Positions 1 through 64,000 of a stretch of 64,000 nt of DNA are shown in pieces. Source of the stretch: Trichoplax adhaerens (Eukaryota > Animalia > Placozoa); NCBI RefSeq assembly GCF_000150275.1, contig NW_002060944.1, forward strand, positions 9,138,159 to 9,202,158. Direction: 5' to 3'. The notes beneath the pieces are model-generated. The model worked only from the letters and a program-made list of their open reading frames with translations, was not told the origin of the DNA and made no database searches. Within the stretch, counting starts at the first letter, position 1. The number at the start of each line of letters is the position of its first letter. Both the position numbers and the translations under genes were made by a program.

Positions 1-2198
1 AAAGATGGATGACGTGAACAAAATGAGATAAATTCCAACCCATCACCAAATGATACCATGACTAATAATAATAATATAGTTATAAGTTAGGTTAAGCTGT
101 GAAACTGAGAAGTTTGTATTGGCTAATAATGAAAATTGTAGACATGAGTCCAATTTGATTGATGAACGACTTACTAAGTAATAAGATGGTAGAATAAAAA
201 TTGGTATGATACATCATCTCGTAACCGCCAACATTTGCCCTAGCTCTCATTTTGTCTTGAATAGCACCAGTAATTCCATCTGACGCTAATGATATTAGCT
301 AAGAACAAAATTGATACAGAGTTTAATAGCTTTTTCTTAATTTATAGAGCGGCACTACAACTATTCAGGTTGGAAATAAGGCCTTACTAGTAATAATTCT
401 CCAATGCCGAAATTGGCTTTAAATGTATGTTCAGATCTCTGCTTAGGAAATTACAAAGAAAGAGCAATGTCAAATGTACGTAGATATCGCACATAGAATA
501 GCTAGCATACTCGTAAGGTATTCACCTACCGTCTTGTAAAGCATAAAGACTACAATTCCAAAGACAATAAGGAGAACAGATAAGTATTTCGTTAAGGAAT
601 ATCGTTTTCCTCCAATTAAAGCCCCAAGTATCATGACAGGAATTGGTTTGCATGCTTTTCCCAAAACCTAATGATTTATATCAAGTTCATATTATCTTAT
701 GGACTGACTAATCATCACAACGGTAAAACTCATGATTAAAATCATTACTCTATGTATACTATTGCTATCAACTGTACATCGTATTCTTTTGAAAATGTAG
801 CCATGTTCAATTACCTGTTCGGGATAGTTTATGAATATTAAAGCCTTATTACTAGCTGTCATGGCTCCAATATATGTCAAAGATAGCATGAAATACCAGT
901 GCGAAGGCGTTTCGCTACTCGTCTTTCCAGCAAGCTGTACACCTAAGAGTTATTGCATCCAAGAACATCCAAATAGAAGCACTTTATTATACACATGAAA
1001 GATGAGTTACTTTTATCCTACTGATTTTAGTAGCCTTGAACCGCTAAAATGGGTGCATCATTCAACTACTAACATCAATGATTGTCTTTACGTGGCAAGT
1101 ACAGTATACAAATGTTCTACCCTATCAGGAGTTGATTTATGTTATTGGAACGTCTTATTGATGAATTACCGATTGAAGTACGAACAATATCAGAAATAGT
1201 ACTAATCTTCTCTCTGATATTGCGTTCAATATTGATTACAGTAAGCTCCTACAGAGCAAGTTTATTTATTCAATTCATTCATTCAATTAGCTTACCGACA
1301 CGAGCAATGAGCAAATTAGCCAAGCATTGGAGAGCCACTAAAGAGGTTGAAAATGTAAATTTATCTGTAGTACCATCGATGCTAAATTTGCCACGAGTAC
1401 TGTTATAAAAAATAGAAGCAATTTTTTTGAGTTAGGATCCAGTGTAACAAGACACTAACTATTCTCTATGGTTTATCACCGTTTGTAATCATCTCATTGG
1501 AAAAGCATACGACAAACGACTCGTTCAATTGAAGACGACGGGTTTTGGTCACGATTGACTACTAACTAAATTACCTTGAGCCGTGATCGTACAGTAGATC
1601 AACATGTCCATTGACTGCATTGTACAGACAAGAATTGTAAAATAACATGGATGTCTTTACTCTATCATGGATTAGTAAAATGAGTGCATTGATCAAGCAT
1701 GTAGGAAGATCAATGAATAGCAAATGCAAGCGGAGGCCATCATTAGCACAGCACGATAGTATCAGTCAGTGATTGAATTTGATGGTGTTACTATGCCTAT
1801 TGGGTAGGATGGATTTTCAGGGGTGGATCATTCATTTCCTGAATGGATGCAATATCTATCGTGCCAAGACAAGAGTGGGAATTGATCCGAGTGTGTCTAT
1901 CTGACTCTCGTTACTAAAAAAATGAGCTTAAGCGATGCTAATAATCCTTCTTTATTACATGTACTGTCTACATCTAGCGATCATTCAATGCGATAGGGCA
2001 GTGTCTCATTTTAAATAGAGTGATGACCGCAGACAAGAAATCAAAAGAGGCCAAATAGAACTAGCAGACGATCAAGTATGGATGCTTGGTCATGCAGGTG
2101 ATGTTGACTTACATTTTCTCTTGAGCGATGCCATAAAAAAAATAACTAATAAATATTCCTGATGCACAGAAGAATAATTTAGTTGATTTTCTCATCAT
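1..2198 (-). CDS. SLC35B1: Solute carrier 35B1 (ER nucleotide-sugar/ATP-ADP transporter family), multi-exon, 3' end outside window
   Basis: Exon 1 2113-2198 ([29 protein letters not shown]), exon 2 1296-1399 ([25 protein letters not shown]), later exons with [34 protein letters not shown] and [12 protein letters not shown]; GT-AG junctions; motifs characteristic of SLC35B1/HUT1. Confidence 0.93.
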
Positions 2199-2700
2199 GA
2201 AATGATTGCTTGTCGATGATCCAATCGAGTACTATAGTACATCCAACGATGGTTGCAAACCGCCTACAATAAGTTGATGAATGATTGGAGCAATAGTCCA
2301 GTCAAGACTGTAAGTGATTCCTATTCAACTGTTACCGATGGCAATCAATCTGCTTGTCGATTTGACAATTTTAATCGCGCATCGATAATCCACTGCTGCA
2401 ATTCTTCAATTTCTTGAGCCAGTCTGTTGTCATAATATGACCTCGAGTATTGATTGAATGTCGGCTGGTTTTAAAAGGCCTCTCGTACCAGAGCCGTGCG
2501 TTCCTTGCGACTGGCATACTGGCGCCGACTACATACGCAATCAGCCATGGAACTGCATACATAACTCTGTTGGTGAAAGTGATCAACGCCAGCACAGAGG
2601 AATGTCAGCCAGTCAGTAGAAACTACATACCGTAGACTACAGTACTGTACACTCTACACTCTGCAGGACTGCCATGGGTCACGTGGTATCACCACCAAAG

Positions 2701-2719
2701 CGTGGCAAGCTCCGATTGG
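2701..2719 (-). promoter_or_regulatory. ER stress response element (ERSE, CCAAT-N9-CCACG)
   Basis: Reverse complement reads CCAAT CGGAGCTTG CCACG with the exact 9-nt spacer, ~500 bp upstream of the SLC35B1 ATG; GTCACGTGG at 2678-2686 is adjacent. Confidence 0.7.
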
Positions 2720-2740
2720 CTTCGGATCCTTTGGTCCATC

Positions 2741-3277
2741 GTGTCCTTCTTCTCGTTCTGTCCGAGACTGCAACTCTAGACGTTGGACAGACAACTGGCC
2801 CGAGAAAGCTGTTCATGCATCATAATAGAGATTATTGATTTTTATACCGTCACACAGTGTCCTGGTTCTCATCCTTTCCGAAACTGCAACTCTGGACATT
2901 AGACAACACGCCGGAGAACTTGTATACAGTAGAATGTATCATCAAATTGATTGATTCTATTGTCATACGGTGTCCTGGTCTTCGTTCTGTCCGAGACTGC
3001 GAATCTGGACATGGGACAGCACACCCGAGGACCTGTCATGGAATGTACAGTGTACAGTACAGTAAGGGTTAGCATACACTGTACACTGTACACTGTGGGA
3101 TTTAGAATTGACAATGTCACACAGTGTCCGTCCGAGACTGCCAATCTGGACATTGGACAACACGCTCGAGAACCTGTAATACGGTATCTGAGATTCTATA
3201 CTGTCACACTATGTCCTGGCCTCGTCCTGTCCGAGAATCCAAATCTGCATATTGGACAACACGCCCGAGAACCTGTA
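2741..3277. repeat. Five degenerate copies of a ~60 bp core (period ~100-140 bp) upstream of SLC35B1
   Basis: Core TGTCCGAGACTGC-AATCTGGACATTGGACAACACGCCCGAGAACCTGT recurs near 2759, 2877, 2988, 3129 and 3228. Confidence 0.9.
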
Positions 3278-5619
3278 AGGTATCATACAGTAGAATGGAT
3301 ACCGTCGTTGGAAGAGTCCAAGTATTTCCATACGATTGTAGGACTACTTGCAAAATAGCATCCGCTTTGCCCCGTCTACTTTCTCTCTCTCTTTCTTGAC
3401 GCTAATCGCCGATTAAATAGTAAGAGAGAGGAGTAGGAGACGGTGGAAAAAAGGGCAACAGTTGAGTGCAGTAGTCTTTGACGATTGTAAAGTAAAATCC
3501 ATACAGACTGGATCTTACCATTAGCACCCCCCCAACAATCGAAAACGCCATGCTTGTACTCTGTAGTACAGAGGCCCAATGTCACCACCGTAGTTGTGTC
3601 GTGTCTACTGATGGAAAAGGGTTTAGCCATAGTGTAGACCTTCATGAATGAATGAGGTCTTGAAAATTCAATTTTGAAGGCATTTACTTTCTAATTTGAC
3701 TCAAGTTTGACCAATACCTGATCACTACAACCTTGAACAATTGAATACGTAAACTACAGCAAGTGAGGGTGCGGGACGACGTCAGGGACTTGGTACTTCC
3801 TCTTTCATGGAGGTCTTCTCCTTCCTCAACGTACCTTAAAACGATCATGGCGGATATGTCTGCAATATCCATTCATTTTATGCTGTATTGAATAGTACTG
3901 TAAGCGTCAATGCCTAGTGGAGTATACCGAAAATCCATTTAGTACAAGTATGTGCCAATATGCTGCTCAAGCGATTACTCCGACGGAAGACCTTGTAAAT
4001 TTCCACGCTAGTCCATTTGTAGCAGAATAACTCCATCAATCTGCAAGTAAGAGCGATACTGTCTTCAATACTTTCCATAGAAGAAGAAGTACTGGACTAG
4101 AAAAAGGACAATTTTATCCTAAAATCTCCAACAACACTGCCATAATATGGAGACATGGAATGTCTAGTATGCAATAGTAAATGATATCGGAGTTGTTGAG
4201 TTCGACAGTTGGGATATACGCGTAGATATTAGGGGTAGACTCATTCAGGCGACATGAATTCATTAGAATAAATGAACAGTCAGTTCATGATAGCGTTATC
4301 CTCAACTTCTAATACAGATGGCCATCCTAATTAATGTATTAATCAACTATAAAATGATCTCGCAGCGTGTGATGAATGAGCGCACTACTCGGCACAAGTT
4401 GAAGAAAGTAGCAATCGCGAGCCGCTTCCGTAATATTTCAACATCCAATTGCATAGTCCTCTCTGCCTATTTTAATCATTTGTACTTACACATAAATCAA
4501 CAAATACTGTGGCAGCGTTATGCTACTAATGAGGTCTAGTTACTTGAAGAAAAAAAGGATGGAAATGGATAGCAATCTCATGCGCTTAAAGTTCCAAAAC
4601 TGATTCCACAAGTAACGAAGGAAATGGCAAACTTGCACCGGTTCTACAATATCCTAAGATTAAATTGTAGAGCACAGCCGGACTACTTTAATCATTCCTA
4701 TTTACAAACATGTACAATTGTACATTAGCTAATTATACTGTACTTCAGCAACACTACAAAACAGTAATCTGCAATTAAATTAGAACGCTATTACTATTGT
4801 TGGACAACTCTCTTGGTTAAAAGTTGACCAGAACAGCATCAGCAACATTACAATCGTAAAAGAATATAGCAATCTTAAACTTGTTCTATAAAATTCTAAA
4901 ATTAATTTGTGTCGTGCAGTTGGGCTACTCTGACTGTGATCATTTTTGTTGGCATGCAGATCAGTCAATGCTCTAGCAGCCTCAAGATTGTGCATAAATG
5001 ATTAAGTTAAACCATAACACCATTGCTATTGACTCATCCTCAGTTGCTAAAAAAAAGGAGAATCTCGCTAGTCAAGCCTGATTGCATCTCCAATCCGTTC
5101 CATAATATTCTAATTTTAAAATAAGTTGTTTAGTTTAATGGAATCATTTTAACTAGCTGATATTTTTAAATTCATAGATACACCAATGGCACGCGGCTTC
5201 GCTTCTTGTTTATTTTTTCAAGTAGCCCACTCAAATTCAAACTACGAATACGTTAATTTTAGGCAAAAACTTTGCCTTTTTAAAACTTACTATAGCTAAC
5301 TTGTTTCAAATCATGAGAAATTACTACATCACGGTTAATGAAGAAGACCATTCAACTCGATAGTTACCAAGATATAAAACTATAGAAAGTACGTGATACC
5401 TTTTCATTCCTGTCGAGCTAGTATGCGATAAAAATAAATCATGCCTAGTTTCCAAGCACTTCAGTAAGACCTTCTCTCCAATTAAACAACCTGCGAATGA
5501 AAGTATCCTACACAATAAGAATAATCATATGTTTGCAAAATTAGCGCTACTACTGCACAGTGCATTCTTCTAAAGAACTACCGAATTTTGCAACTTTCAA
5601 GTCGATATCCATAGCACAT

Positions 5620-6603
5620 ATGTTGTTGAAGACGGTCTCCACTCTACTTTTCTACCTATTGGCTTCTACTCTCCACTATGGTGCTTCAGTGGGTAAAATG
5701 ATAATAAAAAAAATAAACTAATATTGCTTTCTGCTTTACATTTTTTATTGCAATATTGTGCCTGCAACACTACAACGTAATGAAATTGATGTTTATTTTG
5801 TATCTATGTGTATGTTCAGACACGAAAGACATTGTTCCATTATTCACCAGACATGCGAGAATGAAACGAAAAAGTATTTCTACTTCGGCACATATAAACA
5901 GCCTACAAAAATCATATTATGAAATCGATAGAATCAGGCAAAGTAAAACTCCGATCAAATCTCAATCTCGTCAAGATAAAGACTCAAAAGTCGATAGGCA
6001 AAGTATGAAAGGAATAGAGGCGCCTATGCCTGCCTTACTAGAACCGCAAGATGATACTAAACCTAATACGTCTTCTATCATTGCAATTAAAAGCCAAGAA
6101 TTTGCATTGACCAATGATCTCAATTTTAGTCAAACAGAACTTTATAATCTTTCTTTTGCTACTATAAGCAGTGCTAGAAATGTAACAAATCAAATGCCAT
6201 CAGAAGTAGCATTAGCCATCGTTGCTACAGTTTCTGCTTCATTAGCGATTCTATGCCTTTGTTTGTTGCCCAGCGTAAGATATCGAATCAACAGATGCTG
6301 CATGGCATTTAGTCTTAGCAAGCCTCCAAGCAGAAATCATCCAACAGAAATCCACCCATCAGCACCACCGGGTAGTTATCGTAGCCAGCAGAGACGCCAA
6401 CGTCGTCCATGGCCTTCCAATGGCACAGGACCAACGTGGTTGACTGGATTCAGTTTTACTAAAATGACTACATTCGTAAGATTTTATACACGTAGAGATT
6501 AATAATTTTGTGGTTTTGACCTGTATTAACAATTCGCTATTAGCTTACAACAGCGACGAAATCATCTCAAGCTAGAGTAATCTCCTGTACGCAACTTTCT
6601 TAA
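5620..6603 (+). CDS. Orphan single-pass type I membrane protein (~262 aa), 3 exons
   Basis: Exon 1 5620-5692 encodes a signal peptide (MLLKTVSTLLFYLLASTLHYGASV); phase-consistent splice into exon 2 5820-6475 (the long ORF); exon 3 6544-6603 ends in TAA. TM segment VALAIVATVSASLAILCLCLLPSV followed by RYR; sequons NTS, NFS, NLS, NVT on the luminal side. Confidence 0.75.
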
Positions 6604-7661
6604 GGTTAAGATGCCTATTTACTCTTGCTTAAAATTCATGACCAGCTACTACTATTTCACTTAGCACAAGCTGGTAAGTGATGATACGTTACGGATAAAA
6701 TTTGTATAAATTCAATAGCAATATGCTCGTCTATTCGCGTTTCTTGACACGAAAATGGCAGCAAACCTTTGTTCTATGTAATTATACGAGTATTGGTGAA
6801 TGTGAGACCTGTATTTATACCACAGTAAAATATGAATAAATAGCATTGCTAAAACGAGTACTACAAGGGATATGCAAAATTTTGACTTATCCGATAAAAA
6901 CTGGATAAACCAGATTGTAATGACTTTGAACTTTTCTATTCGTTATTAATAGTAGGAGTAAGAATAAATGTAAAACTGTCTATATTTCGCCTGCAACAGA
7001 TCATACCCAACATCCATATATAGAATTGTTTCCTTCGACAATTCTTTTTTGCTAGCACTATTTTTAGCTATATATATATATATAATAACAATAATAATAA
7101 TAAACCTTTTAAGATCCCTTATTAATCGTAATCATAGCAAGGAAAAAGCCCTGCAACTAAATATCGAAGTACATCACTAATCTTCCGTCTATTGAATAAA
7201 TAATAGCAATACCGGAGGATTACACTTTGAATTCCATTAGTAGAATTCCAATTTATTTGGTAATATTATATTGCTATACATTCTATAAACGAATAGTATG
7301 ATCATAATATCGCTAATCATGGATATCGTTGATATATCGTACATTATTCCATAGTAAGCGTCTCTTGTGAAGCAGTGACTATTTTAGTTAAAGTGGAAGA
7401 AATCAGTCAAATACTCTTACCGAAATCATCTGCAATTAAAGTTGCAACATGTTTACGATATCCTTCACAAACAACTATTCCTATCAATACTGTATTAGTT
7501 TTTATCAAGAAACATCATCACTAGCAAAGACATCTTGGCCATTCCTTAATGATTTCTATACATTGAAAAAAGAGTTGTGTTGATATTTTAGTGTTCCTGA
7601 TTTTAGAACTTCAAGTTTTATTCTTGTCAAAGCCTTTATCACATGAAAAAGTAAAAGCACC

Positions 7662-8846
7662 ATGGGGAAACCTAATCACAGCGATAAAGCCTCCTCTGAA
7701 AGCTGCAAAAGCCAAAAGCACACTATGAAAACTAACAACATAATCAAACAGCATAACAAGCAGGCGAAAAGGTATCATAATGCATTTCGTAATCAATTAA
7801 TACATCATGGTGGGAAAATTGTAGATTCAGCTCTATCGGTTTTAGCAAACCAACATGCTAGTCGTAAAAGATACTCAGAACCGGCTCAGTTAGGTTGGAG
7901 CGATTGGGAGAAATTAGATTTCGCCTATTTTCAGTTTCTCAAACAATATAAATTGGTCAAGCGGATCCATACCAATGCAAAATACACCATTTCTCTATAT
8001 AAATTCAATCAACTTCGCGTTACTGTCAAACATATTACCAATCCAGGTCGGCATGATCAACTTCTTCTATGGCAACGGCTACAAGATGAATATAAACTAT
8101 TAAAAGATTTTAATCATCCCAATATTATGCAAGTAAACGATTGGTATAAGACTAAATCAGACTATATGATTCTCATGCCAGTTATGCATCTTAATTTAAT
8201 TCAATACTTACTACAACGTCGGGCATTAGTACCGGAAAATGATGTTAAAACTATCATAGCACAAGTTCTTCATGGTCTTCAGTATCTTCATTCTCAGCGC
8301 TATATTCATTGTAATATTCGACCTTGTAATATCGTCTTTTCTAGGTCTAATACTCTTCAATTAGTTCTTTGTGGTTTTACATCGGCTGTCTATCTACCTG
8401 CAATTGCTCATTCAATCTCCGATAGCCAATGCAGTAAACACATCATTGATCATAAGGCACCAATAGATATACAAGATTTTAACTATTGTGCTCCAGAACT
8501 CTTTCAGTTACATGCTTCCTATAATTTTTCAACGGATTGCTGGAGTGTTGGTGTTCTGTTGTATAGGCTACTTTTCAATATGTTACCTTTCGTATGGAAT
8601 GATGATAATATTGCGCATGCAAACAATTATTATATGCAAAGAATGCAGACCATTTTCCAAACGCCACAAGGCGAAAAGCTACCTCTACGCTGTCGAAATT
8701 TAATAGTAAACTTGTTGAATCTAGATGTTACGCGACGGTGGAAAGTTTCCAAAGCACTGGAAAATGAATGGCTAAATGATCATCCAAGTAACATTGCAAT
8801 GGTTGCTGGCAATAAGAGTGATGATCCAGTTGATGTCGAGTCTTAA
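7662..8846 (+). CDS. CAMK-group-like pseudokinase, intronless CDS, 394 aa
   Basis: Kinase landmarks VTVK, RLQDEY, HPNIMQ, YCAPE, TDCWSVGV; catalytic loop HCNIRPCN and CGF in place of DFG. Confidence 0.88.
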   Translation: MGKPNHSDKASSESCKSQKHTMKTNNIIKQHNKQAKRYHNAFRNQLIHHGGKIVDSALSVLANQHASRKRYSEPAQLGWSDWEKLDFAYFQFLKQYKLVKRIHTNAKYTISLYKFNQLRVTVKHITNPGRHDQLLLWQRLQDEYKLLKDFNHPNIMQVNDWYKTKSDYMILMPVMHLNLIQYLLQRRALVPENDVKTIIAQVLHGLQYLHSQRYIHCNIRPCNIVFSRSNTLQLVLCGFTSAVYLPAIAHSISDSQCSKHIIDHKAPIDIQDFNYCAPELFQLHASYNFSTDCWSVGVLLYRLLFNMLPFVWNDDNIAHANNYYMQRMQTIFQTPQGEKLPLRCRNLIVNLLNLDVTRRWKVSKALENEWLNDHPSNIAMVAGNKSDDPVDVES

Positions 8847-9379
8847 CGTGCATGGTAGAAGATGATTTTCATCAAGCAATATTGAATCTTACTTGCGGCA
8901 GTAAATAAATACTTTTTTCTTACATGTGTCTTGATTAGAATGCACTCGAATTAATAACGTATTTCATTACTTACTATAAATATTATAATTAGAAAATGCT
9001 ACTCTAAAGGATTTAAGCGCATAAATATTTTTCCATAAGTGGCTCCTTAACAAATCGTGCAGTATTTAGATTGCATATGCGATCAGTGAATTCCCAGCTT
9101 ACTGGTTCGAGATCTTCTTTCATAGCGATTAATAGACTATTAGTTTTATTATAATGTTTCGACCTTAGATCTTGCATTAGCTTATAGTTAGAGGATAACA
9201 AAGAAATTATGCGTATGCTTATTGAATCATGAACTTAATTTGTAAGATTGTCTTATTGAACTTATTATTTCCCTAATTAAACCTACGAACATCGTTTGAA
9301 TCATTATAAGAAGAAAATTGGCTGTCGTATGAAAATTTTACTCCAGTAAAATGTTTTGTGAAATGATTTTGATGTTCTT

Positions 9380-10510
9380 CAGTACTTATTTGCTGCGAGT
9401 ATTGTGCGGTTGCTGAACTCAGCCTGGCTGCAAGTCTAATTGCAAAGCACAAAACTGCTTTAATGATCTTCAGTTCTCATTTACCACAAGTATTATACGA
9501 TAGCTAAACTCCGGCTAGCTATAAGTCTAATAGCAAAGCACAGAACTACTTTCATTTAATTTACTTTCTAGTATATTGGCATATCTTATTAAAAGTTTTT
9601 CAGTACTTCGCTTCCGCCATTACTGCACGATTACACTTGGCTGGTAACTCGAAGCCTAATTTCTTTCTGCTGTACTGACCTAATTTCATCAGACTTATTC
9701 TATAGTAATGGCGGATCTCCTTTAAAAGCTTTTCAATCTGCTACACTGAGCTACATTCACCAGACTTGTTCTATGGTAATGGCACATCTCTTTCGAATGT
9801 TTTTTTAGTCGATTATCTAGCTCGAAATGGAAATACATTGTGCTGTGCTGAGCTACTTTTATCAGACTTATAGTAATAGTGTGTCTGTATAGGGCCTATA
9901 TGTCGAAATATAATTGCAAACTGTTGCACTGAGCTACTTTCAGCTTGTTCAACAGTAAAATCATCTCTCTCAAAAGATATTCCAGGTACTTATACGCCAC
10001 TATTATTGCACATTTCTTCAACTGATGGCTCGAAATCTAGCAAATTTTAAGCTACTTTCATCGGACTTATTCTTTAAATAACAATATTTCTCTTTCAAAG
10101 GATTTTAGCTGGAAATCTAATTTCAAAGAGCTGCATACAATTACTTTCATCAAGTATGCTCTATAATAATGGCGTATCTCTTTAAAATTTTTCCCAGCGT
10201 AGGCACCATTATATTATTATACATGGACTACCTAGCTGATAGTTGCAAATCTAATTACAAACTGCTGTGCTAGAGAATTTTTTCTTTTCGGACTTCTTCT
10301 ACAAGTACTAGTAGTACTTTCGCATCGATTGGAAAAGGTTTTCAATAGATTCGTTTATACGCAGGACAGTTTATGCACAAGATTTTCAGTCCTTGTACGC
10401 CACATTATTACACAATTGCCTTGTTAATGGCTGTAAATTTAGTTAAAAAGTGCTGTACCGGACTATTTTCATCAGACTAGTTCCATAGTAATGATGTATC
10501 CCTTCAAAAT
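9380..10510. repeat. Degenerate tandem array, ~9-10 copies of a ~80-190 bp unit
   Basis: Core GAGCTACTTTCATCAGACTT-TTCTATAGTAATGGCGTATCTCTTT recurs near 9545, 9677, 9748, 9850, 9931, 10050, 10141, 10270 and 10461. Confidence 0.8.
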
Positions 10511-11934
10511 GATAGGATGGAATAGAAATAGCTTCCTTATTCCTTACAGTCATGAGATCTACACTACTTTGCTAATTGTCTATTATAATTATTGAACGAA
10601 ACAACACTAATCTTCTGAGTAAACTTTACTATGTATTATTACGACTTTTATCCTCCAAATAGAAAAGTTTCAAATTATCTGTCATAAAGTTAGCAGTAGT
10701 CCCATTCGAGAACCATTGTCGCCTTCTCTCTTTCGTTAAATGAGTACTAATAGCGGGCACTTATGAAAACAATCTCAATATGATCAGTAGTTTCTATTCT
10801 ATTACATAACATTGCGACTCTTCTCTTCCAACTTATTTATAGTTTAGCACTTCCTACCGTTATATTCACATTTTCGTTTTTTTTCTACCTGGAACTGGTT
10901 ACTTTCTTTTAGTACATTGAACACTAGCTATCTTTCATAAATTTAATTATGGTAATATGACAAGAATGAGTTTTACTAGAATTCAGCTTAATTTCAAACC
11001 GTTATGGTGGTCATTAACGTAAAACTACGGAGGGCAATAGTAAATGTACTGCAGACTGCTATTATGTTACATGCAAGTAGAAAAAATATTGCTAGATAGA
11101 TTCATGTGTATTAGTTAGCAAACAGATGGGACTGGATATAGTGATAGTATTTCAATAAATATAAATAAATATATTTTAATATATATATTTTGACGTCGCA
11201 GTAATACAGTAATAGACAGGGAAAACCTTGACCGAAGCGAATAAAGAGGCATAAATTATTGTTCAAAACAAGATGTACTCGCGCATAAAAAGAAATCTTG
11301 ATTTCCTTTTTTTTACCATCCAAAATTATTAGCGTGGATTCAGGCCTCCCCTATCTGCTATCGTATAAGATACACTAAGTTTAATCTTGTTATTTATATT
11401 TCCATCTAACTTACCCCCAACGGGCTTATTCACTATCCCGTTGCACTTTAATTTTCTCTAGCTATTCTCCGTTAGCAGCAAGAGGAAGAATCTCAAGATC
11501 GTGTATATCCGATTGCTCTTTTCTCTACCTAGAATTGTTTACTGTCAAACGATCTCACTAACATGATTGGATGAAAACAAGTTTGCGAGTGTTTAGCTCC
11601 TATTTCAATTTTTCGCCGTATTATACTCTTCCTTTCTTCTACTAGTTGTTGATCATTGGCTTTATGCTGTATACATCGGTATTGGAAACCACAGAAAATT
11701 TTCCAATTACAGGATTGGCTGCTGCAAAAGCTACAACTCCATCGAACTACAGGACTACAAGATGGAGCGATCACATTTCATCTATTACAGCAAATCACTC
11801 CAATTTAGCTATCCTAGACAACCTCTTCAGTATTGTTCTCGCTATTGGCTCTTAGATGGATGAAAGAAAAAATTAAACGAGTTCTGTGTTACCTTCTTGA
11901 AAATGGACAACAAAAAACAAAGAAATTATAAAAT

Positions 11935-12283
11935 GATATTTAAAGGGGCCGAATAGATCCAACCGTTGTGTCGTTGTCGATCCGATCAGAAATTAGTTGT
12001 ACTGTTACAACTTTAATTAATCAGATATTTAAAGGGGTCGAAAAGATCCAAACCTTGCCGTTGTCTATCCGATCAGAAGTTAGTACTGTTACAACTTTAA
12101 TTAATCAGATATTTAAAGGGGTTGAATAGATCCAAATCTTGTCGTTGTCTATCCGATCAGAAGTTAGTACTGTTACAACTTTAATTAATCAGATATTTAA
12201 AGGGGTCGAATAGATCCAAATCTTGTCGTTGTCTATCCGATCAGAAGTTAGTGGTACTGTACTGTTACAACTTTAATTAATCA
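11935..12283. repeat. Minisatellite, 4 near-identical copies of ~84-92 bp
   Basis: Unit GATATTTAAAGGGGTCGAATAGATCC...CCGATCAGAAGTTAGTACTGTTACAACTTTAATTAATCA starts at 11935, 12024, 12108 and 12192. Confidence 0.97.
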
Positions 12284-13314
12284 TAGATAGAATGGTCAAC
12301 GGAAAGAAAGTACATGAAGGTACAATTGCAGCCTTGATGCTATTACAGTCAATGTTGCTTTATCTCTTCATTTACGTCAATGGTTGATGAAAAGGAACAT
12401 TAACATGGATGGCATTGATCAAGGGATAGGTTACAACAAAAACCTTCCGGTTTGAGGAAGTTACGCATTGTATTTGACTGTATGATCTACGCGTAGGTTC
12501 GGAATACAATTTCAATCTTTCGATATAGTAGAAAACTATTTGGACTAGACTGCAATCCATAGGATAGCAAAGTAATTAGTAAAGCGAGAGAGATTCTATA
12601 ATTACTGGTAGATAGGTTGCGGACTGATGGCTGGAGACGGACTTGGATGATGTTATTGCTTCTTCTCTCTACGGCAGTCTATGGCCTATCCAATGAATTA
12701 ATTAATTATTCAATCATCATGAATACTGTCCAAATTCTCATAACATAATGACATAAGACGATTATTAAATCAAACAAATCATCATTCTACATTATCGTCT
12801 CCAATTTCTATTGACTACCACTGTGATGGTAATTGTGAGTTAAAGATGTACAAAAGGCGAAGACTAAAAGTGGGAGCCATTCTACCTAAACAAGGCAGCC
12901 TTCTATTTGACTGACAACTCAAAGTCTACAGTAGAAATTGTACGACGGCGGAAAACTTGTTCTTTTTTTCCTTCATTTTGGACTACTCTCTTCTAGAAAT
13001 AAACAAGTCCATCGCCAAAGTAATCCGATTAATGAATACTTTATGACAGAAGTAAAGTCCAGTAAGATCCAGACGGTAGTGGTCTTCCCTTCCAAAAATG
13101 GGCGTTAGTATTATGCCGATGGCAGCAATAATGATGAAAAAACACCGTAAAAGGTGACAAAATACGTCATAAAATTCCTGTTTTACGTCTGGACTACTTT
13201 TATCAATGAATTCCAAATTAACGCGTGAAAATTGGTGACGTCAAATCCTTCCATTCTAGCCACGCTTTTGCAGCCTGTGAAAAGATTCCTAGCGTTCAAC
13301 TACATAGCAAGGAG

Positions 13315-13715
13315 AACATTTCCATTTTCATCAGTTCAACGGTCTTCGACTTGCTTGTAAGTATTGCATTTCTATTCTCAAATTGGTCGTAGCCATGTAT
13401 AGAATTCGTGTCCATGTATAGTACAGTGGTAGTAGATACTGTTGATGACGGCTATTTAATCAACAATATTCTTATTTTGGTCTTTTCTAGAGCTGGCAAT
13501 ACCATCTCTTCAACACCATATAGGAGAATATTTACATTTTTCTCAGTTTAGCCGTCTTCAACTTGCTTGTACTGTAAGTATTGCCTTTCGATGATCAGAT
13601 TGATCGTAGCCATAGCTGTAGAATTGGTGCCGATATCGTAGGAACTGTTGATGATGGCGATTTAATCAACAGTTTTTCTTTTCTTGGTCGTTTTAATCAA
13701 CAGCTCTCTTTTCTT
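13315..13715. repeat. ~220 bp tandem duplication immediately upstream of kinase 2
   Basis: GTCTTC-ACTTGCTTGTA..GTAAGTATTGC...TCGTAGCCAT...ACTGTTGATGA.GGC.ATTTAATCAACA present twice (from ~13342 and ~13554). Confidence 0.85.
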
Positions 13716-13728
13716 GATCCATTGGAAA

Positions 13729-14745
13729 ATGGGAAAGATAGCTGGAAGTTTTAAAGATCGAAATGAATTGCGCTATATTCAACATTATCGACAAAAATAT
13801 ACCAGGTATGGATTGTCGCCGCAACATACCACGTTAATGGGCATCAAAGCGGCCAGCAAAAGTAGACAATCGTGTGTTTATAGCCATGACGAATTGTGGA
13901 ATCGATTTGATGGCCAATATTGGCAATTTCGACGTGATTACCATTCACAAGTAACACTTATTAAGGGACCGGTTTTCTGGGTTACTAGAGCCATACACCG
14001 CGATGAAGTGGTGGCGATTAAACATTTAGGTTTTGCTTGGGATGACTTGGCAAGGCCAAGAAAAGAATTTCTTGCACGCCTTCAACATGAATATACAATT
14101 CTTCGAAGCCTTCAACATGATAATATCATCAAGGCACTGGATTTAGTTGTCACCAAGAAAGAATCCTTTCTTATTCTACCTCTCATGCAAGGTCAAGATT
14201 TATTCTATAGGCTAGGTCAATATGATCACCATATTATGCCGGAAAATGAGGCAAAAATGATTTTATGGCAAATATTACAAGCCACGCAATACCTTCATCA
14301 TCACAACATTATCCATAGGGATATAAAACTAGAAAATGTACTACTTGCCCGACCGAATTCGTTATCGTTGGTCTTGTGTGATTTTGAATCGTCTACTTAC
14401 ATCCAACCTGAGCAAGAATTAGATGAATTTCGGGTTGGAACACTCATTAATCGAGCTCCAGAAATCATCAATGAGCTCTCTTATAGTTTTCCCGTTGATT
14501 GCTGGTGTATAGGTATCATCATGTATGAATTACTCCTTGGCCATCCACCATTTTTCATCGATAGAATTGGCAATCGACAAAGTACTATGAAACGCAGCCA
14601 CTGGATGGTTCTATTAGCCAAGACATGTGGAGAATTACTAGGTAAATTGTTAATGATTGATCCTGCTCGAAGGATGAAAGCTTCTCAAGCTCTGCAACAT
14701 CCATGGTTTGAGCAAGTTGCAAATGGTGACTTGAAATTAGAATAG
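13729..14745 (+). CDS. Divergent CAMK-group Ser/Thr kinase, intronless CDS (~338 aa from first ATG)
   Basis: VAIK, RLQHEY, HRDIKLEN, CDFE, NRAPE, VDCWCIG, LQHPWF. The ORF track starts at TTG 13684; first ATG is 13729. Confidence 0.9.
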   Translation: MGKIAGSFKDRNELRYIQHYRQKYTRYGLSPQHTTLMGIKAASKSRQSCVYSHDELWNRFDGQYWQFRRDYHSQVTLIKGPVFWVTRAIHRDEVVAIKHLGFAWDDLARPRKEFLARLQHEYTILRSLQHDNIIKALDLVVTKKESFLILPLMQGQDLFYRLGQYDHHIMPENEAKMILWQILQATQYLHHHNIIHRDIKLENVLLARPNSLSLVLCDFESSTYIQPEQELDEFRVGTLINRAPEIINELSYSFPVDCWCIGIIMYELLLGHPPFFIDRIGNRQSTMKRSHWMVLLAKTCGELLGKLLMIDPARRMKASQALQHPWFEQVANGDLKLE

Positions 14746-17272
14746 GCATAACTGATGAGAGGTTAAAACCTTGTCATATCAAAGTATAGATTAGGAGAGT
14801 CAGATTGTTTCTGATCATTTTGTGAAACGAGTAAAATTAAAATATCATTGCACATAACGAACAAGAATAAGGGAAAGTTAATGGCCTTAATTATGTCAAT
14901 AAAGGCAGCACTGTTCCCCTTTGACTTTTAAATAAGATTATTAATAATAATAAAGTTGTACTCAATTGATATAAAAAGAAATTCCAACATAAAGTTCATT
15001 CTATGTGATTGCACGAAGTGAAGACTTTATAGCATTACTTATACAGACATGACTTTGCCACGATTGATTTTGCGTTTGCTTTTAAAGATCGCCAGGAAAA
15101 AGATTACAGGCGATGTTGAGTAGCTTTACACCTCCATTTTCGTTTTATTAGTCATTCTCGAGAGTTGAAAAAATTATTCCTGAGTACGATGCCCTTGTAG
15201 AATGCGGTTATTTTCAATTCCGTTTGCTAATCTGTCTGGAGAAGGTTGATTGAGACAAACTAGATTACAAATATAAATTTTATGTAATTTTATTTGTTCT
15301 CAATGGCAGACTTCTTATGTCTATGGAAAGTTGTTTGGTTATATTCCAACTCTTTGATTGGGATCAGCATGGATGTCCGACTGCAACAATGTTGTATTAA
15401 GTAATTTATGATTTCTCGATCCGTGGATATCCATGTTGATCTCTTTGATTATAGTAAATCAGAATTGTGCTTAAATTTGTAAGTTACGTTATAATGAGAT
15501 AATGATCCATGTTATATCTGAGCAAATATTAGTATAAGCACTTAGGCATATTTTCTATATTAAATTAAATCTTAAATACCTTAACGAAAATTTCAGACGC
15601 AATCAATACGATCACCGTTTTAAGGCCAAATCGATTCTTCTCGTTAAGATAGACGTCAAGTTTTTCTTAGAATTGACATTTTCATCTTTGATTCGATTTC
15701 TTTTAAATATTGGGTTTAGTACCTAGAACTGTTTCTAGATTAAATTTCACTTCGAGCAAATTTTAGGCGACATTAACGGCCATCGTTCTATCATCAAATC
15801 GATTCTTAGCGTTAAGATAGACATCCATTTTTCTTATCTTAGAATCGACTTTTACTTTTACTTTTTACTTTTTACTTTGTTCACAACTGACGGATCCTTA
15901 CGCAGTCGGAATTGCAAATATGCAATATCAGATTATAGATAGATTTTGGAAGAGGTAGTTCACGTCAAGTAAATGCCAAAACGTTGATTACTTTATTTTT
16001 TCCTATTCGAAAATTCTTCAGCAGTTACACACACACACACACAAAATAAAATACGTGAAAGAAGCCAAAAGGTAGATTCTCTTCATTGAGGAGATAGTTC
16101 ACATTTAGCTTTTGGGAGCAGTAGCTATATTTTCTTAGCAATGATTTTAATAGCTTGACCATGAGCAAGTCTTCCACTGGATGATATTTTATTCTAACAA
16201 ATGATAGCCAAGTTAGGATATCGATATGTTTCTGAAAAAAGACACTGACTATCGTACGTTTACATACAACTTGCATTTAGTAGTTTATTCGATGATTAAG
16301 CGATGATACTTAGTTGCAATATCCATATCTTACACTTCGTCAATGCACACTTGCGGAAAATTGGAATATGGAGATATTAGTATCATTAAGATACTAACAG
16401 GCATGTCAATTGCCTGGCTAATTCTGTTACATCAGTGGGATTGTTCTACCGAGGCAACATAAATATTATTAATCTTCGACGAATACTTACAGAAAATTAT
16501 GAATCAGGAGATATTAGTATCATTAAGATATCGATAGGCTTGCCAATTATCTGGATAGTTCTTCTACATCAGTGGGATTACTGCGGATAGATTGTAAAGT
16601 TTAATCTTCCTTGCATTTTTAAATTCATCATACACAGTACACGGAGATGTTTAGCTATCGTAATCTGATCCAGATTCGTGTATCAAAACGTTAGCTGTCT
16701 GTATGATTTTGAATCGAATTTCTTGGATAATTCCGTAGAAGAAAGATGTAGAAAGACTTTCATCGTATCCGTATGTCAATATTGACGCAATTAAGCAATG
16801 TGGTACCTTGCTTAATTTATAGCTTGAAAATAACTAGTAGCAACTATGAATAGAAGCCATTATGACGCACTTTCTGCTCATCTCGAGAGTCACATTGCTA
16901 AATTGAGATTAGAATTTCCAGTAATTGCCGTTCTAAATTTAGTACCCACTGTAAATGGTATTGGATAGTGATAGAATTAAATACTAGAATATCCAATGCA
17001 TCACCCAAATTTCCTTATTAAGAAATAAATGCAGGATTTCATTAAGGAACAGATAAAATCATTGACTGTACAGTATATTGTAGCCGAGTTAGGTCATAGC
17101 AAAAGCGGCATATTTAAATTAGCTCTTGATAGTATTAATTTTACTTATCTAGAATCTTCAAGTGTCGAAGATATATAAAGGAAAGGTGCGAATGTACACC
17201 CAGAAAGTTAGGCTAACGCTTGCATGAAGGAAGATTGTGTGAGAAAAGAATATTCGCTTTCATCGATCGCAA

Positions 17273-18313
17273 ATGAGTGTCAATATAATAGACTATATTG
17301 GCAGGGACATTTACCTTGATGGCACTGTAGAAATAAGTATCAATCAACAACTACCTAGTAGTCCTATTTATAGTTGCCAAGAGTTTACGAATATCGATGA
17401 GCTAGGAAAGAAGGAAAAGATGTCATCCAGTGATGAAAAATTCTATAGTCAATCAATGGCATCAAGTAGTATAGAAACAATTTCACCGCGTTCACAAAGC
17501 TATGAACTCGAAGAAGAAGAAGATACGGGAACGGCTATGAAAGTGATCCATAGAGCTTCCAGTGGTATCTCCATTACTGTCGCTTATGAAAATCAAAAAT
17601 ATTATGCTGTTAAAGAGCAGCGTAAAGTTCATAGATTGCAAAATCCTTGGATTGCTAAATCATTAAAGCAAGAAATTGATGTCTTGCAATCTCTTAATCA
17701 TCGTAACATTATTAAAATTATCCGTGGCGAGGAAGATGATCACATCATTCGCATGGTTATGCCTTACCTAGAAGGTGGCGATTTACGTGATCGATTGGAG
17801 CAATGTATTGGTAGTGTTATGTCAGAGATGCAAGCGAAACCGATTATAATTCAAGTTTTAAATGGGGTTGCATATTTACATCGCAATAATATTATCCATC
17901 GTGATCTGAAGCCAGAAAATATACTCTATTTTACTAAGAAAGGATCAGAGTTGGTAATTAGTGATTTTGATTTAGCGGTACGTGTTGAAAATGATCATCA
18001 GCAATTTTTTTACCCTGTTGGAACTGAAGGTTATTTGGCAGCAGAAATGCTTAACGGAATGTCTTACTGCTTCCCTGTAGACTGTTGGATGGTCGGTGTT
18101 ATGCTGTTTGAGGTCCTTTTGGATAAGTTACCATTTGAAAATGGCGATTCAATATATGAAAATGACCTTTGGAAGAATTTATTAACTAGGGATTGCCAAA
18201 ATTTTATCGATCGTCTACTAGAACCGGATCCCAACTTACGGATGACTGCTCGTGAAGCATTGCATCACCCTTGGTTGCGAAAGAATTATATCCACGGGTA
18301 TATCACTAATTGA
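17273..18313 (+). CDS. Divergent CAMK-group Ser/Thr kinase, intronless CDS, 346 aa
   Basis: YAVK, LKQEI, HRDLKPEN, SDFD, GTEGYLAAE, VDCWMVG, LHHPWL. Confidence 0.92.
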   Translation: MSVNIIDYIGRDIYLDGTVEISINQQLPSSPIYSCQEFTNIDELGKKEKMSSSDEKFYSQSMASSSIETISPRSQSYELEEEEDTGTAMKVIHRASSGISITVAYENQKYYAVKEQRKVHRLQNPWIAKSLKQEIDVLQSLNHRNIIKIIRGEEDDHIIRMVMPYLEGGDLRDRLEQCIGSVMSEMQAKPIIIQVLNGVAYLHRNNIIHRDLKPENILYFTKKGSELVISDFDLAVRVENDHQQFFYPVGTEGYLAAEMLNGMSYCFPVDCWMVGVMLFEVLLDKLPFENGDSIYENDLWKNLLTRDCQNFIDRLLEPDPNLRMTAREALHHPWLRKNYIHGYITN

Positions 18314-18474
18314 TAAAAATCTCCTTACTATAGACATTTCAAACAAGTGATCACTTGGTAAAGATTGATGTTTTATACTGCCAAAGGAAATCATGTAAAT
18401 TATGTACACATTTGCAATTTTTATTGCTACCAATTTGTAACGTAATTATTAAAGTAAATGATCCTTTTTTTAGA

Positions 18475-18497
18475 TATATATATATATATATATATAT
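18475..18497. repeat. (TA)n microsatellite
   Basis: Run of TA dinucleotides 3' of kinase 3; other short microsatellites at ~7069 (TA), ~16027 (AC) and ~56305 (AAAT). Confidence 0.9.
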
Positions 18498-19195
18498 TAA
18501 AAATTAATTCAGTAAACGTGTAATTGATAATTGCCACAAAATTAGCAATATTAAGTCAAAATATTGTGTGACTGTGATACATCATCAACTGACTTGGAAT
18601 CGGCTTGTGCATTGAAACTTGATGTGCAAAACTATGATATTATTCAATTATCTAGTCCAGTCATCAAAAGTAATTTATAATCTAATTCACAATAGCGGTT
18701 AGGTGATCATTTGTAACAAGGCAGTGCTGACGATTATTATCATCAGGATAAGTTAACAAAAGCATTTTAAAGTACTTTGCCATACTGTAATTCAATCTGG
18801 AGACTTATCGATTATACCAGCTAAGAATATCAGCTACGACCAGCATTCAAACATTTGACTAGTTGTCAAATAGAAGCTCGTTCAACATTATATACCAATA
18901 ATTGCAATAATATTTCGGTGAAATAGTAATAATGTGAATTTTACCAAGCACAAATACTATACAAATTGTCTGGTTATTAACTAGTCCAATGAATTAAATC
19001 ATAAATTAGGGAAGGATAAATTTTGAAATCAATAACAAAAATAAAACTATATTCAAAATTGGATGACATCAATTTTTGCCAACATACATACAATACACAT
19101 ATACGGAAGGAAAGTAGGCAAATGAAACGACACAATCCTATTATACAGGTGTTGTAACAGGCCACTTCTGCTGTAAAATTCAGTCCATTCTTTCA

Positions 19196-22100
19196 TTAGT
19201 CTAAAGGCTCCACATAATTGCCAGGAAATTTGCCTACTTTACCCTTTAGAGATCCTTCAAACCAACCGTCCATATTTTCCTTGATAACGTATATTACGTC
19301 ACCGTCATCAATATTGAGTTCATCGCTTCTCTGTTGTCTATAGTCGTACATTGCTCGCACTAATAGTTTAAATAATGAACGAAGGAAATATGAACTTCTC
19401 CTTTACACTATTTTCTTATGGATAAATCAATATTATCTTACCTTTCCTAATGTACTGAGTTGGGATCCATTCAACTTCTACATTAGTATCATTGGATTCA
19501 AGTGCAGGAGGGGGTGGAACGGGTATCTCATCGTCATCGTCTATATCTAAAGGAGGCGGTGGAGGAATATCAAAATCGTCATCTTCAGGTATTATTGGAG
19601 GAGGAGGAGGTATTCCTATGTCATCAGCTGGCGGTGGAAAGTCTGTATCAACGTAACAAGGCAATCAATACAGCGTTGCAATTGCGATAATGAATCCATC
19701 ATTGAAAGTAATACGTATGCTTACCAACAAAGTCTTCATCGGCTGGTGGTGGTAAGTCCTTCTGACTTATTAACGCATGGAACGATTGTGATTGGGGTTG
19801 CGACTGGGGCTTCGATTGGGCCATTGGTTGGGGCTGTGGCGGCGGTGCAACATCTTCATGCTTCTCCTCTGATGCCAATCTAAATATACTAACTGGTTTC
19901 CTCTTATTCGATCCAAACGTCGAAGTAGAATCGGTTGATGATTGAGAGTTTAAACTTTCGCCTAAAAATAAAAGCCACAACGATTCAATTCAATTGATTC
20001 CACGCCTGGATCGATCAACCCATGAATAGAAAATGGTGTCAATTATATTACTTACTGGATATGGCTCTCAGATTTGATGGAGGGTGAGAAGTTTTTTCTT
20101 GTATCCTTTTAGTTTGAACAACAGACACAGTTCCACTAGAAGTACCCGATTGAACCGATTTTATAGAGGATGACCGACTTTGTCTAGGCGATTCATTAAT
20201 TTCTGAGCTAGTACTGCTAACTGGTTGAGAGGTATTACTGTTCACAGAGGATAAACTTCCCGATTTAGGTACGCTGCCTCGCCTATACTCGCCCATTCAA
20301 TATGTTGTCAATATACTTGTCATATTATTGTATATGAGTAGAATAAATCTTGGCTAATTTACCAAGAAGACAACGTAATACATACCGTATGGAGGTATTC
20401 CCTGTTTCCATGGATCCGTTGATAGATCGCGTTGTCGAACTAACGCTACCTTGTCTGTTAAATTTCGGCTGTAGTGATTCTGCTCGCTTACCACGTACTT
20501 GTCCAACTTTTGATTTTGCACCTTGACCTAGATCATTTGAAAAAGATGGAAGCCAATATTGTTCAACTTGGATTATGCCATAATTTAGACATATAATCAT
20601 CCTCCAGTCTATGTTGAAAATAAATGTGCTATGTTGCTAGCTTAACTACCCTAAATGTGGTCGATACTACTCACCAACATCATCCAAGCTATTGAAATCA
20701 ATGGCTTTACGGGTGTACCGTTGTGTCTTAGTCTTATCCTTGATTATTGTTTTCTTGGATTTACGAACTGGTTCAACGGAAACGCCAAGTGCTTCAAATT
20801 GTTGTAAAGCAACTTTATCATTGTGGATGTCTATGGCCTAAGTACGCGTATGAGCAGAGCGAAAAGCAAGTGTTAGCAACTAACTATATCGTAGATAATT
20901 TTAGTGGAAAAACAAAGATTAACGGCATACTGGTAACGATAAGATCGTAGGAAGGGGCACTTTGTCACAGGTCTGGAGAAATTTCTGTTATTTTCGAGGT
21001 TTATTACCTTGTATAATTGCAATTGGTTATGACCCTTAACTGCAAATAATGAACTAACAGCAGAGAATACGCTATGATTGATGGCTGTTATTCCTTTTAC
21101 TAATGACTAGTCATTAGTGTGGATGAATTGATCATTTGGTGTTCATTTGGTATGTCTTGATATTTAGTCTATTTCCTACTCCTGATACGTGTCGCAGTGT
21201 TTGTCAAGAATTAATGGATTAATATAGTAGAAAAAGAATTTAATTACTTAAACTAGCCATCGAGTAATAATCCTAGGTAAGAAGGTATACGTTGCGTGTT
21301 TTGCTAGTGCACCTATAATTCAACGATGGTATTCCGTCTTCACCTATCGTTCTCAATAAATCAGCAACATGTAGTTGATTTTGACTTTTTCAGACCCAGT
21401 TTTAAAGCATTCCTTGAAGTACTAGTGTATCCATGATTTTATCATGTAAAAAGACCTGCAGCTATCATTCGTCAATATGATTGTCGAAAATTTTCATAAC
21501 CCCTTCAATGTTATTCTCGATACTATGCTAAAAATTTGGAAACCTGTTCAAAAACATCTTCACCACGAATCTATGTATATATATATGTCTCATAGAAGAC
21601 CAACAACGCCGGCAATCTACGTTTATTCAAGTGATTGTTGACATAAAATCTGTATCAGGGAACACCGATATCGATGGGACGCGTAGTTGATGCAATTGGC
21701 CATGATGAAAGTAAAGATAGTTTCAATTGGCCTTGGATAGGGTAAATAAATTAAATATCAGATTACTTTGAAATGATGATCATTACTACTGAAACAATAA
21801 AATATCTACTCTATGACTTATCCAAAGCGATTCATTAAATAAATAGCCAATCCTTCTAACAGATTACTACGCGTATGATGGTTTCTAGGATCCATCCAAG
21901 CCCATCCATTAAATAATATAATCATCTCATTCTAAACGCATTACTTAGATTGTTTAAAATGATCATCACTACTACTGAAACAACAAAGTATCGACTCTAT
22001 GATTTATCGATTTATGCAAGGCGATCTATGCATTGGAAATGAAAAATGCTCTAGGACATCTCTTAAATTAATTAATACGAAAGTGTAGAAAGTAACTATT

Positions 22101-23107
22101 GCAATCGAAATGCCGTTGGAGCACTTGGTATAGCTCATTTTTTTGGGGGGGAGGGGGATTAAATACTGTCTATCCATGTATGATCGAACAGTAGGAATTT
22201 GTCCATGTTGATGGAGTATTGATGGCATGTCATGATTGAATAATAATTTATGGACGTTGTTGGTATACAGTCATAAAGCATGGATCAATTCAAGGCTCCA
22301 TCGAGTTTAGGCAGGACAAATCGAAAAATGGTCGTCAAAAGGAAAATAAGACCGGCCATCCAGTACAGCATGTTGTCTAGAATAACTTATGGATCGGTCT
22401 AATAGAATCATCAACGAGTAGCGTGGAATTGTCAACGTTGGGTAGTAGTATTATTGGACACGTTTCAATGAGGGTTTAGAATCAATATTTAAACGGGGCA
22501 AGACATGGACATCAAATCAAGGCAATCGATGCTGTACGCGTAGGATGACATTGACCATCGCAAGATGTCAAGGATGATGTTGTTTTCATCCTCATATCCA
22601 TAGTAAGCCTAGATTGATAGCAATACACTACAAAACTAGTCATGGCATCAGAAGGTGTAAATCGATGGAGATTGCCTGTTGACTAAAATGGATAAGGGAC
22701 CCAAATTGGACTAAAAAGTGGAGAAGGAGAGCGTCAACAAAGTTGAATGAAGATTATCGGTTGGATTTTACCTGATTGAGAATATTCATTCGCGATTCTA
22801 AAGATTCAATTTGTTCTTTCTGCTGATCGACCATGGTTAACATTTTATTGCCCAATTGGCCAATATGCTGGATGACTTGATTGAGCGAATTGGCAACAAT
22901 TTTCTTGGCCGCATCGAAATGTTGAGCGCGCTTATTGACTTGAGTAAAATAAGCATGTTCGAGACCACCTGCCTTTTCCAGTAGTTCGTTCTCTCGGCTG
23001 CGTAAATCTTTCATTAACGACCCTAATTGCTCTTTATACGGTTGAATAGATAAGGCTTTACTTTGAGCAGCCTCATCGCTTGACGATTCTCCACCAGTTT
23101 TGTCCAT
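19196..23107 (-). CDS. ABI: Abl interactor (WAVE regulatory complex subunit), multi-exon
   Basis: Exon 1 22772-23107 has the WAVE-binding coiled coil (VANSLNQVIQHIGQLGNKMLTMVDQQKEQIESLESRMNILNQ); exon 2 AIDIHNDKVA...RYTRKAIDFNSLDDVG; Ser-rich and poly-Pro exons; terminal SH3 VRAMYDY...DEL...DGW...GKFPGNYVEPLD-stop. Confidence 0.9.
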
Positions 23108-23509
23108 AGGCTTGCTAATGACAGTCAAAACAGGCCAAAATGGAGCTAAAAATTGAAAACGATTTGACGATTTTCTCTCTCCAACCACAACAGATCTCAG
23201 CTAGCAGCAATAACAGACTTGCGCACAGCCGCGCTCAAACGCCTTTTGTTTTTTCTCTTGGTTGGGCCCTGCCACTAGCCGATAGGACTCTATAGAAATT
23301 AGTGTCTAATATGGATGTTTTGATACACAGAATAGACGATTGCTTTCCGTCCTTCCGGCTTGTCGGGGTGGAACTACGCCCTGGATGCCATGGTGCAACC
23401 ATTGGACTTTGGACACCGCTGCTCAGTCTTAACTCTACTACGTGATGGACTGTATGGTACAGTAGACAGGAAACGCAACAGACCTTTTTACTCAGTACTA
23501 GCACCAATC

Positions 23510-24165
23510 TGGACATCGTGCATCAGACGGACAGATTTTTTTGCAACCCAGAAGGGCGAAATCTCCCAAAATCACTTGCTTACAGTAGGATCGATCTTCA
23601 GTATCTATTTTTCTTCATCACTTCGACTCATTTAAAAAGAGTAGTACTAATATAAAATCAATTTTAATCCTGGCTTACTTAAGAAGAATAAGTGAATTAC
23701 AAAATCGAGTATCCGCTTGATAACATGATCGCGTCAAGTGGACATCGCACATCAGACGGACAGACTTCTTGGTTGAACAGAAGGCTTAAATCTCGAAGAA
23801 TCAGTTACTTACAGTAGGATCGATCTTCAGCATCTCTTTTTCTTCATCATTTCTGCTGATTTAAAAAGAGTAGAACTTGAATAGAATCAATTTTTTAACC
23901 CTTGCTTAGATGCGAAGAATAAGTGAATTACAAAATCGAATATCCGCTTGATAACCTGATCGATATCGTACGATATCAGACGGACAGACTTCTTGATGGG
24001 GCAGAAGGCCCAAATCTTGAAAAATCAGTTACAGTAGGATCGATCTTCATCACTTTTATCATTTTAAAAAGAGTAGAAATTAAAATAGAATCAATTTGAA
24101 TCCTTGCTTAGTTTAGAAGAATAAGTGAATTATAAAATGGAGTATCCACTTGATGGCATGATAGC
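23510..24165. repeat. Three tandem copies of a ~225-230 bp unit in the ABI/WBP2 divergent promoter region
   Basis: CAGACGGACAGA at 23524, 23753 and 23977, each followed by TTACAGTAGGATCGATCTTCA, TTTAAAAAGAGTAG and AAGAATAAGTGAATTA. Confidence 0.95.
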
Positions 24166-24794
24166 GTTTGCAATAGTATCCTACAAGATGAAGCCGAAAT
24201 GTCCGATCGTCCGAGTCAAGTGTCCAGTGTTCAGTCCAGGTGTATCTGGCACCGGATTGGAAGTCGGTGTACCGCATCTAGCATTGGAGCAGTCCATGTC
24301 TCGTCCCGTCCGAGTTTCTCCGTTTATGATACTGTACAGTGTATAGTATGCAGTGCTGTCTACGCAATATATCGACCGGATAATTAGTCTAGCAACTCGG
24401 AAATCCCTGACTCAAATGTATCGAGGACTATTAGAAAAAATTCCTTTTTCTAGTAGTCCTTAGTTGTGTACAGTACATTGGAGATGATAAAATTGGCTAC
24501 TGTCATAACTAGTCATAACGAAGTGGTAAGTCAGAAACACCATCTTGACGAGATGAGGCGGAAACGTCTGTCCGTCCAAGCGTGGTCCGTTCACGTCTTC
24601 TACAGGACAGTAATCCACGACTGACACTCAACGTGGACGTGTGTACAAGCGAGCTGTGACTCTCCTGTTAGCCTGACGTACACTGTACAGTATAACGTCA
24701 CTAGGAGTGAAGCACTGGGTGACTCATTCAAACTGGACCACGACCCTACTGTAACTTTCAACTTGTTTACTGCGGCTGTCCGCTAACCCAGTTG

Positions 24795-24804
24795 ATGACG
24801 TCAT
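24795..24804 (+). promoter_or_regulatory. Full palindromic CRE/ATF site (ATGACGTCAT)
   Basis: Perfect 10-bp palindrome ~20 bp upstream of the WBP2 ATG. Confidence 0.45.
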
Positions 24805-24823
24805 AGTAGCTTGCGCCTCCAAT

Positions 24824-27564
24824 ATGGCTATCAATAAAACTTACGCTGATGGCCAACTTAAATTGTTGGTCGGGGAAACGTAAGTGGTTGGGCAATATCT
24901 TCACTAGCATGCCAATTTGTATGCGTCGATTTATGCATGAGTCTTTGATGTTGAATTAAATCTTTTTTTTAGCATTCTCCTCAATTATAAAGGAGTCGAA
25001 CTAACCTTGGATGGCACTCACCTTCCCAAGGAGTTCCATGGCAATCATAAAGGTGTCGGCTATTTATCCAATTACCGGGTAAGTCGAATGATGGAAAGGA
25101 TATCTGTTGCATCAATGACAAAGTCAGCTAGCCATGATCACCAAGTTGTTGTATGGATAGTCCGCATTGAAAGACATTTCATGACTGTAGACTGTAATAC
25201 AGGACTGGCGACCGTATTGTTGATCAAAACGATCATCTTTTAAATATACAGTACTGTCCAAGTGCCGTAGTTCTTCTACAGAGCAGGAGAACAACATAGC
25301 CATGCTAGACCTGCTTCGCCAAAGCATCAAAACTACAGTAGGATAAGCATGCCTACAAGAGATTGCGTTACAATACAGGACTGACTATCTTATTGCTAAT
25401 AGAAATGATTACCTCAAGTAAAACTGCCATAGTTCTTATACATACTGTAAGGAGAGGACAACAATCACTCAGTTGTTCTACATCTAGAAAAGCATCCTTA
25501 CACAGTATGATAGAAGCGTCTCAGCAAGACAATGCACACTAAATCCAACTGCCTAATGCTATCGTTATTCTCTTCTACTTGATATCTAGATTATTTTTGC
25601 CACAAGTATGAAATCAAACGATCATTTAAGATCGATAGCAATGCCATTTAATTGCTTACGTAATGTTGAGGTAACTTGGACTTACAGCATTGACATGCGA
25701 GAGTATTTGATCGTAGGTTAACACAGTTGACAATGATGATACTGCAGTCATTTATTACATGTGCCATGGAATAGTATCATCATGTTCCTCCAGCAGGCTA
25801 TTATGTTACCTACATTTAAAATTATTATCAATGAATCAAAAGTATAAAATCATTTCTATTCTCATGAACCATTTCCATTGATCAGTATAATGGTTTTACT
25901 TGGCTATAGCGTACCGTAGCATCATGTAGTAGTTGATAATCTACTATAGTAAACAAAGTCATAAACATGTACGATTCCAATCATTTGGACATCTTCAATT
26001 TTACCATATTACGTTCATCTTTACCATTGATCCAAATAGGACAAAAGTAGTTCATGAAGGTGTTTACCGTTGCGAAAGTGACAATAATTACAGTATCATA
26101 GCTGACTGACTGTCAATTGCACACTATATTCTATAGTCAGTCTAATTAATAAAACAAGTAAGATCACTGTCAATACTGTATCGATCCATTTACAGCATGT
26201 TATAAGATGATTCTTTTACTGCTGAAAATGAATCTTTCATCATGATTCAAGTCAAGATAGCAACTCTATCCATCCAATTTAAAATCTGTTTAATGTACTA
26301 TAAAGAAGACTCTCGTATAGATATTGGTAGTTATCAACCACTTTCGAGTATTGCATTCAATGACTGATTTTACTTTATAACTGTATAAACAGTTAAAACA
26401 ACCGATATTTGGATCAAATCATTTACGAGGAACCTGTATTCCGGATCAAGAAGAGAGTATGTATTTACTACTTTGAACCTTATGCAGTACTTTCTATTGT
26501 TGCCAACCTATCCAAAAATGTAGATTGATTTTGTCTTGCAAGTAAATGTTGCTTATACTCGGTAGTACTTTCCACAATTGTAGACTAACTTTGCTAGAAA
26601 ATGACAATAATGATTATTAGACACTATTGCACCCTACTTATGTTGTTGCTCTTTATTTCAAAATAGCCGCATTTCGAGATTCGTTAGATTTCAAGATGTA
26701 CTTTACATCCGGAGGAGCTATTGAATTTGGAACCATGTATACGAGGATGGTTCGCGGAGGTTCGTCATCGATAGTTACCGACATATTCTTGCCTTACAAT
26801 CATGTCCATTTGAATATCACTTATAAAGTGACATTGAATGAATAAATTCGATTTACAGGTGGCACTGTAGCCGCACCGCAACTGTCTGCGATATCTCCAG
26901 CAGTATTAGCTCAGGCACAAGCAGCATATGTATGTAGTACACTAAATTCTATCCATTCATCAAAAGAGCTTCAAACTGCTTATACCTTGTGTGATCGATA
27001 ATGCGTTGCATTGATTTTTCGTAGGGTCCTCGCGGTGGATGCCAATATGTTTATTATCAAGGTGGGGCGACAGCGCCTACAATGAACGCTTATCCTCCAC
27101 CTCCGAATGCAGGTACTAAAATAAGAATTAATAGACTGGCCATTTTCACATCCGCCTTGTACTACTGGAAATGCGAGTGTGAACTTGGCTATTGTCAGTT
27201 TTCATCGTAGATAAGTGCAATATCGCCATCATGATGGCTAATTGAACCATGTAGTCATAGCAGAGATTGATTCCTCTAATGTCTGTTTTACTCAGCTATT
27301 TGAAGATGGAAATTACTCTTAAACTATTGCGTGTATTGACTATCTTACTGTTCTATAGCAGCAATGCCAAATGCCGCAACTGCATATTATTCTCCGTCCA
27401 ATCCAAACAACCTCTACGCACCAACTCAGGGCATGCCGGCAGTAAGTGTCATTAAAATTGATTACACAGCATGGAAATTTTTCTCATTGAATCAACGATC
27501 GTTTCGTCCGTATTAAATGTAGAATCCGCCTGCTTACTCAGAAACTGAAAAGAAAAAAGAGTAA
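24824..27564 (+). CDS. WBP2: WW domain-binding protein 2 (GRAM-like domain plus Pro/Tyr-rich tail), multi-exon
   Basis: Spliced exons MAINKTYADGQLKLLVGE / ILLNYKGVELTLDG...KGVGYLSNYR / LKQPIFGSNHLRG / FKMYFTSGGAIEFG / ... NPPAYSETEKKKE-stop match WBP2 motifs. Confidence 0.92.
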
Positions 27565-29719
27565 CAAAGTAATTGAACTCTTCTTTTGAAACGCCATGAT
27601 AAACGCTGATTGATTTCTTGATAGCAGTAGGTCCGTATGGTTTAGAGATGTAAATACCATTTCACATGATGAAGTAACACAAGATGCCTTTATCAAATGC
27701 ATAATTAGGATTAAAATAATGCAAAGTATGTGCCTCTTAGATATCTATTTAACCTATACGCATACCTGATGTGTGATTTACAAAATCCTAAAAGTATACA
27801 GTATTCTTATTTTAAATATCTTCACTTGTCTCCTCGCAGCCGTTTGGTAAGACTTTACCGCACAATTAGCACAACGCGTTTTATCTACTATACTGATATG
27901 ATGACAACGAATATAAATCAGCGCGCACCATGTAGGGTTGTCTTTCTCGTTGTCTATATTTACTCATATAATGCCAATTTGCTCACAAATAAGGATGTAT
28001 AATATTGTATTTTGGAATGATAGTAATATATGCGAAGCTAACGGAGGGTTTTTATTACTTTTCGAGCTAATATCAAAATAGTGTTGCTTTAGATTACTCG
28101 AAGAGTATTTTAATTTGTCCATTTGATGTTCAAGCGCTGCACTTGAACCACTTCGTCATTGTCAGATAGCTACTGTAGACCTGTACTACAGTTAGCGTTC
28201 CGTTGGATCAGAGTAGCAGTATAATGACACATTTCTCTCAGTTAAATTGACTTCTTTGCTTATGATATCGTCTAAAGTATGACTAAAATTGAATAAATGG
28301 AACGCAGATGTAACATCGAGATGTGTTTTTCCCATTGTGTCACGATTAACATGAATACCAGGATGTGAATTAGCCGGTACTAATTCAAATTTACGGCTAT
28401 CGCTACATATTCCGGATCTTCTACTACTATTCATTCTATTTCACTGGCAATTGATTACAGTTAGTATTGATCGTAGATAGCGTACGATTGCAGATAAATG
28501 GTACAGTTAAAATGATGAGGAAATATTTGGAGTATACTATACGACCATTTCGTGTCTATCTCTCTTTTTACTACTGTATTCATACTACCATCGTAGGGCC
28601 ATTTTGTATATACGTCCATTGAATAGAAGGGTATCTAATGAGTTTAAAGATTAATTATTATTGACCTAGTCTTCAAAAATTAACGTGTAATTCATTCATT
28701 TACGAATCAATTTCAGAGCTAGTCATGAAAGTATCAGTACTGTAAATAGACTAACAAAAAAAGAGAAATTGTACGGATTCCTAAATGTCCCATTGGCATA
28801 ATCATGACTGTATGCTGTACTGGCAGTACTGGGTATTATGTCCGCCAGAAAAGAATCCGCGGAAATCACTCAATATCAGTGCAATCATTCTGAATTTTGA
28901 CTGAGATGACTATTCGTATACTGTAGTACACTTACTACAGCATGTACTGTATTCCATCCTATTTAGATGCCATACACTGATCAAATTATATCGAAAGATA
29001 GTTGTGCCGAGTTCGTAAATTGATTTTCATCATTTGTGAATGCTATATTGAAATCGAAAATGCTTGCACTCGGAATCCTGTTTTACAACTCCAGTAGAAG
29101 AATATTTCGATTTGAACTACTAGTACTGTATTGTATTGACTATGGAGGTGTTGTAAATCACTCGCTGAGTCATGGAAAGTGGACACGGTAGTAATTTCTA
29201 GTGCTGTTTTTACACAAGTCGATGACTGAGTTAGGAACTACTCAACCATTTTCTCCCTATATTCCTCACTGCCCCTTAGCCAAACTCTGTTCTTCCATAC
29301 TGTTCCTGTTACTGCCGCTACTCATACAAAAAACTCCTTTCTCTGGGTGAGTAACGGCATGGAAAGAACAGACATTTCATCTCGTCTAAAATATTTATGC
29401 CAAATACTGTTCTACTATTACGGATCAGCTTACACGGACGATTTAAATATTGTAATAAAAGCAGCTTTTTATCTTAAGTTCATAGGTCTAACTTTATTAT
29501 GGTTTAGTAAACTTATGCAGAATAAGACATAGTCTGCCGCATTACATAAGCTATCTTATTGATCTAAAATTCTGCTTGGAAAAAGCCTCTATAAGATCAT
29601 CAATGTGATTGAAATTAGTACCAATGATTTAGAAAACCGACACGGGCAAGATCCAGACTAAGTCGTCATTTTTCGACATTGACGATCTCCCATTGATTTA
29701 CTGTAATTAATTAATAATC

Positions 29720-30462
29720 AAAAAATCTCCATCCGTCTGAGGGAGGATCAGTCCAGGTCTTCTTTGCTACGAGTCCATGAGTGTTTTACACCACAGTTCA
29801 ATACTGTCCGTTACAATAAAAAGTCCATCCGTCTGAGAGAGAGGACTGGTTCAGGACTCCAGCCTCTAGGTCTTCTTCTAGGCGTCCATGAATGTTACAC
29901 CACAGTTCGATACTGTCCGTTACAGTAAAAAAGTCCATCCGTCTGAGAGTGGACTAGTGCAGGTCTTCTTCTAGGAGTCCATGACTGTGTTACTCAGAAC
30001 TTCCACCACAGCTCAGTACTGTCCGTTAAAATAGAATAAAATACTACAATAAAATAAAAAAATATAGTGGCATATCGTTAATTTTGCCTAAAATAAAATA
30101 AAGACTAAATTACTGTTTTGCCACTGTATAGTTTCATAATTACTAATATGCCATTGGAAATTTCAGTAATTTACTAATATGCCATTATAGTCATGAAAAA
30201 GTCCATCCGTCTGAGGGAGGACTGGTCCAAGTCTTCTTTGTAGGATTCTATAACTGTGTTCCACTCAACTTCCACCACAGCTCAGTACAGTACTGTCCGT
30301 TAAAATAAAAAAAGTCCATCCGTCTGAGGGAGGACCGGTCCAAGTCTTCTTTGTAGGATTCTATGACTATGTTCCACTCAACTTCCACCACAGCTCAGTA
30401 CAGTACTGTCCATTAAAATAAAAAAAAGTCCATCCGTCTGAGGGAGGACCGGTCCAGGTCTC
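29720..30462. repeat. Six degenerate copies of a ~95-115 bp unit upstream of RPL21 (two groups of three)
   Basis: (G)TCCATCCGTCTGAG at ~29728, 29823, 29933, 30201, 30314 and 30428, most followed by GGAC.GGTCCA.GTCTTC and CACCACAG...TACTGTCC. Confidence 0.95.
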
Positions 30463-30738
30463 ACAGTCCACTACTGGACCAGAATGCCGTATCTCCCTGG
30501 CGTCCACGTGATCAACTCATTTACATACACCACATGACATGAGCAGAAAAATCGACTTGCTGGAGTTTTCGACGATCTCTTCGTTGTATAGTAACTTGTG
30601 TAGAGGATAGGAACTAGTCGAGCTAAAAGGTAAAATGCTTTCTCCTTGTCTTTTCTGACTATTTTATGCTTAAAATGATGATTTCATGTTGCTGGTGATT
30701 CACTTAAACATTCATTTTACCCTTTGATCATTAAATAG

Positions 30739-32180
30739 ATGGGGAAAACTCACGGTTATCGTCGCGGAACACGTTATATGTTCTCTGCCGCTTTCAGGAA
30801 ACGCGGTATGAGCTAGTAGTGGTCAACATGGCGATCCATGAATGTGTTATACTAGAATAGAAAGACGATTGATAGTTGACATGATCTTGTTCATAATAAG
30901 ACTAATTGAACTTAAATCCTTTTAGGCGTCATTCCACTCTCTACGTATTTGAAAACGTACAAAGTTGGCGATATCGTAGATATCAAGGTATGTTCTTTTT
31001 TCACCCATAGTCTTGATATAGCAGATAGACGCGATACATGTACTATAGTCTTAAAAAGAGTACTGGCGTCTTGGCTGTTGAAAGGAATCGTGCGCTTCCT
31101 TAAGTCCTGTTCCTTTCCGATAATTTACTCGAGTTTTAGTTTAGCCAGTACTCACCAGTAATCAAGGATCGTATATTGTACACTTTAGTCTTAGTAGTAG
31201 AGTTGGGGTTTAGCCAGTGCTCATGAGTAATCAATCATCGGACAGTATACTGTACACTACGCTTTAGTCTTCTTACTTTTTGAATAATCAACAGGCTAAT
31301 CTACTGGAGAGAGCATTAGACTCCCCCAACTATTACTGACGGAAGCAACAGCAGCCGTAATAATACTAAATATGATGGATTGCTTGTTATAGGGAAAAGG
31401 TTCCGTCCAACTTGGTATGCCACATAAATGCTATCATGGTAAAACTGGCCGTGTATTCAATGTTACTAAGCGCGCTGTTGGTGTCATCGTCAATAAGCAA
31501 GTCAGGTAAGATTGACAAGATTGCTAGCTATTAGCTAGCAAGCTATGCATACCATTTCACTTGTCGACAGAAACGCAAAAGTCTACACTCAGTCAAAACT
31601 ATCTTTTCGTGTTAATGGAAGATAAATGTGCAATACAATTAACCTCTATTCGCTCTTCTTTAGAAATCGCATTATGCCCAAGAGGATCAATGTTCGTATC
31701 GAGCACATTAGTCATTCCAAATGTCGCGATGACTTTTTACGGTAAAATACGACGTCATGCCTGTATGCTTGTATGGACAGTATAGTCAATGCATTGCATC
31801 TTGATGAATTTTTAATGCTTGTGTATTGATATTAGTCGTGTAAAAGAGAACGAACGCTTAAGAAAGGATGCAGCTGCGAAAGGAGAAAGAGTTGACCTTA
31901 AGCGTAAGGTAAGCTAGTCAATGCGCAATAGAAAAGGATGTTAATCATACGTCTGCTAAAAGTATACTTTGAAAGTAGAGACTCTTGTGTCAGTGGATCA
32001 ATTACTGTCGCCCAGTTAAACGATAACATGGATTTATATTATCATCTCAAAGTGTACGTTATCAACTAAACATGCTGTTATTGCTTGCTGTAGCCTAAAG
32101 CCCCTAAAGGAGCACAAACGGTTATCGCAGAATCCGAACCTGAAGTTCTTCGAGCTCTTCCTTATCAATTTATTGCATAA
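30739..32180 (+). CDS. RPL21: 60S ribosomal protein L21 (eL21), 6 coding exons, 159 aa
   Basis: Exons 30739-30805, 30926-30987, 31393-31505, 31664-31741, 31836-31908, 32094-32180 total 480 nt; [47 protein letters not shown]; AATAAA at 32202. Confidence 0.98.
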
Positions 32181-32846
32181 ACTTGATCCATGAACTAATT
32201 CAATAAATATTCAATTACTTAAAACTTTTTATTGTTTGTTCTGAATTAGCAAATGCACACTTGATTGCAGAATCAGTGTGCAGCCTAGTTTTAATCTCCA
32301 GATTATACTTTGGCCATGGCATTTTAGTAATTTCTTTACAGTTGGTATTAGTAGATTTTAATCCGTAAAAATTGCATATACCGTCATAGTTTGGCAAACA
32401 AACAGCAAAACAAGGTTGCATTAAGCCGGGCTTAGCCTTACATTTGGAAACGCAAGACTAATAGCACAATTTGTTATTTCCATATCCAATTTTATCTAAC
32501 CCGCTACCATTTAATACACATTCTAAGTCACTGTAGCAACGGTTGCACTTAATTAATTATATTACCAAGTGCAAACGATTGAATGTTACGTACTTAGGTT
32601 AGGAAATCAGTTGTAGTTGCATACAATATTATACAAACATATCCTAGCAACTAACTCGGTGTGCGGAACAATTGAAGACCGTATAAATTTCGAAAATACA
32701 AAGTCAATACTAGCTCAGCCTGATGACTCACTGCATACGAGAAATTTTTATAACATTAGTAGGAGTAAATAAGCTACAACCATTACCAACTATATTCGAC
32801 TGAGGCTTAGCACTGTATAGTAAAGGCTAGTCGTTGGTGAACTTCA

Positions 32847-35800
32847 TCATGATCTAGGCAAGTTGCACATTTCACAGGCTTCGTCATTACGAGCATTTAT
32901 GAATGTGCAATGCTGACACGACCAAGATGTAGCTGCCTTCGGGAGATTATCTTGTGGAGGACCTATCCATTTTAAAAGTTGCGAATAAAGTCTTAGTGAT
33001 TATGATGAAAACTGCACATAACTAGCAGGTAAACTAATCGACATACAACACAGTAGATATGCATACGTAGAAAATAGTACGAGAAGTGAGTCCTCGCTAC
33101 TTTTACAATACATCGTATTTCCTATAATGGTTCAAAACTCACCATTAGCTTTCATTAGTTGTTCTACCGTTTGCCACGCTTTACTTCTTTTAAAATGTAT
33201 AGCTTCTAAAGCAGATTCTTGTTTTACTGCCGTTGCAAGAGGTTGCAAATCCTGTAAGAATTAATATAAGATTGTTAAAAGTAGGTCGACCGCACATTAT
33301 GCTACCCAATATACGTATGAAAATTTTACAAACATACAGATGGTTTACCACACAATAAATCATTACACTCAGCCGGATCAGTCGACATTTTTATTACAAA
33401 CGGCTATATACCTCTAATTTTATTATTTCCGTTTTTACCAAATAAGTAAGGAAGTGGAAATCGGAAGCCATTTCCAAAAATTTACCATCCATATGTTGCT
33501 CGGCATACTTTGCTAGAACATTAAAGTTCTAAAGGGGGTAAAAGGTAACCATCAGGTAGCAAATAGTAATAGCTTTCAGTAATATACACAGTACAAACTT
33601 GCAATCTGTACTATTCAATGAGTTGACATTAGTACTATCTATAAAGTTGGCAAAAGACATTACAGCAATTACCTGTGGTTGACCGATATTATCTCTATTT
33701 TCAATAGGAAATTGATCATCTAATTTATCCAATAGGAACTTCATATTCTTAGGGAATCCATTAGGAACCTGAGATATGTCAATTACAGTTGTAATAAATC
33801 AACTATAGAGCATCATCGATAATATAAAAATACGTTAGTAAGATGCCTTACATCAATTAATAAATATTCGACAGGTAAAGGCCTTCCTAACGCTAATTTT
33901 TCATTGTTATATTCATCTTTCATCTGTTAAAAATAGACGTCTTTCACAACGCAGACACTATTTTTCATCTGTATTGAACGTTTATTTGCAAACCTTATAA
34001 AATACATCAGGAACATATTGAATATTTGTTGAATTTCTCACATACGCCAGTGTTGGATCATCTCTAGTAGGTACTAAGCAATTATCACGAACCAAGGACA
34101 TACATTGATTTGAAACCTATTATAAATAAATTGATTCACTATTCAACAACGCATCATCTACGTATCTCTATTTTATGGAATATAAATAAACCAAATTTGT
34201 CACTGAGATTTATAATCAGTCACTACCTACCTGATAACCATGTATGTCAATGGAATCATTGCAGTCACCTATTTGATCGAACGAAAGCGTTTACGATTGT
34301 CATAAAATGAAATACATGTCGCAAAAGTTTTAAACCAACAGCTGGGCACCAGGTAGTTGTAAAATTGCACACAACTATTCAAATTACATAAATCTTAAAT
34401 CTCATTACCTGACACTATCACTGTTACAAATTTTGAACCAAAGTATTTGTCCCTTGCATACTTGCACGGATTAGGATGAGCATTTTGGAAAGCGGCAGCC
34501 ATGATACATTCTTCAGCCGACATTAGATGCATATCGACACCTCTAGTATGCTGTACCGTTCCTTTATGCACATCTTTAGGTAACAGGTCTGTTACAATCC
34601 AGCCAACCTTATTTTAATCAAATTATCCTTAGTTAAAAATAGTCGTCAAACTTTCAGTGACTCATAGCAAGCGTTTGTTATGCGATTGAAACCTTTCTTA
34701 ATCCTAATATCTTAGCGACTGCATCAACGGTATCCGCTTGTGCGTCTTCCAGTAATTGAATAGAATTCTTAGTATTCTTTTGTGGGGGTTCATAGATGGC
34801 AACAACCACCGTTTTAATGCCTAATGGTACGTCTTTATGAGGATCGTAATATCCGTAAAGATATCCTAATCGCTTTTTTGTTTTAAGAAAGTTACAAAGG
34901 TTACAGGCGATGACTTATCCAAAAGTGGTAAGATAATCACTTTCAAAATTCTTACTTGACAGCCACAACTTCTCCAGTAATTTAAAAAATTCTCCATAAT
35001 TTTAGAATTTTGAAACATTACATAGTCTATATGTCGATAACTCTACAAAGCCAATAAAATCAGTACAGTTATGAGTTCGTTCCATTTTAATAATTAATCA
35101 AACGTATAAATGCCCATCATTGACGAACTTGTCTATTCAGAGTAATGGCGTTAGGTTGGCATTTTGTACAGATACCATTAGGCCATGGTGGATGTTCTTT
35201 ACAACCAGGCGTAATTGTGCATACGACATTCTCCAACATGGTAAATTTTCCCCTGTGGTAATCATTGTATTTTGTCAAATTTACTCAGTAAGTTTATCAT
35301 TTGATACAGAAATAGAAGTAGGGAATATTTACTTGTCGACACCAGATCGAAGCTTTCTGATGTAAGAATGAAATGATAAATGTTTGATCGGCGGTTCTAG
35401 CTTGCTTAAATATTCTTCATCAAAAGGCTAGTAATAAAATTAGAAAACATATTGAATTAATTAACTTAGGACGTTAATATTGTCATTTATATCATAGAAT
35501 ACATGCATTTTTCATTTTTAATGCAGTACATACTTCTAAAGGTGAGCAGTGAATGCACTTTCCCATTGGACCATGTCGGCATCTAGTAGTTTATAAGGTA
35601 AGAATAATTTCTTAATCTATTATTCAGTATTATACACAAGTGTATTCTATGCGAAAAAATAATACAGATATGTTTCTTTCTTATTCTGTAAAGGGATAGC
35701 TGATTCGTTTACGTATGCTATCAACCAATGTTGCACTAAATTTACACATAATGTTTTAGCTTACAACTGTGGGTGCCTTTTTCGATGAATTAGTCCGTCC

Positions 35801-37651
35801 TCTTTACTTAATAAGATATCAACTTCGTCCTGTAAAACTTCAGAATTGCCAAACAAAGTAGTTGTGTTGTTAACAGCAGCTGCAGCTGAGTCTGTAGTAT
35901 CCATACATTCGTCTGGATCCATAGAAGAACAAGCAGCTGGTTCTTCGTGTAATAATAATAGGTCGCCATGCCTAAGATTAGAGACAAATTGATAACGTTT
36001 AAAGCTGTTGCATGGACAAAAGCATCCTCGTTTTCAGGTGATTTTTGTTGTTATCTGTACTGAGGGTTATTAACTAGCTAAATAAGTTGCATGAATGCTG
36101 TAATAGCGTAAGTTGTAAAGAATGTTCTAATCTATACGATCCATGGATTAATGCCTGGATAGGAGATATATGACTACAACTTGTGCAAGGTAGTGAATAA
36201 TAATGGCAGGCTTTAATAATTATTGTCGGTAGTACGAGTATTTACTTTATGCCAATCGAAGTCAAGGTTTTCCTAGAATTTGCAATTCGATGGTTTTTCT
36301 GACGATCTTTATATAAGGACCAGCCCACAGTTGATAAATTGAGACTATTTCTGACCTAAGTAGATAAAATAGAGGAATTGTTGTAAATGTTGAATTTAAG
36401 ACTTGGCTATAACGACGTATTGCTATATTCAGGCGTTAGCACTGTAAGAGGACGGACGACCACGTTGACCATCATTGAAAGGCTTTTATTTTATTAATTT
36501 AATTGAATTGGCAGGTTAAACTGGCGTAATGCCATCACTTGTACTTGGTTGGTGCTTTGCAGTACTTAATTTTGATACGCGTCCATAATGGACACTAGAC
36601 TATGTTATACAATCTACAGTACAGTAAGCTAAATTAATTCTTGCATTCATCAAGTTGAAACGTTTGATATATAACGTGTTGGATCAGAATGATTGCCATC
36701 GCAGTCAGCCTGCTGATATAGACGTATTTAGGTACAATTTACTTAGCAATGGCTCGCACGCTAGTCAATGAAAGTTGGACAGTTTCATGTTCAATCGAGT
36801 GAGCCTACGATCTTAATGGTGACCAAAATCAAGATGGAAAATTTTGATAGCAGTTTATGTGTTGAGGTATCAAGGAATGGCTGGATAGTAAGAAACTATT
36901 TCATACCGCATGGAATGGCAATAACGTTATAATCATTTAAGGAATATTTGCATTTTCTTAAGGTCGCTATTAAGAGGATGCTGAGGCTGGACCGTCAACA
37001 TGCACGCTTTAGAGCCGTGTAAATCAACTAACATAACTGATTGACGTTGCAGTAGCTAACTTGACTGTTGATTGTCAATACACGGCTACAAGAATCTCTT
37101 CGAGTAGCAGCAGATTGTAATTGGATTCTACGTCAAAGAGTAACATTCTTTCTTACCTCATTTAAGAAATGACCAACACTGGAAGTCGGTGGAATCTGAA
37201 TACGTTTGGTGCCTTCCTTCGACTGTATTCTGACAATCTATGGATAATAGCATTGGAATGGAATAACTTAATACGCGGGTACAGTCTCCTGTAGGAAATG
37301 TTATTTTTTCAGTTCTACAGCATGCTACTTTCAAGAAGTGATGAAATAGTAGTCAAACTTTGATCAATTTACTATCCAGACTAGCATCAATAATGTTACA
37401 ACATCGCTCTGCATTGGTATAACATGATGTAATCCTACAATCAATGGATCAATGCAACGTTGAAGTCTACTTGTATGCATGCCTATGATAGAATTGCAGT
37501 CATTCCTGTACTATAAGGTGATTTTACCGGCGCTACCTATGCTGATGATAATAGCCAGTCATTGGTGTTGTGTATTGATGATGACTAAGTAACTATTGAG
37601 GTAGTTCTCTGCAGTATCGTTGATCTGACTTACAATAGAATTTTGCGCCAT
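32847..37651 (-). CDS. NPLOC4: Nuclear protein localization 4 (p97/VCP-UFD1 cofactor), multi-exon
   Basis: MAQNSI / IVRIQSKEGTKRIQI N-terminus, CRHGPMGKCIHC, HPPWPNGICTKCQPNAITLNRQ, IYEPPQ, GWIVTDL, GRPLPVEYLLID, and a C-terminal NZF finger WSCQHCTFIN..CEMCNLPRS-stop. Confidence 0.95.
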
Positions 37652-40600
37652 AACGATAGCCAACGATGGAATGGAGAAAGTCGTGCTATGGCAGTATAAT
37701 CTTGTCCACAAGGGGAAGAAACAGGTGGAATACGATAGCAAAGGAAGCGCAAGAATGTCTCTTTGTTGCTGGATTGCAAGCCTACTGTTGTCGTCCCTTT
37801 CCAAGCGCAATCCGTCAGCTACAATAGCGTTCAATCAATCAATTGGAATAAGTTTCTTGCTGGTGTTACTACTACAGGCCAAATCAAGTTGGAAAATGAG
37901 CAAAGAACTTGATGGAGCAGCCAAGTGTTGCAGTGGATACAACTGCAATCAATCAATCGTTGATCAATTTCTTATTTCCTTTTGCTTGCGGTATATTCTT
38001 TTCTGCTCGTCCGTATAATGTCTTCTAGGGGTTTCCACTGCAGTTTTGTACTCGATTGTGAACCAGTACAGGGTACGGACCGGACCGGATCGGGACGGCA
38101 CCGGTACCGTAGTGTGTCGCACGAGTCCCTAGTACTGAACGTTGTCGTCCTATCGACTAGCGAGCGACAACGGTACCGTAGTGTCAAACATCAGTCCGGT
38201 ACGGAATCGTCACGGTGACGTGTGCTGATTGATGGTGACGCAAACAATCGGCTGCGCTAATAGAAATAGCTTAAGGGTAAACGCGATCATACGACAGGAC
38301 CAACGAGTCTGTACTAGACCTGACTGCTGGTCAAGGATGAAAACCTTCTTGATTACTGTACTCAGTACTGTACACTCTGCACTCTAGACTGTACAGTCTA
38401 CAGAACAGTATGTCCGCCATTTTTCGGCGTATAAATTAGCGGACATCAAACACTTTTTCTTTCCTATTTTTATACAAAATATACATCAATCGATACAGGA
38501 AGAGTTCAACCACAACATTTCACCATTCAAATGAACGGAAAACGTCAAACTCCTTCACAATTATTAGTGAAAGTACCAAAAGATTTACAGTACAAAGTAA
38601 AACATGGGTTTTTTAGATCGATACGATCCATTGTCATTGTCAGATGGATTTTAGATGGCTTTCACTCAGTAAGTCAAGTGGAAACGCCAGAAAAAATAGA
38701 AAGCCTGCACTTTTGGGGGGCTCTGGCATCCACTTCCTATTCCACTCTCTCTCCATTTCGGATGGTAGAGTACCTTGAAAAGAAATCGAGAATAAACTGC
38801 CAGGTTCATTTTGTACTTTATGATACTGTACACATACAGTGGCAGAAACGTTGCCATAGTATTCGATAGCAGTAAACCATTATCCCATACAACTGTATCA
38901 CGCTTGACTACTGTACGGGTCAGTATGTTACATCGGAAAGGCTTGCCAGGGAGCGGACAATGTCTGGACGGAAACCGGATGCAATAATCCATATTGCTAT
39001 GTCAACTTCCCATTTCGAACATTCAATGACGAGGTAAATACTTTCCAAAAATGGAGCATTTTGCTGCATGGATACTTGAACTAGCAGTCAATCTTAGAAT
39101 TAAGCTCTTACTATTTCCAATCCATGACTACCAATGATCATGGTGGTACAAGTAGGGGATCAAGTAGGTTGTTTTTTGGCAACGATGATTGAAAATATCG
39201 GCCAAATGCTAACCAAAATGGCCTACCGGAATAATGTACACTACTTATGTAATCTACTATGATAAAGGATGCATTTTTAGAATAATCAAGGACTTTAATT
39301 GACCCTTTTCAATTAAAGGCATGGGTAATTCTACTAATGCTCTATAATTATGGAATGCAATTCAACTCAATTACCATCGTATCGGATGCTCATATAAAGT
39401 AATTTATGCAAAATGGCGAGCGATCATTAGGAGCTACTATAGAGTACATACTGTACGTCAATCCGCGTATGTAAATCACTCAGATAGAGCAGCTAATGCC
39501 AAAATCTCAACACAACGATCAAATAGTTGTCTGTTGAAATAAAATACTGTGGTAGAGGGGCGAGTAGACAAGCTCTGTACCTCACAACTAGCCCAAGCAT
39601 ATGTAGAATCGGAGATGTACTGCATCAGTCCTGCCAAGAGTTGGTAAAAGTCAAAATCATTCATCACCATTCTCACTATACTGTACAGGTATTACAGTGC
39701 ATTTGTGACCTCTACGATTCTGACGGTGATTTTATTGTAGAGTTAAATGCACAGATTGTCAAATGAAGCATGTAGTAACATAGTAGTAACTTACAACAAC
39801 TCGGACAGACACAAAAATCTTATTTTAGATTTCAACCTACAGTTGTGTGGTAATAGATGGCTAGAGAAACCACGCAACACTTGTGTAAAAATTAGAGAGA
39901 TTTATAAATAAATAAATATACTTTATTTCTCGCTTCATATTGCGCAGCCAACGAGCTGTAGCGCTATGGCATACTGTTCATATTTCATAGCATACCAAAG
40001 GATGATAAACATATGGTAACCGTCAGCTTAAAAAGCACTTCTGGGAATAAGTATCAGTAGAATAGAGCAATGGAATGCCAGTATTCGTGATGCATTTCTA
40101 CTCTTATAGTCACGCCAGATCGATCGCGCTAGACAACCAAGGAATAGTGACTGTATTCGTACATTTTGTAATTTTTCCATTATTAATACTGTACAAGAGA
40201 AATGTATTTTTCTCTCTACTGTACTGAACATAATTTTAAGACTATAAATGACACGAGCTTATATGCATAATAAGAATAAATCAAAACCTAGCTTAAAAGA
40301 TGAAAAAGCAAGAAAGAAGGAGCAACTATCGTATTTCATATGATACAAGAATCATCATTTTTAACGACGAGAAGGAATATACGCGTATAGTCACTGAGCT
40401 ACGCAAGAAATACTTGGCAATATGATTCATTTATCATCATCTTTTATTGAATAGCATCCACAGTGAATTAACTGTATGATCATGAAACGCCAATTTATCC
40501 TACTAACATTGGTTATTAGCATAAATTTAGGCTCGAATTGAGTGCAAATATAAGGAATTTAGTTATTGCAAGAAATTGTTCGAAATTGGCATAAAGTTAA

Positions 40601-41246
40601 TTAGTCTTAATTTGTAGCAATAATTTCATACTTGCACGAGATCAAATGGAACGGTATTTTTATACTGTATTTCTATAGCAAATTGAAATATAATAATAAT
40701 ATTAAATCATTCGAGGGTGATACAAATACTTTGCATACCAGGGTTTCCTTTCGTAACTATTTCGTAGTACATTGACTACTTCCGGTATTAAGAAAAGATT
40801 ATAAAAATGATTGATGAAAGGGAAAAAAAAATTACTATCTTAGCAAAGCCAATAAAGAAATGTAAACCATTTAATTATAATAGTTAAGTACGCGCTGAAT
40901 GAGGCGTAACTTAAAAATTCTTGGAGTGAATAATAGCAGGCATTTATCAATATTGCCAAGTTACCACCAGAAAGAGATCCGGTGCGATATCATTTCTAAT
41001 TAAATTCATTTGAGCATCAGATGTCCTTAAAACAGTTGCAGTACGAGTAACTCTGGAAAGAATACTATATTGACCATCATGGCATTATAGGATAAAGCAA
41101 CAACAGTACTTATTTTCCTAGACGTAAAAAGGGATTCAATTTCTTGCATGTCAACATTATATATATATCAAATACGTCAAGAGTGTTATATATCTGCGAC
41201 TGTAACATTACATTAATATTAAGTGTATTGGTGCTAATTTAAAAAG

Positions 41247-44200
41247 CTACACAGACCAACAAGTTCGTGAAAATCCTTCCACTAGATAAAAAAGCAGAAT
41301 AAAATATTATAACGCTACCTAAGCATCATTTGATGACGATCACGCAAGTAAGAGTTCATTTCTACATATATTAGCGGTGATAAATACTTATCGCATACCT
41401 AAATAGCCAAGTAATGCCTTAGCCTGTTGAAAAATAATAATGATTGAATAAATATTAACATGGTTCTTTACTAATCTTTCGAAAATATTGAAAAATTTAG
41501 CTTATATCATGATACAAGTCAAATCCACGTATAGAGTTTTGACTAGATTATTTACCATTTCTTCAGATACGGCTTTAAATACATGGCAAGTAAAATTTTT
41601 TGATATGGTACATGTTGTGTCTCTGTCAGTGTATATACGTATACATCAAGTTAAGGGCATAAAAATGAAGTTAGTTAAACAAAAATGTTGCACCATTTAC
41701 CCAGCAATAAACGCAAAGAGGCCCGGATGGTACGTTAGTCGACCACATGATGAAATCTCCGTATAAGAAAAGCGCAGGACAGGCTTAAAAATTGTAAAGT
41801 GAAAAGCTTTATCACTTACTTTATATTGCACAATAAACAAGTTTCCTGCAAATATATCTGTTGCATTATTTCAACTTATACGAGATGCTTCGTAACGTTA
41901 GATTAACTTCAATGGCTTAAAAATAAATAAAAACTATAATACTTACCTCATTGCTGGATTTACTTCTTGCTGTTAGATATCCTTCATTAAGTTCAATTGA
42001 AACCGGCTGTCAATGGAAAAGAATAATAGCTTGTAGATAGATTACTGATATAATATTTGCATGATGGTAATAATCACCACGCTCTACTCATAAGATCGAT
42101 CTGCAATGGCTTTGGCTGGGCTAATTAAACAACTTAAGATTATTTATAAAAGCCTACCGTATCTGGTTTCTGTTGATTGATTACTTCCTTAATTCCTTCT
42201 TCAATATAGGCCTTATCACCTTTATTCCCCATATTTGTACTTCCTACATAGACGACTGAGAAAAGATTGCCATCATCCGGAGCTTGTACTGGTGTTTCAT
42301 CTAAGCTAGGTAACGGGCAACATTCACCATTTGCATCTGGTATTTGCTGAGATTTGGATTTAGGAATCTCTTGGCCGACAACCAAATTATCGCTTTTGAA
42401 AATTTGATCTAGTCGACGAGTGATTGGATCAAAGGGCATTCCATTGGATAAATTTTTCTGTTGATATAATAACCAATAATCTTTAATATCATCAACCATA
42501 AAACTTTTATCTACTATCCAGACGATATTAGTATTAAAATTAAAATAATCGGGCTATTACTAATTTGGTCTTCGAGGCGAGAAATTCACTTACTATAATA
42601 TATCTACAAGCAGAAAATTGCAGTAAATAGTATAGCGTTTTACAATTAGTAATTTTACTACCAACCTTGATAATAAGAATTGGAATACTTTGATCTTGAT
42701 ACTTTCGTAGAATTGAATTAATCTGAAATAGTATACAACTATTTTGATAAGTATGTTTGCTTCATTCCAGTTGATACCATTTAATCCTACTTGTTTCTAT
42801 TTAGTAAATGTAATAGCTACTTGCCGTTCCAACTCTGACCATATAAAGGCTTTCACCGAAAACTTGATCTAATATATCTCCGGGTTCTATACCGGTGTCA
42901 GATGCTGGTGATTGCGGCTGAATTTTAACTACAACAGCACGGTTATCTATATGTCTAAAATATAATCCATAAAAGAAATTTCATAAGATACCTTTGTGAT
43001 CAAATAAACATGAATACAAAGTATTTTAACAACGGCAAATCTAAAGTTCATGATCTAGCATGTAATGTAATATCACAATAATTATTGCTTGTAGACGATA
43101 GAAATTTTTGGTTAGTGGAGGGTTATAATTATTCATAAATAAATATTTGATGACGACGTATTCCATGAGTAACTACAAGTGCTTTAATTACCTGACTAAA
43201 ATTCCGATATCGGTAGAGTAAGGCAATTGAACTAATTTTTGCACCTATGTGAAAAAACAGATATTTTTAAATCTTATTTAAAATTATTCTTTTAGCTAAT
43301 AAAATTGTAGGATACTGACAAATCAAGATATAAATGTTAACTGTCTGTTATCACAATAAGCACTAATTTTTTGCTAAAATATGTCTTATATTTACAGGAA
43401 TTATCCAACTTTCATCCAGGAAGCTAACATTCTAAAATGAGAGTGATAATTAACACGCATTACGTATTATCTAAATAACAACTGAATTCAAAATGATCAA
43501 ATATAGTAAATTTGACTTACAGCTAGTGTGAGATCAAACGTCATGTCAGATACTTGATTCAGTATGTCTAATAAATTTTCTAAATAGAATAATATTCTCC
43601 TTTAATTATTCATATCTAGTAGGGATACCACTTACTACTGACAGATATAGCAGTGCCTCGTAATAATGATATGGTTCAAATTATAGTCATGCAGAAAGAA
43701 GAAATCTATTGTAACTGCAGTGCTTACGTCTAACTGAATGGGATAAAAGGATTGAATCAGGTTCATACCACTGAAAGTAAAAATTAATCAAAGTTAACAT
43801 TTTCATTGAAAGATTTCAGAAGAAGAGAATGTAAGTGATGGTGTTTTGTACAACTAGATATTTGTTAGAACAAATCACCAATTTTGCCTACCGATGTTAC
43901 AAGAGTACTATCCGCTATAGTCTGGACAACATTAGCTAGTAATCCTTTCGTCAGTGCTAAACGAATGAAAGCTCGACCGCGACCTTGATAAGTTTTTAAC
44001 TAAGTATAGAATTATAAAATGTGTGAAATGTTCGTTCAACAAATTGAGATTATGATTTATGGATTAATACTGGTTAATTCTAAAACAGTATTCTAAAATT
44101 GAGTTTTCTATTCTTAGAGCGATATTACTGCCAAGTATGATCTTAATATAAAAAATTGATTATAGTATAGCGGTCTGTAGAATAATTTAAGTCTCTTTTA

Positions 44201-45251
44201 AAAAGATTGTTGTAATCAATTTTCATGTACTTACCTTATTGCACCTTTTTATACGTTCAGTAATGTCATCAAAAAACTTTGATAAACTAAGTCATGAGAT
44301 AAATCAGAGCTTAAAACAATATCATTAAAAAACTTGATAAACTGCTTTATGAAAGAAATCAGAGTACAGTTGTACATTAGATTATTTACTCTTAAAAATT
44401 ACTAACATAGCTGGTAAACAAAACTGTTGTACTACTTACTGTCGACTGTTACAATGCTTGGATAAAGTTAAAAATAATTGCCATATTTCAAGTTTGCTAA
44501 CGCCAAATAAGGATCGACGTGATGCTACATTAAAGATTGAAATGAGTTAGATATATTCAATATTTACTGTGCCTATACATGTATAACATAACTGAAATTT
44601 TAAAATCTGATCTAACTTGTCATAACCAGTGATAAACAAACAATGAAACTCTGCCTCATTATGGGGCATCTCAGTTCGTAGACAAACAAACTAATCATTA
44701 CTACCACATTTAAAAAAGTATGGGTCTAGAATAATTTTACGTACATTATTGTAGATGGCAGAGTTTTGATATTATCGTTTGCAATCTTTATGAGTAAACC
44801 ATTAGTGACTGAAATAGACTACCTGGCTAACTATCATATGCAGTATATAGCAGAACTAAGCCTAACTTAAAATTGCTAAATACCGCATGTACAATCGTAA
44901 CTATACAACATGTTATATCACTGGTTGGTATTCAATCGCTATGTATAAATCATAGCACAAATAAGCAGATAAATAATAGAATTACAGTCAACAAGCAAAA
45001 ATTGCCATACTACCTTTAAGTCGACAAAGCAGAACTTCTTCAAGGCGGTTACAAAATAGGGGAAGGTGTCCATTTTGATCGGTAATGATTACACTACTTT
45101 TATCTTCACTTTCCCACGATCGACATAATTCTCGCCATGAAGCTAAATTACGAAGAGAATAAGAATTATTATTACATTCCGGCAAACAAAGATGTGATTG
45201 CTGTCCACATTTACGTCGTCTAGGAGATTCTAAGAGTACATCGGTTTCCAT
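41247..45251 (-). CDS. Uncharacterised RUN-PDZ-PTB domain adaptor protein, many exons
   Basis: RUN: FCNRLEEVLLCRLK, GRGRAFIRLAL, WYEPDSILL, MTFDL. PDZ: DIGILVR..RAVVVKIQPQSPASDTGIEPGDILDQVFGE. PTB: FSVVYVGS, YTEISSCGR, LFAFIAG, FTCHVFKA. Ends GFSRTCWSV-stop. Confidence 0.85.
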
Positions 45252-48200
45252 TTGAATACAAACATTTTACACTTTGCATGAAAAAACAGTTGAAGAACGG
45301 TAAACTTCATTGCGGGCTGATAATGTCATGTACAGCTTAATGAAAAAAACGATTCATGGCTGATTGCTGATCCGATACATCGCCTGCTGATGTTTACGAT
45401 ATAGTAGACATAATTCTTATCACGGCCATATCAATAGAGCGTACGTATACGAATTTACTAATCGTTGGCAAAATAACCTACAATTTTATAGACTATCGTT
45501 TCAGGAAGGGTAAAGATTGCTTATGCATGATCACATACCGCTTAATATAGTAATCAAATATACTGTAAACGTAGTGGCATAACTGCGAAACCCGGAGGCA
45601 AAGATATAGAGTGCCGTTATGATTTGTTGACGATACCGTCTTGATTGAAATTGTTGTTGAAAGTCTCAACAGAGAAACATCACTGATGAAGAGAGTGAAA
45701 TTTATTGCCGCTGTGGATCCTACTGTACGTTTGATTCATTGGAATGGGTCCTAACTCCATCATCTTGATCAGAGGAAGTTACTACTACGGGTCTTCTTTT
45801 AGTAGTCCATGCTACTACGTATAGTTCTACCTGAGTTTGGATTGCTGCTCGCTGCTGGACATTAACTTTTCCCGTAGGAACAGACTTCAAATAGAAAGTG
45901 TCAATTGTAACTACTGTAATCCTATCGTCATTGACGCTATCAATTCTTAACATTACAACTTTGTAATTAGGAATTGCAATTGTTACAAAGTTCCTTGCTT
46001 GGTTAATCTGGCACAGGATGATGACATAACATCATCGAAAACTACTATGGATCAGTCTACAATTGGAACTGTATTACAGTTGGAAGAGAAGTCTTCCACT
46101 CAAATCTGAGCGCTTACGCTTGATGATTATGGATCAAGAAATGAATCGTTGCTTTCCAATAGAAACAGTTTTCTAACTTGTGTTCATGGTATCATCAACA
46201 GAATTAAAATAAATAACGTTGCTATCAAGTCAATATACTGGTAATTTAGACAAGATACATGTATTATTCTATTGAGATCTTGAATGCTTAGTCAATTCAA
46301 TTTTTTGATTGTCTAAATTCAATTTAGGATATTGTCACGCGAACCTTGACGAGAGCTTTAGCTGCTGAAGCAATGGATGCCAAGTAGAAAACACCTAAGA
46401 TAGGTAGATTGTACTCGCAATCGATACAACTATAAGATACGCCTAGATCAATATTTTACTCGTCTGCATTTTATCTTTTTAATTAATCAATACACGTATT
46501 GGCGGTATTGCCGATTGATTGATTATACGAGTAATTACTACATTTCCCTTTAGCCATTAATATCCAATTATACAGGAGACAATGCTGATATTGCTAGGCT
46601 TTATAGCGAGATAGTGTTCACATTTCAGAGTTTAGGATAACTTTTTTTGTATGATAGAAAATCTTGAGCTATGAAATTGTAGGAGAATGGGTCAATTTCA
46701 ATCTCCAATCACTGAACAATATTCCGCAAGCTTTCATGAATTATTTTGATTATACGGGTATACGAATATTGCACTTGTATACGTATTTGCTAATTATAAT
46801 GATCCTAATGAAAGTGATTGAAGTAATACAAACAACAGCCAAATCAGGTTGAAAGTCACAAAATGGAGGCAATATTATTCCATCTAGTCTATTTTTTTTA
46901 TAGCCATGAACATTATTTAAAGGTGGCTGTTCCCTTTTTAAGCGCTTTGTATCATAGTAGAATCAGAGACTCTTAAGTTAAAACCCTCCTATTCCACTTT
47001 CCAATTTTAAAGGGAAATTGAGATGAGGGCGGTGTAGCAGTATCGGCTGAGTTTGTATCATTTTGGCAAGTGGAAAAGGGTGTAGTAGTCTCTAGTAAAA
47101 TGTATAGTATTTGTAAAAGCAAGCAAATTTATTTAGCATTAGAGATGATGATGCGATAAGATAAAATTATTAAAAATTTTATTATCTATTTATTGATTTT
47201 TGACCTTTTGATCTTGGGGAAAGTTGTTACGATTACACTTAACGCACTACGGCATTGTTGACTGTATTTTTAAGTCGATTTATGATCGAATAATCCATGC
47301 AGGAGACGGATTCAATAAGGTCAATTTAGGTCTACATTGAGGATCTCCATCGATCTCCAGTAGATCCAATTATCATCCTACGATGGAATGATTGATGAGA
47401 TATGGAAAAATGGCGAGGATCGACGGCTGAAAGTGAGTAACTTATCGCGATGTTACTGTTGCCTTCATAGACAGCGGGTGATCAGCAAGACATTTTTTAG
47501 GCCTGCACCGCATATTCTTGAACTCGCTTCAAGGGGGACTCAAGTCTATCGATCGTATCCGATCGCCTTTCAACTTTGGCCCCAATGAAGGATCAACATG
47601 GCCGATGATTATCGCCACGATCGGCCTGTGCAAACACGAGCTAAATAATAAATTAACACCTACCTTCGAAACGGCTAACAATATTGATCGGTGTACCCAT
47701 AACAATCCTTAAGTCGAGCTACAACAATCTGCTAGTAAATTCCAATCAATCACCATGACTTGCTATCATCACGATGGAGGAAATCATGCCAACTTTTATG
47801 CATATCGTTGGACTAGTATTGCCGTAGCATGAAAACTACCTATTATCGCTATCATCGATACTGCCTACGGTAGCTGTTGATATGATTCGATGACAAATAA
47901 TCAATCACGAATAGCAATCAGGCCCAGTGGCTTAGCCATATGTTTAGTTAATGACGAAATCTTCGTGGGTAATCATTTTGCCTTGTCCTAGTTGTCGTCT
48001 ACTAACTGAAACTGCAGCGACGATTACATGGTGTAGACTGCGATTCGGAGTGAATGGTTCTGTAGTGAGATGCGAAATAATCATCGCATTGACGTTGTAT
48101 TCAAAATTCTTATTCTTCATCGCTCTATATGGAGTCTACTAGTACAAGCTACTGACACAAACACTGTATAGTCGAGGCAGTCTGTATTTATTGCTGGCTG

Positions 48201-48628
48201 CATCTTTGTAGATCGATTTGTGCTGCTTACAGGATAAAATGGACTCGAATTGGGAAAGGCTTCTTGATGAACAACAAGTGGGAAAATTAGTGAATATACA
48301 GCATAATTAATCTCAAGTTAACTTCTCGTTGGACGACATTGCAGCAACTGGTTCACGATGCCATGGACAACTGGACCTGCCACTGTCCTCGGATGGACGG
48401 ACTTTTCATACCAGAGAAGGCTAAAAATGTGGAAAAATAGTTACTCAGTACAGATCTTTCGTCTTTGTTTTCTAAATCACTCGTATTAATTTGAATAACA
48501 TTCATGATCTGATTGAACTGCTTCTAAGCAGAACTTAGTAGCAGGCAATGGAATGCATTGGAATATTACTTCATTTAGAAAAAATCAGTCCATTCAAAAT
48601 CGACTATCTGCCTATTTGTCATAAAGGA

Positions 48629-49084
48629 GTGTTTGCCATAATTGATCGACCGAAGTAGGCCAAGTGTCTGTCCGTCCAAAGGAGTTCCAGGTATTTTTCT
48701 AGTAGTCTATATAACTACGCCAACTTGGTAGCAAGTACTCCATATGTTCCTGGAGTTAGAAGGACGGTATAGTCTTCTAGTCACGGTTAGAACAGTACCC
48801 TATACAATGGAACTTACTAATCGTACATGCGCATACTGAATGATTGAAGTGTTTGCCACAATTTATCGACCCAAGTAGGCCAAGTGTCTGTCCGTCCAGA
48901 GGAGTTTCCAGGTATTTCAATACCTTTATGATCTATATCACATACAGTATACTATGACGACGCCAACTTGGTAGCAAGTACTCTATGTGTTCCTGGAGTT
49001 ACAACGACAGTATAGTCTTTTAGTCACGGTTAGAACAGTACCCTATACAATGAAGCTTACTAAATCGTACATGCGCATACTGAA
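48629..49084. repeat. Two tandem copies of a ~220-240 bp unit upstream of ELAC2
   Basis: GTAGGCCAAGTGTCTGTCCGTCCA (core at 48666 and 48886), ACGCCAACTTGGTAGCAAGTACTC and TAGTCACGGTTAGAACAGTACCCTATACAATG are each duplicated. Confidence 0.95.
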
Positions 49085-49559
49085 GGATTCTATGAATACA
49101 GTACTTGTACTGTAGAGTACAGTGTACAGTACAGACCTTTAGAGTCTCTAGTGTGCAATATGCTGTAGTGCTGGTTGATACGGTTGGAAAGTTCCAACCA
49201 TAATTCCTATACAAACCCTAGTAAAGATTTCGCGACTTTTCTACAGTAATATGCGGCGTTATGCGCACGAGCAATGCCCATAAACTCATTCCACGGTCTC
49301 TAGTCTCCACCAGCTGTACTGATTCATTGATTGAGGCGTTGAGAGGTGACCTGACCTAAGCAAAATGGCGATTGCCATGGTAGCACTAACTTGAGACTGC
49401 AGAGAAATCAACTCTCATGTTGTTGCAATTTCAACACAGCGTTTACCTACTTCATTGATGGTCCATTAAATCCTTCAAAGTGAAGCCATTTCTCTCCAAC
49501 TCTAGGCAAGGCATTTCAGTGGTGTCACAAGATTGCACTAGTAGCTCATCTTTTCTTCA

Positions 49560-52500
49560 ATGATATTCAAGCAATTATCCAGGAAATTGAGTAGGATATC
49601 AAAATCAATGTCTGCCTCCAAGCTAAATAAAGTATATCTTCAAATCTTGGGTAACGGTAGCAAAGATGCTCCTGCTTCTTTCCTACTCTTTACGGAAAAT
49701 CAAAGGTATCAAGTCTACCTGATGGATTGATTTAGAATAGGATAGCCTTGAACGTTATTGATGCGAGCATCTAATATCACTACTTGCCAACTTGCAAAGT
49801 TCATATAAAATCGAACCAGTAGCGAAAACAAGTTGATGTTAATTTCCATTCTGAATAATCCAATTAAAAAAAGCACATCTCGGAAATGCTCATTATTGCA
49901 CTTGAATAGTTTTAGTGGATACTGATAAATATGCAAGCTTACTCTAGACTTTGATATCGATGACGATAGGCGCTAATACTCGTATTTGAAGAAGAAAATG
50001 ATTCATTCATTTTACACACCCAAACTGCATCTCTATTTTACGCTAATGTCACCTCGATCACATCCTAATATACGCTTATCGACGATATTTTAGGTATCTA
50101 TTTAATTGCGGTGCAGGTATACAAAGAATAATCAATCGAAATCGGTAAGATGGACGATAGACTGCAATTGCATCAATTGGAATTTACAGATCATAGGAGT
50201 GATGATCAATTCTAAATCAATCATCGTAGCATACATGAAATAATGCTTAAATTTGACGTAGGATTAAGATCCATCCGTTAAAGCTAAGAAATATTTTTAT
50301 GACTCGTGCTGATTTCAATGCGGTTGGCGGCTTACCAGGTAAATCGTAATAGCACTCTTTCTACCTGATATCTTGATGACATGTCATACCGTTTTGCATC
50401 AATACTAATAGCTATGATAATACCATGACCGATGCATAGGCCTCGCGCTTACCATTAATGAAGAAGATGATATTAAAACCCCGATCAATTTATGGGGACC
50501 GCCCAGTCTCGTGAGTTGTTTTCTTATACAAGCAATAGCGATCTTAGTAATTGGTATTTGTTTTCAAATCATGTTTTCAACAACTTGCAGGAAGCCTACA
50601 TTAATGCCACTAGGTTTTACATTTTCCATCAAAAACTGAACTTCAGTATGTCCGATATCATTTTCATTTATTATTATCTTTGAATAAGATTAACAATATG
50701 AATAGTATGCCTTTACCAAGCTTTACTATTAAATGAACGTATATTGATTTGTTAAAGATGCCCATAATCCTGATTATACGTACTATTCGTATATTCAATA
50801 AGTTTACATCATGTGATTATTAGAGTAACAATCACCAGCGTAAAAAGTTCGGCAATCTGTTTGACGATCTTAATTGATTACAGTCAGTGAATGTTCCAGT
50901 AACCTGGACTTTCAATCTTGCACTCTTAGGGCATTTAACATTTACTAATGATACACCCTATTTTCAAGATGAAAACATCAAGTTATGGCCTGTTGTTATT
51001 GATGGTTAGTTGTTGATATTCAAATTAGCCTACATCTTTTATTGATATACGAGTAATTTGTGCAATCTATTCTAAAATTTTTACTAGATGTGGGCTCATC
51101 ACTTTATGAGACTTCCGAAGGTAACGTATATTTTAAGTATCAAAAGTGATAATCTGACATAGTCATAGTTAGGTGTACCTTTAAAGGATCAAATTGAACA
51201 TCATCCAGATTCCGAGGCATCAATGAATAAAAATAAAAAAATGAAAGTTTCCGAAGAAAGATTTCCTACATCTCATGTTTATAATTATCAAAATCCTCAG
51301 CAACCTACCATTATTAGCTACATCTGTCAGGTTATAGTTTATTAATGGTTAAGAATGGATCTATTTGTTACCTAACATAAGCCACTTATTATTCTTCAAT
51401 ACATTAGTATTTTACTTCGGCTATGACAAATGGTATTATAAATCGATGATACAAAGCTATAGCAATTTATTATATTTCTAAATAATGGTCGTCTTATTTC
51501 TCCATCTTTAATTCAGCTTTCACAATTACCAGGAAAATTTTTGAACGATAAAGCTGAAGCATTAGGTGTACCTAAGTATGCATTAGCTAGCTTATATGAA
51601 TGGTTTCAATGCACACTTTTACTACAGAAATAAATAATTTAATCGAAAATAATTGTCCATAAACAGCAACAAATTGAGAAAATCGCTGATAATGGGACAA
51701 ACTATTACTCTCCGGAATGGCACTGTGGTAATTCTATAGTTATCATTGATACCTCCAACATGTAGCATTCTTTTAAGAACAAAATATTAAAGATTTGCGC
51801 ATTAGATTTTAATAGGCTGTATAACTTGCAAATGATCATACTTAGGTAAGGCCAGAAGACTGTGTAGGCCCACAAGAGCCAGGAATGGTATTTATGAGTA
51901 TGTTAATATTTGAAATATTTTTGTAAAATGTTTACTATATAAAAAAAAAATAATTAAGTATTGCCACTAGCTATTACTATTGCATAAAAACATTTTTGTA
52001 ACATCCTTAGTCATTCATTGCCCAACTCTGGATCATATCCCTCAACTGGTTGGTTGTAATCGTTTTGAAAGGTATAACTAAGTTGAATAAAATAATCAGA
52101 TGCGCACTTGTGACCAAATGTTCAATTTATTGCCTTACAGTTATTTTACTAATGGCGAAAATCAACAACCAGAATTGATGTTGCATATCTGTCCAATGAA
52201 TGTGATAGAAAATACCGCATACTTGGACTGGACTAAAAAGTATATTTGCTAATGTAGATTTCTATAAAAACCTGTACAAAAACGGAAATTACTAATAATG
52301 ACAACAAATTATATCTATAAAATGGCTAAAGTAAGTAAATACTTCAAATTTTCTTACTATAACTAGATTTGGTCCAAACACGAAGCATTTGGTATTAAAT
52401 TCAGATGTATGCGGTGGAGTAACACCAATTATCTCTGAAGAAAGCTATCACAAATTACATGCTTTAAGTTCAGAAATTTTTCCACTGCTGAAATATAACA

Positions 52501-54724
52501 AATTAAGACCCGTAATTATGAGACTGCTTGTATTATTCAATTTCAGTACCTACTATCATACAGTTGCATTACTGATTTATTAGCGTTAACAAAAATGCTG
52601 TTACCGATTGTATAAGGTTGACAAGAAAGTGCCAAATAACTGGATAATTACCGATACTTTATTAACGTATCATTTCAGACCACGCAGTCTTATGGGTTTC
52701 GACAGGTCTGAGATTTTTTGCTTTATCGCTGCACCTTATTGATCTTTCGACTTGTGCAACTAACGTCAATTTTAATTATTCGATAGGTCAAAGATTTTGC
52801 AAGAAACGAACGTAAATTCGATTGTGGAAAAGATTAATAATCGAATGGATATCAAAAATGCTATACAATTTAGTAATCAAGACATTTTGGATAGAGAGAA
52901 TCGTACACTATCTGTTAAAGCTACATCACCTGTACAACGCAATCTTATTGGCAGGCACGGTGAAATTGTATTTCTCGGTACCGGCTCCTGCTATCCATCG
53001 AAATATAGAAATGTCTCCTCCATTTTGTTACGTCTAAAGTTGGTCTAGTGTGCATAGCGTAAAATCATTTTAATTAACTACTTAATTAATTTTTAAAATA
53101 ACGTAAATGACGATTTTAATCAATTGAAATTTGAAATTATAAAATTATTATTCCAATTAGTAAGAATAGCTGCATGTTAATGGATTGTGGCGAGGGTACG
53201 TTTGGGCAATTATATCGACACTATGGTAGCGAACTAAGCGATATCTTGCGACAGCTGAAATTTATCTTCATATCCCATATGCACGCTGACCATCATCAGG
53301 TATTAAATAAATATGAATTGATTAATGCTATAATTGATTAAATTACGACTACCTTTCTATTTAGGGTATCGTTGAAGTATTACTGGAGCATAAACGGGCT
53401 ACTCAGGTTAAATTTTACATAACTAATATGTTATTCCTCATCGGCACTCGTAAATACTTGTATTCATGGCAAAAGATTACTGTCTGTCGATCTCTTATAT
53501 CTAACTTTCCTACTAGTCTAAGAAAAGAACCTGATTAGCAACTAAATTACGCATTACTATTTAGAGTACCGATGGATATTATTCACCTCTTTATGTTATT
53601 GGACCATGGGCAATAAACAAGTTCTTAAACGAATATAATTCGTATTTTGAAAGTGTACAATGGAGGTAACTAGATACTGATTACCATTTCCTTTATCGTT
53701 AATTGTTGACCTAATATGAAAAACAAACTTGCTGCTGCATACTTATACTCTTGTTGTATTTTAGATTTATGTCAGCCACAGAATTCTTTAAGGAAGTTTG
53801 TGTATTTAGTGATGTAGTAAAAACCGAATTAGGCATTATAAAAGTTAGGAAAATCATGATTTAATTAATCTTTGTAGCAGGCCATGCTTTATCCTATTGC
53901 AAGAAATAACCGATTACTCTTATATTGTTAGCTGAAAACCGTTTATGCAGATCACTGTAAAGGAGCTTTTTGCATAGCTCTAACACACAGAGAAGGCTGG
54001 AAGCTAGCTTATTCAGGCGATACCCAACCAAGTTCTAAATTTGTTGAAATTGGTTCATATCTACCAATAACTTTTTCGTTTCATTAAAATGAGAAGTTCT
54101 TGTAATATAAAGTGCTCATTGTTATGTAATTAATGCCTACATCTAATAGGTAAGGATGCAGACGTATTAATACATGAAGCCACTTTCGAAGATGATTTAG
54201 TCGATGAAGCCAGAAGTAGAAAGCACAGGTTAATTTTTTATTTCAAGTCTTTACTATAAAAATTTTTTCACCATTCTTAAATTAAAAATTATGGTTACTC
54301 TGATTAATTATGTATACTCGTATTCTTATTTCTTAAAATGCATTATGAATGCTTGCTATTTACCTAATTCAATTCGATCCTATTCTATAGCACGACATCC
54401 GAAGCAATTGAAATTGGTGTTAAAATGAATGCAAAATTTACCATTCTTACGCATTTCAGCCAACGGTATCCTAAAATTCCAGCTTTTAGTGAGAATTATA
54501 GCGATCGAACTGGAATCGCTTATGACCACATGACGGTAACCGCAGTAATTTTATTACTCTTTTACGTGTTAAACTATTTGAGACTGCCGTATTGTTGTTG
54601 ATGATGTTAACGTTACCTGTATACAAATTTTGATTAGGTAAACTCTGAAAGTATCCTTTTCCTACCAAGATTACTAAAACCTCTTAATATAATTTTTAAA
54701 GAGGAAGAAGAAATAGAAGACTAA
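49560..54724 (+). CDS. ELAC2: tRNA 3'-endonuclease RNase Z long form, multi-exon
   Basis: VYLQILGNG..YLFNCGAGIQR, PGKFLNDKAEALGVP, IVFLGTGSCYPSKYRNVS, LMDCGEGTFGQL, ISHMHADHHQG (HxHxDH), YSGDTQP, LIHEATFED, LTHFSQRYPKIP; stop at 54722-54724. Confidence 0.96.
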
Positions 54725-56922
54725 TTTCCATTATGTGAAAATAGTTATCAACTAGTTTACATGTCGTAAAAATAAAACTTAAAGGCCAATTTGTTTAAAA
54801 ATTGCCCAGCAATACTGTATTAACGAACCAAAGCAATCAAAACTTTATTGTTACTGAAAATAGATTGTTATTACTTACAGCTGCTAATATCGATTATTAC
54901 GCTACTAACAGGTATAATTATCATTTTCTAAGGCAAAATAAATTTTTTATGATAGCACGTAATAAGTAACGAGACACTTTTTTAAGGAAGGTTTGAGTTA
55001 TTAAGAAATAGCTAATTTCTAACTCAGATTGTACCAATGCAGTATGCAAAAAATGGATAATAACGTTGATGGACAACATTCGCATCGGTGAAACATTTAC
55101 AAAAATGCTATTCAAGAAAATTTACTAAGCATAGTCGGCATAGAATACCTTAAACGGAATAAATTAAATTTTAAGACATGGCTACAATAGTTTTCGATAA
55201 GGAATACATGCTTATGAATATATAAAATTTGATCATACTACTATAGATTTCCTTTTTTAACGCTGTCACCATCTACGGTACTAATTGTAAACTATAGAAA
55301 TTGAAAAGAAACAGTGGGTATTATGGGCTTTAAAATTTTTCATAATGAGACCACTGACTATAACTAATAGCTGTTATTAACTGTAACGACATTTGTGGTT
55401 TTAATTCATTTCTCATGCATGCGAGTTATAAAAATTTAGATAGAATGTAATTAAATTACTCAAACTTGTTTGTTACGATAAAGCCAATAGCTGCAAGACA
55501 TCATATTGATTCGTTGACGTAGTCATGAAGTCAATTTTGCTATCGACGAGTCTGGTGTCTGGTAGTGTCTAGACTCTGACTATTTGTCCATGTCAGCTTC
55601 GTGCAGGGTAGGTTGTATAGCTTCATGATTATCGTCATAAGACTTATATAAGAGCTACAGCAAGAACTGACTTGAGCGTATTAGATAAACAACAATCATA
55701 TTAATTCCGATTTTGGTAATCGTAGACAAATTGGAGTCGATTGGAATTAGAATTGTTTTTACTAATAACAAGATTGTATTACCATTTTAAAAATGGCGTT
55801 TTGCCAGATCTCTACGTCAGAAAATACAACTCAGATACCAGGTTAATATACGTAAATGGGTCTGTTTTACTAAGGGCGTTGCTGAGACACTCTATTAAAT
55901 GTTGGACGTCAAGTTACTAATACAGTACAGTCATCTAGCAGATTCCTCATAAGCACTTCAAATTTACAGATTACTTGCTCGCTAGTTTATATCATGCCTC
56001 ATTTTTGAATAATAAAATGAATACTATTATAGATATTGTTGTACGATTACTATAATTGAAAAAGCGGTACTCATTCGATGTTATCAACTCTTGTACTAAT
56101 CTCACATAACGCAATATTTATTAATGTAGATTTAACGTAGACTGAAATATACCGCGCTCGATAAACACTGTAATATGAATATTACTACTGCACTGTAGCA
56201 ATTCTTAAACACTGTATTTTTGTATCCCGTTGTGCTCATCTGTATCAATTCCTTATGTTTTGTTGATACCTTGTAAGAGCGTAGTCCTATGTTGCAAGGA
56301 TATCAATAAATAAATAAATAAATAAACAAGCCACGTTACAGTGTCTTCAGGTTTACAGTACTAATGTTTCTAAATTTGCTAGACTGACAGAGCGACTCTA
56401 TTCGAACTTGATTGAGAGAAATGTAACCTACAGTAACTCTATTAGGTCTTTTAATACTGTATACTAAAACAGCGTATATATAGTAACAATAGAGAATTTA
56501 CCGGTTTATATAGGTAGAAATGTGAATTACCACCACTAGCCACAATCAGGATAGTTGGACAATTGCTATTAATTCTCATTTTATTTAATTAGCAGATGAA
56601 TAATTTCAAACTTGATTAGAAAAGTGAAGGGTCCGATTTCAATAAATTTTTCTTTGTAATCGTGATTACAAAAAGGCAATATTAGATTGCTGCTGTACAG
56701 TATACACAGTATCAATCTATTTCACACCAGAAATTGAATAAAAGTAAATGTGAAGGTAATTGTCGTTGTCTAGCGATCAAAATACTAGAGTACTTTATCG
56801 TAGAACAAATAGAACTGTCTTTAATAATCAACATAAAGCAGTAGTTGTAGTATTTGTAAAATAATTGTGTTGATAGCTTACAGTTATCAACCTCACTACA
56901 GCCTAGTTTTCATGCAATTTAT

Positions 56923-58325
56923 TCAGCTTAGGATCCTTAAAGTCTCTAAAAGTCTCTTATATTGTGGCGATTTCACAGTTTCTTGTACTGCAAAATATTG
57001 TAATAAATTGGTAGATTAATATCTTGGCAGACTTTGTAACATGCACATAGAGTGTAAATTTACTATTAGGTAATTAATTATAACTGTGCATAAAAACTTT
57101 TGGCAATAAAGTGCTTATGACGACGTAAATCCACACGTTAAACTATGACTATTCTAATCAAATACGTAAGCTAGAGTTATGAGGCTATTGAACAAGTCAA
57201 GGCTAGTAAAGTTAGTAAAGATTCATTAATAAATTAAATTAAATTTTTTATAGTAAAGTAAGCCATTGAGATTCGTATAACGTAAAGTACAATATCAATG
57301 CGCTTAATCTATTACTTGATTGCAATTACCTTTAGAAACATCAACGGAATCAGCTTGATCCATTCTTTCTTTAGCAAATTTTAGAGTGGTATCTCTTGCT
57401 GAGCCACGCAGGCCTTGCATGTATTTTATCAAGGTTTTAAAATCACTTTCACTAACCTAAAACACATTTATTAATGTATTCGTTACTCTCCTTTATAATT
57501 CAATTTACATCATATTAGTCAATTTCAACGACACATACTCAATTACTGTATAGAAGCACAGTGCAGTATTAATTATAATTAACCTAGTGATGATACGAGT
57601 ATAATTTTAGAGCTCATGACCGCTTTACTGCTGTACTGTACTGTATACAAGTTGGACACAATCATCATCATGCTACCTGTACGCGTAAATGGATAATGAT
57701 TTCTCTACTGTCTATAAAGACAATTAGGCTGTGGCATTATTGCAGACTGTAGCTCTGGAACAAGCTATTCAGAAACTATATAGTACCTACAAAGCTGGCA
57801 TTGACTAGAATATGCCATTTCCATAAACTATGCATATCGTCCATTGCACAGTGGAACATGATGATCGAGATGAATTAATGGAAAAAATGACTATAAATCT
57901 CTTACAGTCAATCAACTACAGTAGTATCATTTTGATAATCTTCCATATGTAAATCGATGGAAATGCACTATGATTTGCGTCTAGAGGCTAGAGTAGCTTT
58001 AAAAATGTTGAGGATATCCATTGGTCTATACCGCGTACTCGTCAGTCTGCAAATAGTCCTTTACCTTACTGACATCCATCATATTTTTCAGTAACCAAAC
58101 TTGCCTATTCTTTTTAAATGACCAATTGGATCGATCATCTTGCCATTTTCTTAGATAATCTATAGCAGGATGGGTATCATTGCCGGTCGTAGTATCCTGT
58201 AATTTTGGATCAGGGACGGAGGCATTTTCTGTAGATGCCAGACCTTTCTGATTAAGCTTATTCTTTGCTTTGCTCTTCCTCGACTTGTTCTTCTTATTCT
58301 TCTTCTTCTTATTATTGGTTTTCAT
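56923..58325 (-). CDS. C7orf50: C7orf50-like WKF-domain (DUF2373) protein, 3 coding exons; start codon uncertain
   Basis: Lys-rich N-terminus, AIDYLRKW...WSFKKNRQVWLL, then YMQGLRGSARDTT, then QYKRLLETLRILS-stop; GT-AG junctions in phase. Confidence 0.82.
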
Positions 58326-58599
58326 CTTGTCCTCTATGCAATTGTGTACCGTATTAGACAGTATCAATACAACGATTGCATTCACAACAGCTTAATCCTC
58401 CTTGGTTTTAATTGCAGTCTTTGCAAAAGATAGAAGAGCCAATTGAATTATTATTGCTTGGCTGCAGCCATTCTGCATCTTGCCATTTCAGCTAGTCTCG
58501 GTTTCATTTGGTCAGAAGCAGAGTCAGCAGTCTCAGGACTGTGTCGACAGCCTATAGTGTCTTCGACGATTTGCATTCTCATACAATACATCAACATCT

Positions 58600-59110
58600 T
58601 GATCAGTGTATCCTACACTGTACTCCACCGGGCCATGGATGAAGCGAGTCCTTTTTGTCTGTCAGTCTGCACGTTAACTACAGTACACTGGACGGTCTAC
58701 AGTCTATAGTACTGTGCCGTACAGTACACTGTACTGTAGTCTCCGACTGTTCTTGTTGGTCAACTCCTCAGCCTACAGTACGTTGTACTGTACAGTACTG
58801 TAGGTCTATCAGCAGAGCCAGTCCATTTGTCTGTCAGTCTATGCCCAATGCAGTACCCATAGCGTACTGTCCAGACTTGTTGGTCAACCCCTTAAAAAGA
58901 AAAGAAGCCTACTGTACAATGTACTGTACATACTGTAACTCTAGAGACCGGTCCCTACTCCATGTACTGTACTGTAGGTCCATCAGTGGAGAGTCCATCT
59001 GTCTGTCAGCCTACCCCCAATACAATGGACAATTGAACAGTCCACAGTCTATAGTACTGTACTTACCTTAGCGTACTGTAGCCTCCCACTGTGCTTGTTG
59101 GTCAACCCCG
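58600..59110. repeat. Three degenerate ~170 bp copies in the C7orf50/PKA-R divergent promoter region
   Basis: AGTCC.T.TGTCTGTCAG.CT (~58647, 58820, 58992) and CTTGTTGGTCAAC (~58752, 58876, 59094) are triplicated. Confidence 0.88.
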
Positions 59111-60641
59111 AAACCTATCCATGTCAATAAACGGCATGAAAATACACCATACAATACGGGATCCATTGACAATCGCCATACTGTACGTGTTGACGTTGTC
59201 CAAGACGTCAGCACTAGTATAGTGTACAGTATGGTTATGTAGCAAGGGGGTGGGTATCATTTTCAGTACTGTAGTGATTCTATCGTTGACGTCATTGTGA
59301 TGTTGTGATAAGCTGAAACAACCGCCTCAAGGGGCATCGATCATGTCAATATTCTCTCTTAACAATGTCGACAGAAACATCGGAATTACAACAACTGTAA
59401 AATAATACCTCCCATTAAAATAATAGTGCAAACTCAAGGTAAATGAGAGTGCTGTAAGGTGCAGTAGATTATTTTCCAACGGTAGACTGTCGGCTTGTGT
59501 ACAGTGTACAGCATGAATCTACAGCAAATTGTCATGTCCTGTTTAACTTCAATACAGTACAATTGGAGTTTCATAAAAGGAAAAGTGCGTATCTTGTACA
59601 TTTCCAAGTCTGCATTTATTCTAGTAATGGATGAGTAGGTCTTGATGTTATTTTAAACACATGATCTTTACAGTATAATTCAAAAGGAAGATTCCATAGT
59701 GTTGTTTTTGTAACCCACCGTACATCGACGCTGTAGCAAGTTGGTATTCAAGCGTAGTCTGCATCGCCTGTGCCTTGAAGTATTCAATGAAAAAAAAAAA
59801 AAGAAAACAATTTTCTCCCATACAACTATGTGATTGTACAGTATTGGAATACTGTCCCTACGTCGTTGCTGCTACTTAGCCAATGGCTATAACGAGTCGT
59901 CAGAATTGTTGAATTACCCGTGTATACTGTAGCTCACAAGTTGGTTGAATCTATGCTAGTAGTATGCTAGTAGTAATCTACTACAGGATGGAATCACTAT
60001 GTAATCAAGTGACACTGTTAATTTATCTTATTGTAATGCTTGTCGAAAATGTTGGAAGTAAACCGTTAGTTAATTAATTTTAATTTGTTGCATGGAGGTA
60101 GGAAAGGATCCATTGTTGATCGTTCTAGTGTACACTGTCCAGTACACAGTATACAGTACTGTAGATTGTTGATTTTGGTTGATGATTAGCCTGACTCCAC
60201 TACAGTACCGAGTGCAGTAGGCTACAGTACGTCGTCTACAGTCAGTAGCACTGTACACTGTACACTAGGGTAACAATGGAAATTGAGACGTTTAGACGCT
60301 TGGCCAGTTTTCGTGTTTGGACGTTAAATACACATCGAGACAACCGACGCCAAGTCCTGACGTCCATATGTCCCATGTGCTGTATAGGACTGTACAGTGT
60401 ACAGTACCAAGCTGCTGGCTCGGAGGACTGTAGACTAGTGGACACACCGTAGACTAATAGGTACTCAGCGTTGAGCGAGTATTACAGTACTGTGTATAGT
60501 GGTGCAGCGCACATTTCAGTACTGCACCTACTAGTCAACCATTTAAACCGACCACTGTACTGTACTGTACTGTAAAGTTGCAATTTTTTAACACTCCTCC
60601 GCCTCCAATTCTGTACAGTAGGGCTCTGGACTGATCGCAAA

Positions 60642-63600
60642 ATGGCCAAGCCGTCCACGATCTCTTTCAGCGGTACTGAAGCAGATACCGACGCCGAAAG
60701 TTTACGACAATGTGAGAGATATGTAGAAGAACACAACCTACAAGCTGTCTTAAAGGAGAGCATAGTACAACTTTGCATATCGCAACCGAACAACCCTTTC
60801 AGCTTTTTGCGAGACCACTTTGAGAATTTATCGATGGTAAGTGGTTACCATCACAATGTTTTCCAAGCACTGTTGAACAATAGTTCAATGCAAATGACAC
60901 ACTATTCTATCCTCAGTCGTGGAATAAATTGGACATTTTTCCAACAATGTGTAGTGTTGAACTTGTAGTACAACAGTTATCTCTGTTTAGTCCATGTTAG
61001 CATAGGCAACGCTGCAGCATCATCCTCTTTTCAAACTAGAAAGTTGTATTGAATTCTTGACTTTGTACAAATTCCAACATTGATGTTTGTCTGTTGTCAC
61101 TTGAATGTGTATGATACCCTACTATCCACAGCGTAAGTTATACCACAGTAGCGATGCATTGCCTATCCAGTAAGTATATTGCTGTTTGCTGCGAGTATCG
61201 TCGACAGCCTTGTTAGGTATTTGCTTCGTTGAAGCCAACGTCAATCGACGATACATACATCGACCAACCGCGACTTTCATCCAACCAAGTGGATGGTATT
61301 TCATCGCATCCTTACCAAGCATTCTATGTAATAATATTGTCTATCAATGGTGCACATCGCAAGAGGCAAAGAGAGAGAGAGAAGGCACACACATGTACAT
61401 CCAAGTCTACTACTTCAACTCTACCTATGACCGATTCAATTCCCCTTGTAGAATGGACATAGTCACTGACCAGTCGCGTGGAGGCGTTAAAGTGTAAAAT
61501 AATGACTGAATTTATCCTTGACAACAGTTGAAAATCATCCGATTGCAACGTCGATAATGTCAATTCTACAACAGCCAATCGTTGATTCAATCTTCAACCC
61601 ATCAATCCTACTGTATAAGCCAACATTGATGGCGATTTCTCCCTTAATGGAAGCAATTTATTCAGCCCAGTTTTTGTCTTCAAAGCCAGATGAATTCTAC
61701 AAGGCATTGAAAAATGATGATTCTAGCCATGGTTGTCGCAAGTCGATACAACAAGCTATTGCACGATAACATGATTCAGTACCTAATCCAATGGATCCAC
61801 GCTGTCTGATACTGTACTGTAGGCTAGACTTGCAGTGAGCGTTTCGACGCGTTGAACAGCCTCGCATCAGATCATTGCAACTTGGCCGGTGTAAATCGAT
61901 AGACTATACCATACAATAGTAACAGTCATATGTTAACACCGCAAAGTGGCGTCTCTTTTCTCCCCCCCCTTGTACAGTCCCAACTTTCACTGACTTGGAC
62001 TGTACGCTACAGTACTATACACTGTGTACATGACGTTGTCCAGGTCGTGGCTGACTGCAATCAACTGTATGATACAGTACTCAAGCTGTCCTCTACTAGA
62101 ACGGGAACTACAGTCAAGAAACTTCAATACCTACAGTCAAAAGACTCACATCCACTCTACACTACTCAAGATGCTGCAGCGCCCAAAGGTGTCACATCTC
62201 ACAATGACTCTCAATACAGACATGTCACCATAGATACAGTACGTACCACTCGACTATTGTCAACAGGACAATGGAATAGGCTGGAGAGGACGGATGGAAC
62301 GCCTGTTGACAGTCAGCTAGAAGATGCATTACAAATGGAATGGACAGCATCGGTCATAACATTTCTTGCTCAATTCAACCACTGTAGCCACTTGCATCCT
62401 CCAATGGCCCTTAATTTACCCTTAGCCATCAGTAAAGAGACAACATGACATTCAAGAAAAAATAGAAACCATCGGATTGCAGTTTGAGTTCATTTTTCAT
62501 CTCTATTGTCATACGTTAGGCCTAGCAAATAGCATACAATACTCTTGTCAAGTTCGCATGATTACAGTGATTGTTCCCTTTATAATGTTGAAATGTCTGT
62601 TTTACTTGATATACTGTCAAGTAGAATACGACAGTACCACGACGATGGGAGAAAGTACTACGCTTAGCGATGACTGGACGTATTATTTTTTTTCTCATTC
62701 TTCCCCCTTCAACGCATACAAATGATTATTTGTTATTATTCTTCTTTTTTTAAAGGACTATAATGAAAAGAAAAAGAAGCAATTACAAGGGCAGTCTAGC
62801 AGTGAAGACAGCAAAGATAGAGATGAAGAACCAACTACAGAACCAGCTTCAACTGGTAGGAGACGAAGAGGTGGTGTTAGTGGTGCTGTAATTAACGAAG
62901 ATGATGCTGCAACATATGTTAAGAAGGTATACCTTAGTGCTGTAGATAGAGGTTGTACATAGAGAATTTCTTATCGCTTATACAATCCAATAGCGCAAAC
63001 TAGCGTCGATTGTAAGCGTGATGGATACGACATTACTCTACACACGCTTGTACCCATGTAGCGCATATTCAGTATAACTCTTGGTAGGAAGATCAAAATC
63101 TCTACCACGTATATAAATCATGGCTGATCATATTGTCAATTGTAATAAACCTTAGGTTGTACCCAAAGACTTTAAGACCATGCAAGCTTTATCAAAAGCG
63201 ATAGAAAAGAATATCTTATTTTCACATCTGGATGATAACGAAAGAAGGTCACTATGCAATAGCGATAATTGATACCGAACCTTGTCTTATGCTCTTTTTT
63301 CAATGATAATACCGTTTCAATATTAGCTGACAATGGACTTTGTTCTTAAACAGTGATATTTTTGACGCTATGTTTCCATGTGAAAGTAAGCCTGGTGACA
63401 TCATCATCAGACAAGGTCTGCTCGCATAGCTACATTCCAACCTAGAATAAAAATGAAATCTTTCAAATACTCATTATACTATTACTACGATCATGGCATA
63501 ATAGAAATGCCCTTTTCCAAGACTACTTTCTGTTTTTTCAATTTTCCGTTACTGTCTATACCGAACGAACTGAACTGATTTCATTGTTCATACGTATTAG

Positions 63601-64000
63601 GTGATGAGGGCGACAATTTCTACATAATGGATTCTGGAGAAGTTGATGTAAGTGATTTTATCTACTTGTGTTAAATGAGATAATTGATCAATGTAGTTTA
63701 TTAAATCGGTGGTGTTTGTAGGTTTATGTCGGTGACAAATTGGTTGCTACTTTGGGTGATATGGCAAGCTTTGGTGAATTAGCATTGATTTATGGAACAC
63801 CTAGAGCTGCTACCATTAAGGTAAATTGCGTAAAGGAACAATAGTAACTTTTAGCTATCACCTAAAGTGCATTGCTAGTAAGCTTCTTTCTAGTTTAACT
63901 ACGATGAGTTGTTTAATAACCGAGTAGTGGAATGAAGCGATATATTCTGATGCTGTTATAAACCTAATGATAGGGATATTTTTCTACCTATGCAATCCGC
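60642..64000 (+). CDS. PRKAR1: cAMP-dependent protein kinase type I regulatory subunit, 3' end outside window
   Basis: Exon 1 60642-60836 has the D/D domain ([42 protein letters not shown]); exon 2 has the pseudosubstrate RRRRGGVSG; then [36 protein letters not shown] (CNB-A). Confidence 0.96.

Follow-up and report, generated by a model that had tools for sequence, protein, structure and literature searches.

The short core that recurs in repeat arrays upstream of housekeeping genes of Trichoplax adhaerens is in all likelihood the inner, best-conserved block of the ~53-nt TIR of an old ~375-bp MITE of the Trichoplax genome. Within the window (the whole stretch of 64,000 nucleotides that was analysed, contig NW_002060944.1) three arrays are derived from this element, and each of them consists of one TIR arm and adjacent DNA duplicated in tandem. 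The main claim, that a lineage-specific motif borne by a transposon marks placozoan housekeeping promoters, is already known, since it was published with chromatin data in 2025 by Kim et al. (Nature, PMC12221973), who described a motif inside 'Mutator' TIRs at the loop anchors of ~3,000 placozoan housekeeping promoters; the window adds worked examples, not a discovery, and the increments are modest and checkable in public Micro-C and ATAC data. New are the recurrent arm-only tandem amplification, cores that exceed the rest of the element in conservation, 7-bp target duplications without a link to a MULE transposase, and the embedding of the element in ACAGT microsatellite clusters.

A pattern scan of the window revealed 11 exact matches to GTCYRTCYGTCY against 0.03 expected from shuffles, and 21 against 1.6 expected when up to one mismatch was allowed (Table 1). 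The core is composed of three RTCY tetramers, and its reverse complement is (GGAC)n-like. In the whole genome the bare core was counted 658 times versus 190 for the control, while the core followed after 8-24 nt by CCAGG occurred 127 times versus once for the reversed-pattern control, which bears out the GGAG..TCCAGGT tail described in the first-pass annotation. All core positions given in that annotation were recovered, its repeat counts proved right (five units at 2757-3279, three at 23.5-24.2 kb, six at 29.7-30.5 kb, two at 48.6-49.1 kb and three at 58.6-59.1 kb), and the kinase region, which it had described as devoid of copies, indeed lacked core matches with up to one mismatch between 1906 and 23525. 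Its pattern misses GTCCGTCCATCC, the commonest form of the second-arm core, found for example at 48391. The genome-wide core matches also include simple runs of (GTCT)n or (GTCC)n, e.g., on contigs C1367, C1377 and C339. The existence of such plain matches would suit the view that the core is a low-complexity artefact, a meaningless recurrence of microsatellite-like GTCY tetramer runs, but the excess over expectation in the window, the excess of tailed cores genome-wide and flanks that align over hundreds of bases refute it for the three element-derived arrays and leave it a negligible probability overall.

Stacking of 45 core sites resolved two arm types, with similarity reaching ~40 nt outward and more than 300 nt inward. 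The ~53-nt TIR, made up of the core plus ..CCAGGT..GTCCATG, is common to both arms in inverted orientation, and arm pairs, minus then plus, recurred on many contigs at a spacing of 290-315 bp. A first look at the genome gave at least 276 candidate copies; scoring of 40 of them yielded 49 full-element matches on many contigs with 67-85% identity (mostly 75-85%), and an end-to-end alignment was obtained for 33 element copies. The nhmmer profile (443 positions) was built from 33 genomic copies. With an AT-rich interior and without a transposase gene (~375 bp, no coding capacity), the element gave no match in Rfam and tRNA scans, and it displays the TIRs, target-site duplications and many short dispersed non-coding copies of a MITE. 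The family very probably comes in several sub-families scattered through the Trichoplax genome. MITEs were earlier described as rare in this genome, with one family of ~20 copies (Wang et al. 2010, PMC2871265), as against the at least 276 candidate places of the present family.

Table 1. Features of the core, the element and the arrays in the window (positions counted from its first letter).
Feature	Position	Strand	Evidence or remark
5-unit local tandem repeat upstream of SLC35B1	2741..3280	+	not demonstrably element-related
One diverged element, ABI-like/WBP2 intergenic region	23442..24620	+	four nhmmer matches
First match	23442-23636		profile 9-202, E 1.4e-10
Second match	23739-23865		profile 84-202, E 1.6e-7
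Third match	23976-24244		profile 96-415, E 1.3e-5
Fourth match	24511-24620		profile 331-433, E 2.1e-8
Left-arm cores, ABI-like/WBP2 element	23525, 23754, 23978	-	
Right-arm core, ABI-like/WBP2 element	24566	+	
Minus-oriented element remnant and left-arm array, RPL21	29524..30478	-	nhmmer
Remnant (left arm and body)	29524-29813		nhmmer E 1.1e-28, profile 10-278
RPL21 array cores	29727, 29823, 29933, 30201, 30314, 30428	+	
RPL21 first coding exon	30739..30813	+	Pfam Ribosomal_L21e positions 1-25, E 1.8e-6
Complete ~375-bp element copy, RUN gene-ELAC2 interval	48350..48713	+	nhmmer E 1.3e-110, profile 58-434 of 443
Outward-reading core of complete copy	48391-48402	-	
Outward-reading core of complete copy	48666-48677	+	
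Second right-arm TIR copy	48832..48911	+	core 48886-48897; nhmmer E 4.6e-18, profile 318-405
3-unit local tandem repeat between C7orf50 (-) and PKA-R (+)	58644..59110	+	element relation unproven
Exact GTCYRTCYGTCY sites	23754, 23978	-	pattern scan of window
Exact GTCYRTCYGTCY sites	24566; 29823/29933/30201/30314/30428; 48666/48886; 58993	+	pattern scan of window
Extra core sites, up to one mismatch	23525, 48391	-	
Extra core site, up to one mismatch	29727	+	
Three extra core sites, up to one mismatch	58.6-58.8 kb array		

The copy between the RUN gene and ELAC2 is complete and shares 79% identity with copy L003 (BLAST), while the second right arm beside it sits in a tandem duplication of ~220-243 bp (48628-48847 and roughly 48848-49090; direct-repeat families D14 and D20), the second unit being 82% identical to the first. 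In the ABI-like/WBP2 region the left arm and adjacent body of the element are present in triplicate, at a period of 224-229 bp (direct-repeat families D5, D7, D15 and D18). After the remnant at RPL21, the left arm with ~55 bp of flank is repeated in tandem five more times, seen as five further nhmmer matches to profile positions ~9-114 (E 8.5e-5 to 2.4e-7) and a sixth, partial match (E 1.4e-3). The period of this array is 96-114 bp (96, 110, 113 and 114; TRF period 113 at 96%), a 268-bp gap in it holds another small repeat, and the array ends ~260 bp before the RPL21 start codon. Alignment of its units shows no variation in 11 of the 12 core columns, and whole units are 73-96% identical. The whole RPL21 unit and the whole ABI unit were each considered as a dispersed family and rejected, being local; only arm and body are common to other loci.

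Genes were checked by Pfam searches of single exons one by one. Later exons of RPL21 matched Ribosomal_L21e (E 1.6e-13 and 6.6e-5), and C7orf50 (WKF domain), PKA-R (RIIa) and SLC35B1 (UAA) were supported as well. ELAC2 and WBP2, named from single exons read by eye, had no supporting Pfam match; 'ABI', also named from a single exon by eye, gave only sub-threshold matches, to the unrelated LOH1CR12 and FAM76. The RUN gene carries the name and minus-strand position given in the first-pass annotation, with no confirmed ORF.

The proposal that one core is shared by five arrays holds for ABI-like/WBP2, RPL21 and RUN/ELAC2, which are matched by the profile HMM, and is not supported for SLC35B1 and C7orf50/PKA-R. 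The SLC35B1 array had no core within one mismatch and no nhmmer match to the element profile even at E 10, and its unit was found nowhere else in the genome. The C7orf50/PKA-R array holds a single exact core plus three with one mismatch and abounds in ACAGT-type repeats, with 12 ACAGTAC/GTACTGT 7-mers at 58501-59000; its unit is local only in the genome, and its nhmmer match to the profile is weak (E 0.11) and lies within the ACAGT-rich profile part. Both arrays carry core-like tetramer runs with no detectable element sequence, as would be expected if the core were a native promoter word, acquired independently by the arrays and amplified in place, with the mobile element incidental and the gene-ward orientation a grammar; the arrays do lie upstream of housekeeping genes with the core reading toward them. 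Such an origin is nevertheless quite improbable and is largely refuted by the family alignment, as the other three arrays carry the core together with 50-300 nt of element sequence common to hundreds of dispersed copies, SLC35B1 has no core within one mismatch and C7orf50 would add one independent event only. The orientation toward the gene, taken earlier for a rule, does not stand as such, because both arms of the inverted repeat read outward from the element and the nearest arm faces the flanking gene by construction.

Upstream of RPL21 and ELAC2, inside the ABI-like/WBP2 divergent pair and, at other loci, upstream of the N-terminal exons of Tim10, Det1 and Sec15, the element or its core was found in 5' intergenic DNA of housekeeping genes. 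This agrees with the location originally proposed, and a motif of this kind has been associated with promoter hubs in published chromatin data (PMC12221973). Pfam named five of the 36 nearest ORFs, and four of these five were N-terminal exons that lie 165-920 bp from the element and point away from it. ORFs of at least 80 codons around 40 copies, a crude proxy, showed no strand bias (L-19/L+16, R+16/R-21); we judge this proxy unreliable because frames free of stops arise from ACAGT repeats and in GC-rich promoters.

The ACAGTAC 7-mers were enriched ~13-fold within 100 bp of element edges, and ACAGT repeats directly flank the element ends. ACAGT microsatellites are reported to lie upstream of genes, especially ribosomal-protein genes (Wang et al. 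2010, PMC2871265), and an 'ACAGT' insulation motif has been named in PMC12817080. The microsatellite shares with the element the same 5' regions and ribosomal-protein genes and adjoins the element ends, but it is another sequence, outside the conserved element body. Element copies very probably lie in intergenic DNA 5' of genes where ACAGT microsatellite abounds. This microsatellite probably marks the insertion target of the element and may also be the cause of the unequal exchange from which the arrays result.

A Trichoplax insulation motif of repeating ACGG, transposable-element-derived and already shown by Kim et al., is mentioned in PMC12817080; the (GTCC)n-like core reads as repeating ACGG in reverse complement. 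As judged from this one-line description and not from logo letters, the element core is most likely the motif of Kim et al., whose text and supplements (figures aside) give no motif letters; a literature search for the literal motif with Trichoplax returned nothing relevant. Both motifs belong to the same organism, to the TIR of a DNA transposon inserted at promoters and to the same gene class (translation, trafficking, RNA processing). They differ in that the word 'tandem' is absent from the text of PMC12221973, so that the arrays are not described there. Since the core is most likely this loop-anchor motif, its likely present role would be that of a putative binding site for an architectural or promoter factor; we infer both factor binding and any benefit that the arrays may have.

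In maize, Mu elements prefer the 5' ends of genes, and in mouse SINE B2 has spread CTCF sites. The present family resembles such promoter-seeking short elements in its many copies, inverted ends, target duplications, vicinity to gene starts and candidate binding site, and differs from them in that one arm alone was repeatedly amplified in tandem after insertion and in that the inner TIR block outlasts the termini. Every amplified segment in 40 loci and the window includes the arm with the core, and clusters of 2-6 arms on one strand are common throughout the genome. The earlier notions of a lineage-specific module, seeded by a mobile element and multiplied by local tandem duplication, are supported. 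The broader statement that promoters are built from core-bearing arrays is correct as to the local multiplication, but arrays are not the rule: in a sample of 20 family copies, selected for similarity over the full length, 14 were single elements and 6 had local amplification. Arrays probably arise by tandem duplication, once or more, of one arm together with 50-170 bp of the DNA beside it, and each arm duplication would multiply the putative factor-binding sites.

Column identity reached 0.93 and 0.96 in the two cores versus a body mean of 0.86, with no 12-column body window equalling either core, and was only 0.63-0.65 in the outer 40 nt of each TIR; a sample drawn independently of the arm gave the same pattern. 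Constraint on the source elements (transposase binding), not host function, could account for the extra conservation of the core. It is conceivable, though we hold it doubtful, that the element is a neutral hitch-hiker that preferred open, ACAGT-rich promoters of highly expressed genes, its core being a former transposase-binding site and its arrays products of slippage or unequal exchange between ACAGT repeats with no host role. Targeted integration is among the alternatives listed by Kim et al. themselves (PMC12221973), ACAGT clusters surround the elements and invade the outer TIR, the family is an old one in a state of decay, PF10551 and PF12017 profile searches brought up no autonomous partner, and most copies are single. 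However, conservation is highest in the cores and lowest in the outermost termini, which transposition needs just as much; none of the six RPL21 units has lost the core (exact in five, with a single mismatch in one) despite drift of whole units to 73-83% identity; and the motif has been linked to chromatin contacts by its published enrichment at loop anchors and by in-silico mutagenesis (PMC12221973, PMC12817080). A core outlasting the rest of the element favours the 'domestication' alternative left open by Kim et al. (PMC12221973). It is rather unlikely, but worth stating, that single-arm tandem amplification was recurrently selected, giving certain housekeeping promoters more candidate sites for the placozoan loop or insulation factor, with array length tuning hub strength or expression. 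Were selected amplification true, the element would have been 'domesticated' arm by arm, the core being retained while the transposition termini decay.

Target-site duplications of the Mutator/MULE superfamily are 9-11 bp long. In the present family 7-bp target duplications abut CATGG...CCATG in L003 (GTTTGGT) and L002 (CTCTAGT), and those of L038 and L021 agree at 6 of 7 positions; all four readable duplications are thus 7 bp, and a 9-bp reading is perfect only in L002. PF10551 (MULE transposase) had four genomic matches, all on small contigs, and none of these loci, one of which is 73% N and the others possibly truncated, carried an element-profile match or a core. The P-element transposase PF12017 had no match in the genome, its control being silent too. 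The 'Mutator' class of Kim et al. comes from the automated EDTA pipeline, whereas the duplications here measure 7 bp and the element's repeat is absent from the MULE transposase loci, so that the 'Mutator' label looks unsafe for this element. In the small sample of 19 copies with both termini, five scored for a target duplication versus 0.99 in shuffled pairings. Three of the five scoring duplications (L012, L026 and L031) are matches to the ACTGTAC repeat.

Our scan of the window revealed 11 exact copies of the core, GTCYRTCYGTCY, versus 0.03 expected, and 21 versus 1.6 expected when up to one mismatch was allowed. All core coordinates reported by the first-pass annotation were correct, as were the repeat counts given for the five arrays, and the kinase region was as well found to be free of the core. 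The genome-wide motif scan that had been proposed (our genome-wide searches cover the 105.6-Mb assembly of 1,414 contigs) revealed over-representation of the core, with 658 occurrences versus 190 for a reversed-pattern control. The observation is real. The composite of core, 8-24 nt and CCAGG was counted 127 times in the whole genome versus 1, which indicates that the CCAGG tail belongs with the core to one longer unit; several sub-families with a common repeat were seen among these composite sites.

The ELAC2 unit recurs at 25 other genomic places over its first 65-84 nt. Stacking of 45 core sites on the core resolved two arm types, in which similarity extended outward for about 40 nt, to a ..CCAGGT..GTCCATG end, and inward for hundreds of nucleotides. 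At three genomic loci (L002, L003 and L013) and in the window, a (-) core and a (+) core located about 275-290 bp apart enclose a conserved AT-rich body. A genome search with a full copy as query gave 49 scored matches from 276 first-look candidates, with identities of 67-85% (mostly 75-85%), and end-to-end alignment was achieved for 33 copies. The element ends in inverted repeats about 53 nt long, and the CATGG...CCATG termini are adjoined by 7-bp direct repeats at L003 and L002 and by direct repeats agreeing at 6/7 positions at L038 and L021. Rfam and tRNA scans of the element gave no match. The element is a MITE, a small DNA transposon that lacks a transposase gene.

A profile HMM built from the 33 copies was scanned against the window (Table). 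Every unit of the RPL21 array comprises the arm through to its GTCCATG terminus together with about 55 bp of flank, and genome searches with the SLC35B1 and C7orf50/PKA-R units found no copy elsewhere. The placement of three arrays by the profile and the purely local nature of the other two units show a common origin for three of the five arrays; the suggestion that one core joins all five therefore holds for these three, and SLC35B1 and C7orf50/PKA-R are left without demonstrated relation. A 30-bp tandem repeat of 2.8 copies (30108-30191) splits the RPL21 array between arm units three and four. The kinase region carries an 84-bp tandem repeat (11935-12252; 3.7 copies, 92% identity) that holds GTCTATCCGATC, two mismatches off the core, and no relation of this repeat to the element was detected.

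Table. Element-derived segments, ACAGT clusters and amplified loci (window positions, or handles of genomic loci with element copies)
Feature	Position or locus	Remarks
Complete element copy	48350-48713	profile HMM, E 1e-110
Additional right arm	48832-48911	profile HMM, E 5e-18
ABI-like/WBP2 spacer	23442-24620	single element; left arm and adjacent body three times; degenerate right arm with 24566 core
RPL21 array	29524-30478	element remnant, minus orientation, plus five more tandem left arms
SLC35B1 array	2741-3280	profile HMM: no match
C7orf50/PKA-R array	58644-59110	profile HMM: only E 0.11, within ACAGT-rich profile part
ACAGTAC/GTACTGT cluster	58501-59000	12 matches per 500 bp
ACAGTAC/GTACTGT cluster	60001-60500	7 matches per 500 bp
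ACAGTAC/GTACTGT cluster	30001-30500	5 matches per 500 bp
ACAGTAC/GTACTGT cluster	49001-49500	4 matches per 500 bp
Right arm amplified	L006, L018, L020, L026, L033	
Left arm amplified	L016, L019	
Whole elements amplified	L022, L025	

On the ABI-like (-) and WBP2 (+) sides and at RPL21 (+), each core faces its own gene, and so do the RUN-side core at 48391 (-) and the ELAC2-side cores (+), an orientation that had been read as a promoter rule. Such (-)/(+) pairs occur throughout the genome, and since both arms of an inverted repeat read outward, each core faces its own flanking gene; the gene-ward orientation is the geometry of the inverted repeat and not a promoter rule.

Seeding by a mobile element and local tandem duplication had also been proposed, and the family alignment and array mapping bear out both. 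Full-length similarity was the sole basis for picking 20 loci (L021-L040); in six of these the element is adjoined by extra copies, partial or whole, and across 40 loci and the window an arm with the core is present in every amplified segment. More same-strand clusters, of 2-6 arms each, were found genome-wide (e.g., C1402:915447-916576 and C1404:1132241-1132878). L019 (G000:C1009:1792-3142), on an unplaced 5.4-kb contig, contains six or more units in tandem, each 215-223 bp long, a satellite-like expansion of a module of left arm and adjacent body. At L025 (G000:C1399:63925-70278) four copies in mixed orientation lie within 2 kb (locus positions 2995-5008), so that whole elements, not single arms, have piled up locally. 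A 428-codon open frame of the same locus (121-1404, -) gave a sub-threshold Pfam match to a clostridial neurotoxin translocation domain (E 6.6e-4, 19.4 bits versus a cut-off of 25), which is most likely spurious.

In the 33 profile-aligned copies the two 12-nt cores showed column identities of 0.932 and 0.955 versus a body mean of 0.862, all 12-column body windows fell below both core values, and in both arms the outer 40 nt reached only 0.63-0.65. The L021-L040 subset behaved similarly (0.938 and 0.933 versus 0.860). Exact consensus cores were 3-4 times commoner than predicted from body divergence, and 5/6 units of the RPL21 array share an invariant core, whole units being 73-96% identical. 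Judged from the alignments, this conservation is consistent with post-insertion constraint on the core, and it may also stem from constraint on the source elements.

The essential biology of the observation is already published. Kim et al. (2025) described about 2,978 housekeeping genes of T. adhaerens in promoter hubs, a single motif enriched at loop anchors, and hub promoters often carrying Mutator DNA transposons with the motif within the TIR; a Mutator family with motif-bearing TIRs is common to four placozoan species, and domestication versus targeted integration was left undecided (PMC12221973). Insulation-associated motifs of T. adhaerens have been described as 'repeating ACGG and ACAGT', the repeating ACGG belonging to a transposable element previously shown by Kim et al. 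(PMC12817080). Repeating ACGG, or (GGAC)n, gives the (GTCC)n-like core of the window when reverse-complemented; matched via this wording, the motif letters being given only in figures, the element core is very probably the motif of Kim et al. Their repeat annotation relied on EDTA, and the word 'tandem' is absent from their article (PMC12221973). In our searches the four MULE-domain loci of the assembly carried neither element nor core; the best transposase-domain match, L041 (G000:C1033), reads 73% N. A P-element transposase search gave no match, its control search being uninformative. The readable target duplications of the element are 7 bp, whereas 9-11 bp is usual for Mutator. New, in an incremental sense, are the geometric orientation, the arm-only amplification, the core-specific conservation, the 7-bp duplications and the embedding in ACAGT clusters.

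Just beyond the element, over the first 100 bp, the density of ACAGTAC/GTACTGT 7-mers was 1.35 per 100 bp versus a background of about 0.1; at L002 and L003 such 7-mers were also present within the target duplication, with the terminus on one side and the remaining arm on the other. In the window they cluster in 5' intergenic regions (Table; background about 0.5 per 500 bp). The ACAGT type is the signature microsatellite of the Trichoplax genome, with 54% of its microsatellites located up to 1 kb upstream of genes and enrichment at ribosomal-protein genes (Wang et al. 2010, PMC2871265). The window clusters are this known promoter microsatellite, the second 'insulation' motif of PMC12817080.

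Pfam searches of single, unspliced exons named five neighbouring open frames, four of which are N-terminal exons (Tim10/DDP, a GPCR, Det1 and Sec15) that point away from the element, 165-920 bp from it, the fifth being a 3' exon at 2.3 kb; this small test likewise points to a location 5' of genes. The first coding exon of RPL21 begins at 30739, about 300 bp past the last core. The putative 'ABI' exon (22754-23188, -), by eye like the ABI N-terminal helix, gave no Abi-family Pfam match and a sub-threshold LOH1CR12/BORCS5 match (E 0.007, 16.9 bits versus a cut-off of 24.7).
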